Both the position numbers and the translations under genes were made by a program. The notes under the pieces were generated by a model that saw only the letters and a program-made list of their open reading frames with translations, did no database searches and had not been told where the DNA came from. From a virus (lineage: Duplodnaviria; Caudoviricetes): a stretch of 64,000 nt of DNA. Below, one piece after another: positions 1 through 64,000 of this stretch (position 1 is its first letter; each line of letters begins with the position of its first letter). The stretch spans positions 2,120 through 66,119 of the IMG/VR virus record IMGVR_UViG_3300027121_000002. The stretch is one strand, 5' to 3'.

Positions 1-123
1 GCAGTGAAGAATGGAATTTCATTTCATCCAGATAGTCCTTATGCAAAAATATGTGCTGATATAGTAGTGAAGTATCCAAGAATACAGGATGTGGCAAATG
101 GAAATAAAACCAATAAAAATTAA
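1..123 (+). CDS. 3' end of hypothetical protein (partial)
   Basis: Open frame 1 reads AVKNGISFHPDSPYAKICADIVVK...KN*; same strand as the next ORF. Confidence 0.55.
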   Translation, partial: AVKNGISFHPDSPYAKICADIVVKYPRIQDVANGNKTNKN

Positions 124-919
124 TTCTTCTAGGATTGATGCTCCATCAATTATTCCAACAATAGAACCTCCCGTAATTAGGAAAGCAGAACGATCTGTGA
201 TACCAAGTGTTGATATGCCAATTATTAATATGCCAGATACGACTATCAATTATCCAGTAATTGATGTCCCAACACAAGAAGAGTTTGATTATGCAGTGAG
301 AGCAGAACAAAAGAAACAAGAAGATCTAAAGGAAGAAAAACCAAGAGGTCTTCCAGATACTACCCCACCTCTTCAACTGAATCAGATTACTCAAACTCCT
401 CCTTCCCAAGTGCCGATTGCTGAAATACCAGCAGATACTAAACCTCAACCCACTTTTAGTGTTTATGGAGTCGATATTAATTTACCTGACCCTTCTCTTG
501 TTGCTACGGCTGGTGCTGTCGCAGTAGTAACCACTGCCGCCACAATAGCATCTACAACAGTTCTCAATGCTCTCAAAAATGCAGCAGAACCACTCATCAA
601 AGAAGCAACAAAAAATAAATTTAAAATCAAAATCAAACAAGTTAAACCTGTTCTACATTATGTACTAGCAGAAGAAGGTCATATTGATATCTTTGAATAT
701 TCTGCAGAAGGAACTCGTCTAGTAGAACAAGTAACTAATATAGAACAATATATTCGTGACCAAGTTGAAATCAATGCTCTCTATGAGATTGATAATAAAA
801 TTATTATTGACGATGTAATAAAAGATAAATTTACAAAAGAGGGCAAAGAAAGATTCAAACCTCTCTTTGCCCCTGCTAAAAAAATTGCTAAAAAATTAGC
901 AGCTCGACTTTCTTTTTGA
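89..919 (+). CDS. Hypothetical protein, Pro-rich N-terminal half plus one hydrophobic segment
   Basis: 276-aa ORF; LVATAGAVAVVTTAATIASTTVL hydrophobic stretch. Confidence 0.75.
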   Translation: MWQMEIKPIKINSSRIDAPSIIPTIEPPVIRKAERSVIPSVDMPIINMPDTTINYPVIDVPTQEEFDYAVRAEQKKQEDLKEEKPRGLPDTTPPLQLNQITQTPPSQVPIAEIPADTKPQPTFSVYGVDINLPDPSLVATAGAVAVVTTAATIASTTVLNALKNAAEPLIKEATKNKFKIKIKQVKPVLHYVLAEEGHIDIFEYSAEGTRLVEQVTNIEQYIRDQVEINALYEIDNKIIIDDVIKDKFTKEGKERFKPLFAPAKKIAKKLAARLSF

Positions 920-1306
920 TTCTAATAAAGCAAAATCTTTTTGCTTTGTACCACCATCATAAGTCCAAGCATATCCTTCATCAATCATACGATCATTAAG
1001 ACATACATCATCAACATATAACCTTCCAAGAATTCTCCCATACTTTTCAGTTGAGTCAGGAAGTTCTGTTTTAATAAGAATATTTTTTTTACCATCTAGT
1101 TTTTTCTTTAACCATTCCTTAACTTCTAATCCAAGTGTTTTTTCTTTGAGATCGGTTGTACGACTTTCTGGAGTATCAACACCACTAAGGCGTACTCGCT
1201 TAGTAAGAGAAATATCGAACCCAAGATCAATGTCCGCATCGATTGTGTCACCATCTACTACTCTCAATACTTGTTTTACTCTGTAGATATATGGGTCTTT
1301 ATCCAT
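896..1306 (-). CDS. Thermonuclease (SNase-like)
   Basis: Motifs RVVDGDTID, RVRLSGVDTPE, KYGRILG. Confidence 0.9.
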   Translation of the reverse strand: MDKDPYIYRVKQVLRVVDGDTIDADIDLGFDISLTKRVRLSGVDTPESRTTDLKEKTLGLEVKEWLKKKLDGKKNILIKTELPDSTEKYGRILGRLYVDDVCLNDRMIDEGYAWTYDGGTKQKDFALLESKRKSSC

Positions 1307-1518
1307 TAGAATGGTAATTTAAACTTCTCAGTATTTATCTTGGGAATAGGAAGTTTCTCAAATGCCTTAGTGATTTGCTTCTCCACAACAGCACCAACAA
1401 ATTCTTCTGGATTATTCAGAATTTTCTGTGCTTTTTGATAAGTAAGATATGCTCCCACACAAAGAGCACCACTAATGGTGAGACTTGTGATTGATAGGAT
1501 CAGACTCAGATGTTTCAT
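1306..1518 (-). CDS. Small membrane-anchored protein
   Basis: N-terminal TM helix; stop overlaps next start (TAATG). Confidence 0.7.
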   Translation of the reverse strand: MKHLSLILSITSLTISGALCVGAYLTYQKAQKILNNPEEFVGAVVEKQITKAFEKLPIPKINTEKFKLPF

Positions 1519-1624
1519 CTTTCATCTCCAAATATGCTAACTTTAATATGTAGTAAATGACATATGCGGTAAATATCAAACCTGTTCCAAGAATTATAAT
1601 AACTCCCCAAGGCAAATTACTCAT
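1472..1624 (-). CDS. Small single-TM protein, 50 aa (not in ORF track)
   Basis: MSNLPWGVIIILGTGLIFTAYVIYYILKLAYLEMK..., translated by hand. Confidence 0.55.
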   Translation of the reverse strand: MSNLPWGVIIILGTGLIFTAYVIYYILKLAYLEMKDETSESDPINHKSHH

Positions 1625-1817
1625 TCCATCCCCCCTCTTGTTTGTGTATCCATACTTTTAAATCTTTAACGTACTTTCTGAGTATTTGTGCTTGTTCTTC
1701 GTGCCAAAAATCACCCGTTTCCAAATGAAGACGGGTGTGATTATCTATTGCTTTCAATATGTTGTGGATGGGGGAATTCCACGATTCTCTCTTAGGAGTG
1801 TTCCATTCTCTTGGCAT
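1617..1817 (-). CDS. Hypothetical protein
   Basis: 66-aa ORF in a tightly packed operon. Confidence 0.7.
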   Translation of the reverse strand: MPREWNTPKRESWNSPIHNILKAIDNHTRLHLETGDFWHEEQAQILRKYVKDLKVWIHKQEGGWNE

Positions 1818-1917
1818 TTGTATTCAACCGTATATAAATGTCCATTGTGTATAAAATCAACTTTACATAAATTGGGTCCAATTATAATATTACCAGCAAT
1901 TAAAATTTCTAGTAACA

Positions 1918-2031
1918 TTATTTTTTCTTACCACCGTTTTTTGCTTTCTTTGATGTAGCATTGCCCTGGTTCTGCTTGGATTGTTTTCCTCCAGCAGAAC
2001 CCTTCTTACCTTTGTTTGCTGATTTTGCCAT
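1918..2031 (-). CDS. Very basic 37-aa peptide (not in ORF track)
   Basis: MAKSANKGKKGSAGGKQSKQNQGNATSKKAKNGGKKK; TAATG coupling at both ends; GGAG RBS. Confidence 0.6.
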   Translation of the reverse strand: MAKSANKGKKGSAGGKQSKQNQGNATSKKAKNGGKKK

Positions 2032-2387
2032 TATGCTCCTGTGCGTGGTTGAACGAATCCTTCACCATCTTCTACTTTAGTTTCCAGTGCTTCAACTCTT
2101 GCTTCAAGAGTTTCTGGTGGTGCTTCAGGGGCAGGTGGTTCTGGTGGAGTTTCTACAAACTCCTCTCTTTTAGGTTCTTGCTTTTTTTCATCTTCATCAT
2201 CTCCACCTTTCTTCATTGTATTAATACCAAAAGTAGCAGCAGATGCAGTGAAGACTGTAGCAATAAAAGTTGGGTCCATCTTAGATAGAGTACCCGCATA
2301 ACTTGCAGTGAGAAGAGCAGCAGACCAACCCAAGATACATATACGAATTAGTTGTCCCATAGCATTTTCGTTTTTCTTAGTAGTCAT
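2031..2387 (-). CDS. Two-TM membrane protein downstream of endolysin (holin candidate)
   Basis: Two hydrophobic helices then a charged tail; position after the lysozyme. Confidence 0.55.
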   Translation of the reverse strand: MTTKKNENAMGQLIRICILGWSAALLTASYAGTLSKMDPTFIATVFTASAATFGINTMKKGGDDEDEKKQEPKREEFVETPPEPPAPEAPPETLEARVEALETKVEDGEGFVQPRTGA

Positions 2388-2405
2388 TTTCCTTTGTGAA
2401 TAGGG

Positions 2406-3080
2406 TTAACCTTTTTTCCAAGATTCACCTTCTGCTTTTCTTCTACGAGCAAGACCTGCTTCTACATTTGAACCAGGATTTCTGTAGAGGTATAAAGCAT
2501 CGGGAACTAAGTCCCATTCTTTATTCTTCAGTCTCTTAGTGATAGTATTAAAATCACCAGAACCATAAAAACCAGCACCGAGATTATAAGCAAAAGAAAG
2601 TAGGGCACCTCTTTTACCATCAGACATTTCATTCCAGTGTGGAATTTTGCGAAGTGCAGGAAGAAACTCTCTCTTGCATTGTTCAATCAAAAGTTCATCT
2701 GCTTCTGTTTGTGTGAGAGTATCACCCATATGGAATGCAGATCCATCCTTCTTGCGGGTTGAACCCCAACCAATTGTAATTGGAAGTCCACCAGTGAGAG
2801 GATCTGGATATGCCTTCAGATGGCATCCCTCGAACTCTTTGATTAATTTAAGACCCATCATAGGCATATCATCACCGCCAACTACAGGAGCGGCAGCAGA
2901 TGGTGCTGATGATGCTGGTGCCGCATTACCCTTTTTTCCTCTGTAGATCTCCGCCCAATCTACATTATCTTCTAGATACTTAACTGGTAGGTTATCTTCC
3001 AACCATTGAACTGCTTTCACATGATTAGGGTTCTTCTCGTCATAGAACTTGAAGAAGTTATGTAAATCGATTCTTGCCAT
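2406..3080 (-). CDS. Endolysin, GH24 lysozyme with extra N-terminal domain
   Basis: LIKEFEGC..AYPDP...TIGWG, ALLSFAYNLG, GLARRRKAE; ATG at 3080. Confidence 0.9.
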   Translation of the reverse strand: MARIDLHNFFKFYDEKNPNHVKAVQWLEDNLPVKYLEDNVDWAEIYRGKKGNAAPASSAPSAAAPVVGGDDMPMMGLKLIKEFEGCHLKAYPDPLTGGLPITIGWGSTRKKDGSAFHMGDTLTQTEADELLIEQCKREFLPALRKIPHWNEMSDGKRGALLSFAYNLGAGFYGSGDFNTITKRLKNKEWDLVPDALYLYRNPGSNVEAGLARRRKAEGESWKKG

Positions 3081-3204
3081 TGTCGTCTCCAAAGTATTTG
3101 TTGAAAAGTTTGGAAGCTTCTAAGTGCTTTCCGTGATTTGTAAGATCTTTAATTCTTTGTAAGATCTTTCTCTTGAAATTAATCGAGGAGTTTTCATTCT
3201 CCAT
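3058..3204 (-). CDS. Small hypothetical protein, 48 aa (not in ORF track)
   Basis: MENENSSINFKRKILQRIKDLTNHGKHLEASKLF...; TAAATA late promoter just upstream. Confidence 0.5.
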   Translation of the reverse strand: MENENSSINFKRKILQRIKDLTNHGKHLEASKLFNKYFGDDNGKNRFT

Positions 3205-3210
3205 AAGTAT

Positions 3211-3549
3211 TTAACCAATAATACTCTCTCTCCAATCTTCACTCATATTCACCATAATTGCTTCTGCTGCTTCTGGGGTTTCGGCATATCCTTCATCAAG
3301 AAGGTGTGAGAGGATGATGTCGTAGAGGTCTACTTGTTCTTTTTGTTCTTTTTGTTCTTTTTTTTGTTTTACACCTCTTCTAGCATCGTGTGCGGCAACT
3401 CGTCTTTTATCTACATACCTATCACCAACCCATGGTGAATTTTCAACATACTTTTTATTTCTTAAATCTTTCTTTTCAAATCTATTCAGTTCTTCCATAA
3501 CAACTTCCAAATATGCTTCTTGAAGACTACGAAGTTCTTGTGAGTTCAT
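3211..3549 (-). CDS. Modular late protein (MNSQELxxLQEAY tag plus YDIILSHLLDEGYA module); putative internal virion protein
   Basis: TATAAATA upstream; modules near-identical to 46755..47528. Confidence 0.75.
   Translation of the reverse strand: MNSQELRSLQEAYLEVVMEELNRFEKKDLRNKKYVENSPWVGDRYVDKRRVAAHDARRGVKQKKEQKEQKEQVDLYDIILSHLLDEGYAETPEAAEAIMVNMSEDWRESIIG
3227..3324. repeat. 98-bp dispersed direct repeat, copy 1 (copy 2 at 47137..47234)
   Basis: 2 mismatches in 98 bp, first 74 bp exact; encodes YDIILSHLLDEGYAETPEAAEAIMVNMSEDWR. Confidence 0.95.
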
Positions 3550-3571
3550 TTTACAAATACTTTTTAGTTAT

Positions 3572-4207
3572 TTATATTTTAAAAGCAGTCCAACCTTTCT
3601 CTTGTTTCCTTTTACCAGAAACCACATCATAAAGATGTTTTAAATTATTTTGTCTTTGGAATTCTTTTAAATTATTGGTATTATATTTAACCCCATCTGG
3701 TGATATTATGACATAAGTATTTTTACAGACAGATTGAGTTCTTTTATCTACCAACTCTTTTGATAATTTTCTTCCTTTTAGAGTATTACTTATTTTTCTT
3801 TTTGTTTCCTCACTTTTTGGGGAATATATCCTACTCAAAGAACTTTGTCTTATTTTTTCTATTGCTTCTGGTGTGTGTTTCCACCCACTACATTTCTCTT
3901 TAAGAATTACTCTGGTGGAATCTTTGACTACTCTACCAGAAGCACCTTCACCACCAAAAGTTTTATTCAAAAGAATTCCACCATCAATCTTTCTGCCGAA
4001 CACACTTATCATATAAGTTTCGTGTTTAAATGCTTCCTCTTCTATAAGATTTTGTTTGAGAAAGATTATTCTATTTTTATCTTTTGGAACAGGACAAGGT
4101 TTTCCACTACCTTCAAATAATCTATATCTTACTCCCTTACCTATGTAATAAGGAGTTCTATCCTCACGTAAATAGGCATAGGTATAAAACCTGTTAGGAT
4201 TTACCAT
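3572..4207 (-). CDS. Free-standing homing endonuclease (GIY-YIG-like, NUMOD3 repeats)
   Basis: FYTYAYLREDRTPYYIGKG; LLNKTFGGEG; HTPEAIEKI and KSEETKRKIS repeats. Confidence 0.85.
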   Translation of the reverse strand: MVNPNRFYTYAYLREDRTPYYIGKGVRYRLFEGSGKPCPVPKDKNRIIFLKQNLIEEEAFKHETYMISVFGRKIDGGILLNKTFGGEGASGRVVKDSTRVILKEKCSGWKHTPEAIEKIRQSSLSRIYSPKSEETKRKISNTLKGRKLSKELVDKRTQSVCKNTYVIISPDGVKYNTNNLKEFQRQNNLKHLYDVVSGKRKQEKGWTAFKI

Positions 4208-4218
4208 TTCTACTCTTA

Positions 4219-4296
4219 AATTGGTTCGCAATAGTATTTATACAAGAAAAGGAGCATTTCTGCTCCCCCCCTCTACCTTAAAGATGCGAACCAATT
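4219..4296 (-). promoter_or_regulatory. Inverted repeat enclosing T4-type late promoter, upstream of HEG
   Basis: AATTGGTTCGCA (4219-4230) / TGCGAACCAATT (4285-4296); TATAAATA at 4235-4242 on minus strand; inner GGAGCA/TGCTCC hairpin. Confidence 0.75.
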
Positions 4297-4312
4297 AAGG
4301 CATTATTATTTA

Positions 4313-4984
4313 TCAATCAAAGATACGACCCCATCCGTCCCCTCCGGTAGGTGCCCAACGGTGCTTAAGAACTGCTTTAGTATAAATGGTTTTCTTACCA
4401 TTCGTTACGGGACCAGTATAATTGTCATTGAGAGAACCATAAGGATCATTAATATAATATCCCTTACCATCTGGAGTCTTACCAATGACCACGCACATGT
4501 GCCCACCAGTAGGAGAAGTTAGAGAACCACGGTGGAGAATACCAATAACAACAGGTTTTCCTCTATCAAGACTCTTATCAATATCAACAAAACTTAAATT
4601 ATAACTAAAGTGCGATTTAATACCATAACCTTGGAGAACTTTAGTCTGCACTGCATGGTCTGTAGTATCGCCAATCGCAAATACCTTTTTAACGTACTCA
4701 TCATCACCTTTAATGCTTCCTGGTTTAAGGAAAGCAAGACACATTGCACACGATGAAGAGTTGCAAGTTCTTTGTGCATCTCTATAGTTGTCTACTTGGT
4801 TAAAGTATGGAACATCAAGAACTGCTGGAGTTGGTGGTTTTGTTCTAAAAATTCCAATCCATTCAGATTCTGAGTCATCCATAAATTGAGCAGGAAGGTT
4901 ATCCTCTAACCATTGAACTGCAGATACATGATTGTCATTAGTGTCATCATAATATTTAAAAAAGTTATGAAGATCTAAAGTCAT
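4313..4984 (-). CDS. C39-like cysteine peptidase with N-terminal domain shared with the endolysin
   Basis: LDVPYFNQ, RTCNSSSCAM, GGHMCVVIG, YYINDPYG. Confidence 0.85.
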   Translation of the reverse strand: MTLDLHNFFKYYDDTNDNHVSAVQWLEDNLPAQFMDDSESEWIGIFRTKPPTPAVLDVPYFNQVDNYRDAQRTCNSSSCAMCLAFLKPGSIKGDDEYVKKVFAIGDTTDHAVQTKVLQGYGIKSHFSYNLSFVDIDKSLDRGKPVVIGILHRGSLTSPTGGHMCVVIGKTPDGKGYYINDPYGSLNDNYTGPVTNGKKTIYTKAVLKHRWAPTGGDGWGRIFD

Positions 4985-5013
4985 TTTTACCTGAAACTCG
5001 CCTAAAGTATTTA

Positions 5014-5202
5014 TTAATATCGATATTCGTCAATCTTATCTAAAACTTTATTAAGATATTGATTTGCTAACCATTTTGGATCATATCCAGATTTATTCAT
5101 CCATTCTTTATTCAAATCTACTTTTAATTTAAGGACTTCGCATTTTATGACATCCTTCGTCAGTTGTCCTTTTGACATAACATATAAAAAAACTCTGCTC
5201 AT
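5014..5202 (-). CDS. Hypothetical protein
   Basis: Short ORF, true start possibly MSKGQLTK; late promoter upstream. Confidence 0.6.
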   Translation of the reverse strand: MSRVFLYVMSKGQLTKDVIKCEVLKLKVDLNKEWMNKSGYDPKWLANQYLNKVLDKIDEYRY

Positions 5203-5218
5203 TATTTAGAGCAGAGTT
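5185..5218 (-). terminator. Intrinsic terminator after peroxiredoxin, with TAAATA in its loop
   Basis: AACTCTGCTC-TAAATAAT-GAGCAGAGTT followed by T-run on minus strand. Confidence 0.75.
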
Positions 5219-5238
5219 TCAGATTGTATTTTATTGTA

Positions 5239-5766
5239 TCAGACTGGTGTGGTTTCCCTCACAGTTGTCTTCACATATTCATAAACCACTTCTGGAGTAG
5301 TCGCTTCGTAAGGGTCGGTGTCTGCGTTGTCCCGTTGCCCCACTTCAACGAATAGTTTTTCGATGATTCCATTATCCACGACCATAGCATAACGCCAAGA
5401 GCGATCTCCGAAACCAAGGTTAGACTTATTGACAAGCATTCCCATAGAACGTGTGAAGTAAGCATTGCCGTCTGGAATGAGTTTGACTTTCTCAATGTTC
5501 TGGTCTTGTGCCCAGGCATTCATCACAAACCCATCATTAACAGAGATGCAGTAAATATCGTCGATGCCGAGACCCAGAAAGTCGTCATATTTCTCTTCGA
5601 ATCCAGGTAACTGATAGGCACTGCAAGTAGGAGTGAAAGCACCAGGCAGACTAAAAATGACCACACGTTTTCCATCGAAAAGATCTGCAGATGTTTTATT
5701 TACAAACTCACCAGACTCACGAAATACGAATTCTACTTGAGGAACTTGATATTGTTCTTTACGCAT
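5239..5766 (-). CDS. Peroxiredoxin (Prx5/type II)
   Basis: FSLPGAFTPTCS, ISVNDGFVMNAW, RSWRYAMVV; GGAGG RBS before ATG 5766. Confidence 0.92.
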   Translation of the reverse strand: MRKEQYQVPQVEFVFRESGEFVNKTSADLFDGKRVVIFSLPGAFTPTCSAYQLPGFEEKYDDFLGLGIDDIYCISVNDGFVMNAWAQDQNIEKVKLIPDGNAYFTRSMGMLVNKSNLGFGDRSWRYAMVVDNGIIEKLFVEVGQRDNADTDPYEATTPEVVYEYVKTTVRETTPV

Positions 5767-5777
5767 AGTAACCTCCA

Positions 5778-5897
5778 TCAAAATACACCTGGAATTACTT
5801 GCCCAGTAACAAGATAAGAACCGACAGCAGCAACGAATCCAATCATTGCAAACCAACCATTAATACGTTCCGCTTTTTCAGTAAAAAGATTTTTCAT
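5778..5897 (-). CDS. hli: High-light-inducible protein (not in ORF track)
   Basis: MKNLFTEKAERINGWFAMIGFVAAVGSYLVTGQVIPGVF: AExxNGxxAMIG and TGQxIPGxF motifs. Confidence 0.9.
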   Translation of the reverse strand: MKNLFTEKAERINGWFAMIGFVAAVGSYLVTGQVIPGVF

Positions 5898-6058
5898 TTT
5901 GTTTCTCCTCTTTTAGATGTGTTTTGAATAACAATAAATTTGTCTTTCTTTAGGGTGCCTGCGATACAAACTTTAAGTTCATCATCATCAGACCAGGCAC
6001 CTTCTTCTACAAGTTGTTGAAGGGCAAGACTAAGTTGCCCAAGCATTCCAGCACTCAT
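5894..6058 (-). CDS. Hypothetical protein, 54 aa (not in ORF track)
   Basis: MSAGMLGQLSLALQQLVEEGAW...; start/stop overlaps with both neighbours. Confidence 0.6.
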   Translation of the reverse strand: MSAGMLGQLSLALQQLVEEGAWSDDDELKVCIAGTLKKDKFIVIQNTSKRGETK

Positions 6059-6144
6059 CAGTAAGTTTCTGCGACTTTCTCTACAGCATAACCCAAAAGT
6101 ACGAAAAAGGCAACTGCAGTGAGCGTGAAGATTACTTCAGTCAT
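6058..6144 (-). CDS. 28-aa single-TM peptide (not in ORF track)
   Basis: MTEVIFTLTAVAFFVLLGYAVEKVAETY; TGATG coupling at both ends. Confidence 0.55.
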   Translation of the reverse strand: MTEVIFTLTAVAFFVLLGYAVEKVAETY

Positions 6145-6353
6145 CAGAAGACTCCGAAGAAGAAGTTGCCAGTGCTAGCATAAGAAATGATACCAGCAAC
6201 AAAACCGACCATTGCCCAACGCCCATTCATTTTCTCCGATTTCTCAGCATAAGGTTCGATGCCATAACGATCAAGATCCTCTTTTGTCATATACATTGAA
6301 GGTTCTTTAGCAAACATATTCATTTGCCCGAACTCATTTTTGGTTACAGTCAT
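6144..6353 (-). CDS. hli: High-light-inducible protein
   Basis: EKMNGRWAMVGFVAGIISYASTGNFFFGVF; start MTVTKNE at 6353. Confidence 0.88.
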   Translation of the reverse strand: MTVTKNEFGQMNMFAKEPSMYMTKEDLDRYGIEPYAEKSEKMNGRWAMVGFVAGIISYASTGNFFFGVF

Positions 6354-6362
6354 TTTCGTTTT

Positions 6363-6409
6363 ATTACGAATTGTTACAAAATTATATAGGAAAAAGAATG
6401 GGGTGTCAA
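6363..6409 (-). promoter_or_regulatory. Consensus sigma70 promoter with HLR1-like (RpaB) direct repeat over the start site
   Basis: TTGACA-N17-TATAAT (6409..6381); ATTACGAA-TT-GTTACAAA at 6363..6380. Confidence 0.7.
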
Positions 6410-6414
6410 GCACA

Positions 6415-7116
6415 TCATTCTTTTTTTTCAATCCTATAAGCCCTTCCGTGTTCGTCAAATCCATCAATCTCAATATATTCTGTATCTTTGTTGATATCAT
6501 CATTTGGAACTAAACAAAGATAAGGACCATGAATTCTATCATTATTACTATAATTTCTAAACCCAGAAAGATGATAGTGTGCAGAAACAATTTGCTTACC
6601 TGGATTTTTTAATTTATATCCTTGTTCTGCCATTAATTTAGCAATCTTATTATCACATCCTGGTATTCCTAAAGTGAATTCAAATTCTTTGGATGTTACA
6701 ATTGGAGATTTGAAAACCCAAACATCTTGAGATGATGCATTATCAAATGGTGCAATACACCATTCACCATTTTCACAAAATACTTCCCATCTAGTTAAGG
6801 CAAGAAAAACTTTATCTAAATCAGTATCCTTTACAACTGAAATAGTATCATCCAAGATAATATCTGCATTTGCAATTATACAAATTTCATCTTTTAAATT
6901 CTGGTTACAAAATTCAAAAAGATCATTGTATGTTGGTCTTTTTTCCCTTTGAATTACTTCTATTTTATCCGACTTAAAGTTCAATTTAGAATCATCAGAA
7001 ATAAAAACATATATCTTTTTAATATTTTCATTTTCTAAATTTTCATGAATACAAGTAAGATATTCACTATGTCTCTGATAATCAGGAGATCTAAAATATT
7101 CTATCAATAAATTCAT
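6415..7116 (-). CDS. Glycosyltransferase-like protein
   Basis: IIANADI (DxD-like), SQDVW, GCDN motifs; located in glycan island. Confidence 0.6.
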   Translation of the reverse strand: MNLLIEYFRSPDYQRHSEYLTCIHENLENENIKKIYVFISDDSKLNFKSDKIEVIQREKRPTYNDLFEFCNQNLKDEICIIANADIILDDTISVVKDTDLDKVFLALTRWEVFCENGEWCIAPFDNASSQDVWVFKSPIVTSKEFEFTLGIPGCDNKIAKLMAEQGYKLKNPGKQIVSAHYHLSGFRNYSNNDRIHGPYLCLVPNDDINKDTEYIEIDGFDEHGRAYRIEKKE

Positions 7117-8006
7117 TGAGTTTTAATCCAATCCATTAAATTAACTTGAGGTCTCCATCCAAAAATGGTTCTCAATTTTCCATTATTCGCAAGAGTAGTT
7201 CGTGACTCACCAATTCTTGCTGGAATATTTATTTGATTTTCTGAAATAGCATCCGCAATTTCATTGATCGAATAATTAACTCCATTACCTACATTGTAAA
7301 GTTCTCCATAAAAATCATCATCAATATCTTTTGTTGCTGCAAGAATATTTGCTTGAACTACATCAGATACGTGTGTGAAGTCTCTACGTTGTTCACCATC
7401 ACCAACAATTGTAAGTGACTCTCCTTTTTTCTTCTGCTCCAAGAATAACCCAATTACTGGGGCATATTGTCCTTTTAAAGGTTGCCGTTCACCATAAACA
7501 TTAAAATACCTAAAGGAAATTGTCTTAAGATCAAATAAGTCATTGTACATTTTGCAGAGTTTTTCTCCAGCAACTTTAGATACCGAATATGGATTTAAAC
7601 AATTATCTTTTTGATTTTCGTGATTTGGAGGTTCATTAAATCCATAACCAGAAGATGTAGAAGAATAAATTACTTTCTTAACTCCTGCTTCTCTGGCACA
7701 TTGAAGAACCGTAACAGTACCCATGCAATTGGTATTAACTGCTTTAATTGGATTCAAAATTGCTAGTTGAATCCTAGCATCAGCAGCAAGATGAAAGACA
7801 TAATCAACTCCCTCATAAAGAGGTCTAGTTTTTTCATAATCACAAATATCATACTTATAATTTTGAGATTTGTCATTCCAATAAAATTCTTCATTGGATT
7901 CTGCACTTTCATTATCAATCACAACTACCTCATGACCTAACTCAATAAGTGCATCAACAAGATTTGAACCAATAAATCCTGCTCCACCAGTGACTAAACT
8001 TTTCAT
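7113..8006 (-). CDS. NAD-dependent epimerase/dehydratase
   Basis: TGGAGFIG, YSVSK, RYFNVYG. Confidence 0.92.
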   Translation of the reverse strand: MKSLVTGGAGFIGSNLVDALIELGHEVVVIDNESAESNEEFYWNDKSQNYKYDICDYEKTRPLYEGVDYVFHLAADARIQLAILNPIKAVNTNCMGTVTVLQCAREAGVKKVIYSSTSSGYGFNEPPNHENQKDNCLNPYSVSKVAGEKLCKMYNDLFDLKTISFRYFNVYGERQPLKGQYAPVIGLFLEQKKKGESLTIVGDGEQRRDFTHVSDVVQANILAATKDIDDDFYGELYNVGNGVNYSINEIADAISENQINIPARIGESRTTLANNGKLRTIFGWRPQVNLMDWIKTQ

Positions 8007-8017
8007 ATCAATTCACC

Positions 8018-8941
8018 TCAAAATATTCCAACTGCAGAAACTGATTCATATATCTCAGATTTAATATCATCTTCATATATGAAATTCCAATTTTTTAACT
8101 TTGGACAAGTCATCATATCCATAAAAATATTAGAAGAGTCCTCAGATATACATTTTCTTGCTGGTTCTCTCCTTCCATAAGTATGAAAATGTATTTCAAC
8201 TTGTTTCATAAGATTTTTATACTGAAGATGATAAGAAATCAATGCAGTGGAATTTTCCAACAAATGCACTTCTTCTGCATTTTCAATAACTTTAATTATA
8301 TCAAAATAATTTTGAGCAATATCATTAATATTCAAAATATATAAATCTTTATTTTTTATATATTTCCTATTTAATAAATTATTTCCATATTCAGAAATCA
8401 CAATATATTTTTCTGGTAAATTTAAACTTTCAAAAAAATTATTTTCACTTTCAATATTTCTTTCGTAATAAAAATAATCAAGTCTATAATTTTTAGGAAT
8501 ACCAGCAGCACAATAAAATGCTGTTGCATTATTTTCTAAAACTGGTTTAGATTCAACAAAAAATTGGCATGGATCCCCTTCCAATCTAAACCACTTTGGA
8601 TCTATTTGAATTATGGGCAATCCCAGTTTAAGTCCCAATTGATTAAACATATTATAATGATTTTCCACTGTTGGTGCAGATGGATTATCACCTGTTTTTA
8701 AATCCAAATAATCATAATCGTTATTATAATTGATATAATCCATCATTTCACTGGATCCAATAACTTTGATCCTGGAATTGTCTTTATATAAATCGTTAAT
8801 AAAGTTATAGTTTCCACCATCCCCTATTATATTAACTTCTTCATATTTTGTGGACAAAAATCTAGCCATTCCAGAAACACTGATCCAGTCACCATATCCA
8901 CAATATTGATTGATAAAGATTTTTTTATTTAAGTTTTCCAT
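8018..8941 (-). CDS. Putative glycosyltransferase-like protein (paralog of 8943..9737)
   Basis: GYGDW; YFYYERN..SE; IENAEEVH shared with neighbour. Confidence 0.55.
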   Translation of the reverse strand: MENLNKKIFINQYCGYGDWISVSGMARFLSTKYEEVNIIGDGGNYNFINDLYKDNSRIKVIGSSEMMDYINYNNDYDYLDLKTGDNPSAPTVENHYNMFNQLGLKLGLPIIQIDPKWFRLEGDPCQFFVESKPVLENNATAFYCAAGIPKNYRLDYFYYERNIESENNFFESLNLPEKYIVISEYGNNLLNRKYIKNKDLYILNINDIAQNYFDIIKVIENAEEVHLLENSTALISYHLQYKNLMKQVEIHFHTYGRREPARKCISEDSSNIFMDMMTCPKLKNWNFIYEDDIKSEIYESVSAVGIF

Positions 8942-8942
8942 T

Positions 8943-9737
8943 TCAATTTACTCCTTTTGAATTTATAATTAAATAATTATTATTATTGCTAGTTGGTTTT
9001 TTTTGTAAATAATTTCTCAAGTATGAATGAATATAAATTTTTGGTTTTGATAATTTTATTGATTGGATAAACTCTAAAAAAGCAGTTTCAATAGTATGAA
9101 TTTCTTCTGCATTTTCTAATATTTTACAATAATTAAACATTAGAAAATTTTCATCATTATAATTTAATTTTTTATTATATTTAATAATTTTATATTTTTT
9201 TGGTAAATTATTTTCATCGATTATTAAATTGCCCAAATGGTGCTCTGAGTCGTCAATAACAAAAATATATTTTTCGTTATTTGGATTCAATTTATTATAA
9301 ACATATTCTTCAGATTGAAGATTTCTTTGGTAATAAAATTCAGAAAATCTTATTTTTGGATTTAAATTGAACATTGTATAAAATCCTTCATAAAAAGGAA
9401 TTCCTGGATTTTTTATAGTAAGTTCATATTCCAATCTTTCAAATCCAATTTCTATAATATCATTTTCTATTCCATTTGATGAAATAAAATTTTTACAAAT
9501 TCCAACAGATACTGCTGGATCATTTTCTGAATTAATAAAACTTAAATTTTTAATATCTCTAAACATATATTCAATTGATGCATGATAAGGATCTGCAGTA
9601 AAGTACACAACTTCATCATACATTTTACAAAAATTTCTAACCAATGCATTGCAAATTATAGCATCTCCCAATCCAAAATGAGGTAAAATATATTTTTTAG
9701 TCATATCCATTACAATTGATAAGGATAATCTGTACAA
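8943..9737 (-). CDS. Putative glycosyltransferase-like protein
   Basis: HFGLGDAIICN; FYYQRN..SE; LENAEEIH. Confidence 0.55.
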   Translation of the reverse strand: MYRLSLSIVMDMTKKYILPHFGLGDAIICNALVRNFCKMYDEVVYFTADPYHASIEYMFRDIKNLSFINSENDPAVSVGICKNFISSNGIENDIIEIGFERLEYELTIKNPGIPFYEGFYTMFNLNPKIRFSEFYYQRNLQSEEYVYNKLNPNNEKYIFVIDDSEHHLGNLIIDENNLPKKYKIIKYNKKLNYNDENFLMFNYCKILENAEEIHTIETAFLEFIQSIKLSKPKIYIHSYLRNYLQKKPTSNNNNYLIINSKGVN

Positions 9738-10165
9738 ATACCAAAGACCATAGAAAAATTTTTATATTTTTTAATGTCCATATCATCAATAAGTGGTATA
9801 ATTACATTTTCATCTATTTTCATGGAAAGATCATGTAACCAAATCTTTCCATTTGAAGTATAAGTAAAGGGATCTTGAGTATGACAGAATGCTTGATATA
9901 TCCAGCATTCTTTTGCTGCTTCAAGATTTTTACAGTGAATCCAAAGGTAATCTTTACGTTTATCTAACCAATTATGATCCACTTTATATTGGGGTTCATC
10001 ATGTCCTAACCACAAATCACCATCAATCAAACGAACATCAATCTCTACATCATATCCATTACCAATAGCACAGTCAATATAACTTGGTCGATTTTCCCTA
10101 TCAAGTACTGGTCCCCGAATGTTTCCACGATGAGAAATAATCTTCATAGTATTTTCTATTCCCAA
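9710..10165 (-). CDS. GDPD/PI-PLC-like phosphodiesterase
   Basis: IISHRGN, EN, DVEIDV, LGHD, WIHCKN, GICTDY. Confidence 0.75.
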   Translation of the reverse strand: MGIENTMKIISHRGNIRGPVLDRENRPSYIDCAIGNGYDVEIDVRLIDGDLWLGHDEPQYKVDHNWLDKRKDYLWIHCKNLEAAKECWIYQAFCHTQDPFTYTSNGKIWLHDLSMKIDENVIIPLIDDMDIKKYKNFSMVFGICTDYPYQL

Positions 10166-10803
10166 GGTACAGCATCAAAATATTTTGAATTATATGAAAC
10201 AATATTACACCAAGTCCAAGTATCTTGTCTACTCTCAATAGGTACAAGATTAGGACTGCCGTGAAACATATAATAAAAATTTTCAAATCCATACTTTTCA
10301 AGTTCTGTAAGCATATTATCAAGATTATCACCAACTTCTTCTTGACCAGGACCATATTCAAATTGAATAATTTTTACATTATTCATTTTTTCACCAAAAC
10401 CACGAAAAACATATGTTTCCATACATTCCACATCTATTTTTAGAAAATCAACTTCATCAATATTATTTTCTTCCATATAAGTATCTGCCCTCTTTACAAG
10501 ACAAAATTCACATTCTTCCCCAGAAGATGAACGTTTAACTAATGAGTAGGTATTTGGATAAAATTCAATAGTATCTTCAACATCACTTAATCCAAATACA
10601 TTAAAAAATGATTTGCTATTATTATTAGGTTGCAACTTTAATGCATCAATATATGGTTGATATGGGTCAAAATAATGAACTACCCCATTAAATTGCGTAT
10701 ATATTGATTCAGTCCATGTTCCAACATCAAACATTACATTAACAAGTTTTGAAATTTTATCAAAAAATTTTTTTTCTGAGTCGTATCCATTTTCATGTGT
10801 CAT
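10156..10803 (-). CDS. FkbM-family methyltransferase
   Basis: FDVG; VDFLKIDVE...VFRG...IIQFEYG. Confidence 0.85.
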   Translation of the reverse strand: MTHENGYDSEKKFFDKISKLVNVMFDVGTWTESIYTQFNGVVHYFDPYQPYIDALKLQPNNNSKSFFNVFGLSDVEDTIEFYPNTYSLVKRSSSGEECEFCLVKRADTYMEENNIDEVDFLKIDVECMETYVFRGFGEKMNNVKIIQFEYGPGQEEVGDNLDNMLTELEKYGFENFYYMFHGSPNLVPIESRQDTWTWCNIVSYNSKYFDAVPWE

Positions 10804-11111
10804 AATTCTTCAATTCGTAGTGATTTATCTTCAATAAAAAGGTCATAAAATGGTTTGTCCACTCTCAATTCATGGTATTTTGCACCCCAATCATTAAGTT
10901 GTTTTTTAGTCAAATCCATCCAATCAATCTGTTTCCTACTTCCACGAGCAGTCCAATAAACTATCGTGTGACCTTGATTATATAGTTTATTAATCTTCTC
11001 TATATTTTCTATAATAGGTTTTGCTTTGCTGTAATCATGAGTTGTCCCAAAATCCACAGAAGTTTCTCGATGACAAATAGTTTCATCAATATCAACATAA
11101 ATTACTTTCAT
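10800..11111 (-). CDS. HAD-family phosphatase (capsule biosynthesis type)
   Basis: DIDETIC, YWTARG, KP.YDLFIEDK. Confidence 0.85.
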   Translation of the reverse strand: MKVIYVDIDETICHRETSVDFGTTHDYSKAKPIIENIEKINKLYNQGHTIVYWTARGSRKQIDWMDLTKKQLNDWGAKYHELRVDKPFYDLFIEDKSLRIEEL

Positions 11112-11773
11112 TGGTACATATTTCTCCTATAGTTTTCATTTGGACAAGTATCAACATCGGCAACTTCTTGTTTTGTAAGAAACTTAACTCCTCCCAATAA
11201 TTTTGCTCCATTAAAAATATCAGCAGATTTTTCACACATCAAAGTAGAAGCAGAACAATCTTTTTTAGATGTAGATGCTGTAATTATACCATGATTTTGT
11301 AGCAAGATCAACTTTGGAAAAAATCCTTCATGATCAAGAAACTTCGAGACATACTTCTCAACTAACTTAAGAATTGCTTCTCCTGGTGGAGCATAAGGAA
11401 CTACACAAGACTTTTTTCCATTTCTAACAATTTGATCAGGAAACCATCTATGTTCAGAAAAGTCGTGAATAGATTCTGAACAAAGAATCTTAGTTGTATG
11501 TGGAGGATGAGTATGTGCGATAAAATTAATATCAGGAAATGTCTTCATAATCCAAGCATGAAATGAAGTTTCAATACTTGGTTTCTTGTGGAGAAGTTCT
11601 ATCTGAGCACCATTTGTATTACATAATGTCAGGTCTTCTTCTGATAGTGTATGAAGACTTGTTCCACTTGCTTTAATGAGGAATGTATTTTCATCTACTC
11701 TTACCGATACATTACCTTCACCACAGATAGTATATTCACTAATTTCTCTTGCTAGTTCTAGTATTTCAGACAT
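11108..11773 (-). CDS. Class II aldolase/adducin family protein
   Basis: GEGNVS, KASG, KPSIE..FH, HTHP, LQNHG. Confidence 0.88.
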   Translation of the reverse strand: MSEILELAREISEYTICGEGNVSVRVDENTFLIKASGTSLHTLSEEDLTLCNTNGAQIELLHKKPSIETSFHAWIMKTFPDINFIAHTHPPHTTKILCSESIHDFSEHRWFPDQIVRNGKKSCVVPYAPPGEAILKLVEKYVSKFLDHEGFFPKLILLQNHGIITASTSKKDCSASTLMCEKSADIFNGAKLLGGVKFLTKQEVADVDTCPNENYRRNMYQ

Positions 11774-12884
11774 CTTTAATAAAAGTTTCTAGGGTATTTA
11801 GATTTACTCTCCAAGGAGAGTTTAGACCACCAGAGATAGAAAGAGAACCATTACTTTCTACACTTTCTTTTACTTTCTCTACAAACTCAGTATTATTGAA
11901 GTGGTGAAGTTGGGTGTGTGCCATTGAATATCCAAAACGAGTATTAACATCAAAGAACAAAGGACTATTAATAGAAATAACTTTTGTTTCTGGTGGTGAG
12001 AAGATTACATTACACATACCACCACCAATTGGTCCAGCAACATACTTTGCAGAGTTGAATAAACCAATCTTCTCTCTCATCGTCATATTTTCACAAAAAA
12101 CTTCTTCATATCCATAAGACTTGAACAGTTCTGCAACTTCATCCTCATTTACACAACGACGACGCTCAGTGTAATTAGTTCCAATATTTTCTAGATTATT
12201 ATGCAACCAAGTGCGCCGTGAGATATAAATCTTCTCTGGACCCTGATATTCACCCTTCATACGATTGATAATATCAAATACACCAGGATGTGGTGGACTA
12301 TTTGAAAGACCATTGTGAGTCAAGGAAGACCCAACTACAACAGTATTATAGAGAGTCTCTGGATTCAAAAATACAACATCTTTTCTACGAATACCTAGAA
12401 GTTCTAATGACTCCCATACAAATGGGTAAAGGTCATATTTGCCTTCTGGTGGACTTACAAGAAGTTTAAGGTCTGGATGTATTTCCTTTTCATTAAAATA
12501 TGAATACAAATAGGGCAAAGTATCATAAATGAAATGATAATAGTTTGCCATATTATACACAAAGTAAAATACAGGAACTGAGCAGAAGTCCTTAAAATGA
12601 AAAGGAAGTTCTACTTCATATTCCATCGTTTCTTCATAAAAAGTTCCCCTACCAAGAGACATAAACATTTCTTTGGTGGGAAGAGTCAGTCTTCCAGTTT
12701 GATGAGAGTAAATTAACGGTTGCGGATAATACTTCGATAAACCTGCAAATTGGCAAGAGAAAAAGTATGCTACTTCAATATCTCTTCCATTTTCATCCTT
12801 TTCTTTTAGAAGTCTCGTTCTTCCAGAATTCCAGTATTCAATTGGTAAAATAGTCTTTTGAGTAATCATAAGGATGCCAATCAA
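11766..12884 (-). CDS. Glycosyltransferase 61 (DUF563)-like protein
   Basis: NYYHF, KIYISR, RRCVNEDE, GP.GGGMCN.IF. Confidence 0.75.
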   Translation of the reverse strand: MIGILMITQKTILPIEYWNSGRTRLLKEKDENGRDIEVAYFFSCQFAGLSKYYPQPLIYSHQTGRLTLPTKEMFMSLGRGTFYEETMEYEVELPFHFKDFCSVPVFYFVYNMANYYHFIYDTLPYLYSYFNEKEIHPDLKLLVSPPEGKYDLYPFVWESLELLGIRRKDVVFLNPETLYNTVVVGSSLTHNGLSNSPPHPGVFDIINRMKGEYQGPEKIYISRRTWLHNNLENIGTNYTERRRCVNEDEVAELFKSYGYEEVFCENMTMREKIGLFNSAKYVAGPIGGGMCNVIFSPPETKVISINSPLFFDVNTRFGYSMAHTQLHHFNNTEFVEKVKESVESNGSLSISGGLNSPWRVNLNTLETFIKDV

Positions 12885-14391
12885 CTTTATTAAAAAATCT
12901 TTGCCAATATTGATAAGTCTTTAAATCATTTGGTGTTCCCCAACAAATATAATTATCAATCTCAAAATTCTTTACTTTATATCCAAGATTAATTGCTTCA
13001 TTTAACATACTATCAACATAAAATTCACCATTGGTTTTATTATCATTATCATATAAAGTTTTTAAAGAACTAAAAAAGATTTCCCTTGAACGGAAAAACA
13101 TAGTTCCAGTGATCGCAAACTCTTTTACAGGATCAGTTCCAGTAAATTTTTTAACATCAACTTGACTTACATTCCCATCTTCATCACATTTAACCCAAGA
13201 ATATGCCTCTGGTTGCAAATGACTCGTATAGTTGTTTCTATAAGTCCACACTATTATATCATTTTCATCATCTTCGACAAGTTCTAAAAACTTATCGGCA
13301 TCATAAAATACTCCATTATCACAAGCAGAAATTAAAACAGAGGAATCTGGATGGCATACATTAACTATTTGTTCAGTTGTACATGCTTGACCTTCCAGAA
13401 CTTCATCAATCCATACAGTATTTTGTCCAGGAGACTGATGACCTTTCAAACAAGCATAAATCACATCGTCTGTTTTAGGTAGACAACGAACTGCCTGATC
13501 TACCATATTCTTACCATTGACTTGAATAAATGGTTTTGATTCAATATATCCTTCTTTTGAGAACCGACTTCCAGCACCTGCCATTGGAAGAGCAAGAGTG
13601 CAATTTTTTAGTTTAACTTCTTTCTGCCCTTCTATTGCTTTACGATAATAGTTTGACCAACTATTATAAACATCAAGATCAAAAGGAGTTCCCCACTGAA
13701 GCATATGGGGAATCTCATACACACGATTATCTAAACCATCACGAATCAAAAGATTATAAACAAGACTTACATAATACTCACCATTAATGTTAATATCTTC
13801 ATCTATCAATTGCTTAAAGTATTTTTTAACATAACTACCTTTTCTAAAATAGTAGTTGCCAGTAGAAGCAAACTCATCCATTTTGTTATCTGTAAATGGT
13901 TGCTTCTCACGAACCTCTAAAATCCCATTACTATCATCAGTTTTACAGAAAGCATAATTATCACTTCCAAGCATATGAGGATGAAATCCAGTGTAGCAAA
14001 CTACACATCCATCACATTCGGTTGTATCGACAAATTCCTTAAAGTACTTATAATCCCAATACATTGAAAAATCACAATAATTAATGACAACCTGTTCATT
14101 ATCATCAATTAAATTTTCAAATTCAGATACTGAGAATACAGGACCTTTTTTATGTTTAGGTATCGTTACTATTGTTTTTATATCTACTAATTTTTCTAAA
14201 ACATCTACAATATTTGTTTCTTCTTTATGTTTATCATTAATAATAAAAACAAAGTGAGAGTCTTGCGGATAAAGACGAACAATATGTTCTATTACCTTTC
14301 TGCCATCAACTTCAATCAAATATTTTGGCAACGTATATCCAGCAGAAGAAAATCTGCTGCTCATACCAGACATTGGAATAATTATCTTCAT
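12838..14391 (-). CDS. Tandem (double-domain) sugar-phosphate nucleotidyltransferase
   Basis: IIIPMSGMSSRF..PK and LALPMAGAGSRF..KP; two GE(Y/F)YV...WGTP motifs. Confidence 0.85.
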   Translation of the reverse strand: MKIIIPMSGMSSRFSSAGYTLPKYLIEVDGRKVIEHIVRLYPQDSHFVFIINDKHKEETNIVDVLEKLVDIKTIVTIPKHKKGPVFSVSEFENLIDDNEQVVINYCDFSMYWDYKYFKEFVDTTECDGCVVCYTGFHPHMLGSDNYAFCKTDDSNGILEVREKQPFTDNKMDEFASTGNYYFRKGSYVKKYFKQLIDEDININGEYYVSLVYNLLIRDGLDNRVYEIPHMLQWGTPFDLDVYNSWSNYYRKAIEGQKEVKLKNCTLALPMAGAGSRFSKEGYIESKPFIQVNGKNMVDQAVRCLPKTDDVIYACLKGHQSPGQNTVWIDEVLEGQACTTEQIVNVCHPDSSVLISACDNGVFYDADKFLELVEDDENDIIVWTYRNNYTSHLQPEAYSWVKCDEDGNVSQVDVKKFTGTDPVKEFAITGTMFFRSREIFFSSLKTLYDNDNKTNGEFYVDSMLNEAINLGYKVKNFEIDNYICWGTPNDLKTYQYWQRFFNKVDWHPYDYSKDYFTN

Positions 14392-14394
14392 ATC

Positions 14395-15087
14395 TTATAT
14401 TTTTTTATTCCAATAATTGTTCTCATAATCAATTTGTTGAATATCATTGTGTTTAAAATTATCTTCTTTCAAGATAGTTCTCACCCAAACATAAGAAGGA
14501 CCTTCAATATTTATCTCTATTCTACCATTTGTGTCGTGTGACTCTATCTTCATGATATCATCATGCCTGTGAACACTAGCAATATAAATTTCAGTATCAG
14601 AATAACCGTTTTTTTCAGAATACAATGATAAAAATAATTCGGGAGAAAATTGCCAAAATCCATGCCCACATTGATTATTTGCTGGCAACGAATGGATAAT
14701 TTGCCCTCCAGGTTTACACATTAAAGATACATTTTTTAATGCTTGATTTATATTAAATATATGTTCTAAACTTCCACCATCAAAAATTGTGTCATATTTT
14801 TGCATACTATTTTCAATTGGAATGTTCATGTCATGAACTATTGTACACCCTTCATAATCACAATAATCAATAGAATCTACTTTAGTAGAACCATAATTAC
14901 TAATAAATACATTCTCACAATAACTTTCACCACATTTAATCCCACTTAGAGAGTTATCTTCTAAAAGATATTTTAATTGTTCCTCATGTACAAAAATTGT
15001 CTGCCTGCCAATCGTTAATGTATCCTTAAAATCACCATATTGATGGCAATGATTTAATAATCTAATATTTTGAATATCAAGTCCCAT
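14395..15087 (-). CDS. SAM-dependent methyltransferase-like protein
   Basis: YDTIFDGGSLEHIFN..LMCKPGG..HGFWQFSPE. Confidence 0.75.
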   Translation of the reverse strand: MGLDIQNIRLLNHCHQYGDFKDTLTIGRQTIFVHEEQLKYLLEDNSLSGIKCGESYCENVFISNYGSTKVDSIDYCDYEGCTIVHDMNIPIENSMQKYDTIFDGGSLEHIFNINQALKNVSLMCKPGGQIIHSLPANNQCGHGFWQFSPELFLSLYSEKNGYSDTEIYIASVHRHDDIMKIESHDTNGRIEINIEGPSYVWVRTILKEDNFKHNDIQQIDYENNYWNKKI

Positions 15088-15122
15088 TTTAATCTCCAGA
15101 TTTTTTTTTAATTATCAAAATT

Positions 15123-15911
15123 TCATATTAATTTGTTCTTAGGTTTCCAATCAAATACATTTAATGCTCTACGGGGTTCTACATGAAGATAAGATTTAAC
15201 CTGTTTTTTGGAAAGTTTAAGACTTAAATATCCCGATGAAGTAACTATATCCAAAAGTTGTTTAATGGTCAAGCTTTGAGATCCAACTACAAACATATCA
15301 TGTTTGATATGAAAATTTTTTTCTATACACTTTTCAATTAAATCCACTAAATCATCAACATGTATTATATCTATTCTAGTATCAAAATTTGTATATAAAT
15401 CTATGACATTATTTGTATTTACACTACTAAGAAGTTTATCAACTAAACCATTAATTCTATTTGATGGTAGTGATTTTCCTCCCCACACATTAGATACTCT
15501 TAATGAAAGTGTATTACACTCAACTGTTTTTAAAATATTTTCAACTTGTAATTTAAGATCACCATAAAGGGTATTTGGATTTACCAATGAATTTTCATCA
15601 ACTGTTTTTTCATGATTTACATATAAACCACCAGCAGTAGAAATAAAAATAATTTTTCCATTTGGATTTTTCTTTGAATAAAAATCAAATATTTTTTTAC
15701 TATTAATTACATCATTTTTTACAAATTTTTCAAATTCATCATAAGTATTTCTTGTAGTTGAAGACCATGCCAAATGAATAAGACATGAATTTTCATGAGT
15801 CTCAAATACATCTTGAGGTTTATCTCGATATGAAACTTTAGTAACAGGTTGTTTACATAACTCTAAAAATCTTTTACCAATTAGACCACTACATCCAGTA
15901 ACGTAAATCAT
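15123..15911 (-). CDS. NAD-dependent epimerase/dehydratase
   Basis: TGCSGLIG, YGDLK, RVSNVWG. Confidence 0.85.
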   Translation of the reverse strand: MIYVTGCSGLIGKRFLELCKQPVTKVSYRDKPQDVFETHENSCLIHLAWSSTTRNTYDEFEKFVKNDVINSKKIFDFYSKKNPNGKIIFISTAGGLYVNHEKTVDENSLVNPNTLYGDLKLQVENILKTVECNTLSLRVSNVWGGKSLPSNRINGLVDKLLSSVNTNNVIDLYTNFDTRIDIIHVDDLVDLIEKCIEKNFHIKHDMFVVGSQSLTIKQLLDIVTSSGYLSLKLSKKQVKSYLHVEPRRALNVFDWKPKNKLI

Positions 15912-15920
15912 AAAATGCCT

Positions 15921-16652
15921 CTATCGTATTCTTGTTGCCCATATTGGGTATTCTTTTCCATCAATATTCCAATTTGGATGCCAATATGTTTCATCCGAAA
16001 TACAATAAAAATTATATTTTTTGCTTATTAAAGAAAAAATAGATTGATCAAATCTATGCTCTCCATTAAAAGTTTTATGATTTGGTATTGATGATTCAGA
16101 ATCATCAATATAATGATAATTATTTTCTATGCTTATTAATTTACACTCATCGATAATAAATCTATTTTCTTTAGTATTCTTTAAAAAATATGTGGTTGAA
16201 CATCTTTGCCCTGTATGAAAATGGGTTTCATCATTTGGAAATATTTTAAAGTATGTATCCGATTTTGTATATTCACTTTCTTTTAAATGATTCATACAAA
16301 AACAAAGAGAACCGTTATTCATTACCATAGAATAATATTCACCCAATCTTAATTTTCCTTCAATATTAAAAGTACATCCAATGTCAGCATATAAAATAAC
16401 ATCATCTTCAGGAATTGATTTCATCAACTCTGATATTAAAAAAAATTTCCAAATCCAAAAACCATATGCTCTCGTAGATTCCATAAATTTTTTATGTTCT
16501 AAAAGATCACTACAATAAGAAAAACAATTTTTTTCAGAAAATAAATTAATAGTTTTAAAAACTCCTAGATTTAATGCTTCACTGTAAAATCTATTTCTAG
16601 TATAAGCATAATTTTGTTCTGGTGAACAAAAAGAAATTAAGTGAAGATTCAT
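15921..16652 (-). CDS. Glycosyltransferase-like protein
   Basis: GFWIWK, LYADIGC, EHRFDQSIFS. Confidence 0.7.
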   Translation of the reverse strand: MNLHLISFCSPEQNYAYTRNRFYSEALNLGVFKTINLFSEKNCFSYCSDLLEHKKFMESTRAYGFWIWKFFLISELMKSIPEDDVILYADIGCTFNIEGKLRLGEYYSMVMNNGSLCFCMNHLKESEYTKSDTYFKIFPNDETHFHTGQRCSTTYFLKNTKENRFIIDECKLISIENNYHYIDDSESSIPNHKTFNGEHRFDQSIFSLISKKYNFYCISDETYWHPNWNIDGKEYPIWATRIR

Positions 16653-17503
16653 TTTAAACTACCAATAAAGAATTTTCTAATTGGATCTAAGGATACTTTA
16701 TCCAAAAATAAAGGTTGGTTTTTAAATTCATTGTAAAGTTTATCGTTGTTATCAATTTCAATAACTTTTTCAAGCATTTCTTCCATAGACATATTTAATG
16801 TATTAATGCAACATTTTTCATTAAAATCTTCAGACAATTTCTCATCAGCATAATAAATTGGTATATTTCCAGCAAGTTTTGCATGAAAAAGTTTTTCGGT
16901 AAAATATCCAGGATGTATAGAATGTTCAAAACATATTGAAAATTTATAATCAGAAATCAAATCCATTTTTTGTTTTTCACCATCTGGCAATACCATACAA
17001 TTTTGATACTTTCCATAAACATCTACTTTTTTATAGGTATTCAAAGTATTAATGGCATCAATTCTATTTTGTACTCCTCTCCCAAATACAATTGAACAGA
17101 ATTTATTTTTCTCTTTTACTGTAAATTCATTATCACCATACAAATAATTTTCAGGAATTAAATACTCTGGATTACTATATGTTCCAACATTAAACCAATC
17201 AATATGCATCATCCACAAAGGAAATCTAAAATTTTTTCCTCCATATGAATCAAAATCAAATGTCAAAGAATAATCAAAAACTTTTAAATTTGGTCTTACA
17301 TTTTCTCCAGCATATTGAATTCTAATGCAATCCTTGAATCTAGTATAATCAACACCAAACCCCAAAGAAAAAATCACATCAGCATCTTCTGGATCAGATA
17401 CACTTACATTTTCAAATATTTGACGTAATAAATGCAAAAAGAAATTATTATGAGGATCAAATGAATTTGGATATTCCCAATAATCTAAAAATGCTATTTT
17501 CAT
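16649..17503 (-). CDS. GT10 alpha-1,3-fucosyltransferase-like protein
   Basis: GENVRP; YKFSICFE...GYFTEK.....GNIPIY. Confidence 0.88.
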   Translation of the reverse strand: MKIAFLDYWEYPNSFDPHNNFFLHLLRQIFENVSVSDPEDADVIFSLGFGVDYTRFKDCIRIQYAGENVRPNLKVFDYSLTFDFDSYGGKNFRFPLWMMHIDWFNVGTYSNPEYLIPENYLYGDNEFTVKEKNKFCSIVFGRGVQNRIDAINTLNTYKKVDVYGKYQNCMVLPDGEKQKMDLISDYKFSICFEHSIHPGYFTEKLFHAKLAGNIPIYYADEKLSEDFNEKCCINTLNMSMEEMLEKVIEIDNNDKLYNEFKNQPLFLDKVSLDPIRKFFIGSLK

Positions 17504-18144
17504 ATGTTTGGAACCTGAGTATGTACAATGCTAGACTTAAATAAACCAATCTCACTTTTTTGTTTTATTGATGGTTCGACCCAACCTATTTTTAAATTTT
17601 CTTTTTTAATTATCCAATTCAATTTATGATCTATTGGATAATTGATAATGTTTAAATTTTTAACTACTTTTTTTGATGCCTCTAAATTAAAAACCATTGC
17701 ATGAGCACATCTTGTCATTTGTCCAATCTCATAATAAACCATTTTATCAGGAAAAACATTTTTTGTCTGAATACCACAACAACTTCCTAGCATCATGGCA
17801 TCGAGTTTAGGTTCATGGTCAATGAACTCTTTCATGCACTTATTTAAATAATCTTCAAAATTATTTGGAAGATCAACATCATCTTCCAGTATCAATATGT
17901 TCTTGAAGTTATTTTTTACTTGCTGTTCGAAACAATATTGTTGTTTTAAATATATTGAAATCTCAGAATCATTAATACTTCCAACAACTCTTTTATATTC
18001 ATATTCAATTTCTTCGGGCAAAAAATTTTCCACCCACTCCACATCAACATTATTATCTAGAAAAAATTTTTGAAGATAAGATTTTCTTTCAAGTAAAGGT
18101 TTATGGTGGCAAATAAAAATTTTATCAATAATTTTTTTATTCAT
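17500..18144 (-). CDS. GT25-like glycosyltransferase
   Basis: ILILEDDV, PID motifs. Confidence 0.75.
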   Translation of the reverse strand: MNKKIIDKIFICHHKPLLERKSYLQKFFLDNNVDVEWVENFLPEEIEYEYKRVVGSINDSEISIYLKQQYCFEQQVKNNFKNILILEDDVDLPNNFEDYLNKCMKEFIDHEPKLDAMMLGSCCGIQTKNVFPDKMVYYEIGQMTRCAHAMVFNLEASKKVVKNLNIINYPIDHKLNWIIKKENLKIGWVEPSIKQKSEIGLFKSSIVHTQVPNI

Positions 18145-19054
18145 CTTTTTCAGTTAAAACATATTCTACAATATTTTTTGTAGTAAAGCAATCTATTACT
18201 TTTCTATATCCATTTTCTGCTATACGATTTCTTTCATAATCATTATTTAAATAAAATTTTATTTTTTCAAATGCTTCTTCTTTGGAAGAATAAAATACGA
18301 TTTCTTCATCTTCTTTAAAAATTTCATCCAATTGTTTATTTGGATTAAGTCTATCAGTAATTACCAATTTTTTACAAGACATTCCTTCAAAAATACGTCG
18401 AGTGACTTCACCATATCTTGCTTTTTGAAAAACTATTTTTCCATTTCTATAAAGATCAGCATTTTCAATATCTTTTAAATTATTTTTAAGATAAAAAGAA
18501 GATCCAAGTTTTTCTTGAAGGTAATTGACAACTTCACCTCTTTCTCCATACATTGATGTAACAACATCAAATGGTTCATATGAAGTAAAAGATGGATAAA
18601 AAATATTCAAATCAGTCCAATGTGAAGTAAATATTACATTATATCCCAAAGACTTATACTGCAAAAAGCATTCAACATCTGGTGTTAGTGTAAGATCCGC
18701 ATTTTTAGTTCTTTTTTGATTGTAATGCATAGTTTGTGGTTCATCACCACAATCAACAACTAACTTACTTTTTGGAAAATTTTTTTTATCAAATAATTCA
18801 TCAAGTGTAGGAAAAAATCCACATGACATCCAAAAAATAATATCAGGAATAAATTCATTTGAATCATAATATTTTTTCAATTCATTAAATCCAAAAGATG
18901 GGTCTGAACTAGGGTTTGGATACCACCTAACTTCATCAACTCTTGAATCAGTTTTAAATGCATCATAAATGCCTCTAGGTGTACTCCAAAATTTCTCTTG
19001 TCCATATTCCAAATATTCTTTAATAGAATAATCAGAAAGAATCGCAATTTTCAT
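18137..19054 (-). CDS. Glycosyltransferase (Glyco_trans_1_2/CgeB-like)
   Basis: RRIFEGMSC; F...EEIVFY; ERNRIAENGY. Confidence 0.8.
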   Translation of the reverse strand: MKIAILSDYSIKEYLEYGQEKFWSTPRGIYDAFKTDSRVDEVRWYPNPSSDPSFGFNELKKYYDSNEFIPDIIFWMSCGFFPTLDELFDKKNFPKSKLVVDCGDEPQTMHYNQKRTKNADLTLTPDVECFLQYKSLGYNVIFTSHWTDLNIFYPSFTSYEPFDVVTSMYGERGEVVNYLQEKLGSSFYLKNNLKDIENADLYRNGKIVFQKARYGEVTRRIFEGMSCKKLVITDRLNPNKQLDEIFKEDEEIVFYSSKEEAFEKIKFYLNNDYERNRIAENGYRKVIDCFTTKNIVEYVLTEKDE

Positions 19055-19055
19055 T

Positions 19056-19919
19056 TCAAATCCTCTTTACAATATTTTTAAACATGCCCTCAAGAGTAAA
19101 ATACTCTTCATACACTTTTCTTCCATTCTCAAGAAGTCTATTATATTCTACATCAGAAATTGATTTTAGTATAGTATCAATATCTTCAATCTCATCTTCA
19201 TTTACAGGAACACAAAAATCATTCCAATCTAATTCATCCATCCAAGGAAGGTAATGAACATCTGAAATATAAACCGGAACAGTTCCCAATTGAAGAATTT
19301 CATACATTCTAAAACTACTCTTCCCATAACCTCTTGGAGCAAGTCCAAATTTACTAGCGCAGGTTATGTCCAGAAATCTCTCAAAGTTGTCCATAGGGAC
19401 TGTCGTAGACCAGTTTCCGGCAGAAATTTCATAACCTTCCTTTCCAGATAAATGATTACACATATCCATACGAATTGGATGAGTATTTCTAGAACCAACA
19501 AAAGAAGCAAAAATTGTTTTCTCTTTTTGTGGAATTAATTCTTTTGGAATAGAACTACAAATCAAAGGAATTGGAATGATATTATCACCTTCACGATTAC
19601 CACCAGCAGAAAAAATTAATGTATCTTCTGGAAATTTCTCAAAAGGACCATCATCAAATTGAGATACTGTAAAATATTTTCCATCAGATGAAAGAACAGA
19701 ATTCAATTGATCTTGGACATTTTCATACTGTTGTCCTGCAAACATTGAATTGCAAAAATTATTCGTCCAGAAGACATCAATGTATTGCCTATCAGTTTCA
19801 ATATTTTCTTCGTTCCACCTCTTAAAGAAATATTCTTCAAGATACTCTCCAGTATGATATGGAGGATATGTTGGTGAGATAGATACAGGTCTTAATGCAT
19901 CATTTTTTATAAGTACCAT
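19056..19919 (-). CDS. Exostosin (GT47)-like glycosyltransferase
   Basis: SKFGLAPRGYG..SFRMYE....GTVPV.ISD..LP. Confidence 0.85.
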   Translation of the reverse strand: MVLIKNDALRPVSISPTYPPYHTGEYLEEYFFKRWNEENIETDRQYIDVFWTNNFCNSMFAGQQYENVQDQLNSVLSSDGKYFTVSQFDDGPFEKFPEDTLIFSAGGNREGDNIIPIPLICSSIPKELIPQKEKTIFASFVGSRNTHPIRMDMCNHLSGKEGYEISAGNWSTTVPMDNFERFLDITCASKFGLAPRGYGKSSFRMYEILQLGTVPVYISDVHYLPWMDELDWNDFCVPVNEDEIEDIDTILKSISDVEYNRLLENGRKVYEEYFTLEGMFKNIVKRI

Positions 19920-20623
19920 AGTTTTTCCTCTTTAAATCTTTTAGTTTTTTCTTCTACACCCACCATCCAATTATTGTGGACTATTACAGCATTTTCTTTC
20001 TTTCCTTCATTATAGTACACATGTCCATTGGGAAACAAGTCTGGACTCAATATTGCAATATAATCTCTATATTTTTTCAAAGCAATCTCATTTACAATCA
20101 GTTGGTCGTCTTCAATCTCATTTGAACCACACTCATTCACCAAAGATTCACACTCTTTAGTGTCATTAAAAACCATAAACCCAGAACAAAGAGTGGAACC
20201 TGGACTATCTGATTGAAATAAAATTTCTTCATTTCCTTCGATCAATTCAATTGGATTTTTAACAAATACAATATCAGTATCTACCCAACATAGATTTTTA
20301 TTTTCTTGATAAATTTTTTTAATAATAGACCATTTATTTTTAACAATATTCCTAAAACCACTTTGACTATCAAATGTCCAATCCTGATATTCTGTGATTG
20401 GTTGATCTATGTGGAGAAAAGTATTTTTATAGTGCTTTAAGTTTTCATATGCATTTACATCCAAACAAGCAATGTAAAAATTATCCATATCAATTCCCAC
20501 ATTTTCTGCAGAAATTAACATATTCTTACAGATGTCTGTACATCCACTATTTAAAAATGTTAAAAATTTCATCTGTCTAATATTTTTTCCAAGGTCAATG
20601 TTTTTCCTGTATTTTTCCACCAC
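19907..20623 (-). CDS. Nucleotide-diphospho-sugar transferase
   Basis: WVDTDIVF..NP, CSGFM, DDQ, LFPNG, VHNNW. Confidence 0.82.
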   Translation of the reverse strand: MVEKYRKNIDLGKNIRQMKFLTFLNSGCTDICKNMLISAENVGIDMDNFYIACLDVNAYENLKHYKNTFLHIDQPITEYQDWTFDSQSGFRNIVKNKWSIIKKIYQENKNLCWVDTDIVFVKNPIELIEGNEEILFQSDSPGSTLCSGFMVFNDTKECESLVNECGSNEIEDDQLIVNEIALKKYRDYIAILSPDLFPNGHVYYNEGKKENAVIVHNNWMVGVEEKTKRFKEEKLWYL

Positions 20624-21375
20624 TCTAAAACATCAATATAAGATTGCAAATGATCCTCTTTGTATTTTTCCTCTAATGATATTCCGTAAAAAGTTGAAAC
20701 AAACTCAATTGATTCGACAAAAAGAGGAAAGGTATAAACATTATATAAAATTTTTTGATCTACAACAGATCTTGGTGAATAATAAATTAAGTTTTCTGCC
20801 AATGGTGCCCAATAATATTCTTCTGGATATTCTAATGAAAATTTTTCATCAGATGTAAAACTATCTATAATTATTTTAGCATACTCTCTAGAAACAAGAT
20901 ACGCACCAACAGACCAATCATCCCAATATCTTCTTCTCAATTTAATTGAGTTTAAATTTTTCCCAATACACATCAATTGAATACAATCCCAATTTTCAGG
21001 AAGATTGTGTATAAACTCACTCCAAGTAAAATTCCAATATTGAACCGTTTCTAAACTCAGGTCATCTTCACAAAAGAACGCATATGGATCATCAGTTTCA
21101 TCGTACCACTTTTTTATCATTTTTAAATGCGAAACCGTGGCACCAATTGTCCCCAAATCCATTACAAACTTGTATTTTCCAATCACACTAGGGTCATTTT
21201 CAACTTGTCTTTCAGACAAAAGAAAATTAATTTCTTGAATATTATAATTTAAAAATTCATCTTGAATATTTTTTCTTCTGTCTTTGCACTCAATTAAACT
21301 AGCACAATAAATCTTAGGAAAATTATTCAATTTATTCATACCAAAATCACTGTCCATAAATGCACATATCTTCAA
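20569..21375 (-). CDS. GT25-like glycosyltransferase
   Basis: [22 protein letters not shown]. Confidence 0.8.
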
Positions 21376-22348
21376 CTAATTGTTTAAATGAAATCTTAGG
21401 TTCCCAACCTAGTTTTTCCTTTGCCTTAGAGGCATCACCTAATAAAGTCTCTACTTCAGCAGGTCTAAAATATTTAGGATCAACTCTAATCACTGCTCTA
21501 TTAGTATTAGAATCAATTCCAACTTCATCCAAACCTTCACCAAACCATACAATATTCATACCAAAATAAGGTGCTGCTTCATTTACAAATTCACGAACAG
21601 AATACTGTTCTCCAGTAGCAATCACATAATCATCGGGTTCATCCTGTTGAAGCATCAACCACATTGCTTCTACAAAGTCCTGAGCATGTCCCCAATCCCG
21701 TTTAGCATTCAAGTTGCCCAGATACAAACAATCTTGAAGTCCAACAGAAATCTTAGAGAGTGCCTGCGTAATCTTACGAGTTACAAAAGTCTCACCACGA
21801 CGAGGAGATTCGTGATTGAAGAGAATACCAGTGCAGGCATACATTCCATATGCCTCACGATAGTTCTTCGTAATCCAATATCCATAGAGTTTTGCCACAC
21901 CATAAGGAGATCGTGGATAGAAGGGTGTATTCTCCTTCTGTGGGGTCTCCTGAACTAATCCGTAGAGTTCACTTGTAGATGCCTGGTAGATGCGTACACG
22001 GTCTTCCATGCCCAGGAGACGCACTGATTCAAGAACCCTAAGAGTTCCTATAGCATCCACATCAGCAGTGTATTCAGGCATCTCAAAGGATACTTTGACA
22101 TGACTCTGAGCACCAAGATTATAAATTTCATCCGGTTGAACTAATTGAATAACTCTAACAAGATTAGTACTATCAGTGAGATCTCCATAGTGGAGATGCA
22201 ATCTATTGTAAATATGATCAATTCTATGGGTATTAATTAAAGAAGATCTCCTAATAATACCATGAACCTGATATCCTTTTTCCAAAAGAAGTTCTGCAAG
22301 ATAAGATCCATCTTGTCCCGTAATACCAGTAATTAAAGCAACTTTCAT
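21347..22348 (-). CDS. gmd: GDP-mannose 4,6-dehydratase
   Basis: [47 protein letters not shown]. Confidence 0.97.
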
Positions 22349-22374
22349 ATGATAAAGTCTTTTGTATCATTATA

Positions 22375-22455
22375 CAAAAAAAAGAGAGTTTATGCAACTC
22401 TCCTATAGATCTTTTGGTCTCGCCACCAATTCTTTAACTGGAAATTGAAACCTAT
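22375..22455 (-). ncRNA. Possible remnant (3' half) of a wcaG-like cyanophage RNA motif, plus terminator hairpin
   Basis: GGTTTCAATTTCCAGTTAAAGAATTGGTGGCGAGACC directly upstream of gmd; GAGAGTT-GCATA-AACTCTC plus T-run. Confidence 0.4.
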
Positions 22456-22482
22456 TTGCTACTTACAAATAAAATTAATTAC

Positions 22483-22737
22483 TTATTTTATTTCAAATTC
22501 CATTTTTCTAATTTTCCGATTTCTTCTTGACTCTTGATAAGCAAGATCTTCTCTAGAAAAAATAGAAGAAGAATTATTTTTTTGATTTGAATTTGATATC
22601 AATTCAACCTTTGTCAAATCTATAGCAGTAATAGTTTCGCCTTTTGTGGTTGTCATATTATCACATCCACAACATTTGGTTTGTGTTGGATGTGATAATA
22701 ATTCTACATTGCACATTTTACATCTAATCTTTAACAT
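22483..22737 (-). CDS. Small Cys-rich (Zn-binding) hypothetical protein
   Basis: CKMC...CCGCDN. Confidence 0.75.
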   Translation of the reverse strand: MLKIRCKMCNVELLSHPTQTKCCGCDNMTTTKGETITAIDLTKVELISNSNQKNNSSSIFSREDLAYQESRRNRKIRKMEFEIK

Positions 22738-22790
22738 TTTAGTATATTCCTTTAATTTGTCAAGTTTTCATATTATAACATTATTTTTTT

Positions 22791-23225
22791 TTATTCAAGA
22801 AAAGATCTCAACATCCAAACAAACTTTCCATGTGCTTCGTTCAGATCATCAACAATATTGACAGTTCCTCTTGATTTTTGATTTTCTGCTTCTTCAGCAA
22901 CTTCACCTAACATATCTATAATCTTTTTATGACCTTCAAGCAAATCTTTAATCATTTCCATTTCAGAAATATTAGTTTTTGCTTCTCCAACACCAGAAAC
23001 TTCTAAAACTCTAGACAAAGAACTAATTGGTTTAATATTCAAAAATCTCATATGTTCTGAGATACGATCAACTTCTTCTTGAATTTGTAAATATTGCTCA
23101 CCGAACAAATCATGAATTTGTTTAAAATCAGGTCCAACAATATGCCAATGATAAACCCATGTTTTTTGAAATAGCAAAAAAAGTGATGCCTGAGCATCAC
23201 TTAAAAGTTTAAACAATTTTTCCAT
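22791..23225 (-). CDS. dps: Dps/ferritin-like DNA-protection protein
   Basis: YHWHIVGPDFKQIHDLFGEQY, DRISEH, WMLRS; TAAATA upstream. Confidence 0.9.
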   Translation of the reverse strand: MEKLFKLLSDAQASLFLLFQKTWVYHWHIVGPDFKQIHDLFGEQYLQIQEEVDRISEHMRFLNIKPISSLSRVLEVSGVGEAKTNISEMEMIKDLLEGHKKIIDMLGEVAEEAENQKSRGTVNIVDDLNEAHGKFVWMLRSFLE

Positions 23226-23274
23226 TATACTTCTTTTTTGAAGTATTTATAAGAAAGAAAAATTTTTTATCCAT

Positions 23275-23300
23275 AAAAAAAATCCCCCATAGGGGGGATT
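23275..23300 (-). terminator. Terminator after porin
   Basis: AATCCCCC/GGGGGATT stem followed by T-run on minus strand. Confidence 0.75.
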
Positions 23301-23315
23301 GAGATATAAAAAATA

Positions 23316-24800
23316 TCAGAACCTAAACTGGGTCTGAATTACACCACCATAGTTAGAGGAAGCATTCTTGAATCCCTGATTATTAGAGACATAGAAGATT
23401 GCAGGAGTGATGCTGATATTATCACTCACACGATAGCGATAGAAGGTTTCCCACATCAGGGAATCCTTTTTAAGGGAAGCAGCGTTGCCAGGAGCACCGA
23501 TGGCAAAACCAGCAGCATTACCCTTAGCAAACACATCTGCCCACTGGACACCAGCAAACCAAGTCTGAGACTTAGTAGCAGCACGGGGAGTAGCAGGACC
23601 TTCTACAGTGTTCCAACCATAGGCACCAGAGATTGAAGGAACAATGCCTGCCTTCTTAGGTTGCCAATAAGCATTCAATGCATAACCATTAGAGGTTTGA
23701 TTAGCAGCAAGAGTGCCAGCATTACCAGCAACACCGTTGAAGGTACGAACACGAGTACCTTCAGTACCATAACGATAACCAAATGCAATGCCGTACTGAG
23801 GAGCACGATAACCAAACTGTGCCAGAGTATTCAGAGCACCAGATTCATCAAATTCACCTTTGCTAGAATCAGAACCGTTCTGGGCAACATAGTTTACACC
23901 AGCAACGAAACCACCCTTACCTTTCTTGGTAGGTTGTGCCCACTGAGCACCGAAACCAGAACCAGTTGCCTTGTTGTAGACACCGGGAGCACCAGCAACA
24001 GCAAAGAAGTCCAGAATGTCAGACTTATAAGCAGTAGGAATCCAAGACATCTCAGTGTTACGAACCAGAGCACCAGCAGTCAGAGTCACACCTTTAGCAA
24101 GTGCAGGGAACTGATAGTACAGACGGTCAAGTTGTACAGCATTGGCAAAACTTTCTGCCTTATCCAGTTTGAACAGAGAAGAGGAAGAACCAAAGGGTTG
24201 ACTGGAGAAATTACCAGAACGCAGACGAGTCTTCAGCAAATCCTTACCCGTGAAGGAAGTATCAAAGTTCAGACGAACATCATAGTTGAATGCTGTGTTG
24301 CCAACGTTAGAATTATTAGCAAGACGAGCGCCTTCTACACCACCAAGAACGAAGGTTGCTTCACCACGCAATTTAGATGTAGTGGAGAACTGAGTTGCCT
24401 GAAGTTGTCCAACTTGTGCTTCGAGTTTATCAACACGACCACGAATAACTAGAAGTTCTTCAGAAAACTCTTTCGAAAGACGTTGGAGTTCATCAGTCAC
24501 TTCGGTTACACGATCAAGGCAAGCATTCAGAAGTGCTGCTGCCTCATAACGGGTCATTGCCTTACCACCACCATAAGTGCCGTTAGGATAACCAGCAACG
24601 CAACCATAACGCTCTACAAGGTTGCTGAGTGCCTGATATGCCCAATCGGAAGGTTGAACATCAGAGAATTGAGTGACGCTTGTTGCCTGCTCAGAAGAGT
24701 ATTGATTGACTGCTGCAATATTAAGATCTGCGGCATTCGCAGCAGCAGGAGCAATCATACCAAGGGCAACGGGTGCAAGCATCAGTTGTTTGATTTTCAT
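23316..24800 (-). CDS. Cyanobacterial SLH-domain porin (Som/OprB-like)
   Basis: Signal peptide; FSDVQPSDWAYQAL...YGCVAGYPNGT; TRYEAAALLNACL; QFSTTSKLRG; C-terminal F. Confidence 0.93.
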   Translation of the reverse strand: MKIKQLMLAPVALGMIAPAAANAADLNIAAVNQYSSEQATSVTQFSDVQPSDWAYQALSNLVERYGCVAGYPNGTYGGGKAMTRYEAAALLNACLDRVTEVTDELQRLSKEFSEELLVIRGRVDKLEAQVGQLQATQFSTTSKLRGEATFVLGGVEGARLANNSNVGNTAFNYDVRLNFDTSFTGKDLLKTRLRSGNFSSQPFGSSSSLFKLDKAESFANAVQLDRLYYQFPALAKGVTLTAGALVRNTEMSWIPTAYKSDILDFFAVAGAPGVYNKATGSGFGAQWAQPTKKGKGGFVAGVNYVAQNGSDSSKGEFDESGALNTLAQFGYRAPQYGIAFGYRYGTEGTRVRTFNGVAGNAGTLAANQTSNGYALNAYWQPKKAGIVPSISGAYGWNTVEGPATPRAATKSQTWFAGVQWADVFAKGNAAGFAIGAPGNAASLKKDSLMWETFYRYRVSDNISITPAIFYVSNNQGFKNASSNYGGVIQTQFRF

Positions 24801-24865
24801 AAAAATGTTTTTATATACTAAACGATATTGTGAAGATTTACAACAAAGTAAATCTTCGTTATTTA

Positions 24866-24941
24866 GGAGGTCTTAAGCAAACCTTAAGACAAAAGTATCT
24901 TAGGACACTTTAGGTCTTAAGTCAATTAAAATTTTATTAAG
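24866..24941 (-). promoter_or_regulatory. sigma70-like promoter with 11-bp-phased CTTAA repeats (Pho-box-like)
   Basis: TTGACT-N17-TAAGAT (24925..24897); CTTAAG at 24872, 24883 and 24916. Confidence 0.5.
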
Positions 24942-24980
24942 GGGGAGATTTACAGAACTCCCCACATTTATTCTATTTTA

Positions 24981-25628
24981 TCAAACTTCTACCGTGATCA
25001 GTTTAGAAGCATATTCATGAGCATAAGATGTGCGAGCACCATGAATGCCCCAACCAATCCAACTATACGCATAGTCCATGTAACGATTGATAGATTTTCC
25101 AGGAGTTTTCATCCTGTCAGCAATTCGTTTCCATTGAACCTCAGTCGTTAGATAACCAAGTTGCGTTTGAAAAGATGATGGATTTCCACCAAATCTCTTA
25201 GCAAAATCACCCAATCCATAATAACGATCGGCAGATGTCCATTGGATCAGACCATAACCACGACCGCAGTGATGGTACTGAGTCCTACTACCACCTTCAC
25301 AAATATTAGGGACGAACATAGATTCCTGCTTAATATTGCCCAGGATAGTAGCAAGGGCGTTTCTGTCTTTAATTCCTTGTTCTTGGAAATAATCCAAGGC
25401 AAGTGATTCATGTTCTGAACACCCTTTACAAATTAACCTTTTCTCTTTTGGTTTTTCGGGAGCAACCTCTCGGATTGCTGTCTTCTTTTCATCTACAAGA
25501 TTCAATTTGGTTAGTTCTTCCAATGGTGGAGGAGGACCTTGCATCTTGTATTTGACGAATGGCAGTGATGCCGTGCTGGTTGTAACCGTTGCCAAAAGGG
25601 GCAAGGCTACTGTAAAGATTGATTGCAT
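24981..25628 (-). CDS. Phage tail lysozyme (Phage_lysozyme2-like)
   Basis: ALATILGNIKQES, GYGLIQWT. Confidence 0.85.
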   Translation of the reverse strand: MQSIFTVALPLLATVTTSTASLPFVKYKMQGPPPPLEELTKLNLVDEKKTAIREVAPEKPKEKRLICKGCSEHESLALDYFQEQGIKDRNALATILGNIKQESMFVPNICEGGSRTQYHHCGRGYGLIQWTSADRYYGLGDFAKRFGGNPSSFQTQLGYLTTEVQWKRIADRMKTPGKSINRYMDYAYSWIGWGIHGARTSYAHEYASKLITVEV

Positions 25629-25639
25629 TTAAAATAATT

Positions 25640-25703
25640 GAACTCTACATCCGTATAGAAGGGGGGTATACCAACCCTCTCGGGAGGCACCTTCCACGGC
25701 TCT
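25640..25703 (-). ncRNA. Candidate structured 5' leader RNA
   Basis: GC-rich patch; CCGTGGAAGG/CCTTCTATACGG stem, CCC-GAGA-GGG GNRA hairpin, GGTATACC palindrome. Confidence 0.5.
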
Positions 25704-25792
25704 AATTGTCACGATCAAAAACTCATAATATTAAAACCTACTCATAATAGGAATCCTTAAGGATTTTTTCATTATATCAGATTATTTAGATT

Positions 25793-25990
25793 TTATTCAA
25801 AATCTACAAAATAACCACTGATATATTCCAAAGATAATACTTCAAGATTTTCTTTTTGAATTACCCAATCACGAATTTCACTATAAACACTTTCGGCATC
25901 TTTAATTCTTTTTTCATCACATAAAGAATGCATACGGTCAATATGATTATTAATCACATCATTGCACATTTTCTTGACGTGAAGTTTCAT
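25793..25990 (-). CDS. Hypothetical protein
   Basis: 65-aa ORF with RBS-like AGGA upstream. Confidence 0.7.
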   Translation of the reverse strand: MKLHVKKMCNDVINNHIDRMHSLCDEKRIKDAESVYSEIRDWVIQKENLEVLSLEYISGYFVDFE

Positions 25991-26030
25991 TGAAGTAATC
26001 CTTCCTAAAGTATCTTGAAAGTATGTTTAT
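25959..26030 (-). pseudogene. C-terminal remnant of resident endonuclease II (DenA-like) gene
   Basis: Reads INILSRYFRKDYFNE..., matching the recalled family C-terminus NILxRYFRKDY. Confidence 0.6.
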
Positions 26031-26138
26031 ATCCTATCACACGTTCAAAATTTTAGCAACATACCCCTTATGTTGTTCTATGTTACAAAAGACCAAAAGT
26101 ATTTTCTATAAATAATTTTAACGGAAGAAAGTATTTTT

Positions 26139-26996
26139 ATGGAATGGAAATATAACGAAGAAGATTTAATTGAAATCCCAAAAGAAATGGAAGGGTTTGT
26201 ATATTTAATTACTAATCTCACGAATAATAAAAAGTATGTTGGTAAGAAACATTTTTGGACTCGTCAAAAAGATAGAAAAACTGGAAGAAGAAAAAAGAAA
26301 GAAAGTGATTGGAGACATTATTATGGCTCTTGTGATGGATTAAAGGAAGATATTAATTTAATTGGAAAAGAAAATTTCTTGAGAGAAATACTTTATCTAT
26401 GTCCTCACAAAAAATCTATGTCTTATTTTGAAACTTATGAACAATTTAAAAGAAATGTGTTAATGACTGACGAATATTATAATACAAATATTGAAGGAAG
26501 ATTTTTTGTAACCGAAAGAGCAGGGATATATGAAGTAGTATTAAAGAATGATAAATTTAGAGAATTGGCAAAAGATAGAATGATTGGAGAAAACAATCCA
26601 GCAAAAAGACCAGAAGTTAGAGAAAAATTAAGTGAGATGTTTTCTGGTGAAGGAAATCCTATGTATGGTTCAAAACTTACCGATGAACATAAAGAAAAAT
26701 TATTTTCGTCAAGAAAAAAAGCAATAACAGATGGAATTAACACTTGGGATAGTGTAATTTCTTATATGAAAGAAAAAGATATTCATTGGAACAAGTATAT
26801 AGAATTAATTGAAAAAAATAAAATATTTTATGTTGATGGGAATCCTATAAATTTAAAAACAATAAAAAATAAAATAAATCATAATTTAAAATTATGGGAA
26901 TGTTTAATCACTGGATATATTTCTACTGCTTCTGGTCTTTCAATATACCAAAAAAATAGAAATATTGATATTTTACAAAGAAAAGAGTTTAAATAA
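26139..26996 (+). CDS. GIY-YIG endonuclease (EndoII/DenA-like catalytic domain plus NUMOD3 extension), inverted orientation
   Basis: GFVYLITN..KKYVGKK, ESDWRHYYGS, YYNTNI; GENNPA and GEGNPMYG repeats; TATAAATA at 26107. Confidence 0.85.
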   Translation: MEWKYNEEDLIEIPKEMEGFVYLITNLTNNKKYVGKKHFWTRQKDRKTGRRKKKESDWRHYYGSCDGLKEDINLIGKENFLREILYLCPHKKSMSYFETYEQFKRNVLMTDEYYNTNIEGRFFVTERAGIYEVVLKNDKFRELAKDRMIGENNPAKRPEVREKLSEMFSGEGNPMYGSKLTDEHKEKLFSSRKKAITDGINTWDSVISYMKEKDIHWNKYIELIEKNKIFYVDGNPINLKTIKNKINHNLKLWECLITGYISTASGLSIYQKNRNIDILQRKEFK

Positions 26997-27005
26997 TTTA
27001 TGATT

Positions 27006-27104
27006 CTAAAAAAATTCTATCAAATAAACAAATCCAAAATTCTCTTGAATATCTTCTGTCTCAAAAACTTTTCCTTGATATAACCAAGGGTTTTCATAAC
27101 TCAT
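27006..27104 (-). pseudogene. N-terminal remnant of resident endonuclease II (DenA-like) gene
   Basis: MSYENPWLYQGKVFETEDIQENFGFVYLIEFF*, truncated just after the GFVY motif; promoters upstream intact. Confidence 0.75.
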
Positions 27105-27135
27105 CTGGGTCCCTAATAATATTCAAGTTATTTAT

Positions 27136-27196
27136 AGATATAACTTATCTTCAACCCTAACAGAGTGATTATAGTCATAAAAAAAGCACCTGTCAA
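27136..27196 (-). promoter_or_regulatory. Consensus early promoter with 44-bp element repeated at 61413..61456
   Basis: TTGACA-N17-TATAAT followed by CACTCTGTTAGGGTTGAAGATAA. Confidence 0.8.
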
Positions 27197-27227
27197 GAGG
27201 TGCTTGGTGTATTATAATAAAAGTGTT

Positions 27228-28856
27228 TTATCCTTCTATAATTTGGTTGAACCAACCTTCACTCATATTGTTGATAATTGCATTTGCATCTTCAACTGTT
27301 GATGCAAAATTATTTTCAAGAAGATATGATGCTACAAACTCATATGCTTCATATGACTCTCTATTGAGTTGCTTTTTCTCTCTAGGGGTCAGAACACCTC
27401 TTTGTGCTCCTCTTGCTGCCTGCTTTGCTTTTACGGCAGGGTCATTGGACTGGTGAGCATATCCGTGAAGACCAGGATTTGAAGAAGTTGTCTTACGGAA
27501 ATCACCTCTCTGTGTTCTTGCAAATCTATCTCTTGCCGATCCACTACCTCTAAAAGTTTGCCTATCTGCTAATGCAGTTGCTCTATCAGCAGCCTCTCCT
27601 CCACCTGTTGATTTTGCAATCTTATTACGAATTTCGGTTTCATCATGACCTCTCTTAGCCATCGCAGTTGCTTCATCAATCTCAACTTCTTCATTATATG
27701 ACTTATTTCTAACTGCTGCGATTGCTTCTGCCTTAGACATTCCAGATGCAATCATTCTTGCAATTCTTACATCTGCAAAGTCATTATCACCATCTTGGTC
27801 TTGGTCTTTTTTCTTTGCTTCGTAGATTGAAGCATAAGCACCTGCAATATCTCTAATTGTTTTTGCAGAAGGCCATTCGTAAGATTCTGGTTTCATTTGT
27901 ATTGGTTTAGTCTTTGTATTATTTATAGGTTTTGGTTCAATTCCTTGAGAAGCACCTGCAATCTGTGAAGGTGTAGGTGCTGGTGCTGGTTTTACTGGTA
28001 ATGCTTTAGCAGCCGCAGAACCTGCGGGTGCTCTATTCAAATTTTGTACTGTGTTTGCTCGTGCTAGATCTCTACCTATACTTCCCAAATCAGGGGTTGC
28101 AGAAGTTGGTCCAGTTGTAGGAAGATTGGTCTTCTGTGCTGCTTGAAGTGCCTTTTCTGAATTCTGTTTTGTACTAGTATTTTCTCCAGCAGATTTTTGT
28201 CTTGCTCTTTCTCCTTGTGCTGCTTTAAGTTCAGCAGAAGTTGGTGTTCTTCTTTCAAATGAAGTGTTTCCTAACTTTCCAATTGCTGGTGTTGGGGGTT
28301 TTGGTGCCGATGATGCAGAATTCCTTGCTGCATTTTGTGCGGCAACACTTGCATAACGGGACTTCTCTGTGGCAGTAAATGCTCTTGCTTTAAAATTAGC
28401 ACCAACTCCTGTTCCTTCTACTCCGTCTTTCTTTGAAAGAACTGGAGCAGACGATGCTGGTCTTGGTGGAGGTGTTGAACCTGAACCTGCTGCTGGTCTT
28501 TGTGATTGTGCTGCTTTTGCTTTTTCTGCCTTATCTGCTGCTGCAATAGCAGCATTTTGTGCTCTTGATATTCTTACTTCTTGTTGTTTTTTATTCAAGT
28601 CAGCAGCAAGTTTCTGAGCTCTTAGTTGTTGCCTTTTGCCTGCTTGACTACTGGTCATCCATTCCCAATCGCTAGTCAAATTTGGATCGACTTTTCCCGT
28701 TGCTACAAATTTACCACCTCTACTTACTACCCCTAATCCAGCACGTTCATTTCTGTATTTAATTTGATCTGGTGTAAGTGGACCTTCATTCAACTGCTCC
28801 CCACTATAAACACCCAAATACAACTCATTCAAGGCGTCCAAATCTTTTCTATTCAT
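27228..28856 (-). CDS. Large low-complexity modular late protein (putative internal virion polyprotein)
   Basis: ATAAATA upstream; Pro/Ala/Lys-rich; DQDQDGDNDFAD; C-terminal YEFVASYLLENNFA..ANAIINNMSEGW module. Confidence 0.7.
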   Translation of the reverse strand: MNRKDLDALNELYLGVYSGEQLNEGPLTPDQIKYRNERAGLGVVSRGGKFVATGKVDPNLTSDWEWMTSSQAGKRQQLRAQKLAADLNKKQQEVRISRAQNAAIAAADKAEKAKAAQSQRPAAGSGSTPPPRPASSAPVLSKKDGVEGTGVGANFKARAFTATEKSRYASVAAQNAARNSASSAPKPPTPAIGKLGNTSFERRTPTSAELKAAQGERARQKSAGENTSTKQNSEKALQAAQKTNLPTTGPTSATPDLGSIGRDLARANTVQNLNRAPAGSAAAKALPVKPAPAPTPSQIAGASQGIEPKPINNTKTKPIQMKPESYEWPSAKTIRDIAGAYASIYEAKKKDQDQDGDNDFADVRIARMIASGMSKAEAIAAVRNKSYNEEVEIDEATAMAKRGHDETEIRNKIAKSTGGGEAADRATALADRQTFRGSGSARDRFARTQRGDFRKTTSSNPGLHGYAHQSNDPAVKAKQAARGAQRGVLTPREKKQLNRESYEAYEFVASYLLENNFASTVEDANAIINNMSEGWFNQIIEG

Positions 28857-28903
28857 CTTCTTAGGAGTAGTAAAAAGTACTTTTCTATACTTATTTATTC
28901 TTT

Positions 28904-29494
28904 TTATTTACTCGCAGATGGTGAAACCTTAGCATATACCATTCTTTTTCCAAATTCATTTGCTGTAGAGACTGGTGCTAAATCTTTTGCTGTTCTCAAA
29001 CTCAAATCCATCTTAACTTCTTTATTAGTATCTCCTGCTCTTCCAAAATTACCAGTATCTTGAACTGAAGTTTTAACAACCTTTGTTGCTGTTCCCATAG
29101 GTTTTGTTGTGAGGTCCATTTTAGTACCAAAAGGTGTAGATGGAGTACCTTTCCACACTCCTTTTGGTACTTCCTTCTCTTTGTACTTATAAGGAACAGC
29201 AACTAATCTCTGATTATCATCAAATTTGTGCCCACTAGCAGTTTTTGGCCCTGGTGTATCTGCTTTACTATAAGAACTTACCTTTACTGGTTTCCATCCA
29301 TATCTTTGTTGCTCCTCATCACTATGTGTTCTTTGAGTGAATTTACCAGTATCTTTATCCAAAACACCTGATTGATAATTCTTATAAGCTAAAACTTTAT
29401 TGGAAGGTTTTGGTTTTGGGGTTTCACCAAACCCAAAAAGTTCTTGTATTTGGTATGCTTCGATACAAAACTGTTTAAATGTTTTCATAATCAA
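28904..29494 (-). CDS. RlpA-like (DPBB) lytic-transglycosylase-like protein with capsid-targeting-like N-terminus
   Basis: MKTFKQFCIEA; TASGHKFD, PFGT, VQDTG, MDLS motifs. Confidence 0.65.
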   Translation of the reverse strand: MIMKTFKQFCIEAYQIQELFGFGETPKPKPSNKVLAYKNYQSGVLDKDTGKFTQRTHSDEEQQRYGWKPVKVSSYSKADTPGPKTASGHKFDDNQRLVAVPYKYKEKEVPKGVWKGTPSTPFGTKMDLTTKPMGTATKVVKTSVQDTGNFGRAGDTNKEVKMDLSLRTAKDLAPVSTANEFGKRMVYAKVSPSASK

Positions 29495-31083
29495 TCAACA
29501 AACTGTTTCCAGTATTCATAAGAAGACATCTCTTCTCCCATACCTCTTCTTGCTTTTTTACGTGCTCTTTGTGTTTGTTTAGTAGATTTTGGAGCACCTG
29601 AGTTAGCTCTTATTCCTATATTAGTATCTCCTGGTTTATTTTCCTTACCAACTCTTTTTGGAACTATATCTCCAACTTTTCCTTTTCCTTTTGGTTTTCT
29701 TGTAGCAGGTCTTGATTGATATGCTACAACTTTAGCCTGGGGTGCAGCAGCACTTGCGGCAGCAGCCATAGCTCTTGTATTACCAAGGTGATCATCTGTT
29801 GTTATTTCTTTCCTATCACTTGGGTCTACAATTTTTGAAACTAATTTACCCTTTTTTTTAGGACCAGAAAGACCTTTATTTGGTCCTTTACTCATTCCAC
29901 CAGTAAAATGAACATCTTTTCTTTTCAGACCTCTTATTCCAATTCTGTCCCTCAAATCCTTCGCAAATGATCCGGGGTCATCCATAGGAGTGCTAGGTTT
30001 ATTACTTCCAAATGCAGATCCCCCACGAGCAGTAACAACAGATTTTTTTGCGGGTCTTCTTGGACTATCTCCCATTCCAGCTACTTTTGTTTTTTTAGTA
30101 GTTTTTTTGAATTTATCTGTATCTCTAAATTCATCAAATCCATATTCATGTTTGGGTTCAAGTGGGGTATGGGCAAATTCACTGGGGGTCATTGCTTTAA
30201 CGTGTTTATAGGAACCTGAGTCCTTTTTGTGTAAATCAATTTTAGCAGCATCTGGATGTCTTTGGTCTGCGACATTATCATCCACATCATGTATAACGTG
30301 TGTTTTGCTAACTTTGGGAACAGGTTTTCCTTCTTTATTATATCCTTTCTTTCCAGCATTTTTTGCTCTTCTTTCAGTTCTTGAACGTTTTGCTTCTTCA
30401 ATATACTCTTCAAGAATAACTGCTACAAATTCACTACTCATATGTTCGAACATATTTTCAGCAGTTTCATAACTCTCTGCATAATCTGCAGCAACCAAAG
30501 TTTCAATTACATAGTTGTAAATATTTTCTGTTTCTTCTCTTTGTGCCGCATAATAAGCACCAAGTGCTCTCTTAATTCTTTGCTTTTTGCTATCACCCTT
30601 GAAAGTTTTGCTTTTTGAATGAACGAAATCACTGATTGTCGCACCAGCATCAGCACCCACATCAATCTTTTCATCAAGTTCAAACTCTTCGTTTCTATCT
30701 GCTTTTTGTTTTTTTCTAGTTTCAGCAGCACTAACTACACTCATTTTGTTAAATTTTCTGGTTGCTTCCATTTCAGAATCACTGACTGGAGAAGAATCCC
30801 CTTTGTCTCTAGCATATAGAGAACCTTTTTTTACTTTTTCTTTTTTTGCTTCTACTTTTTCAAAAGGAAATGGACGTTTTTCTTCATCAAGTTCAGTTTC
30901 TTCTTTCTTTACTGACGCAACAAAACTTGGAAGTTGTGGTCCTGCTTTCTTTGCTCTTGCTGCTCTTCTACGAGCAATTTCTTTATCTGCTTTACTTGCA
31001 AATTCTGGTTGTCCCGCAACGTCTGGATGTTCTGCTGCAACACCCTCACTGTAAATTCTTTTGAACTTAGAAATTCCAGACAT
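29491..31083 (-). CDS. Modular late protein with shared module and HAD-like domain
   Basis: TATAAATA upstream; YNYVIETLVAADYAESYETAENMFEHMS; HDVDDN / VVTARG / TDDHLGN. Confidence 0.65.
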   Translation of the reverse strand: MSGISKFKRIYSEGVAAEHPDVAGQPEFASKADKEIARRRAARAKKAGPQLPSFVASVKKEETELDEEKRPFPFEKVEAKKEKVKKGSLYARDKGDSSPVSDSEMEATRKFNKMSVVSAAETRKKQKADRNEEFELDEKIDVGADAGATISDFVHSKSKTFKGDSKKQRIKRALGAYYAAQREETENIYNYVIETLVAADYAESYETAENMFEHMSSEFVAVILEEYIEEAKRSRTERRAKNAGKKGYNKEGKPVPKVSKTHVIHDVDDNVADQRHPDAAKIDLHKKDSGSYKHVKAMTPSEFAHTPLEPKHEYGFDEFRDTDKFKKTTKKTKVAGMGDSPRRPAKKSVVTARGGSAFGSNKPSTPMDDPGSFAKDLRDRIGIRGLKRKDVHFTGGMSKGPNKGLSGPKKKGKLVSKIVDPSDRKEITTDDHLGNTRAMAAAASAAAPQAKVVAYQSRPATRKPKGKGKVGDIVPKRVGKENKPGDTNIGIRANSGAPKSTKQTQRARKKARRGMGEEMSSYEYWKQFVD

Positions 31084-31110
31084 ATGAATAAGTAATACTT
31101 TTTTTTATTT

Positions 31111-31137
31111 ATAAAAAAAAGAGGGGTCGTAACCCCT
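31111..31137 (-). terminator. Intrinsic terminator
   Basis: GAGGGGT-(loop)-ACCCCTC followed by long T-run on minus strand. Confidence 0.8.
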
Positions 31138-31592
31138 CATATTACATTTAATCCTGGTTTTAATACTTCATATTCTCCATTGTTAAAAATAACACCAGAA
31201 TAATAGTCTTTACCATTGAACTCACAAAACATATTATATTCTCTACTATCTTCAAATGGTGTTATATCTATTAAGTTTCCATAAGTATTTTTCCAGATGC
31301 TATGGTATATCGCACATCCATAATTCTCATCATCAATATCTGTAATTAGATAATATCCACTTATTCTTTCCCCCCCATAAGTATTTACATACTTATTTAC
31401 ATTATTGTGGCAGTTTGCATCAGAACATAGAGGTTTAACTACCACAGGAACTTTCAATAGAATAGAAGAAAAACTACAATACTCTTGAAGTTTTATTACA
31501 CACTCATCTTCTGGTAGTGATATTCTAAATTTTCTCTTCAATACTCCACCCATTTCTTCTTGGACCTCTTCTATCATACTTAATTGCGGCAC
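31137..31592 (-). CDS. Hypothetical protein
   Basis: NCHNNV...HSIW...LIDITP; true start probably downstream of 31592. Confidence 0.7.
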   Translation of the reverse strand: MPQLSMIEEVQEEMGGVLKRKFRISLPEDECVIKLQEYCSFSSILLKVPVVVKPLCSDANCHNNVNKYVNTYGGERISGYYLITDIDDENYGCAIYHSIWKNTYGNLIDITPFEDSREYNMFCEFNGKDYYSGVIFNNGEYEVLKPGLNVI

Positions 31593-32259
31593 TCATAGTA
31601 GCATATGAGATATTTTGAGATTTACAAAACTCCTTTAATCCACCAACAATAACATATTCTTTATTTTCTGGAGATGTGAGTTTCCAAATTTTTGCAGATG
31701 GTGGTTTAAAACCTGCAGCATATCTTTCCTTTGCCTTTTCACTTATTTTTCTTTTTCTTTCTTCACTACAAGGAATACCATAACTTGGATTATTCTCTCC
31801 CGCAACCTTTTTACTTATTTTCCTTTTTGTTTCTTCACTATGTTTTTTAGGTCCATATCCACCAACAGAAAGTTGCAAATTTCTTCTTTTTTCTATTTGG
31901 TCTTCCCACTTATCACCATATATTTCTTGGTATGTTTTTCCTCTATGATTTGGTGGTCTTGAGCTTTCACAAATATTTGTTAATATTCCACCCTCATCAT
32001 ATCGTATTCTTCCATATTTTTGTATTAATGATTCTTCATAAAAATAAGCATCATTTTCATTTTCAAAATATTCAACTATTTTGACTTCTGGTTCATACCC
32101 CTCCTTTCTTATTTTTTGTATTTTATTAAATTTTCTTTCATTATCACTTTTTGCTCTTGTTTTTTCGGACAAATGAAAATAAACCCGATCATCTTTTCCC
32201 TTTCCAACATAAAAAGGCAGATTGACTCTTGGGTCTATTAATTCATAAACATAATACAT
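31525..32259 (-). CDS. Homing endonuclease (GIY-YIG-like, NUMOD3)
   Basis: YYVYELIDPR..PFYVGKG; HSEETKRKIS; GENNPSYG. Confidence 0.85.
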   Translation of the reverse strand: MYYVYELIDPRVNLPFYVGKGKDDRVYFHLSEKTRAKSDNERKFNKIQKIRKEGYEPEVKIVEYFENENDAYFYEESLIQKYGRIRYDEGGILTNICESSRPPNHRGKTYQEIYGDKWEDQIEKRRNLQLSVGGYGPKKHSEETKRKISKKVAGENNPSYGIPCSEERKRKISEKAKERYAAGFKPPSAKIWKLTSPENKEYVIVGGLKEFCKSQNISYATMSAAIKYDRRGPRRNGWSIEEKI

Positions 32260-32320
32260 AAACAAGAAACTGAACTCTAATACTATTTATATAATATTAT
32301 ATTTCAGTTTCTTGTATTAG

Positions 32321-33505
32321 TCAAAGTTGAAATCCAGCAAATGTGTTTGCAGCAACATCTTGTTTAATTCCACCAACAATATAAGACTGCACCTGCGTTT
32401 GTTGTGGGCTGACTTGAAGTCCTTTGGAACTAATCCAATGCTCTGTCCAAGGAAGAGGATTGTTCTTAGCAGAAATATCATAAAGTGGTTTAATACCAAT
32501 AGATTTCATTCGACGATTAGCAATCCACTCAACATAACTCCAAAGGAGTTTGTCGTTCAATCCAATCATTGAACCATCTTTAAACAAATACTCTGCCCAC
32601 CTTTTCTCCTCATTTACACAATTATCAAAAGCACTTCTTACCCATTCCTCTTCTTCTTTAGAAATTTGTTGCATTTCTGCATCATCTCCTTCACGCCACT
32701 TATTGAGGATGTTTTGAGTAATGACAAGGTGCTGATTTTCGTCTCTTGCGATGAGAGAGATAATTTTAGCGGATCCTTCCATAAGTTTGAGTTCACCAAA
32801 CGCAAAGCTGCAAGCGAACGAAACGTAAAACCTGATACCTTCGAGAATATTGACATTTGCGACTGCACGATAGAGTTTTCTTTTGAGTTCAATACGTTCA
32901 TCTTTCGCATATCCAGCACCTTCTTGTGCGTGAACCCAAAGATTTGAGTTTCCATAAAGTTGTGCGGAATTAATAAAGTCATCATAAGCACCAGTAACTG
33001 ATGATGCTCTTTCTAAAATCTTTTCATTATTTAAAATGGAATCAAAAACTTCTGTTGGATCAGAATAAACATTCTTAATAATGTATGTATAGGAACGACT
33101 ATGGATCATCTCCATAAACTCCCAAACCTTCATACAGGCTTCCAATTCTGGAAGTGAACAGTAAGGTGCAAATGCCATCCCTGGACCACGACCTTGAACT
33201 GAATCCAAAAGAATTTGATACTTCAAATTAGAAGTAAAGATGTGCTTTTGTTCTGGACGAAGAGTTTGATAATCCGAACGATCTTTCTGCAAAGAAACTT
33301 CTTCAGGTCTCCAGAAATATCCTAACTGTTGTTGAGTTAATTTATCAAAGACAGGATACTTATAAGAATCATATCTTTGAACTCCAAGAGGAGCACCAAA
33401 AAACATAGGTTGCTTTTTGGCATCTACCTCTTGAGTATTAAATACGGTCATTCCTTCAATCATTTTTTCTTTCTCTGCAGTGATTCTAAATTTTACAGGA
33501 TTCAC
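32321..33505 (-). CDS. nrdB: Ribonucleotide reductase class Ia beta subunit
   Basis: FWRPEEV, LLDSVQGR, EMIHSRSY, LEGIRFYVSF, RDENQH. Confidence 0.97.
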   Translation of the reverse strand: MNPVKFRITAEKEKMIEGMTVFNTQEVDAKKQPMFFGAPLGVQRYDSYKYPVFDKLTQQQLGYFWRPEEVSLQKDRSDYQTLRPEQKHIFTSNLKYQILLDSVQGRGPGMAFAPYCSLPELEACMKVWEFMEMIHSRSYTYIIKNVYSDPTEVFDSILNNEKILERASSVTGAYDDFINSAQLYGNSNLWVHAQEGAGYAKDERIELKRKLYRAVANVNILEGIRFYVSFACSFAFGELKLMEGSAKIISLIARDENQHLVITQNILNKWREGDDAEMQQISKEEEEWVRSAFDNCVNEEKRWAEYLFKDGSMIGLNDKLLWSYVEWIANRRMKSIGIKPLYDISAKNNPLPWTEHWISSKGLQVSPQQTQVQSYIVGGIKQDVAANTFAGFQL

Positions 33506-34580
33506 AGTCGTCTTCCCCCCCTTCTAAAAGTTCTTTAACCAAATCGTCAATATTAGTTTTTTCCTCCTTAATTTCGTCGGTCTTATTGTCATATGTATTT
33601 TGATAATATGCCGTCTTATGCCCAAGTTTAAAACAAGTAAGCATATCTTGTGCCATTACGCTAACAGGAACTTCATTATTGGTATAATTTTCTGGATTAT
33701 ACGACCAGTTTCCAGAAATTGCTTGATCGAAGAATTTCTGCATAACTGCAACAATATTAATATAACCACGATTGCTAGGCATATCCCAAAGCAACGTATA
33801 GTTGTTTTTAAGATGTTGATATTGTGGAACAATTTGTTTGAGAGGACCTTTTTTAGATTTCTTAATTGATAAAAATCCACGAGGTGGTTCGATGCCGTTT
33901 GTGGCATTGGAGACGACAGAACTGGATTCAGATGGCATCTGTGCCGTAAGAGTGGAGTGCCTGAGACCAAACTCTTTGATTGATTGCCTTAACGCTTCCC
34001 AATCGTGCTGAAGAGCAACAGAAGAAACTTCATCCACATCTTTCTTGTAAGTATCAATTGGAAGAATACCTTGCGAATACTTAGTGCGATTAAAATATTC
34101 ACAGGCACCCTTTTCTTTAGCAACTTCATTTGATGCTTTTAGAAGGAAATATTGGAACGATTCAGACAATTGATGAACCGCATCCCAAGCTTCTTGAGTA
34201 TCGTAATTAAAACCAAGTTTAGCAAGATAGTGTGCCAAACCAATGTACCCAACACCCAAAGATCTACGTGCTTTGGTTCCAATCTCTGCAGCAACTACAG
34301 GATAGTTTTGATAATCAATCAATTCTTCCAAACCACGAACAGAAAGATTACAAAGATCTTCAAATTCATCATCAGACTTTACTTTGCCAACATTAACAGC
34401 AGAAAGAATACAAAGTGCAATCTCCCCATTGGGATCATCAATGTGTTGAAGTGGTTTTGTTGGAAGAGTAATTTCCTGGCAATTATGGACTAGAATATCA
34501 TTTGCGAAGAAATTATGAGTTCCTTCTACTGTAATATCATAAACTGGGATTTCTTCTTCAAGATATTCAATCTTTAGCAT
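33486..34580 (-). CDS. nrdA: NrdA C-terminal fragment with 33-aa C-intein
   Basis: MLKIEY..PVYDITVEGTHNFFANDILVHN|CQEITLP; MPSESSS; C-terminal CESC. Confidence 0.95.
   Translation of the reverse strand: MLKIEYLEEEIPVYDITVEGTHNFFANDILVHNCQEITLPTKPLQHIDDPNGEIALCILSAVNVGKVKSDDEFEDLCNLSVRGLEELIDYQNYPVVAAEIGTKARRSLGVGYIGLAHYLAKLGFNYDTQEAWDAVHQLSESFQYFLLKASNEVAKEKGACEYFNRTKYSQGILPIDTYKKDVDEVSSVALQHDWEALRQSIKEFGLRHSTLTAQMPSESSSVVSNATNGIEPPRGFLSIKKSKKGPLKQIVPQYQHLKNNYTLLWDMPSNRGYINIVAVMQKFFDQAISGNWSYNPENYTNNEVPVSVMAQDMLTCFKLGHKTAYYQNTYDNKTDEIKEEKTNIDDLVKELLEGGEDDCESCKI
34482..34580 (-). mobile_element. Split intein C-fragment (NrdA)
   Basis: Block F VYDITV and block G HN followed by +1 Cys. Confidence 0.93.
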
Positions 34581-35245
34581 TTTTTTCTCCTATTTTGTTC
34601 TAAAAGTTGTTTAGCAAGTTTTCTTTGAGTTTCGTCTCTATAATAAGGATTATACACCAATCCAGTTTGTTCTTCAATAGATTTATAAAAGTTTTGATGG
34701 TTTCCGTCAAATCTATTTTTGGAGAAATGTTTTGGAAACTTAATATTTAATTCACTAAGAGCAAACTCAACTATTCTTTTCCTTCCACCAATAAATCCAT
34801 ATTTTTTAGCAAACTTTACACCTACTTCTATGAGTTCCTCATCAGTGTATCCAGAATAGTTTGGATTATTGTAACCAATAGTTCTTATGGAAATACCATT
34901 TCTCCACTCTTCCTGAACCTCCTGTGAGCATCTTGGAAGCATCCATCCACCAGTTCCCCCCGAAGTAGCATTATAACCTTTAGTATCACTTTCAAAGAGT
35001 TTAATGAAGTGAGTTTCCTTTTCATTAATAAAGTTTTCATCTTCAGTTTGGTAAGTTTCAATCACAGATAAGTCCCAACAATCTTCCCCATATTTTCTAA
35101 TAGCAGAATGAAATCTAAATTTAGAACCATTTCTTGCTGATGATAAATGACGATTCCAACGATGCTCTAATGGATATTCAGATTTTCCTATATAAGACTT
35201 TCCGTTTTTCTTATTCGTAATTTTATATACAATATAGGTTTTCAT
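34574..35245 (-). CDS. GIY-YIG homing endonuclease between split nrdA halves
   Basis: IVYKITN..NGKSYIGK, RW..H, GYNATSGG. Confidence 0.9.
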   Translation of the reverse strand: MKTYIVYKITNKKNGKSYIGKSEYPLEHRWNRHLSSARNGSKFRFHSAIRKYGEDCWDLSVIETYQTEDENFINEKETHFIKLFESDTKGYNATSGGTGGWMLPRCSQEVQEEWRNGISIRTIGYNNPNYSGYTDEELIEVGVKFAKKYGFIGGRKRIVEFALSELNIKFPKHFSKNRFDGNHQNFYKSIEEQTGLVYNPYYRDETQRKLAKQLLEQNRRKKC

Positions 35246-35304
35246 AATAGGAAGTGTAATCTCATAACTATTTATAAAATGTAGAAATTACACTCCCTAT
35301 CCTA

Positions 35305-37011
35305 TTAGTTAATTACCAACTCATCGGTTTCGGTTAGGTCTTTTGCCACTACATATCCACGATTTTTTGTGAATACTTGATGCTCTGGTGTAACTACAAT
35401 ACTCTTACCACTTTCTTCATCAGTAATTTTCATTACCTTTGCTTTTGGTGATGTTTCGGCAAATGCTGTAATAGGTGCCCATTCTTGTTGATTAGTTTCT
35501 ATATTATAAGAAAGAACTTCTATTTGAGGAACATCATCACAAAGACATGCAATTATAGCTATCCTATCAGAAAGGTAAATTTCTAAATCTTCAATATGAA
35601 TTTCAATCTCACAAACTCTCCAATCAGATACTTCACCAATATCATTATAAATGGGTTCTGGATATCTAATTTTGATTTTAGTATCACCAGAAACACAAAG
35701 ATTACTCATCTCAACCTTATCCATAAAGGATGAGTGAGAATTGCAATGGTCGATATTCATAATGTAAATACGACCAGTTTCAGCACGTTCTTTCAGGAGG
35801 TCCAGAAAGAGTTCTTGAGCTCCGATAGTCTTTCTAGGAATAGACTCATCTCGTTCGTAACGTACATATAACTCGTCAAAAGCATCAGTTCCAAAAGCAT
35901 CATACAGACCAGGAACTGCGTGTGGGGAGAAGAGAGAGACCTCTTCATTCTTGATGAATCGTTCATAGAACAGTTTAGAGATTTGGATAGAGTAGTCTAA
36001 CTTACGAACACGGTTGTCTTCGGTTCCTTTGTTATTTTTTAGTACTAGGATATCTTCGATTTCTTGGTGCCAGATTGGGAAGTGGACAGTTGCTGATCCA
36101 CCTCTGATGCCATTTTGAGTGCAGCATCGGACAGTTGCTTCAAACTTCTTGAGGAATGGGACAACACCTGTGTGCTGAACTTCTCCACCTCTGATTTTAG
36201 CGTTGATGCCACGGATTCTACCTGCGTTGATGCCGATTCCCGCCCTTTGTGCAACATACCTGCCGATAGCCATATCAGAACTAAAGATGCTATCGAGGGT
36301 GTCATCAACATCAACAAGAACACAGCTAGCAAATTGTCGAAGTGGAGTTCGCACTCCTGCCATGATAGGTGTGGGAATGTTGATTTTGTGTTTGGAGATT
36401 GCGTCGTAGTATCGTTTGACATAAGAAATTCTAGTTTCTTTTGGATATCTAGCAAAAATAGTCGCAGAAATCATCATATACATGAACTGTGGAGTTTCAT
36501 ATACTTGCCCAGCACTACGGTCTTGAACAAGATACTTATCAACTACTTGACGAAGACCAGCATAAGTAAATAGATAATCACGGTTATGATTAATATAACC
36601 ACCAAGACGATTAAGTTCTTCCTCTGTATAGTTAGTCAAGATTTCTGAATCATATACTCCAGCAAAAACACATTTCTTAATATGATCTACAAAAGTAGGA
36701 TGATCTTGAACTCTTCCATACAAAGATTTTCTCACCGAAAACAGAAGTAGTCTTGCTGCAACAAATTGATAATTTGGATTTTCCAAATCAATCAAATCAG
36801 ATGCAGAACGAATTAAAATTTCCTGAATTTCTGCTGTTGTAATTCCATCATAGAATTGAATACCAGATTGCATCTCGACCTGTGATGCAGAAACACCAGA
36901 GAGGTCCCTACATGCCTCCTCAACCATTAAGTGAAGTTTATTGAGATCAAGAGGTTCATTATCACCACTTCTCTTAATTACCTTTGTACCGTTGCTCATA
37001 CTCGTTTCCAT
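35305..37011 (-). CDS. nrdA: NrdA N-terminal fragment with 130-aa N-intein
   Basis: ATP cone; PTPIMAG..QFASC; ETGRIY..MSNL|CVSGDTKI...TPEHQVFT. Confidence 0.95.
   Translation of the reverse strand: METSMSNGTKVIKRSGDNEPLDLNKLHLMVEEACRDLSGVSASQVEMQSGIQFYDGITTAEIQEILIRSASDLIDLENPNYQFVAARLLLFSVRKSLYGRVQDHPTFVDHIKKCVFAGVYDSEILTNYTEEELNRLGGYINHNRDYLFTYAGLRQVVDKYLVQDRSAGQVYETPQFMYMMISATIFARYPKETRISYVKRYYDAISKHKINIPTPIMAGVRTPLRQFASCVLVDVDDTLDSIFSSDMAIGRYVAQRAGIGINAGRIRGINAKIRGGEVQHTGVVPFLKKFEATVRCCTQNGIRGGSATVHFPIWHQEIEDILVLKNNKGTEDNRVRKLDYSIQISKLFYERFIKNEEVSLFSPHAVPGLYDAFGTDAFDELYVRYERDESIPRKTIGAQELFLDLLKERAETGRIYIMNIDHCNSHSSFMDKVEMSNLCVSGDTKIKIRYPEPIYNDIGEVSDWRVCEIEIHIEDLEIYLSDRIAIIACLCDDVPQIEVLSYNIETNQQEWAPITAFAETSPKAKVMKITDEESGKSIVVTPEHQVFTKNRGYVVAKDLTETDELVIN
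35308..35697 (-). mobile_element. Split intein N-fragment (NrdA)
   Basis: Block A CVSGDT; block B TPEH. Confidence 0.92.
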
Positions 37012-37997
37012 CCAATAAGTTTTGCTTTTGCTTCTAATCCCATATAAGTATTTTCCTTGATGATTTTTGGGGCATCAATTCCTGAAAGGATCATATCATT
37101 AATATCCTTTTCTTTCAAGTCATTCGGCCAAATGACGATTGGAAATCGCATTTGTATTGCTTTTTCCATTCTATCTACGATCTGTTTATTTCGTTTTTCA
37201 TTGTCATACACCATTACAAATTCTGTTGCAAAGTTGGATATGAAAAACATTTTATCGATGTCTGCACCAACCATAGCAATTGAATTATCCAAAAACATAC
37301 TATCAATTGGTCCTTCAACAACATAAACAATTTTGTCGTAGTCTGGTTTATCCAAATTGTAAATTTTTGGATGTGTATCATCAAGAATAATTGTAATGTA
37401 TTTCACCTTTGATTTTTTATTTAAACTACGACCTTGAAATCCAAATATTTCTCCTTTATTGATTAAAGGAATAATAATTCGTGGTTCGTCCCGTTCTACT
37501 TTATCAAAGGTGTGTTTTTGCGTGTTGGTCCATTCTTTAAACTTTTCACAGAAATACAATTCACACAGATAGTTGTTAGGTATTTTTCTATCTTCTAAGT
37601 ATTTTCTTGCAGAATGTTCTTTATTTAGTTCTGCGATGGTAGGCAGGTCAAATGCCTTTTTTGAAAAATTTGGTTTCTCAAACTTAAACTCTGGGTTCTT
37701 TGTTTGAGACCTTTTTCCAGTAGTTCCTTCTTTATATCTTTCCATCACATACTGGTCGTAAAGAACAACATCTAAATCTTTGAGAAAGTTTGTAAATGTT
37801 CTAGAAGTTCCACAATTATGACACTTAAAATTATGGTCGTTCTTTAATTGGTAAATATATCCTCTTGCCTTACTCTTTGTCCTTTGACTGTCACCGCAGT
37901 AAGGGCACCGAAAGTTATAAAGACCTTCTTTTTTCTTAGCAAACTTATCCAGTCGGGAAGATACCAGCCCGATGTATTTGGAATCAACAAAACTCAT
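36996..37997 (-). CDS. gp61: DNA primase
   Basis: CPYCGDS..CHNCG Zn finger; GFQGR; VVEGPIDS; YDNE. Confidence 0.95.
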   Translation of the reverse strand: MSFVDSKYIGLVSSRLDKFAKKKEGLYNFRCPYCGDSQRTKSKARGYIYQLKNDHNFKCHNCGTSRTFTNFLKDLDVVLYDQYVMERYKEGTTGKRSQTKNPEFKFEKPNFSKKAFDLPTIAELNKEHSARKYLEDRKIPNNYLCELYFCEKFKEWTNTQKHTFDKVERDEPRIIIPLINKGEIFGFQGRSLNKKSKVKYITIILDDTHPKIYNLDKPDYDKIVYVVEGPIDSMFLDNSIAMVGADIDKMFFISNFATEFVMVYDNEKRNKQIVDRMEKAIQMRFPIVIWPNDLKEKDINDMILSGIDAPKIIKENTYMGLEAKAKLIGWKRV

Positions 37998-38011
37998 TAC
38001 AAAAAAGAATA

Positions 38012-38434
38012 TTACTTCGTTCTCTCTATGCTACTTGAATTATGATGTGTTGTCAAGAGATTTAATGCGGGTGGGGCAAATTTAATGAAGATGGCAAGTA
38101 CTGCTAAACCACCCAGTACTTGCCATCTAAATTTTGAAATACTTTCTACCTTTTCTTCTACTTTCCCTATTCTTTCACCCAACTTTTCACTTATTTGTTC
38201 GTGTTGTTCTTTTGATGATACTTTAATATCTTCAATCATCTTTACAATAATATTGTCTGTTCTATTGCACTGCTCAATCTTTTCATTATGAATGGCAAGC
38301 ATTTGACTGATATTTTGACTCGTTTCTCCTATCTTCTGAATCGCAGTGTCAATGCGTTCCATCATCTGCTCGTAAACATTAATACGTTCTTCAAGTACTG
38401 CTATTTTTGTTTCTGTAGATGATGGTGGAAACAT
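38012..38434 (-). CDS. Coiled-coil protein with C-terminal TM helix
   Basis: KIAVLEERI...FRWQVLGGLAVLAIF. Confidence 0.75.
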   Translation of the reverse strand: MFPPSSTETKIAVLEERINVYEQMMERIDTAIQKIGETSQNISQMLAIHNEKIEQCNRTDNIIVKMIEDIKVSSKEQHEQISEKLGERIGKVEEKVESISKFRWQVLGGLAVLAIFIKFAPPALNLLTTHHNSSSIERTK

Positions 38435-38442
38435 TTTACTAA

Positions 38443-38673
38443 TTATTGTGGTGGGTTTCGTTTTTGCATCCAGTTCTTACGAGAACCTTTACCTAAAAAT
38501 ATATTTTTTTTATTTTTCTTAAAAACAGGTGGATTATCTGGTGGAAGTCCTGCTATATTTATTTGACCTGGTGGGTTTGTGGAATTTGTAGGAACAGCAG
38601 ATGCTGACATTCCATCTTCAATAATATAATGTCTTACAATTGAAATAATTTTGTCTAGGGTAGATTCTTTCAT
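38443..38673 (-). CDS. Hypothetical protein
   Basis: Coupled to neighbours; IAGLPPDNPPV. Confidence 0.7.
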   Translation of the reverse strand: MKESTLDKIISIVRHYIIEDGMSASAVPTNSTNPPGQINIAGLPPDNPPVFKKNKKNIFLGKGSRKNWMQKRNPPQ

Positions 38674-39044
38674 TAGATTAAATTAAGTTGTTCTAAACAG
38701 TCTACATCAATTGGAATATTGTGAATTTTAGTTTTTGGAACTTCTGGCAACCTTCCAAGATAAACTATAAAAGTTTTAACAACAGTCCAAAATTCACTAT
38801 CTATTTTATAAAACAATAAAGGTGTTGCTGCATCACCAAAAACATTATAAAGAATAATAAAATGATTAATCAAAAGGTGAGCATTTAGCTCACCAGTTGT
38901 TTTATGTCTCTTCAATAATCTCTTTATCCACTTGAACCTTTTTAGGTCCTCATAAAAATCATCTTTAGTTACAGATTGTGGATTATCATAATATTTAATA
39001 GCAAATAATAGATAATTATCCTCATTCAATTCATCAAATCTCAT
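38673..39044 (-). CDS. Conserved T4-like hypothetical protein
   Basis: FAIKYYDNP..EDLKRFK..LLINHFIILYNVFG. Confidence 0.8.
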   Translation of the reverse strand: MRFDELNEDNYLLFAIKYYDNPQSVTKDDFYEDLKRFKWIKRLLKRHKTTGELNAHLLINHFIILYNVFGDAATPLLFYKIDSEFWTVVKTFIVYLGRLPEVPKTKIHNIPIDVDCLEQLNLI

Positions 39045-39045
39045 A

Positions 39046-39813
39046 TCATGCTTTAATCGTTAAAGTAGTTGTCCCAATACCGACACCAGAAGTAGTTCCT
39101 GCACCAGCAATATTTTTAACTAATCCATTAATAACTTTATCTACTGCTGCACCACCAGAGAAATCGGTAATTGTTCCAACTACTCCATTTCCAGTAGCAA
39201 TTCTTAAAACAGTTCCAATTCCAGTTGAAGGTGCAGTAAATGCAAAAGCAACTCTATTGGTTATTTGTCCGTTAAAAGTAATTACAGTTTGCCCTACTCC
39301 AGGAATATTGAGTGAAACTGGAGCCCCTGCAGAAGCAGCAGTAGCAACAATATTTGAACCAGTAGATGGAGTAATGAGAACAGTTGCACCAGCAGAACAA
39401 TAAACTGCTTCGTTCCAAACTATGTGAACGTATCCAGTAGTCCCAGTTGCAATTCCAGTTGTTCCACCAGCACCAATACTAATTGGAGATGCAAGGTTTG
39501 GATCCTCAAAGAAAACGGCAATTGGAGTAGCAGTCCCGAGACCAACTGTACTTGTGCCAGAACCAGTGGTATTCAATCCAGAAACTTGTACGATCAACTC
39601 GTCATAATAACTTGTAGAAAGACCAGAATGCATTCTGGTTCCATAATGCCTATAAGTCCATCCAGCATTTGTTGCAAAGCAATTATAAGGACTTCTGTTC
39701 TTGTCAGTTGCTTCAAATTGAGAATTAATTGCAGAATACTCACCAAAGTATTTGGGAATTGCATAATTATTTGCTGCAGTCTCTGCGTTTGTTGAAATAC
39801 CCCAAAGTGCCAT
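39046..39813 (-). CDS. Putative virion structural protein
   Basis: MALWG start; Gly/Thr-rich; TATAAATA upstream. Confidence 0.65.
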   Translation of the reverse strand: MALWGISTNAETAANNYAIPKYFGEYSAINSQFEATDKNRSPYNCFATNAGWTYRHYGTRMHSGLSTSYYDELIVQVSGLNTTGSGTSTVGLGTATPIAVFFEDPNLASPISIGAGGTTGIATGTTGYVHIVWNEAVYCSAGATVLITPSTGSNIVATAASAGAPVSLNIPGVGQTVITFNGQITNRVAFAFTAPSTGIGTVLRIATGNGVVGTITDFSGGAAVDKVINGLVKNIAGAGTTSGVGIGTTTLTIKA

Positions 39814-39898
39814 GTGATTTCTCGTTAATTTTTTTCCTAAACTTATTTATAAAAATATGGGAGTATCAAACTCCCCTAATATTCATTTATTATATTTA

Positions 39899-41470
39899 TC
39901 AGCAGTTCCATTTTCTTAATGAAAGTGCCTTTCTTGTTGGTCTTCCCTTTTCATCCTTCATAGGACCAGGCATCCCACCCATACGAGCACAGAAAGACTT
40001 TCTACGTTTTGCTGATTTACTATCAGGGTCAAGTTTTGATGGTGGAGTTGTAACTGGTGGTTTTAGATTATGTCCTTGTGCTTTAGCAGATGCTCTACCT
40101 TTAGCATTTAGACCACCTTCAGGATTCTTTCCTTCCTCACGTTGCCAAGCAGCAGTTTTTGCTTCACCAATAATTCCAGAATTTAATTGAAAGTTCTTTT
40201 TCTTCTTTACGTCCACTGCTTTTTTGATAATCATCATCGCAAGAACTTTTTTTCCATCATCCTCACATCCACATTCTTCTGAAACAGGTTCAGTTTCACC
40301 AGACATATAATCAGCAACACTATCAATATAATCTGCTGCTTTTGAGATTTTGGATTGAACCCAAGCAGGAAGTTGTTGATTTGGAGATTTTATCTTTTTA
40401 CGAAGAGTTTTAACTGCTCTTTCCATCGTAGCAAGTTCATTATGAACCATTCCACCTTCCTGGTCCTTCTCCTCTTTCATGGTTGGATTGATTTCAATTT
40501 TATTTTTACCACGCATCACATCAATAATTTTTTTCTTTTCTGTTTTATCAGTTTTATTAGTCTCATCTTCAACTTCAAAAAGCAATCCCTGCTCAATAAG
40601 AAATTCATCTCTCCAATTGGAATATTTTTCTTTAATGTTTGATGTATTTCCTTTGTATGGTCTTTTTACTTTATTTGCTTTATCAATTCTTCTGCTAAGA
40701 GCATTTTCCCCACCTCGTCCAATAGTAGAAAATTTTCCAGATATAGTTTTACCAGCAAGTGCAATTGATCTAGCTTGATTTCCAACAGGAAATCCATATA
40801 TGGTTGGTGCTTTATGTGCAACACGTTTTGTTGGTTTTGCTTCTTGACCCTTTGGTCCAGCAGGAGGTTTTGGTCCATTTGGTCCAGAAGGAGGAGTTGG
40901 ACTACCACCAGAAGGAGGAGTTTGCCCTCCACTGGGAGGTCTACCACCTAAAAGTCCACTTTTTCTTGGTTTCTTCTTTGGTATTTTACTTTCTACATCA
41001 TTTTTTTCTGCCTCTGCTGCTGCTTTTTTTGCTTTATGTTTTGCTACAGCGTAACCAATCCCTGCTTTCGCAATTCCACCAGCAAGAGATGAAACATTTC
41101 CAACTACCTTTGTATAAGCAGTCGCATCACTATCTCTCTGTGAAATTGATTGTGTTTTAATATCAGAAAGAGCAGCACTTGCAGCTTGTCTGGGTTTATT
41201 TTTAATATCTTCTAATTCTTTATTTTTCCTTGCTTCAGCATTTTTTCTAGCTTGGTCGATAGAGAATTTAAGTTGTTCACCTTTTCTCTTCTCCCTTTTT
41301 TTTGCTAACTTATAGTATTTATTTTTTGATTTTTGTGCTTGTGCTTGTTTTTCCTTTTTATTTTTTGTTTGTTCGTCTTTCAATGCTGCTTCACCTGCTT
41401 TTCTAATTTCAGCAGCAGTCATATTTTTTTTATCTTTTGCTTCAGTGATAATTTCCTTCCAAGGTCTCAT
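39899..41470 (-). CDS. Modular basic late protein (putative internal protein)
   Basis: MRPWKEIITEA; LPAWVQSKISKAADY; C-terminal GKNPEGGLN..RRKSFCARM..LRKWNC. Confidence 0.7.
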   Translation of the reverse strand: MRPWKEIITEAKDKKNMTAAEIRKAGEAALKDEQTKNKKEKQAQAQKSKNKYYKLAKKREKRKGEQLKFSIDQARKNAEARKNKELEDIKNKPRQAASAALSDIKTQSISQRDSDATAYTKVVGNVSSLAGGIAKAGIGYAVAKHKAKKAAAEAEKNDVESKIPKKKPRKSGLLGGRPPSGGQTPPSGGSPTPPSGPNGPKPPAGPKGQEAKPTKRVAHKAPTIYGFPVGNQARSIALAGKTISGKFSTIGRGGENALSRRIDKANKVKRPYKGNTSNIKEKYSNWRDEFLIEQGLLFEVEDETNKTDKTEKKKIIDVMRGKNKIEINPTMKEEKDQEGGMVHNELATMERAVKTLRKKIKSPNQQLPAWVQSKISKAADYIDSVADYMSGETEPVSEECGCEDDGKKVLAMMIIKKAVDVKKKKNFQLNSGIIGEAKTAAWQREEGKNPEGGLNAKGRASAKAQGHNLKPPVTTPPSKLDPDSKSAKRRKSFCARMGGMPGPMKDEKGRPTRKALSLRKWNC

Positions 41471-41471
41471 T

Positions 41472-42659
41472 TTACTTAGATACTTTTTTCCTACTGGTAT
41501 TTATATTTTTCTTCATTGTTGGTTTTATTTTAACATCAGTATAAGAATTTACTGGTTGTCCTGGTGTCATCTTTTGTGTATGTGCTCTGTATTCACAAGT
41601 CCCAACCTCATAAACTTCACGAACATCTTTCAACCAACTCTTAAACATCACACCTTCTTTCGTTACGCAAATTAAATGATTTGCTCCTCTACGAAGAATT
41701 CTTCCAACTAATCCACTATTTAAATTTTCTACCAAAGCACCAACATCAAATAAACCATTCTTTTTATAATTCCATCTCATTCCCTCATAATCCAATTCCG
41801 GAGCAATCTTCCAGATTTCAGTATCTTCACTCACTTTCATTGAACGAGAAACAGTATTAAACATTTCCTGTTTCTCTGCGGTATCCATATTTGCTGGAAG
41901 TCCAGTAGCAAATCTTTCATAATCTCCTGTTGCTGCTGCTGTTCTCATCATCGCAGAAGAACCAGGACTTTCAACATCACTATCAGGGTCTTTTATTCCA
42001 GATGGGACTACCTCAATATTATTGAACTGATATTGCTGTCCGTCTCCTTTATGAACTAAACTTTGGAATTCACCAAGTCTATCTTGTCCCGTTATGATTA
42101 CAACATCAGTATATCCATCATCATACACAGAACCCAAAACATCAAAAATAGTTTTTGCATTATCACTATCTACAATATACTCCGCATACTCTGGGAACAT
42201 CGATTGCATATAAGAAATCTTCAATCCTGGATTGAGTGGATTTGTTGCTCCATCTTCAATACGACTTGGATAAACTCTAAACTCAAATCTTCTTCGAGTT
42301 GCCTGAGAATATCCTGCTTTCAATAATGCTCCGTGATTTTTGGATGGTGGATTGAATCTTCCAATTACAATAGCAACACCATTCACTTGCTCTGGTTCTG
42401 CTTGCTGCTGCTGTGCTACTTGTTGTGGTGCTTTCTGTTTCTGTTTTACTGTTGCCTTCTTCTTTTCTCCTTGTTGCTGTTGTTCGTCAGCACCACCTTG
42501 ACCGAAATATTTTAACTTTCCACCTACAGTTTTTGCTACAAAATTTCCTTGAGTATCATACCAATCACCATGACCGTTTCCTTTAAGTCCGCGGTTCTTT
42601 GCTTCAGTAGACGCAAGTGTTTCTACTGCTTCTTTAATAAATCTAGCAAAACTTTTCAT
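41472..42659 (-). CDS. Cytidyltransferase-like protein with capsid-targeting-like N-terminus
   Basis: MKSFARFIKEA; GRFNPP..H, NPL, G.DR, S.S.MR. Confidence 0.8.
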   Translation of the reverse strand: MKSFARFIKEAVETLASTEAKNRGLKGNGHGDWYDTQGNFVAKTVGGKLKYFGQGGADEQQQQGEKKKATVKQKQKAPQQVAQQQQAEPEQVNGVAIVIGRFNPPSKNHGALLKAGYSQATRRRFEFRVYPSRIEDGATNPLNPGLKISYMQSMFPEYAEYIVDSDNAKTIFDVLGSVYDDGYTDVVIITGQDRLGEFQSLVHKGDGQQYQFNNIEVVPSGIKDPDSDVESPGSSAMMRTAAATGDYERFATGLPANMDTAEKQEMFNTVSRSMKVSEDTEIWKIAPELDYEGMRWNYKKNGLFDVGALVENLNSGLVGRILRRGANHLICVTKEGVMFKSWLKDVREVYEVGTCEYRAHTQKMTPGQPVNSYTDVKIKPTMKKNINTSRKKVSK

Positions 42660-42687
42660 TTATATGGTATTTTTAGTTATTTATTCA

Positions 42688-43452
42688 CTAGAAACTGTCA
42701 CGAAGTAATCTCAAATCATTAGCATCATCTAATGAAAAATTACTTCTCGCAACACCTTCACTTTTTAATGTTAATGTTGGTCTAAATGTTCCATTACTAT
42801 TACTTGTTTTACCTCTAACAACTAAACTAGCAGATGATGGAGCAAATCTTGGTATATCAATTGGAAGTTTTGAATTTAAACCCATTCTATCATTACCAAG
42901 AATATAAAATCCTTCATTTTTTATCTGTATATAATTTATACCCTTACTATTATAATAAGATATAATTTTAGAAACAATATCTGGTCCAGATGCTATTGTT
43001 GTTTGTGGAAATGGATTTGCTTTTCCAGTTTTTTCAATTAAAAGTTTTTCATAATATAAAACTTTACCAAGACTATTATTATTGATAATATCTCGCAAAT
43101 CAGTAGCAGTCAATTCATTATTTGGTAGTCCCCAAGTTTGTTGTATTTTTCTATCTACATCATATTGCGAATAAAGATAATTATACAAACTAACTATTGA
43201 TTGTGGTTCTGTTCCATCAAATTTTGCGACCCAAGAAGTTCCATTAAATGTGATTGCCTTTTGCCCAAAGTCAGCCTGTGTGGTTGTTTTTGCTTCAACT
43301 AAAAGTGTCTGTCCTGGATTGTTAACAGAAGGTATAGTTAAGTCTGGACCACTTCCAAATCCAGCATTTTTTGGAATATTTTTAAAAACTGATTTTAATT
43401 TATTTCTAAGAGTAATCTCATATTGTTTTCCTGCTAGTGCTGGATTAGACAT
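42688..43452 (-). CDS. PD-(D/E)XK restriction-endonuclease-like nuclease
   Basis: GKQYE; GPDLTI; VEAKT; YYNSKGINYIQI. Confidence 0.7.
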   Translation of the reverse strand: MSNPALAGKQYEITLRNKLKSVFKNIPKNAGFGSGPDLTIPSVNNPGQTLLVEAKTTTQADFGQKAITFNGTSWVAKFDGTEPQSIVSLYNYLYSQYDVDRKIQQTWGLPNNELTATDLRDIINNNSLGKVLYYEKLLIEKTGKANPFPQTTIASGPDIVSKIISYYNSKGINYIQIKNEGFYILGNDRMGLNSKLPIDIPRFAPSSASLVVRGKTSNSNGTFRPTLTLKSEGVARSNFSLDDANDLRLLRDSF

Positions 43453-43497
43453 AAAAAATCCCCCCCTTTCTTGTATTTAGAAAGAGAGAGTTAAAAT

Positions 43498-43671
43498 TTA
43501 TTCTTTTACTTGTTCTTCGATCTTCTCATCAAGAAGACCAATTACTTCTCGAATTTTATTAATCCTTTCCGTTGGAAACTCATAACTATATCCTTTTTGT
43601 GCGTCAAAAAGAACTTGCCTCACAGTTGCCGCAGAAATCAAATCAATTTTAATACTTACGTTTTTGCTCAT
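43498..43671 (-). CDS. Hypothetical protein, 57 aa (not in ORF track)
   Basis: MSKNVSIKIDLISAATVRQVLF...; TGATG coupling to mazG. Confidence 0.65.
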   Translation of the reverse strand: MSKNVSIKIDLISAATVRQVLFDAQKGYSYEFPTERINKIREVIGLLDEKIEEQVKE

Positions 43672-44081
43672 CAAATGTCTCCCTCTTCACGATTTTCACT
43701 ATAATATGCGTCAAAAAATCCATCTGGATAACGCTTCATCAGTTTATCAATATTTGTTTGAACCACTTCATCAAAGGAAACATCAAGAGCAATACAAGCC
43801 TGAGCAACATACCATAAAGTATCACCAAGTTCCTTAATTAAGTGCGTGCGAGTCTCATCATTCCAAGACTTACCTTGAAAAATAAGTTTCTTTACAATTT
43901 CAAGGAATTCACCACCTTCAGCATTAATTCCAACACCAGCAGTTAGGAGTCTTTCGATATTTGCACCCTTTTCATCCAGCTGAACCATACGGTCAGAAAG
44001 AGCAAGAAAATCTTTAGATGCATCACTTGTAACAGCATCTACAAAGTTTTGATATTTGCCAAAATCAATTCGTTGAGTCAT
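43671..44081 (-). CDS. mazG: MazG nucleotide pyrophosphohydrolase
   Basis: AEGGEFLEIVKK; ELGD.LWY; N.DKL.KRYP. Confidence 0.92.
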   Translation of the reverse strand: MTQRIDFGKYQNFVDAVTSDASKDFLALSDRMVQLDEKGANIERLLTAGVGINAEGGEFLEIVKKLIFQGKSWNDETRTHLIKELGDTLWYVAQACIALDVSFDEVVQTNIDKLMKRYPDGFFDAYYSENREEGDI

Positions 44082-44086
44082 AGTAT

Positions 44087-44800
44087 TTAAAATTTAAATC
44101 CTGAAAATTTACTTTTTTTATCTTCTTCATAAGTATACTCTTCTTCTTGTCCTGAGTCAAGTTTTTTTATGCTCCATCCTTTATAAGTTTTTCTTTCCCC
44201 TTTTAAAATTCTAGTAAAATAACTTTGAGAAAAATTATTTTCCCTACAAAATTTTGCTAAATTTTTTATTATCAATACCATTCCATTTTTATTTTCCAGT
44301 TCATATGTATTTTTACAATGAGACTTTGAAATTTTTTCTTTACAACTTTCAGTCAAGTTTCTTCCAGTTTTATATACAATCATTTTATCAACTGTTTCTT
44401 TTGAAAGAACTTTTCCTTTATGTGCTTTGCTTAATTTTTGTTTATGTTCTTCACTTAAAGTTTTACCAAGAAGTTTTTGCCTTCTTTTTTCTATGGAACT
44501 TTGTGATTGTTTAAATCCTCTAGAACACTTACCACCTTCTTTGATATTAAATCCATTATTTACAGTATCATAATATTGAATCCAATATTTTTCCCTTTCA
44601 TCTAATAGATTTATATTTTCAACTTCTTCAAGTATACCATAAACAAAATTATATTTACTATATTTTTGTATTGCTCTACTAATTTTAGTTTCATTAATTG
44701 TTCTAAAATGACGAAGAATTCTTCTCTGTAATTTTTCTACAGTTTGTCCTATGTATTTTTTACCAGTAGTTAAATTATGAATACAGTAAATAATTCCCAT
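44087..44800 (-). CDS. GIY-YIG homing endonuclease ending in a duplicate of the gp41 C-terminus
   Basis: GIIYCIHN..GKKYIGQT; GFNIKEGG; ends LDSGQEEEY..KSKFSGFKF. Confidence 0.9.
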   Translation of the reverse strand: MGIIYCIHNLTTGKKYIGQTVEKLQRRILRHFRTINETKISRAIQKYSKYNFVYGILEEVENINLLDEREKYWIQYYDTVNNGFNIKEGGKCSRGFKQSQSSIEKRRQKLLGKTLSEEHKQKLSKAHKGKVLSKETVDKMIVYKTGRNLTESCKEKISKSHCKNTYELENKNGMVLIIKNLAKFCRENNFSQSYFTRILKGERKTYKGWSIKKLDSGQEEEYTYEEDKKSKFSGFKF

Positions 44801-45978
44801 TAGAATTTAAATCCAGAAAATTTATTAGTTTTTGATTCACTATTTCTTTCTGGTGATTCGTATTCCTCATCTTTTCCAGAATTAATAATATCTTTTTGTG
44901 CAGATTGTTCGCAATCATAGAGACGCATTTTTTCTCTATCAACACCAACAACAAACCTCTTATATTTATCAGTTGAAGAATAACGGTTCTTCAATTGTTT
45001 CACCATAATCTGTCCCAACCCCTCCAACTCTTCTGTGCTAATAAGGGCAAACATAAGGTCAGCAGTAGCAGGAAGACCAAAGGATTCACTAGTATCAGTA
45101 AGGTCAGGATCGGAGCTAGAAAAACCACTACGAGTAGTCTGGGTAGCGGAAACAATTGGAACATTTGCTTCAACTGCAAGACCACGAAGTTCTTCCGCAA
45201 TTGCTTTGACATAAGAGTAAGAATTGACTGAAAAATTACTCTTATATCTTGAGGACCCACAAATATTAAGGTAGTCAATGAAAATAATATCAGGTTTAAA
45301 TGATTTCTTAAGAGAGAGTTCATTAAGAAGTGCTCTAAAATGACCTGCGTGTGCCGAAGCAGTTGGATACTCTTTGATAATCAGAGTTCCTTGTGTTTTC
45401 TTCGCAATATTATTTACTTTCGTATCAAACATTACTTTTGGCAATGTTTCAATATCTTTGATATTAACATTTAAGAGATTTGCGTCAATTCGTTCAGCAA
45501 TTTTCTCCTCTGCCATTTCAAGCGTAATGTACAATACGTTCCGTCCTTGGAGCAACACGGAGCTAGCCACATGGCACATAAACAAGGATTTACCTACACC
45601 TGTATTGTGAGAAGAAACACCATTAGTATAATACCTATGATTTGGATGATTTACATTAATATCAACAATAGGTATTTGATTTCCTGTCTTAAAGACACTT
45701 CCAAGTTTATAACCATTTTTAGTTATAAAATGATTTGTCTTATATTTTTCATAAAGGTGTGATGCTTTCATCCACCCAAAAGATGTTTCAAATAAATGGT
45801 CAGCATTACATCTCACAGGTTCTCCATCATCAACCTTTAAAACATATTCATCATACATTCCTTTGTTAATGAAGAAATTGACTGGAACATATCCATCAGG
45901 CGAATCAACTTCTACCTCATATCCATTATCAAGTAATGTTTTGATTTCAGCAATTGTTGTTTCTTTTTCAATCCACAT
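44800..45978 (-). CDS. gp41: Replicative helicase C-terminal fragment with 125-aa C-intein
   Basis: ...HRYYTNGVSSHN|TGVGKS; YITLEM; IDYLN; SATQTTR; SESFGLPATAD. Confidence 0.95.
   Translation of the reverse strand: MWIEKETTIAEIKTLLDNGYEVEVDSPDGYVPVNFFINKGMYDEYVLKVDDGEPVRCNADHLFETSFGWMKASHLYEKYKTNHFITKNGYKLGSVFKTGNQIPIVDINVNHPNHRYYTNGVSSHNTGVGKSLFMCHVASSVLLQGRNVLYITLEMAEEKIAERIDANLLNVNIKDIETLPKVMFDTKVNNIAKKTQGTLIIKEYPTASAHAGHFRALLNELSLKKSFKPDIIFIDYLNICGSSRYKSNFSVNSYSYVKAIAEELRGLAVEANVPIVSATQTTRSGFSSSDPDLTDTSESFGLPATADLMFALISTEELEGLGQIMVKQLKNRYSSTDKYKRFVVGVDREKMRLYDCEQSAQKDIINSGKDEEYESPERNSESKTNKFSGFKF
45604..45978 (-). mobile_element. Atypical split intein, large C-fragment (gp41)
   Basis: Contains block B (CNADH), block F (IVDINV) and block G (SHN); +1 Thr. 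Confidence 0.9.
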
Positions 45979-46018
45979 TTTATATAAATAATAGTATTAG
46001 CAGTAGCAGGGACAGGGA

Positions 46019-46681
46019 ATGTTTGATCGTATCTATTCTAACCTATGTGAAGGTAATAAGTCAAGAAGAGAAAACTATAAAAAATATTCAGGACTACACG
46101 AACACCATATTGTTCCTAAACATATGGGAGGAACAGATGATGATTGCAACCTTACATACTTGAATGTTAGAGAACATATCATAGCACATTATTTACTTTG
46201 GAAGATTTACAAAAATCCAAATGATTTAAGATCTATGAAAATGTTGGGAGCAAACTTATCACCTCAACACAGAAAAATAATAGGAGAGTTTTGTAGAGAT
46301 AATCAACTTGGTTTCTTTTCAACACCAGTAGAAGAAAGAAAAGAATGGATGATTAGAGGAATAGAAACTCAAAAACAAGAATATTTAAATGATAAAGTTA
46401 AAAATTTTTATTATTGGAGCACAGAAGAAGGCAGAAAGGAAAGAGCATCTCTTGGAGGCAAGAAGAGAGCATCAAAAGAATTTAATTACTGGGCATCCAA
46501 TCAAGGAAGACAAGAAAGAGCATCTCTTGGAGGAAAAGCACACAAAGGTAAGAAGGTAATGCACTTACCAGGAACAAAAGGATGGAAAAGAATACTTCCA
46601 GAAGATGTTGATATGAAGTCAAACGAGGGTTGGAAATTTGGAACTGGAGAACCAGCACCAAATTCTAAAGTTAAAAAATAA
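46019..46681 (+). CDS. HNH homing endonuclease, inverted, inside split gp41 locus
   Basis: HEHHIVPKHMGG.D...NL..L..REH..AH; TATAAATA at 45983. Confidence 0.9.
   Translation: MFDRIYSNLCEGNKSRRENYKKYSGLHEHHIVPKHMGGTDDDCNLTYLNVREHIIAHYLLWKIYKNPNDLRSMKMLGANLSPQHRKIIGEFCRDNQLGFFSTPVEERKEWMIRGIETQKQEYLNDKVKNFYYWSTEEGRKERASLGGKKRASKEFNYWASNQGRQERASLGGKAHKGKKVMHLPGTKGWKRILPEDVDMKSNEGWKFGTGEPAPNSKVKK
46035..46064 (-). promoter_or_regulatory. Candidate sigma70-like promoter for gp41 C-fragment, embedded antisense in the HNH gene
   Basis: TTGACT-N18-TAGAAT, ~55 bp upstream of ATG 45978. Confidence 0.55.
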
Positions 46682-46701
46682 TAGTTAAAATTGATATGAA
46701 T

Positions 46702-46734
46702 AAAAAACCACTCAATAAGTGAGTGGTTGAAAAA
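46702..46734. terminator. Terminator between converging HNH and cargo genes
   Basis: AACCACTC-(7 nt)-GAGTGGTT; T-run follows on minus strand. Confidence 0.75.
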
Positions 46735-46754
46735 GATTTTATGATTTTATCAAA

Positions 46755-47528
46755 TCATCTTTTATTCCTGTTATAAGTTGCTCTTACGGCATCAAAAGAT
46801 ACTCTATCCTTTTCCTTCTCATCATCAGGAAGTTGGGAGTATGGAGTATCTGCAAGTTTTGCTCTTTTTGCTTTCTTTTCTGGTGTTTGGTCTGTGCTTG
46901 TTCTCGCAGTTTTTGCCCATCCCTGATGAACTGCATCAGCACCTGCTTCTCTTGAAGTGCCACTTCCACTTCTTAATCCTCTTCTAATCGCACGAAGAGC
47001 AGCAGCAGCAGAGGAACGATTTGCTGCCCTACCAAAAGAACGCTTATCACCAGATGCTCTACCATATCCATATCTTGAATCTAATGCTGCATCAGATGCT
47101 TTTTCATATTCACTATCTTCTTTCTCCATAATATCATCTCTCCAATCTTCACTCATATTCACCATAATTGCTTCTGCTGCTTCTGGGGTTTCGGCATATC
47201 CTTCATCAAGTAAGTGTGAGAGGATGATGTCGTAAATGTCTTCCGTTATACCCATTCTTTTCCTTGCTCTTTCCTTTTCTTGCTTACTTGCGGCACGAAC
47301 TCCTGATAATACTTGTCTGTCGTATTTGCGCTTACTTTTTGGTAATCTCTGTGGTCCTCTTACATAAGTAACACCACCAAGAGTTCCTTGACTACTTCTG
47401 CTTTGTGATAATTCTGGAGTTATTAAAGGTCGTCCGTGTCTCTGATTATACTGAAATCTTCCTCCTTCGGCACCTTCAACAACTTCCATATATGCTTCTT
47501 GAAGGGCACGAATTTCTTGTGAGTTCAT
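46755..47528 (-). CDS. Modular late protein with C-terminal RyR-like domain, inserted between split gp41 halves
   Basis: MNSQEIRALQEAY tag; YDIILSHLLDEGYA module; VHQGWAK...TPYSQLPDDEKEKDR. Confidence 0.75.
   Translation of the reverse strand: MNSQEIRALQEAYMEVVEGAEGGRFQYNQRHGRPLITPELSQSRSSQGTLGGVTYVRGPQRLPKSKRKYDRQVLSGVRAASKQEKERARKRMGITEDIYDIILSHLLDEGYAETPEAAEAIMVNMSEDWRDDIMEKEDSEYEKASDAALDSRYGYGRASGDKRSFGRAANRSSAAAALRAIRRGLRSGSGTSREAGADAVHQGWAKTARTSTDQTPEKKAKRAKLADTPYSQLPDDEKEKDRVSFDAVRATYNRNKR
47137..47234. repeat. 98-bp dispersed direct repeat, copy 2
   Basis: 96/98 identical to 3227..3324. Confidence 0.95.
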
Positions 47529-47553
47529 CTTTTTTTTTATTTTATAATTTTAT

Positions 47554-48189
47554 TTATAGTTTTAACTTCCTAAACCTAATTTTAACTTTGGTTTCTGGAT
47601 GAACACAACCAGCAAGTGCGATATTAAGAGTTTTGTTAGGAAGACCCCCTTTGGTAATTTTGTTAAAATATTCCAAATCAAATGGGATTTTGTCTTCTTT
47701 TCTGTGATAAGAGTCATATCGTTCTTGGTAATCTTTTAGGTAATCGTGTCCAATGTGGCTATCAAATCCAATAGCAAGTGCTTCTTGTAAAATTGTTGGA
47801 ATGGAATCTCTAGATTTCTTTTCATCTTGCCCGTCAGCAATTTTAATACTTTCCATAAGAGCAAGATAAATTGCTCGATCTTTACACCACTTTTCAGTAG
47901 TATCTATCAACCACTGTTTATCTGCTGGTGCATCATCAAGTTTAGAAATATAATCACAAATAATTTTGTAAGTATCTTCTGTAATATCAGTTCTTTTTTC
48001 TGTTTCAATCAAAAGAACTTCTTTTGTTGCTAGTTGTTCATAGGCAACAATGAATTTACAAATCTCTTCAAAAACTACTTTCTCGTGAAGATTTTCAAAA
48101 TATTCATTTTTAATAAAAGGTAATACTTTTCTACAATAATCATTATTGAAAAGTAAATTTCTCAAAATAGTAGTTTCGACTTTTTCCAT
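47554..48189 (-). CDS. gp41: Replicative helicase N-terminal fragment with 17-aa N-intein
   Basis: TEKWCKDRAIY; NKITKGGLPNKTLNIALAG|CVHPETKVKIRFRKLKL*. Confidence 0.95.
   Translation of the reverse strand: MEKVETTILRNLLFNNDYCRKVLPFIKNEYFENLHEKVVFEEICKFIVAYEQLATKEVLLIETEKRTDITEDTYKIICDYISKLDDAPADKQWLIDTTEKWCKDRAIYLALMESIKIADGQDEKKSRDSIPTILQEALAIGFDSHIGHDYLKDYQERYDSYHRKEDKIPFDLEYFNKITKGGLPNKTLNIALAGCVHPETKVKIRFRKLKL
47557..47607 (-). mobile_element. Ultra-short split intein N-fragment (17 aa)
   Basis: Block A CVHPETKV interrupts Walker A AG|TGVGKS. Confidence 0.9.
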
Positions 48190-48200
48190 TACTCCTCTAT

Positions 48201-48752
48201 CTATGGATTTCGTTTATGGTGTGGAGCATCAAATACAAAAGTAATTCTGACTTCATCACCAATATTTTCAGCACTATGGGGAAGTTTATTGTTAAACCAA
48301 AAGAAGGTTCCAGGTTCAACAATCACAGTTTCATCCCCCACACTATACCTGTATTTTCCTTGAATGGAAAGGTGATATCTATCCTTTGTAAGATAATAAG
48401 TTCCCTCATCGATATGAGTTCCAACAATCTCCCCAACAGGTAAAGAGAGAAAAGCACAACGACGTATTTTTTTAAAATATGTCTTTAAGAATTTAAGAAC
48501 TTCTGTGTGCTTTTCATATGCTGGTGTTTGAATACAAATTTCAGTATCACCAACATATTGTCCTTCCTTTTCTATTCCACCAATTATCAACTGAAGAACA
48601 TCAACTGTAACAGTATATTTTGTTGGGTCAAGTTGTTCTATTTTTTTATCTTTAATATTCTTTTGTGATCCCCAGTCCTCTGGATATTGTTTTATTTGTT
48701 CTAATATTTTAGATACATCAATTCCAGTTTTTATAACTCGAATATTTTCCAT
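48201..48752 (-). CDS. Asp/Asn beta-hydroxylase-like 2OG-Fe(II) oxygenase
   Basis: HID..YY...DRYHL; FNN..PH...N....RITFVFD. Confidence 0.85.
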   Translation of the reverse strand: MENIRVIKTGIDVSKILEQIKQYPEDWGSQKNIKDKKIEQLDPTKYTVTVDVLQLIIGGIEKEGQYVGDTEICIQTPAYEKHTEVLKFLKTYFKKIRRCAFLSLPVGEIVGTHIDEGTYYLTKDRYHLSIQGKYRYSVGDETVIVEPGTFFWFNNKLPHSAENIGDEVRITFVFDAPHHKRNP

Positions 48753-49756
48753 TATCCATAAGAAAATTCCTTTTTTGCTGCTTCATCAATTGCTTGCATC
48801 ACTTCTGGTGTGAAATATTTCTCTGGATTTTCATTAATAGTTTTTCCAAATTGAGTTGTGCCATCTCCGACATCATAACGAGTTCCCACCTTCTTAAAGA
48901 TTTCATACTTTTCAGCAAGATCAAGAAGACCATAATACTTATCAAGACCACGTTCATCATAATACAAACGCACCTCCACTTCTTTGTTTTCTTTACTCAA
49001 ACGAGACTTTTGTGTCTTACATTTGATGATATTGCCAACAACTTCTGTTCCATCCTTTTCTTTTTTCTTAGAAAGATAAATGATAGAAGATGCTGCATAT
49101 TTAAGACCAGAACCACCACTCATTTCTTTCATAGGAACATAAGAACCCACAACATCATAAGTGTGATTAGTCACAATCATTGGAATGTTTACTTGACCCA
49201 GTTTAAGAGTAAGCATACGGAAAGCACCTTTCACCAATTGGGATTTAGTCATATCCCTTACCTGCTTGTCATTCAAACTATCTTCAATTTCTTTCGTTGT
49301 AGAAAGCATACCAAGACTATCAAGAACAAACATACAAGGTTTACGTTCTTCTGGTTTTTTCTTTTGATATAAATCAACTGCTTTGAGTGCCTTTGATCTA
49401 AACTCCTCAATTGTAACTACATTAATAACTACAATTCTAGAAACATCAAGTCCTCTACTTTCGAGCATTGATTTTGTTACTGCAGCCTCAGTATCAAAGT
49501 AGAGACAATAACCATCGGAGTGAGTATCAAGAAAATTCTTAACCACAGCGAGAGAGAAGAAAGTTTTTCCAGTAGAAGACTCTCCAGCAATAGCAGTAAT
49601 TTTATTCCCAGATACACCACCAAATATGCTACCTGAAACCAGTGCATTAAAAATATACGAACCCGTGTCAACATAAGTCTCAGTTTCATCAATATCCGAG
49701 GCAAGAGATGCATATTCTCCGCCAATTTCTTTTACAATATCTTTTAAAAAATCCAT
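48752..49756 (-). CDS. uvsX: RecA-like recombinase
   Basis: AGESSTGKT; FDTE; LDSLG; TNHTY; [10 protein letters not shown]. Confidence 0.96.
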
Positions 49757-52251
49757 TAGTTAAAAAACGATTCTAAGTTTACAGTTTTTTCCACTTTCCA
49801 GTTAATTGCATCCAAAATGACTTTCATCGGTTCCAAAAATGCTTTACTGAATTGTAGGTCATAATCAATATATTTGTCTAGTCCAAATTCCTTTGGAAAT
49901 TCTTGAATATAAGAAATTACGTTTTCGTGAATTGGATTTGGAAGTTTCAAATAACAAAATTTAATCTTTTCCCCATTTTGAATTTTCGCATACTTCTTAT
50001 CCAACTTCTTTTCTTTAATTAGATGATTATAAAGAATTGCTCCCCTTGCGTGAATTGGAGTTCCTTTACTATAAAGAGTCGATGAAGATTTATGTTTATT
50101 CACATCATTAATTGAACGTGGAAATGAAATTTCTTCTGGAGGAAGTTGATTAAATGTTTTACGAAAATTATCTATAAAGGAAATCAGTTCGTCTTCTGTT
50201 TTAGTCATCACAATTTTAAGAGCATCTTTAATCTTTTGACGACAAGGAGCAGGAGTAGAAGATTTAACTGCTTCCAATCCCATAATCTTTAATTTAGGTT
50301 CATCATAACGAACACCTTCACTATCCCAAACATTCAAGATATAACGCTTTTTGGCAGTCCAGATTCCACGGTCAGCAATATTTTCCCGTTTCATCTGCAT
50401 CTTCTGGTCGTAAGCATTCACATAGTCCGCCAATTCTTGGTAAGAACTCTCAATATATTTTTCAAATTCCATCTTACAGACCTTATCAAGGAACCCAACA
50501 ATTTCCTCAGTAGTTTTTTCTCTTCCTTTGTATACAGTCTCAACAAAAGGACCCATATTAAGATAGATAGAATCAGTATCTGAAGCAATAACATAATCAA
50601 CATCATTTGTTTTAAGAATTTTGTTTAAGTATGAGTTCATTTTACCTTCAATCCAACGAATGGAAACTTGTCCAGACATTGTGATTGCTTCGGCATTTGC
50701 TAGTTTATAATACCTGAAATACTGATTTCCAATAGCACCGTAAGCACTATTAAGAGAAATCTTTTTTGCCATTTGGATGTTGTTGCATCTTGCAATCTCC
50801 TTTTCCAATTCTTTTGTCTTGGTTTTTTCATATTGCTGTTTCGCAACCAACATCTTTTTCTTGAAGATTACACGGTCGTTATACATTTTCTCCATTAGTT
50901 CTGGAAGAAACCCACGAACATCTTTACGATACATTGCACCATTCGGGCATATCGCATATTCATTATAATTATCAAATTTGACTTGACGATTTAATATCCT
51001 TTCAACAGTTGCGCTGGGATGTCTTTCTTCCAAGAGTGTCTCTGGTGAGATATTGTACTGCATAATAAGGTGAGGATAAAGAGAATTAAGGTCAAAAGAA
51101 ACAACCCAATCATACTTTCCTGGAATCGGTTCCTTGACATATGCCCCCGCAAATTTATCACTCTTTTCTGAACGGTCCTTAGGAGGAATAACAATATTCC
51201 TTTTCTTTAAGTAGTTATAAATGATTGCATCCCAAGTTCTTACCTGAAAGAACACATCATTGAAATTGACCTTAGCATCATATGCCATCGTAAAACATAG
51301 TTCGATGAGTTTCATCTTGTCTTCCAATTGGTCTACAAGTTCTACGTCTCGAATGTTGTAATCAATAAACTTTTGCCAATCTTTTGTATAAAAATCTTTA
51401 AAAGTCTCAAACTCAGAGTGATCCAATTTCTTTTGACCTAGTTCAACATTAGCAATATGGTCTAGACGATAAGATTCCTGTGCCTTATAAGTAAATTTCT
51501 TATAAAGGTCAAGATAATCAATAACAGAAACCCCAGCAACTTCATAAGAGATTTGTTCTCTTCCTTTAATTACAAGTTCTTTTCTTCGAATATTCCCCCA
51601 AGGAGAAAGACGACGTGCTTCCTTTTCACCGAGAATTCTATCAATTCTTCCAGCAATATAAGGAATATCATACAACTCACAGTTCCAACCTGTAATTACA
51701 TCAGGAGTTTCCTTTTCCCAAAATGCGAGAAAGTGTTGAATCAAATCAATTTCATCCCTACATTCAACATACATAACATCCTTACGAGTATTAATATAAG
51801 GACGAGAAGCAAAGCAAATAATATGCTTTGTTGCGTAATTTTGTAAGGTAATTGCTAGAAGTTCTTCCGCACAATCAAATACATTTGGGAATCCATTTTC
51901 AGAAGCAACCTCAATGTCGATTGTTGCAAGACGAATTTTCTTAATATCAAACTTAATTTCATCTTCTGGATAAGTTTCAGAAATATATTGTGCTTTGTAA
52001 TTATCATTACCGTAAACAGTAAATCCTTCTACATTTTCATATTTCTTCAAAAAATCCTTGCAGTCAGAAATCTTTCCAGGTTGAATTGGTTCAACACTCA
52101 ACCCATCAAGAGTCTTATACTCACTTTGTTTTTTGGAAGTCACATAGAGAGTTGGTTGGAACTCTTCTTCTGATTGAAAATACCTACCGTCTTCATAACC
52201 ACGAACCAACATTTTATTAAATTTTTCATAGACGTTGGTATAAAATCTCAT
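49756..52251 (-). CDS. gp43: Family B DNA polymerase
   Basis: DIE exonuclease; SFDLNSLYP; KISLNSAYG; SDTDS. Confidence 0.98.
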
Positions 52252-52571
52252 TTTACAAGTTCAGTGTATTCATCAAGTAATTTTCCAGTCGGTTCAACAA
52301 GAGTTAAAATCTTGTCTGAACTCATCATAATTTCTTCGTCATTTGTAATTCCCTTTAACCAAGGAGAAAGACTTCCATCATCAGAAATCAAATATGGTTT
52401 TATTAACCTACAATTTGGTTCTCCAAAATCAACCAATACTTCTTGAATTTCAGTGATTAAATTCAACTGATTCATTAAGATTAGAACTTGAACTGTCGGG
52501 TCTGACATCACTTGTTGTTTCATTGGTTCCCCCATCATTTGGTCCATTGACATTGTGATTTCCTCTTCCAT
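52248..52571 (-). CDS. Conserved hypothetical protein
   Basis: GEPNCRLIKPY..LSPWL..SDKILTLVEP. Confidence 0.8.
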   Translation of the reverse strand: MEEEITMSMDQMMGEPMKQQVMSDPTVQVLILMNQLNLITEIQEVLVDFGEPNCRLIKPYLISDDGSLSPWLKGITNDEEIMMSSDKILTLVEPTGKLLDEYTELVK

Positions 52572-52884
52572 TCATTCTATCCTCATAAGATTTCTTTAAA
52601 GTTGCTGCTGGTTCTACAATTGTAACCACCCAATCTGGATTAATTGCGATATCAGTATCATCGGACAAGGGCATCCAAGGATATACTGAGATATTATATG
52701 CTCTGGTTTCTAACTGTTCTGAATCTTCCATCAAAACTTGTGGCCGAGTCAGTTTTACGACATAAGGGTCAGAAAAAATATAAGAAACAGTTTTATTTGT
52801 TTCTTCTGAAATTGCTTCTCTAATATCTGCGATTACATCTTCGCCAGATTTCAATAGTGCGAGTTTTACAGTCATTTTATTCAC
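52450..52884 (-). CDS. Conserved hypothetical protein
   Basis: KLALLKSGEDVIADI..PW.PLS..DWVVTIVEP. Confidence 0.8.
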   Translation of the reverse strand: MNKMTVKLALLKSGEDVIADIREAISEETNKTVSYIFSDPYVVKLTRPQVLMEDSEQLETRAYNISVYPWMPLSDDTDIAINPDWVVTIVEPAATLKKSYEDRMNGRGNHNVNGPNDGGTNETTSDVRPDSSSSNLNESVEFNH

Positions 52885-52921
52885 ATACCTGTTGTAATTT
52901 TAACAAAAAAATGGGGAGGCG

Positions 52922-53515
52922 TCAAGTTTCTTCTCTCTTTTTTGCTTCTCTCTTTTTTGCTTCTCTTATCTTAGCTGCCTCACTCATTTTTCTTTTTGTT
53001 TCTTCGCTCATTTGCTTTTTTGCTTTACTCATTTTTCTTTTTGTTTCTTCACTTTTTGGTTTTCCACATAAAGATTTACTCAACTTTTCCTTAGTTTTAT
53101 CGGAAAGTTTTCTACCCTTATATAAGTTAGAAAGGTAAAGTTTAGCATCTTCTGGAAATATTCTACCTTTACTTTTCTCACCTATCTTTTTTTTAGTTTC
53201 TTCACTATGTTTTCTATTACGCATTTTTTGTTTAGTTTCTTCTGTATGAGAAACAAATACAGGAGGAGCATCACCCCCATCAGTCTTATTTTCTAATATT
53301 CCAGTTTTTTTATTTTTTCTCCCCAATATACTTATTATATAAACTTCGTGTCTATATGCTTCATTTTCACTTAAATTTTTCTTTAATAAAATAATTTTAT
53401 CGTTGGTGGGCACCCTAACTGAATGATTTTTATCCCAGGCTCTATTGCCCTTTCCCTTACCAATATAATAAGGAATATTATTTTCATCAAAATAAGCATA
53501 GGTATAATAATTCAT
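52922..53515 (-). CDS. Homing endonuclease (GIY-YIG-like, NUMOD3 repeats)
   Basis: YYTYAYFDENNIPYYIGKG; LENKTDGG; several SEETKRKMS repeats. Confidence 0.87.
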   Translation of the reverse strand: MNYYTYAYFDENNIPYYIGKGKGNRAWDKNHSVRVPTNDKIILLKKNLSENEAYRHEVYIISILGRKNKKTGILENKTDGGDAPPVFVSHTEETKQKMRNRKHSEETKKKIGEKSKGRIFPEDAKLYLSNLYKGRKLSDKTKEKLSKSLCGKPKSEETKRKMSKAKKQMSEETKRKMSEAAKIREAKKREAKKREET

Positions 53516-53550
53516 TTAAACATTCCTACCTTTTATTGGTATTTATAAAC

Positions 53551-53617
53551 AAAAAAGGGAGGATTGCTGGATTTTGCCAGTTGCCTCCCTGCGACGACGA
53601 TATTCAATTGTATTTAT
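53551..53617 (-). ncRNA. Candidate small late structured RNA / terminator
   Basis: ATAAATA then GGGAGG-CAA-CTGG-CAAAAT-CCAG-CAAT-CCTCCC and T-run. Confidence 0.4.
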
Positions 53618-53802
53618 AAACCACCACTATCACCACTTGCACCACCAGAACCAGTATCAGTTCCCTTAGAACACACCCTTTTTTTTAATCTTTTATAGAA
53701 TACTGTATTTCCATAACATTTTTCTTTTGGGTGATATGGTTTAGTTCCAAAGTCACCTTTCACTTCCTGAATTATCTCCACGAACTCCCGAAATGATTTC
53801 AT
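53614..53802 (-). CDS. Small protein with capsid-targeting-like N-terminus
   Basis: MKSFREFVEIIQE resembles the T4 internal-protein CTS MKTYQEFIAE. Confidence 0.6.
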   Translation of the reverse strand: MKSFREFVEIIQEVKGDFGTKPYHPKEKCYGNTVFYKRLKKRVCSKGTDTGSGGASGDSGGL

Positions 53803-54232
53803 AAACCTTCTTCTTTTGATGCTCTGGAATAACTCTATTTAGTTTGACAGTTAGCAATCCATCAACATAAGAAACATCACCGACAACCACATCATCCGAT
53901 AAAGTCCAGGTGCGAGTAAATGCTCTCTTTGCCAATCCCTGATGTAGATATTCATCACAAGTATCACCAGTTTTCTTTGCTTCTACAAAGAGTTTATTCC
54001 ATTCCGTAGTAACTTCAATATCTTCTCGTTTATATCCAGCAAGTGCGATTTCTAGCCTAAAATCAACACTACTTTCTTTAACTAGATTGTATGGTGGATA
54101 GTTAGTATGCGTATCAAACGCAGTATCAAACCTTTTAAACCACTCATCCATTCCAATACTATTTTTTTGAATTTCTAATAGATACTTAGCAGTTTCTGGT
54201 ACTGAATAAGTAATCGAACTTGTTCCGAACAT
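53753..54232 (-). CDS. hsp20: Small heat-shock protein
   Basis: NYPPYNL; LEIALAG; HQGLAKRAFTR; DGLL. Confidence 0.93.
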   Translation of the reverse strand: MFGTSSITYSVPETAKYLLEIQKNSIGMDEWFKRFDTAFDTHTNYPPYNLVKESSVDFRLEIALAGYKREDIEVTTEWNKLFVEAKKTGDTCDEYLHQGLAKRAFTRTWTLSDDVVVGDVSYVDGLLTVKLNRVIPEHQKKKVYEIISGVRGDNSGSER

Positions 54233-54338
54233 AATAGACCTCCTTAAAGCGTCTGTAAGTGAATAATGTCCCCGAAGGCAACATCATTAGTATATATTCA
54301 AAAATATAAAAAAGGGGAGTGATGAACTCCCCACTTTC

Positions 54339-54782
54339 TTATTCGGTTTCCTCTTCCGTGCGTTTCTTTTTGGCACCAATATTGTATTTGGTCTCTAAAA
54401 TCCAATCTGCCTTATCCTTATAGGCAAGGACTTTGATTTGATTGAGTGGAGCAATATCAGTAATCTTTTCTGGTTTGACGATTGTAATCAATCCCCAATC
54501 AGCAAGAAGTTGAATAATGCGATTGCGACGTTGTACGTCATTCGCAGTTAGATTTGCGTGTTTGCCGTCAAGAGCAAACAATTCCTTAAAGTGTACGAGG
54601 TAATACTTACCTTGCTTATGAAGAATATGGCAAGATTGATAAATTTTCTTTTCTTTACGTGATGCGACACCAATACGAGTGAGTGTTTCACGAACCTTCA
54701 AAAAATCATCAGGTTCATTCAAAATCACTTCAACCATTTGGTCTTGTGCCCAAATCACAATAGGTTCATTTACAACACTCAT
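54339..54782 (-). CDS. regA: Translational repressor
   Basis: DDFLKVRETLTRIGVAS; QSCHILHKQG.YYLVHFKE. Confidence 0.97.
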   Translation of the reverse strand: MSVVNEPIVIWAQDQMVEVILNEPDDFLKVRETLTRIGVASRKEKKIYQSCHILHKQGKYYLVHFKELFALDGKHANLTANDVQRRNRIIQLLADWGLITIVKPEKITDIAPLNQIKVLAYKDKADWILETKYNIGAKKKRTEEETE

Positions 54783-55165
54783 TTTGTTCCTCCAGTTTCA
54801 AGTTTTGATTTTATAAAATCGAGTTGTTCTTTTGTAAGAATATCCAAAGCTTGCTTTGCTTTCTCATTACTATATCCATAGTAAGATTTAACTAATTCAA
54901 GGTCTTTGATCTTTTCTTGTTTTAACCAAGGAGAGAATCTCTTCTTTTTCCTGATAATATTTATAAAAAAATCATATTGAAGTTTTTTATCTAATGAGGA
55001 GAACTTATTCATCTCATTAGCATACATCAAACAATCAATATGACCCGACAAACATCTGTTAATAATATAAGGTGCGTAATCGGTTTTGGAGGAAGGGTCT
55101 TCATCCATAATATTCTTTTTGGTTTGATTGATTGAGTTCAACCAATCCTTCAATTCAATCTTCAT
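54779..55165 (-). CDS. gp62: Clamp loader small subunit
   Basis: LKDWLNSIN; YIINR; RKKKRFSPW; YYGYSNEKA; start at 55165. Confidence 0.92.
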   Translation of the reverse strand: MKIELKDWLNSINQTKKNIMDEDPSSKTDYAPYIINRCLSGHIDCLMYANEMNKFSSLDKKLQYDFFINIIRKKKRFSPWLKQEKIKDLELVKSYYGYSNEKAKQALDILTKEQLDFIKSKLETGGTK

Positions 55166-55313
55166 TCTTATAAGTTGCTGGATGAAAATTACAATACTCA
55201 TTAAATACAATCTTACATTCTTTGTGAGTAAGATTGCAATGCTGTGCTGCTTTTGGGAGATTCCATTTAGCAACAAAAAGCATTTCCATTGCTTCTCTTG
55301 TTTCTGGTTTCAT
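55155..55313 (-). CDS. Hypothetical protein, 52 aa (not in ORF track)
   Basis: MKPETREAMEMLFVAKWNLPKAAQHCNLT...; ATGA overlap with gp44. Confidence 0.65.
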   Translation of the reverse strand: MKPETREAMEMLFVAKWNLPKAAQHCNLTHKECKIVFNEYCNFHPATYKNED

Positions 55314-56260
55314 TTAAAACTACACTCACACATAATTTCGGTTAATGCTGCTAAAAGGTTAATCTCCTGGTCAGCCACGAACGCAATTTGATATTGGTAC
55401 TTAGCAACAATAAGAACGGCAGCGGGGATAGACTGGGGTGAAAGGCAATCATAACAGGAGTCATAAATCCTGCGAAGAATGACACCAGGGTCGTTGTCCA
55501 GGTTGGAGACCACCCACTTTCGGACTTCTGGAAAGTTTTTATTTTTGAGATAATTGATAAGGTCATTTACGGCAACGTCAGAAAAGGATGCAAGAATTCC
55601 ACTATCTATTTCACCACCAACAGAGTATCTTTGGCATTCATTGAGAACTCTCCTCCAATCGGGAAAATGCTTATTGATTAGTTCGGCAAGAACTTTCGGA
55701 TTATATTTGATACTCTCTTCATCCAAGATGTTTTGCAAACGCTTGAAGAAGGATCCTGCCAACTGGGCTTTTTCTTTTCCTTTGATTGAGAACTCAACGA
55801 CAGCACATCGAGAATGGAGGGGTTCGATGATTTTGTTTTTGTAATTACAGGTAAAGATGAATCGACAGTTGTTATAAAATGCCTCAATATTTGCCCGTAG
55901 TAAGAGTTGAACGTCGTTGCCCGTGTTATCAGCCTCATCGATGATGATGACTTTGTGTTTACCAGTTCCTTGAAGTGAGACGGTCGAAGCAAAGTTCTTT
56001 GCTTGGTTCCGTACAGTATCCAGGAAACGTCCTTCGTCGGATCCGTTAATGACATAAAAATCTACCCCCATCTCATTACATAATGCCTTTGCTACTGTGG
56101 TTTTCCCCACTCCAGGAGGACCAGCAAGAAGCAAATTTGGAATCTCACCCTTATTAAGAAAATCAGTAAATGTTTTCTTAATACTCTCTGGGAGAATACA
56201 ATCTTCAATAGTCTTTGGGCGATATCGTTCCACCCACAAAAAATCTTCACGCATATTCAT
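55310..56260 (-). CDS. gp44: Clamp loader large subunit
   Basis: WVERYRP; GPPGVGKT; IIDEAD; PLHSRC. Confidence 0.96.
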   Translation of the reverse strand: MNMREDFLWVERYRPKTIEDCILPESIKKTFTDFLNKGEIPNLLLAGPPGVGKTTVAKALCNEMGVDFYVINGSDEGRFLDTVRNQAKNFASTVSLQGTGKHKVIIIDEADNTGNDVQLLLRANIEAFYNNCRFIFTCNYKNKIIEPLHSRCAVVEFSIKGKEKAQLAGSFFKRLQNILDEESIKYNPKVLAELINKHFPDWRRVLNECQRYSVGGEIDSGILASFSDVAVNDLINYLKNKNFPEVRKWVVSNLDNDPGVILRRIYDSCYDCLSPQSIPAAVLIVAKYQYQIAFVADQEINLLAALTEIMCECSFK

Positions 56261-56786
56261 AAATCCAATTTGGCATTCTATCAGGAATTTTTAGGTAATT
56301 GTCCTTTACCCAAGGTTTAGACGCAACATACTTTTGATATGCTGTTGGAGTATCAATACTTGCATCATATTTGAACTCATCGGGCATTGCCCTTGCGAAT
56401 TCTATCACATTCTTATAGATGGAAATCTCCTTTTCACTTTTAGTAGCAAAGATATTCTCTGCTACTTCAAGTCCTTTCATACAAGCGTGTTCTTTACCAT
56501 AACGATGCCGATATTCATTACAAAGAGCATAACCGTGCCGAATTAACCAAGCAAGATTCTCATAATTCTCTGCTGCCCACACAGTACAAGGATGATTACG
56601 AAAAGCACCCTTCTCAGTACTATAAGGGGTTCCATCCTTTTTGGGAATAGTACCCCAATCATAATACCACTTGGAGTAAATAACGGAAATCATCTGACAG
56701 GTCTCCAGGGGCATTTTAACAATATGCTTATCTGGGAGGGACACAGCAGAAAGCACTGGACACACATCAGTCACAAAAATATTCAT
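56247..56786 (-). CDS. Pyrimidine-dimer DNA glycosylase (DenV)-like protein
   Basis: MNIF; DKHIVKMPLE..QM; NHPCTVW; EY..RYGK.H. Confidence 0.8.
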   Translation of the reverse strand: MNIFVTDVCPVLSAVSLPDKHIVKMPLETCQMISVIYSKWYYDWGTIPKKDGTPYSTEKGAFRNHPCTVWAAENYENLAWLIRHGYALCNEYRHRYGKEHACMKGLEVAENIFATKSEKEISIYKNVIEFARAMPDEFKYDASIDTPTAYQKYVASKPWVKDNYLKIPDRMPNWIYEYA

Positions 56787-56802
56787 AATATAAAATTAAA
56801 AA

Positions 56803-57489
56803 TCAAGAAAAATTAGAGTCAGGCTCCAAAGCAATATAATAAGTCAAATTATAACGTTCATTGGTGAATTTAGACAGAAGTTTTTCTGACACAACCACGT
56901 CATAAGAACCAGGAATAATTTTGATGTTCTCAACCTTGAAATTGAAAGTAAATTCCTTATCAGTCTCACCAACCACAATGGAGTATTCGTTAGAAGTATC
57001 ATTTTTCTTATCACGAACAACCAGACGAATTACGCCTGCTTCACCAACAGCAGAAAGGTCAGGAAGTTGATAAACTGCTGCTGCTTTGATGAGTTTATCA
57101 AGTTGCGAATGCTCTAGTTGAAAACAAACATCACTGGAGGGAAGTGTGATTTCTTTATCTGGTGGTGATACAATCACTTCTGGGTCAGCAAAGAAATACT
57201 TCACACGACGTTTTCCTTCACGAATAATAACGTGCGAGTCATTCCCAAAATCAAGGTCGGGATCCTGGTGCAATCCCAATCCATTTAGAAATTGATTAAG
57301 GTCATAAATTGCAAAATCCTTTGTAAATTCTTCATTAATTTCTGCTTCTGCTAGAATATTTTTCATAACAGAAATTGTACGAAGTTTTGAACCCGACTTA
57401 ACCAAAATGGACTGATTAATTGAAGAAAAGTTTTTTAGAATAGTAATAGTAGATTCAGAAAGTTTCATAGTTTGGAGGTTAAGATTCAC
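56803..57489 (-). CDS. gp45: Sliding clamp
   Basis: LKNFSSINQS; FAIYDLNQFL; YYIALE; likely start MKLSE. Confidence 0.96.
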   Translation of the reverse strand: MNLNLQTMKLSESTITILKNFSSINQSILVKSGSKLRTISVMKNILAEAEINEEFTKDFAIYDLNQFLNGLGLHQDPDLDFGNDSHVIIREGKRRVKYFFADPEVIVSPPDKEITLPSSDVCFQLEHSQLDKLIKAAAVYQLPDLSAVGEAGVIRLVVRDKKNDTSNEYSIVVGETDKEFTFNFKVENIKIIPGSYDVVVSEKLLSKFTNERYNLTYYIALEPDSNFS

Positions 57490-57821
57490 TTATTTTCAAC
57501 GAGATTCAGATGATTAATCAAAAGAATAGTATAGTGCAATACTTTGAACAAGTCGGCACGAGGAGTTCCTTTAGTATCATAACGGTCAGTGTACTTAGTA
57601 ATGTTGCCAGCACAGAAACCTTCACGACGATTATGTTTGATTTTATCCAGTGTCTGTTCTGTTCCACCAGCAGTCCTATCAACATAATGCTGATTATAAG
57701 TACCAGCAATATATTCTTCAAGTTGTTTCAGGATTTTGTCTTCATTGTATTTCCAGAAACCATTAGTATTTGTGTTTTCAGTCATAGTAATAGTAAAAGT
57801 TGTGTAGGTCATAAGGCACAT
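57486..57821 (-). CDS. Conserved hypothetical protein (DUF3310-like)
   Basis: KYNEDKIL..Y...TY.QHY; GFCAGNITKY..RY..KG..DL.K.LHY. Confidence 0.75.
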   Translation of the reverse strand: MCLMTYTTFTITMTENTNTNGFWKYNEDKILKQLEEYIAGTYNQHYVDRTAGGTEQTLDKIKHNRREGFCAGNITKYTDRYDTKGTPRADLFKVLHYTILLINHLNLVENK

Positions 57822-57854
57822 TTACCTTCACCAATCATACCAAAAAACCAAAGG

Positions 57855-59573
57855 TCAGTCAACCATTTTACTAAATCCTTTAATTTTATCAAACTTTATA
57901 ACTCTATCAAACTTATCAATCAATTCGTCTGTCTTATGTGAAATCACAAATATATTAGTATCTTTTATAACATACTTAATAATTTTTGTAAAATAGTCTG
58001 TTCCCATAAAATCCAAAGAACTATCAAACACTTCATCCAAAATAAGAAGATTGGTATTGACTGAATTTTTCATTCTTGCAATTTCTCTCCAAGTAAAAAG
58101 AATCGCAAGATTAATTCTCATCTTCTCTCCTTCACTAAAACTTTCATATGTGAAGTCCTCGTGAATAGGAGATTTGATTTTTTCATTAAACTCTTCATCG
58201 AGAGTAAAATTAATAAAGAAGTCCATCATTTGCAGATACTTATTAATCTGCTGATTCATAAGAGGAAGATACTTCTTAATAATTTTTCCTTTGATTCCAC
58301 CATCTTTCATTAATGAATGTGTAAAATCAAAGTAAGAAATATCTTCTTTATTTTTTGCCTTTTCAGTTTGAATTAAATCTAAAGTTTTTTCTAATTCAGT
58401 TAATACTTTTCTTTCAGTATTTCTATTTTTAATTTTTTTGGTAATGTCTTGAATTTCCTGGTCCAGGTCTCTTGATTGTTTATTAAGTTGGGAAATTTTA
58501 ACATTGTTGTTAGAAATTTCATTATTTAAAGACCCAATCTCTTTTGAAACGACATTGAATTCACGTTCTCTTTGTTCCTCCTGTTGAATTGCTTCTTTCA
58601 ATTCATTATAACCTTGCTGAAGTTCCTTTGCTTTGGTTTCAGATTCACTAACTTTATTTAACCTGAATTCTTCTTCGATAGTTTGGGTGCAAGTAGGGCA
58701 TACCGAATTATTATTAAAAAACTTATGCTGTTCTGTAATACTTGATACTTTCTCGGAAATCTTACCCTTTAAATTAGAAAGTTGTTTCAGTTTCTTAGAT
58801 GCATCCAGAAGGTTCTCTAACTGGGGTTGAAGAGTATTTGATACTTCTTCTACCTTCTGCACGTTCTCTGCCGTTAACTGGTCAATATAAGTGGTAATAG
58901 AAGTGATTTTATCTTTTTTCTTTTCTATATTTTCTTTACCACTTTTCTCAATGCTTTCAATAAACTCTTTTTGCATCTCGACCTTTTCTTCGGTCATCGA
59001 TTGCTTCAAAGAAAGTTCTTTGATTTTATCATTTGTATTTTTAATCCTATCTTTAATTACCGCATTCATTGCAGAAAAGATTTTAATATCCAATAAATCT
59101 TCTACAACTTCCCTGCGATGTGCCGTAGATAATTGCATAAAAGGCACAAAAGAAGCACTCCCCAAAATTACAATTTGAGTAAATGATTTGTAGTTTAATT
59201 TTAAGATACTATCTTCTAGTTGTTTTTGTTGGTCTGCCGATGCTGCTGCTTGATTTTGTAGAGAACCATCAATCCAAATTTCAAAAATATTTGGTTTAAT
59301 TCCTCGTTTAACTTTATATTCTTTTGTTCCAATACTAAAATCAATCTCAACCAAACATTCTTTTTCGTTGGTTGAATTGATTAATTGACCTTTTGTAATT
59401 TTACGAAATGCTTTATTGAATAATCCAAAACAAAGAGCATCAAGCATTGTGCTCTTGCCAGAACCATTAGCACCGACAATTAAAGTAGTTTGCGTATCTG
59501 TAAATTTTATTTCTGTTGGTTGATTTCCAGAAGAAAGAAAATTACGATATGCGATTCGTTTGAATAGTATCAT
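57855..59573 (-). CDS. gp46: Recombination endonuclease ATPase subunit (Rad50-like)
   Basis: GANGSGKST; CPTC hook; FSEGEK; LDEVFD. Confidence 0.96.
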   Translation of the reverse strand: MILFKRIAYRNFLSSGNQPTEIKFTDTQTTLIVGANGSGKSTMLDALCFGLFNKAFRKITKGQLINSTNEKECLVEIDFSIGTKEYKVKRGIKPNIFEIWIDGSLQNQAAASADQQKQLEDSILKLNYKSFTQIVILGSASFVPFMQLSTAHRREVVEDLLDIKIFSAMNAVIKDRIKNTNDKIKELSLKQSMTEEKVEMQKEFIESIEKSGKENIEKKKDKITSITTYIDQLTAENVQKVEEVSNTLQPQLENLLDASKKLKQLSNLKGKISEKVSSITEQHKFFNNNSVCPTCTQTIEEEFRLNKVSESETKAKELQQGYNELKEAIQQEEQREREFNVVSKEIGSLNNEISNNNVKISQLNKQSRDLDQEIQDITKKIKNRNTERKVLTELEKTLDLIQTEKAKNKEDISYFDFTHSLMKDGGIKGKIIKKYLPLMNQQINKYLQMMDFFINFTLDEEFNEKIKSPIHEDFTYESFSEGEKMRINLAILFTWREIARMKNSVNTNLLILDEVFDSSLDFMGTDYFTKIIKYVIKDTNIFVISHKTDELIDKFDRVIKFDKIKGFSKMVD

Positions 59574-59829
59574 AATCTCTTGGTGGTATCACAAATTCAT
59601 TTGGGGTAATTATAACATAATTATATCCATACATCTCACAAGTCTTTATTCCCATTTCATCGTCTACTTCTACCACAGTCATTTCTGGGTAATCTTCCGC
59701 CATTAGAAGACCAGCATACCTTTCAGCATCATCCTCTTCTTCGAAAAAATATAATGCCTTTTCACCATTAGAATCGGTTACTGCATATGCCCCTTCTTCT
59801 TCTTTTTCTGCGATAGTGAGTAAAAACAT
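59542..59829 (-). CDS. Conserved hypothetical protein
   Basis: EGAYAV..LYFFEEEDDAERYA..VIPP; between gp47 and gp46. Confidence 0.8.
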   Translation of the reverse strand: MFLLTIAEKEEEGAYAVTDSNGEKALYFFEEEDDAERYAGLLMAEDYPEMTVVEVDDEMGIKTCEMYGYNYVIITPNEFVIPPRDYDTIQTNRIS

Positions 59830-60872
59830 TATTCTACTTCCAATGCTTCTTTATAAAATTCCCGTAAGAGTTTTTTGATTATGTTTTTGTCTAATTCAAA
59901 TTCAGACTCTTCCACATATTTATCTAAAATACTCAATGTATCCTCTGTGGGTATTTCATCACAATTCACATTTTCATCATAGACATCAACGTTCTCAATA
60001 ATTTTAAGTTCTAATGGATTCACTTTAACTATCGAATCTACAAACTTATCAAACATCTTATAGTCATCCCTTTGACGAACAACGATTTTAACCATTTTGT
60101 CAGTCAAATAAGATGCGTCAAAATCTTTTGGATTATTATTTTCATAATAAACTCTCTCAAACATCGTGTAAGGATTTTGATAATAGTCTAGTTTATAATC
60201 ATCCGTATCAAAAATATGAAATCCTCTTTTGTCATTTACATCACTCCAAAACATTTGATATGGATTTCCAAGATAAAAGATTCTTTCATCATCACTACGA
60301 GTATGATAATGTCCTGAATAAACTCTATCAAACTTTTCAAATACTTTTTTGTCTAATCCTTCTTCGTGAACGTGTCCTGGATAAACCGCAAATCCATTTA
60401 GTTCAAGGTGACCGAAAACTATCTTTGCTTCTGTTTCTTCAAGAAGTTCAAAAGTTTCTTTTTCATTATCAGCACATATCCAAGGAAGAAGGACTGTTTT
60501 CATTCCTTCGATAATATATTCTGTTGGTTTAGAAACTCTAACTACATTATAATATTGCTGAAGAAGTGTATCTATCGCATTGATTTCATTACTGTTTTTA
60601 TAATAAGCATCGTGATTTCCCACAATATTATAAACAGTAATTCCTAAATCTTGAAATCTATCATAAACATTTTCTTTTGCCCAATCAAGAGCCCAGTAAT
60701 CAATACCCTTACGACTATCAAAAGCATCACCCAAGTGAATAACTGTTTTGATTTTGTTTTTCTTTAATGATGGAAAAAATATTTCATCATAAAATTTAGC
60801 AAAGTATTCGTGAAATGGCTTATTTGCTTTACGAAACCCATAGTGAGTATCTGTTATCAATCCAATCTTCAT
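59829..60872 (-). CDS. gp47: Recombination endonuclease nuclease subunit (Mre11-like)
   Basis: TDTHYG; LGD.FD; GNHD; GHLE; SGHYH. Confidence 0.96.
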   Translation of the reverse strand: MKIGLITDTHYGFRKANKPFHEYFAKFYDEIFFPSLKKNKIKTVIHLGDAFDSRKGIDYWALDWAKENVYDRFQDLGITVYNIVGNHDAYYKNSNEINAIDTLLQQYYNVVRVSKPTEYIIEGMKTVLLPWICADNEKETFELLEETEAKIVFGHLELNGFAVYPGHVHEEGLDKKVFEKFDRVYSGHYHTRSDDERIFYLGNPYQMFWSDVNDKRGFHIFDTDDYKLDYYQNPYTMFERVYYENNNPKDFDASYLTDKMVKIVVRQRDDYKMFDKFVDSIVKVNPLELKIIENVDVYDENVNCDEIPTEDTLSILDKYVEESEFELDKNIIKKLLREFYKEALEVE

Positions 60873-61354
60873 TGATATTGTTTCATTTGAATGTTTTCTT
60901 TAATTGTATTGTAGTCAGAAGAACTAAAGGCATCACCATCAACAGAAAAGACCTGATCGAAACCACTTTTTTCGAGAATCTTTTCTTTGATTTCCATCTG
61001 TCTTTTTTCCTTCTGAATACGACGCAAGAAAGCATAATAAACGATTTGCGTAAAATAAGCAAAGGGATTTGTGCGTTCTACATCAAAGTTATTAATATAT
61101 TGAACACAATTTTCAACACCATCAGAAATCATATCTTCACGAAACATATAATTTACAAAGTTTGGACGATATGATAAATGTGTAGCAATTTTCAAAAAAC
61201 AATCACCGAGATAATTTGGAATCACTGGATTGGGAAGACCCTTTTCTTTTGCAGAATTTACTTTAATTTTATAATTTATCAGTGCATCGTGAAAATCTTT
61301 ATTATTTACATAATGTGGATTTTTCTTTACTTTATTCATTTTTGAAATTGGCAT
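60869..61354 (-). CDS. gp55: Late-transcription sigma factor
   Basis: HYVNN; RPNFVNY; MISDGVEN; NPFAYFTQ. Confidence 0.95.
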   Translation of the reverse strand: MPISKMNKVKKNPHYVNNKDFHDALINYKIKVNSAKEKGLPNPVIPNYLGDCFLKIATHLSYRPNFVNYMFREDMISDGVENCVQYINNFDVERTNPFAYFTQIVYYAFLRRIQKEKRQMEIKEKILEKSGFDQVFSVDGDAFSSSDYNTIKENIQMKQYQ

Positions 61355-61372
61355 AACTGATTACTTTTCCTT

Positions 61373-61456
61373 ATTATAACACACAATAGCAATAGTTGAC
61401 AACTATAAACAATATGACTATAATCACTCTGTTAGGGTTGAAGATAAATTATATCT
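61373..61456. promoter_or_regulatory. Overlapping divergent sigma70 promoters plus 44-bp repeat (copy of 27136..27179)
   Basis: Plus strand TTGACA-N17-TATAAT 61396..61424; minus strand TTGTCA-N18-TATAAT 61402..61373. Confidence 0.75.
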
Positions 61457-61846
61457 TTAATTGGATTTATAAATCTTCTCTAAGGATTTTCTGGCATCAG
61501 ATATAGAAGATAAGTATCCCATTTTAGAAGTAAGTTCACTTTTATTGGACTTTTTATTTTTCTCTCTAACAAATTTTTGATGTATTTTAATTAAATCTTC
61601 ATCAGTTATTTCTGTCATTGTTATTACTTTTTCCATATCCATCACAAACATACTGTCATCGGCAAACTTTATCCACGGACTTACTTTGATAGTTGATATT
61701 CCAAGTTTACGGATTGTTATGGATTCCATAGTGATAGGATTATCTAAAATTAATATAATCCTATTTTCTTCATCACAAGGACAAACTTTAGAAAGTATTT
61801 CCTCACCTGATATTAATTTAATGATAGCATAAAAATCTTCTTCCAT
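61457..61846 (-). CDS. Conserved hypothetical protein
   Basis: FYAIIKLISGEEI..PW..MGYLSSI..AR..LE. Confidence 0.8.
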   Translation of the reverse strand: MEEDFYAIIKLISGEEILSKVCPCDEENRIILILDNPITMESITIRKLGISTIKVSPWIKFADDSMFVMDMEKVITMTEITDEDLIKIHQKFVREKNKKSNKSELTSKMGYLSSISDARKSLEKIYKSN

Positions 61847-63310
61847 TTATTTCTTAAAGTCTAGTTGTATAATTTCATAATTAAACTTTTCTTCATTATA
61901 AATTTTAATTCTTTCAATTAAATGATTTAAAGTGTAATTCTTTTTTGATTTGTAAGTAATATCGTCTGCAATGTCATAAAGAACTGCTTTGTTCTTGTTC
62001 TCTCCTTTACGAAGAACTCTACCGATAGATTGTAAATTTCTTACTCTTGATTTACTTGGACTAGCAAAGACAATATTATGAAGATTTTTAATATTAATGC
62101 CAGTACTAAATGTTCCGTATGAAGCAACGATAATTGAATCGTTTTCTTTTTCGGTAATTTCTCTTACCTTTTCCCTTTCCTCAGCATCAACACCACCGTA
62201 AACAAAAAATATTTTTCTGTCTTTTGCTGCTGAACTATTTATCATCTCATATAAAGGTTGACCGTGTGTTTCAACACGATTAAAAAGAATTAAAGTATTT
62301 CCTTTCAAATCCAAAGATAAGTTTTTAATAAACTTATTTCTTTTTTCGTGAGTAATTAGATATTGTATTTCTTCTTCATATTCATTAAATTGATGTTGAT
62401 TGTGTTTCAATAAAAGAACTTTAATTTGTAGTTTTGATAGATAACCTTTTTCGATAAGTTCCTTTGTTTGTGTAACCTTGTATGAGGGACCGAATAAACC
62501 CTCTAGAACCCACTTGTGAGTCTGCGAACCATCCAAAGTACCTGTGAAACCAAAACGATACTTTGCGTTATCCATCTTCGTCATAATACCAACCAAAGAT
62601 TTGGATTTAAATTGATGTGCCTCATCTCCAATCACCACATCAAAATTCTCAAAGAAAGACCTAGGAAGATTATAAATTGATTGCCAAGTCGTAATGACTA
62701 CACTTTTATTAGTAGATTTTTCTTTACCAGAATAAATCTTATGGCAATGCTCTTCGGCATTCCATCCATAATCATCAAAGTCTTTATACATTTGTTCTAC
62801 CAATGAAGTGGTAGGAACAATCAGTAAAATATTATGTTCTTTTTCTACAAAGTATCTAACAATCGAGTAAATCATCAAAGATTTACCAGAAGCAGTTGGA
62901 GAAATCAAAAGTTTACGATTATATCTCAAAGCATCATATACAGCATTTACTTGATAATCCCTTGGTTCGTGTCTTGAGATGCTCTTCATATAATCAGAGA
63001 CACCCTCCATAGAAATCATTTCATTCTCCTCAAATGGAGAACCATAAAATTTATTATCTTTGAACTCTACTGTATATTCGCATTTTTTAGCCCAAGCAAC
63101 TAATTTATCCAAAAGACCAACATAGATTTCACCAGTATGATTGCTATACAAATGAATTTTTCCATTCCAATGTTTGCTCCTATATTGAGGCATAAACTTT
63201 GCCCCAGGAACTTCAAAAGTAAAATAATCAGATAACTCTTGATGAATATGTGGTTCTGTTTCGACTTTTAAATAAATCTCGTTCTTTTTTTGTATAATAA
63301 TATTAGCCAT
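61847..63310 (-). CDS. uvsW: SF2 helicase
   Basis: SPTASGKS; DEAH; GFTGT; QSIGRVLR. Confidence 0.97.
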   Translation of the reverse strand: MANIIIQKKNEIYLKVETEPHIHQELSDYFTFEVPGAKFMPQYRSKHWNGKIHLYSNHTGEIYVGLLDKLVAWAKKCEYTVEFKDNKFYGSPFEENEMISMEGVSDYMKSISRHEPRDYQVNAVYDALRYNRKLLISPTASGKSLMIYSIVRYFVEKEHNILLIVPTTSLVEQMYKDFDDYGWNAEEHCHKIYSGKEKSTNKSVVITTWQSIYNLPRSFFENFDVVIGDEAHQFKSKSLVGIMTKMDNAKYRFGFTGTLDGSQTHKWVLEGLFGPSYKVTQTKELIEKGYLSKLQIKVLLLKHNQHQFNEYEEEIQYLITHEKRNKFIKNLSLDLKGNTLILFNRVETHGQPLYEMINSSAAKDRKIFFVYGGVDAEEREKVREITEKENDSIIVASYGTFSTGINIKNLHNIVFASPSKSRVRNLQSIGRVLRKGENKNKAVLYDIADDITYKSKKNYTLNHLIERIKIYNEEKFNYEIIQLDFKK

Positions 63311-63731
63311 ATCCTGCTGTAAATCTCATGTATTCAATCGCATTCTTTATTTGATAAGTTCTATTTAAGATTGTCTTTAATATACTTTCCAAATAACTAA
63401 GCATCGTTTGGTAATAGTCTATTTTGGATACTGACTTAATTAAGTCTTTATCGGCATCCATATACTTATCTATATCTGGTTTCAAAACCTTATGGTCAAA
63501 TGGATTTTCTTTATATACTTCTGGTTCTGCCTTACCAGAGTAGTACATCCATTTTTCTTTTTTTAAAATCTTATATTTGTTTTCTTCTAGTTTTCGTAGA
63601 AGAAGAATGTTATTATAAAGTTTATAATATTTTGCATGAAGAGCAGGTATTTTGATAGACTCATCGTGTAGATTATCTTGGTCTATAATTGAATCTTGCT
63701 CCCATAATAATTGAATTTCATCAAGGTTCAT
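63303..63731 (-). CDS. uvsY: Recombination mediator
   Basis: W..DS.ID; IP.LHAKY; R.YQIKNAIE. Confidence 0.92.
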   Translation of the reverse strand: MNLDEIQLLWEQDSIIDQDNLHDESIKIPALHAKYYKLYNNILLLRKLEENKYKILKKEKWMYYSGKAEPEVYKENPFDHKVLKPDIDKYMDADKDLIKSVSKIDYYQTMLSYLESILKTILNRTYQIKNAIEYMRFTAGYG

Positions 63732-63735
63732 AGTT

Positions 63736-63999
63736 TCAATAAGTTGTTATATCATATAAAGTATACTTGAAATTTACTTCTGCTGTTACATATTGAACGT
63801 CAGTATTCGTAGCATCAAAATTAATTGTAGAAAGTGATGTTGGAAATAAACCTTTAAAACTAACTGTTGCTACTGGATTATAATTGCTATTGTAAATAAT
63901 TAAACTTCCATCAGATTGACCGGAAGATGCATCCTGAACTCCTGGATTGTATGGGTCTTGATTGAGAAACTCTTGGTATTCCGCAACACTTTCTGGATA
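63736..63999 (-). CDS. gp3: Tail tube/tail completion protein gp3-like (3' part)
   Basis: SDGSL.I.NSN.NP...F..LFPTSLS..FD...Y.TA.V.FKY; position upstream of uvsY. Confidence 0.8.
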   Translation of the reverse strand, partial: YPESVAEYQEFLNQDPYNPGVQDASSGQSDGSLIIYNSNYNPVATVSFKGLFPTSLSTINFDATNTDVQYVTAEVNFKYTLYDITTY

Positions 64000-64000
64000 T

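Follow-up and report, generated by a model that had tools for sequence, protein, structure and literature searches.

A very large family of modular late genes in T4-like cyanophages, probably counterparts of the T4 internal proteins and associated with homing endonucleases

Phage T4 packages a set of internal proteins into its head, of which IPII and IPIII start with M-K-T-Y-Q-E-F-I-A-E-A and IPI with M-K-T-F-K-E-F. In the passages of PMC9026906 that deal with T4, the first 10 residues are enough for packaging, cleavage is governed by residues 8 and 10, and Alt carries a propeptide at both ends. T4 internal proteins are known to serve in counter-defence, IPI, for instance, acting against a restriction enzyme (passage in PMC3012670). 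As for mobile DNA, passages of Sullivan et al. 2010 (PMC3037559) describe intronless homing and cassettes flanked by endonucleases for T4-like phages, with break-induced recombination put forward as the driver, while fractured genes, in the passages of a 2009 paper (PMC2677866), have only an endonuclease between their halves.

The window (the whole 64,000-nucleotide stretch of DNA that was analysed) carries four genes from a freshwater T4-like cyanophage that, by profile search, are members of a very large, unnamed late-gene family of T4-like cyanophages. By analogy, this family is probably the cyanophage counterpart of the head-packaged internal proteins of T4.

Four window genes and their family

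3211..3549, minus strand: gene A, 112 aa, with leader, unique basic middle and C-terminal module
3499..3549, minus strand: leader of gene A
3214..3330, minus strand: module of gene A, terminating in I-I-G and a stop codon
3569..3576, minus strand: TATAAATA late-promoter motif of gene A, 20 nt upstream, where it overlaps the endonuclease stop codon
46755..47528, minus strand: gene B, 257 aa, with leader, basic middle, module and C-domain
47478..47528, minus strand: leader of gene B
47124..47240, minus strand: module of gene B, terminating in I-M-E
46758..47120, minus strand: C-domain of gene B, 122 aa, helical, weakly RyR-like
47551..47558, minus strand: TATAAATA of gene B, 22 nt upstream, overlapping the stop codon of the gp41 N-part
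27228..28856, minus strand: long family member, 542 aa, with a variant leader, an Ala/Pro/Lys-rich middle and a C-terminal module
27234..27350, minus strand: C-terminal module of the 542-aa member
29491..31083, minus strand: long family member, 530 aa, without canonical leader
30409..30525, minus strand: diverged internal module of the 530-aa member
31106..31113: TATAAATA upstream of the 530-aa member
28904..29488, minus strand: ORF between both long members, with an ATG start reading M-K-T-F-K-Q-F

Genes A and B had been paired in the first-pass annotation through two shared DNA blocks, and both of its counts are exact, with 45 of 50 bases identical at the 5' ends and 96 of 98 in the module block (3227..3324 versus 47137..47234). 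In the protein alignment, leader and module are identical and the middles are unalignable, confirming that these are unrelated, while a further C-terminal domain (122 aa) is present in gene B only, as annotated. The near-identity of the pair, which had been singled out, is not peculiar to this genome: at 93.5% over 108 nt, it lies at the 95th percentile of between-contig pairs (4944 pairs, 108 nt, mean 87.9%). The diverged module copies proposed for the two long genes were recovered when the four modules were combined into a search profile. The T4-type late promoter, claimed for all four genes, is present as an exact TATAAATA 20-22 nt upstream in three of them, the 542-aa member having only one-mismatch versions. 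As for its C-domain, gene B reaches 18 bits with the RyR profile (PF02026; Pfam cut-off 27.4), and 11 of 57 homologues match RyR at E<=0.01. Foldseek returned nothing at E<=0.001, a bacterial/human RyR chimera ranking 29th (probability 0.38).

Profile searches of 150 related loci and the window yielded 192 module proteins (132 unique), and the leader is present in 110 of the 132. Since the loci were collected via leader and module peptides, the amino-acid conservation of both blocks is partly ascertainment. In a database clustered at 50% identity, the module profile matches at least 4196 cluster representatives at E<=0.001, and gene B as query matches 2829 proteins at the same threshold among 8000 scored, none of them named. 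Pfam and NCBIfam hold no family for these proteins and PHROGs gave a single weak match. Our literature search returned no published description, and the one paper with both "capsid targeting sequence" and "cyanophage" is a T4 review, whose returned passage on the latter is a reference title.

By alignment, the family proteins have a common architecture consisting of an acidic 17-residue leader, a basic, disordered and variable middle, and an almost invariant acidic 39-residue helical module, to which further basic domains are linked via I-x-E in some members. The leader is negatively charged in 108 of 109 proteins, the middle positively in 107 (median +7) and the module negatively in all 109 (median -9). 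At residues 9-12, 98 of the 109 read L-Q-E-A, which resembles a site of the T4 protease (L-Q-E, then A), a count that tells which residues are fixed rather than that the site exists, since the regular expression used to pick leaders demanded such a site. The annotated rule that module boundaries fall at (I/L)xE sites holds at the module end, where I-x-E terminates the module in 43 of the 55 proteins that continue for at least 5 residues, while 47 of the 54 proteins that end there terminate in G and a stop codon. It does not hold directly before the module, where the residues are mostly E-Q-V or E-E-V, and the absence of (I/L)xE from this junction leaves unexplained how the basic middle would be cleanly released from a C-terminal module.

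In AlphaFold monomer models, leader and middle have a pLDDT below 50 and the module one of 60-75. The module is predicted to dimerise with itself, with a score of 0.64 (0.01 for the best of 3 controls), 100% contact agreement between runs and a partner pLDDT of at least 91; the mark for a dimer, when calibrated, was reached by 20 of 30 pair-solved proteins and 1 of 23 single-chain proteins. As for transcription, 76 of 107 family genes have TATAAATA within 60 nt of the leader start codon, 58 of them at a spacing of 19-20 nt, compared to 84 of 746 other genes. Judged from this motif, the family genes appear to be transcribed late.

Payload exchange, homing endonucleases and a fractured helicase gene

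The proposal that constant DNA blocks surround exchangeable payloads is borne out by discrete middle types in a 57-sequence alignment and by their recurrence at other sites. While the middle of gene A has no match at E<=1e-4 in the other related loci, that of gene B has counterparts of 77-86% identity in genes located at the gp46|peptidase site. Its C-domain is found in 16 proteins (81-92% identity) in at least seven contexts, before or after the module, and residues 388-500 of the 542-aa protein have 66-72% identical copies directly after the leader in other members. The same middles and C-domains are found again elsewhere in the genome and in a different order, and these alignments indicate that they have been exchanged between genes and between genome sites. 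At identical residues, third-position identity is 0.816 in the module and 0.863 in the leader, as against 0.57-0.67 in neighbours (nrdB, gp46 and others) and 0.54 expected for the module by codon usage alone. By this measure, leader and module DNA are conserved beyond what the protein requires. The PeSLs of T4-type phages, promoter/stem-loop shuffling cassettes that Arbiol et al. are said to have described in 2010, are reportedly non-coding early regulatory units. They would resemble the family in having short conserved DNA blocks around or between variable genes as recombination sites, and differ in that the family blocks are coding (leader, module) with a late promoter, whereas those of PeSLs are non-coding and early.

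The neighbourhoods of the family genes in the window contain the following features.

3572..4231, minus strand: free-standing homing endonuclease gene (NUMOD3; phrog_15526/10829/314), immediately upstream of gene A
4235..4242: TATAAATA of this endonuclease gene
46019..46681, plus strand: HNH homing endonuclease gene, convergent with gene B
45983..45990: TATAAATA of the HNH gene
26139..26996, plus strand: SegE-type GIY-YIG homing endonuclease gene, convergent, 231 bases from 27228..28856
26107..26114: TATAAATA of this GIY-YIG gene
31525..32265, minus strand: GIY-YIG/NUMOD3 homing endonuclease gene that separates nrdB from the three-gene cluster
2406..3092, minus strand: lysozyme-type lysin downstream of gene A
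4313..4984, minus strand: peptidase-type lysin upstream of endonuclease gene 3572..4231
47554..48189, minus strand: gp41 helicase N-part (phrog_19 positions 161-361)
44800..45978, minus strand: gp41 helicase C-part, residues 126-382 corresponding to phrog_19 positions 362-599

An endonuclease neighbour had been noted for genes A and B, which is correct, but three of the four genes have one, 27228..28856 included. The fourth, the 530-aa member, is one gene away from 31525..32265, and at least seven endonuclease-like ORFs occur in the window. The arrangement around 27228..28856, with a convergent GIY-YIG gene, exists also in phage S-SRM01. Around gene A, the two lysins have an N-terminal domain of ~55 aa in common, and their peptidase and lysozyme parts form a single profile in phrog_3617 (positions 1-232 and 245-404, respectively); the order lysin, endonuclease, family gene, lysin is found again in other contigs.

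A comparison with other late genes, set in advance, gave 48 of 135 family genes next to an endonuclease gene versus 1 of 45 (Fisher p=1.6e-6), in keeping with the annotated association; these comparative counts, like the others, come from related contigs that are not independent of each other. Against all other genes, the figures are 49 of 139 and 80 of 995, and none of 5000 within-locus shuffles reached 49 adjacencies (mean 19.3, maximum 33). ORF calling and endonuclease classing are those of this analysis, with one PHROG-annotated representative per cluster. Adjacency occurs at at least nine different genome sites and involves four endonuclease clusters, the endonuclease upstream of gene A belonging to cluster 1 with 61 members. 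The same site can be found with and without endonuclease, as nrdB | endonuclease | family gene and nrdB | family gene. Since endonucleases often sit between a core gene (nrdB, gp46, gp41) and a family gene, the core gene may be their target, and the association may stem from permissive gaps common to both elements.

Passages of Sullivan et al. (PMC3037559) offer a parallel in that the cargo there also adjoins free-standing endonucleases at varying genome positions. As far as those passages go, the difference is that the cargo here is one family with constant coding ends usable as homology arms, and that change affects the gene inside as well as its position.

Gene B and its HNH endonuclease are located within a gp41 gene that, by its collinear parts, the intein pieces at the cut and the HNH gene between them, is classed as a split-intein fractured gene. 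The N-part ends with ~17 residues beginning with Cys, which we read as a short N-intein piece, and residues 1-125 of the C-part, without helicase match and ending in H-N before T-G-V-G-K-S, as a C-intein piece. The gp41 parts have no Pfam intein match; those of NrdA in the same window, a textbook fractured-gene case with a GIY-YIG gene between the two parts, have partial Intein_splicing matches of 29.9 and 30.8 bits (cut-off 35.8). Much of this agrees with the fractured genes in the passages of PMC2677866: the split of gp41 is in place, its upstream neighbours being UvsX and a 2OG oxygenase, and each cut end bears an intein piece, the gap between them holding an endonuclease gene that has a T4-type late promoter. 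In contrast to those passages, a family gene is also present in the gap in the window and in related contigs, accompanied by an endonuclease of the GIY-YIG or HNH type or by none, and the split point lies in the P-loop, the N-intein piece being just ~17 residues long.

The conserved synonymous sites of leader and module, well above background, the strong endonuclease adjacency and the presence of family genes within fractured gp41, where an endonuclease alone is expected, might also be explained if the constant blocks were mainly DNA elements of a selfish cassette, serving as recombination handles or as recognition sites for endonucleases, and the proteins had little function of their own. We consider this very unlikely because distant members retain the module as a protein at 28-44% identity, marine phages retain it as well, the charge pattern is constant in 107-109 of 109 proteins, reading frames are intact across the 132 unique proteins, and 87 of 135 family genes have no endonuclease neighbour.

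Head targeting and its alternatives

As for packaging, the family and T4 IPI, IPII and IPIII, whose loci are polymorphic among T-even phages, are alike in being late genes for basic proteins with a very diverse mature part after a constant start, and the family middles are, by alignment and charge, both basic and highly variable. The N-terminal propeptide, a putative one in the family, is short in both, with (L/I)-x-E followed by Ala some 10-11 residues from the start (I-A-E-A at 8-11 in T4, L-Q-E-A at 9-12 in the family), and T4 Alt also has a C-terminal propeptide. The family differs in its leader, whose common core with M-K-T-Y-Q-E-F-I-A-E is only L/I-x-E-A, in having a second constant element, an acidic module predicted to dimerise, that T4 internal proteins are without, in its varying domain order and in the dispersal of its copies over many genome sites. 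None of the four window genes has the T4-type motif M-K-T-[FY]-x-E-F, their start being M-N-S-Q-E..L-Q-E-A-Y.

This motif is found next door. The start of 28904..29488, whose ATG lies 3 bases past the stop of the upstream gene, is identical to that of T4 IPI at six of seven residues, and T4-like targeting motifs start 25 unique ORFs in family loci (this one and 24 others). Some are 9/10 identical to IPIII, and many adjoin family genes. A degenerate DNA pattern of the motif has 12 matches in five genomes, compared to 0 for a reversed control. With starts so close to the capsid targeting sequence of T4, these neighbours lend support to the inference of head packaging. Motif-bearing neighbour ORFs also have a 39-residue motif in common, at 62% identity, with S-CREM2 gp160, which is listed among virion proteins (PMC10665884, Table 3). 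The module itself was found in none of four phages with virion proteomes, S-SM1, Syn9, S-PM2 and S-CREM2. S-CRM01, for which virion proteins are reported according to the S-CREM2 paper (PMC10665884, in the passage concerned), has four module matches. Carriers of the family include S-CRM01 (g93, g94, g291, g292), S-SRM01 and S-CAM7 (gp210).

Our main explanation is that of a modular family, targeted to the head and processed there, whose payloads are swapped via endonuclease breaks; taken as a whole, we judge its chances to be about even. The leader would act like a T4 capsid targeting sequence and bring the protein into the prohead core, where a gp21-type protease would cut the leader after Glu and, in addition, cleave at the I-x-E that follows the module. 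Inside the head, the basic parts would remain associated with the DNA, which they would accompany into the host. Neighbouring endonucleases would make double-strand breaks repaired from co-infecting relatives, and cross-overs in the constant blocks would swap payloads and move whole genes to new sites.

Alternatively, the proteins could act late in the infected cell without being packaged, as dimeric, DNA-binding or host-directed factors (e.g., in counter-defence), with a basic part evolving fast under an arms race and ends kept constant by folding or pairing. The passed dimer prediction, basic disordered middles that fit nucleic-acid binding anywhere, a leader unlike the T4 motif and the absence of the module from the four proteome-covered phages searched would all suit such proteins. 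They would leave unexplained the L-x-E-A site at a fixed distance in 98 of 109 proteins, the E/G switch at the module end according to whether the protein continues, the clustering with ORFs bearing the T4 targeting motif and the conservation of synonymous sites, and we regard this alternative as rather unlikely.

The evidence from leader, protease site and late promoter would apply equally to accessories of the prohead core or scaffold, entering via leader and module, cut, and leaving before DNA packaging without being injected. Both acidic constant parts are propeptide-like, and scaffolds typically contain a small helical domain for pairing. Components of a scaffold are, however, usually conserved and present in single copy, whereas module matches number 4-7 per genome in five genomes and are dispersed, payload types run into the thousands, and strongly basic payloads better suit DNA-associated head contents, which makes such a role quite unlikely.

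Beyond head targeting, processing and swapping, we can imagine a combinatorial head cargo, with thousands of basic payloads between two acidic handles, co-assembly of paralogues via the module, and homing as the engine that rewrites and relocates them. The protease-cleaved leader and the pairing module would then double as homology arms, even within inteins of essential genes. This further step is speculative and we hold it to be doubtful; if true, endonuclease homing would be a diversity generator for injected proteins rather than purely selfish spread.

Whatever the function of these proteins, the family provides a clear example from nature of exchange within genes at DNA-conserved blocks, statistically tied to homing endonucleases, and shows that fractured, split-intein genes can harbour passenger genes. 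If packaged, the family would be the cyanophage equivalent of the injected internal proteins of T4, only much more extensive with its at least 4196 sequence clusters, and its leader would be a ready-made tag to load foreign proteins into cyanophage heads. It would then also be a principal ground for the arms race that cyanobacteria and abundant aquatic phages wage.

A late-gene family with DNA-conserved ends

The window derives from a 66-kb viral contig of 34% estimated completeness, of which 64 kb were examined. Its gene content is that of a T4-like cyanomyovirus (UvsX, gp43, gp41, gp46-like, RNR), and among isolates it comes nearest, in the genes compared, to two freshwater Synechococcus phages, S-SRM01 and S-CRM01. 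Four of its genes belong to a family of late genes defined by a 39-residue acidic domain, the module:

3211..3549, minus strand: gene A, 112 aa, with an acidic N-terminal leader of 17 residues, a variable basic middle and the module
46755..47528, minus strand: gene B, 257 aa, with the same parts and a 122-aa C-terminal domain (C-domain)
27228..28856: long member, 542 aa
29491..31083: second long member

The first-pass annotation had described genes A and B as sharing two constant blocks around unrelated middles. This held: the first 50 bases agree at 45 positions, the second block at 96 of 98, and the middles could not be aligned. The diverged modules it had read in 27228..28856 and 29491..31083 were likewise recovered, a profile from the four modules retrieving 4/4 and converging after one round. 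A late promoter before all four genes was found in part: an exact late-promoter motif, TATAAATA, lies 20-22 nt before three of them, the fourth having near matches only. Throughout the window the motif occurs 16 times, compared with 7.9 expected from shuffles, and every copy shares its strand with the gene that follows it; the two plus-strand matches each lie 5' of one of the two plus-strand endonuclease genes. RNA contigs from four river metatranscriptomes matching 44700..48300 are mostly gp41; starts and levels are not readable from such contigs, and DNA carry-over is possible. In one of the four libraries, a single 222-base RNA contig (47331..47552) extends over the 5' part of gene B, ending one base within TATAAATA; in the remaining three, coverage is confined to the flanks.

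The family is very large. Scanning viral contigs twice yielded over 371 and over 558 confirmed loci, and 148 were retained; their ORFs, together with two isolate loci and the window, comprise 192 module proteins (132 unique, 52 to 542 aa). A protein search with gene B found 2829 proteins at E<=0.001 among 8000 scored, all unnamed or "hypothetical" and none with a Pfam domain. For sequences clustered at 50% identity, a module profile matched 4196 cluster representatives, and 2465 of these matches reached E<=1e-10. Neither Pfam nor NCBIfam gave a family for these proteins, and PHROGs gave a single weak match, of gene A to phrog_3708 (unknown function). Against PDB sequences the module profile found designer pentatricopeptide proteins only, in repeat-summed matches over 14 residues, which we take as likeness to a helical hairpin and not as homology.

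Module matches number five and seven in two complete viral genomes, four each in a 78%-complete viral genome, S-SRM01 and S-CRM01, two each in marine P-SSM2 and S-CAM7, and none in S-CREM2, S-SM1, Syn9 and S-PM2 (0/4). The four of S-CRM01 are the genes g93, g94, g291 and g292. Since S-CREM2, S-SM1, Syn9 and S-PM2 are without the module, their virion proteomes are uninformative on the family. In P-SSM2, PSSM2_140 (L151:3959-4114) is a stand-alone 51-aa module gene with uvsY and uvsW on either side, and similar 52-aa ORFs occur in freshwater contigs (L023:4865-5023, L118:6143-6301). Such a stand-alone protein could be an ancestral or free form of the predicted pairing domain.

Conservation of module, leader and neighbouring genes at the DNA level (third positions scored at identical residues only)
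Module (100 unique canonical copies, 4944 pairs): nucleotide identity 0.879; third-position identity 0.816; codon-usage expectation 0.54
Leader (110 unique): nucleotide identity 0.81; third-position identity 0.863
nrdB: nucleotide identity 0.778; third-position identity 0.626; codon-usage expectation 0.51
gp46: nucleotide identity 0.733; third-position identity 0.611
Three other neighbour genes: third-position identity 0.57-0.67

Many four- and six-fold codons of the module are nearly fixed; of 100 copies, for instance, 94 use a single codon for one Ser and 85 a single codon for one Val. The locus search imposed no selection on synonymous sites because it used degenerate peptide patterns. The synonymous excess suggests that the blocks are often homogenised by recombination or have spread recently, or else that the DNA as such is under selection. 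As this conservation is family-wide, genes A and B are near-identical because that is the normal state of the family, not through a recent event in this genome. Recent within-genome gene conversion as the origin of the 96/98 block was rejected: the top 5% of between-contig pairs are at least as close as A and B, and closer copies of each gene are present in other contigs.

Protein architecture and exchange of parts

The leader starts 110 of the 132 unique proteins. Among the 109 single-module proteins, it is acidic (median charge -3), 107 have a basic middle (median 83 residues, range 47-485), all 109 have an acidic module (median -9), and a C-terminal extension is present in 62, of which 55 are basic. 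When 57 full-length gene B relatives are aligned, leader, module and C-domain are conserved, and the middles fall into several discrete types unrelated to one another. The middle of gene B has 77-86% identical copies in genes flanked by gp46 and a peptidase gene, a 66% identical copy in another gp41-site gene and one of 59% within a protein with a different start; that of gene A has no relative among the loci compared. The C-domain of gene B occurs at 81-92% identity in 16 unique proteins, which come from seven or more genomic contexts and carry it following the module or next to the leader, and one segment of the 542-aa gene recurs in shorter members, directly behind the leader. A second acidic cassette, W-V-x-x-L-L-[ED]-E-G-Y-D-L-S-x-Y-[ST]-W-D-[ED], recurs behind the leader in some members (L001:5064-6260, L001:7724-9322, L152:2035-3495 and P0054), among them gp210 of marine S-CAM7, behind which lies a gene for an HNH endonuclease.

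The proposal that module boundaries often fall at (I/L)xE-type sites stands for the far end of the module and fails for the near one. Proteins running on past the module end it with Glu, giving I-x-E, in 43 of 55 cases; of the 54 terminating there, 47 have Gly before the stop.

In the AlphaFold model of gene B, pLDDT is 82-96 for the C-domain, 60-75 for the module and below 50 for residues 1-80. A single discontinuous fold of leader plus module was not supported, the leader helix not being packed on the module and lying in this region of pLDDT <50. A fold search of the PDB with the model returned nothing at E<=0.001, and the C-domain is weakly RyR-like. When the module was predicted as a homodimer, it scored 0.64 versus 0.01 for the best of three controls, with 100% contact agreement between runs and pLDDT >=91; among proteins of solved structure, 20 of 30 pairs and 1 of 23 single chains attain this mark. 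The predicted interface (residues 14-17 and 21-33) is the most invariant part of the module. This modeling supports a module that would pair with itself.

Homing endonucleases and fractured genes

Seven or more ORFs of the window are endonuclease-like, a density of roughly one in 9 kb:

3572..4231
26139..26996
31525..32265
34574..35245, GIY-YIG type
44087..44800
46019..46681, HNH type, convergent with gene B
52922..53515, with many NUMOD3 repeats; may be frameshifted relative to 52450..52884

As the first-pass annotation had noted, both near-identical genes have a free-standing homing endonuclease beside them, and three of the four family genes in the window adjoin one. Across 104 loci (loci with identical sets of module proteins removed), which are partly non-independent contigs with our own ORF calls and one PHROG-annotated representative naming each cluster, an endonuclease gene adjoins 49 of 139 family genes versus 80 of 995 other genes, and 56 of 75 endonuclease genes have a family gene beside them. 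In 5000 shuffles within loci the count stayed below 49 throughout (mean 19.3, sd 3.3, maximum 33). Adjacency is also above that of other late genes, as the earlier reading implied: with isolate records excluded, it is 48/135 for family genes versus 1/45 for other genes with the late-promoter motif (p=1.6e-6). An EndoVII-like cluster (cluster 24), 5' of 11 family genes, was excluded from the endonuclease set as a possible resolvase; its inclusion would raise adjacency. Since adjacency occurs at no fewer than nine sites (behind nrdB, behind gp46, in gp41, between lysins, at psbA/psbD, near porin/pstS, and others) and involves four endonuclease clusters, it is not one inherited arrangement. Same-site alleles with and without the endonuclease were both found. 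One site, ordered c2, endoVII, family gene, c2, was considered as a split gene and rejected, its flanks being homologous psbA and psbD and not halves of one gene.

Gene B and its HNH endonuclease are placed between two parts of gp41. The N-part covers helicase profile positions 161-361, followed by ~17 extra residues starting with Cys; the C-part opens with 125 residues outside any helicase match, whose last two, H-N, precede T-G-V-G-K-S, and the profile restarts at 362. No Pfam intein match was found for the gp41 parts. The split (44800..48189, minus strand) lies in the P-loop, and its N-intein piece of ~17 and C-piece of ~125 residues are unusually asymmetric for a natural split. Judged by sequence, the site is a "fractured gene" arrangement. 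It resembles the fractured gp41 of Dassa et al. 2009 (PMC2677866) in its UvsX and 2OG oxygenase neighbours, but in the part of that account considered here the endonuclease alone is described between the halves, whereas here a family gene is present too. In related contigs the family gene in the gp41 gap is accompanied by a GIY-YIG or an HNH endonuclease, or stands by itself. NrdA (33486..37011, minus strand) is also fractured, into an N-part (35305..37011) and a C-part (33486..34580) with the GIY-YIG endonuclease between them, and partial intein-splicing matches were found in both parts.

Two lysin genes flank gene A and the endonuclease upstream of it, an order that recurs in other contigs. 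The lysins, of lysozyme type (2406..3092) and peptidase type (4313..4984), both on the minus strand, have an N-terminal domain of ~55 aa in common. phrog_3617 spans both catalytic parts end to end, and the two types may be fused in relatives.

Relation to T4 internal proteins

In the portions of the T4 literature drawn on here (PMC9026906, PMC3012670), the first 10 residues of the head-packaged protein IPIII are enough for incorporation, cleavage by the prohead protease gp21 is governed by residues 8 and 10, IP loci have a constant leader followed by high diversity, and Alt is trimmed at both ends. Changing the Glu of the T4 site to Asp stops cleavage and leaves targeting intact (PMC9026906). 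In the family, L-Q-E-A stands at residues 9-12 in 98 of 109 proteins, the leader pattern itself having required an (L/I)xE-type site; the T4 record has I-A-E-A at 8-11. A second I-x-E is present only where a further domain follows the module, and the late-promoter motif lies at fixed spacing in 76 of 107 family genes. The T4 motif, an M-K-T-[FY]-type targeting start, opens 25 unique ORFs in the same loci, several of them 9/10 identical to IPIII and many directly adjoining family genes; in the window, the ORF at 28904..29488, between both long members, starts M-K-T-F-K-Q-F. At the DNA level, five genomes together have 12 matches to the pattern of this start, each of them on the coding strand; a reversed control has none. 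The L-Q-E-A site, the promoter spacing and the T4-motif ORFs thus tie the family to the T4 internal-protein system. A 62-aa ORF (53614..53802, minus strand), just 5' of an endonuclease gene, has a T4-targeting-like start, M-K-S-F-R-E-F.

Purified virions of S-CREM2 yielded 7 unique peptides of gp160 (PMC10665884, Table 3). This protein has a 39-residue motif in common with one T4-motif-bearing neighbour family, which supports packaging of the T4-motif neighbours and not of the module family itself. One neighbour family (L053:2445-3593, L023:2316-3638, L118:3661-4965) has a T4-like start followed at once by C-W-P-G-Y-x-K-K-G-T-K-K, a motif that gp160 carries after an internal L-E-E (L156:4343-5236 listed).

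Two observations count against a head-cargo role: the family leader differs from the T4 motif, and no (I/L)xE site was found before the module. The best reading available is nevertheless that the family consists of leader-targeted, protease-processed head proteins like the T4 internal proteins, a proposal we regard as evenly balanced. The genetics are well supported: a late-gene family of very large size and modular build, whose ends are conserved as DNA, whose middles and domains are exchanged, and which shows a strong association with homing endonucleases and can be carried into fractured genes.
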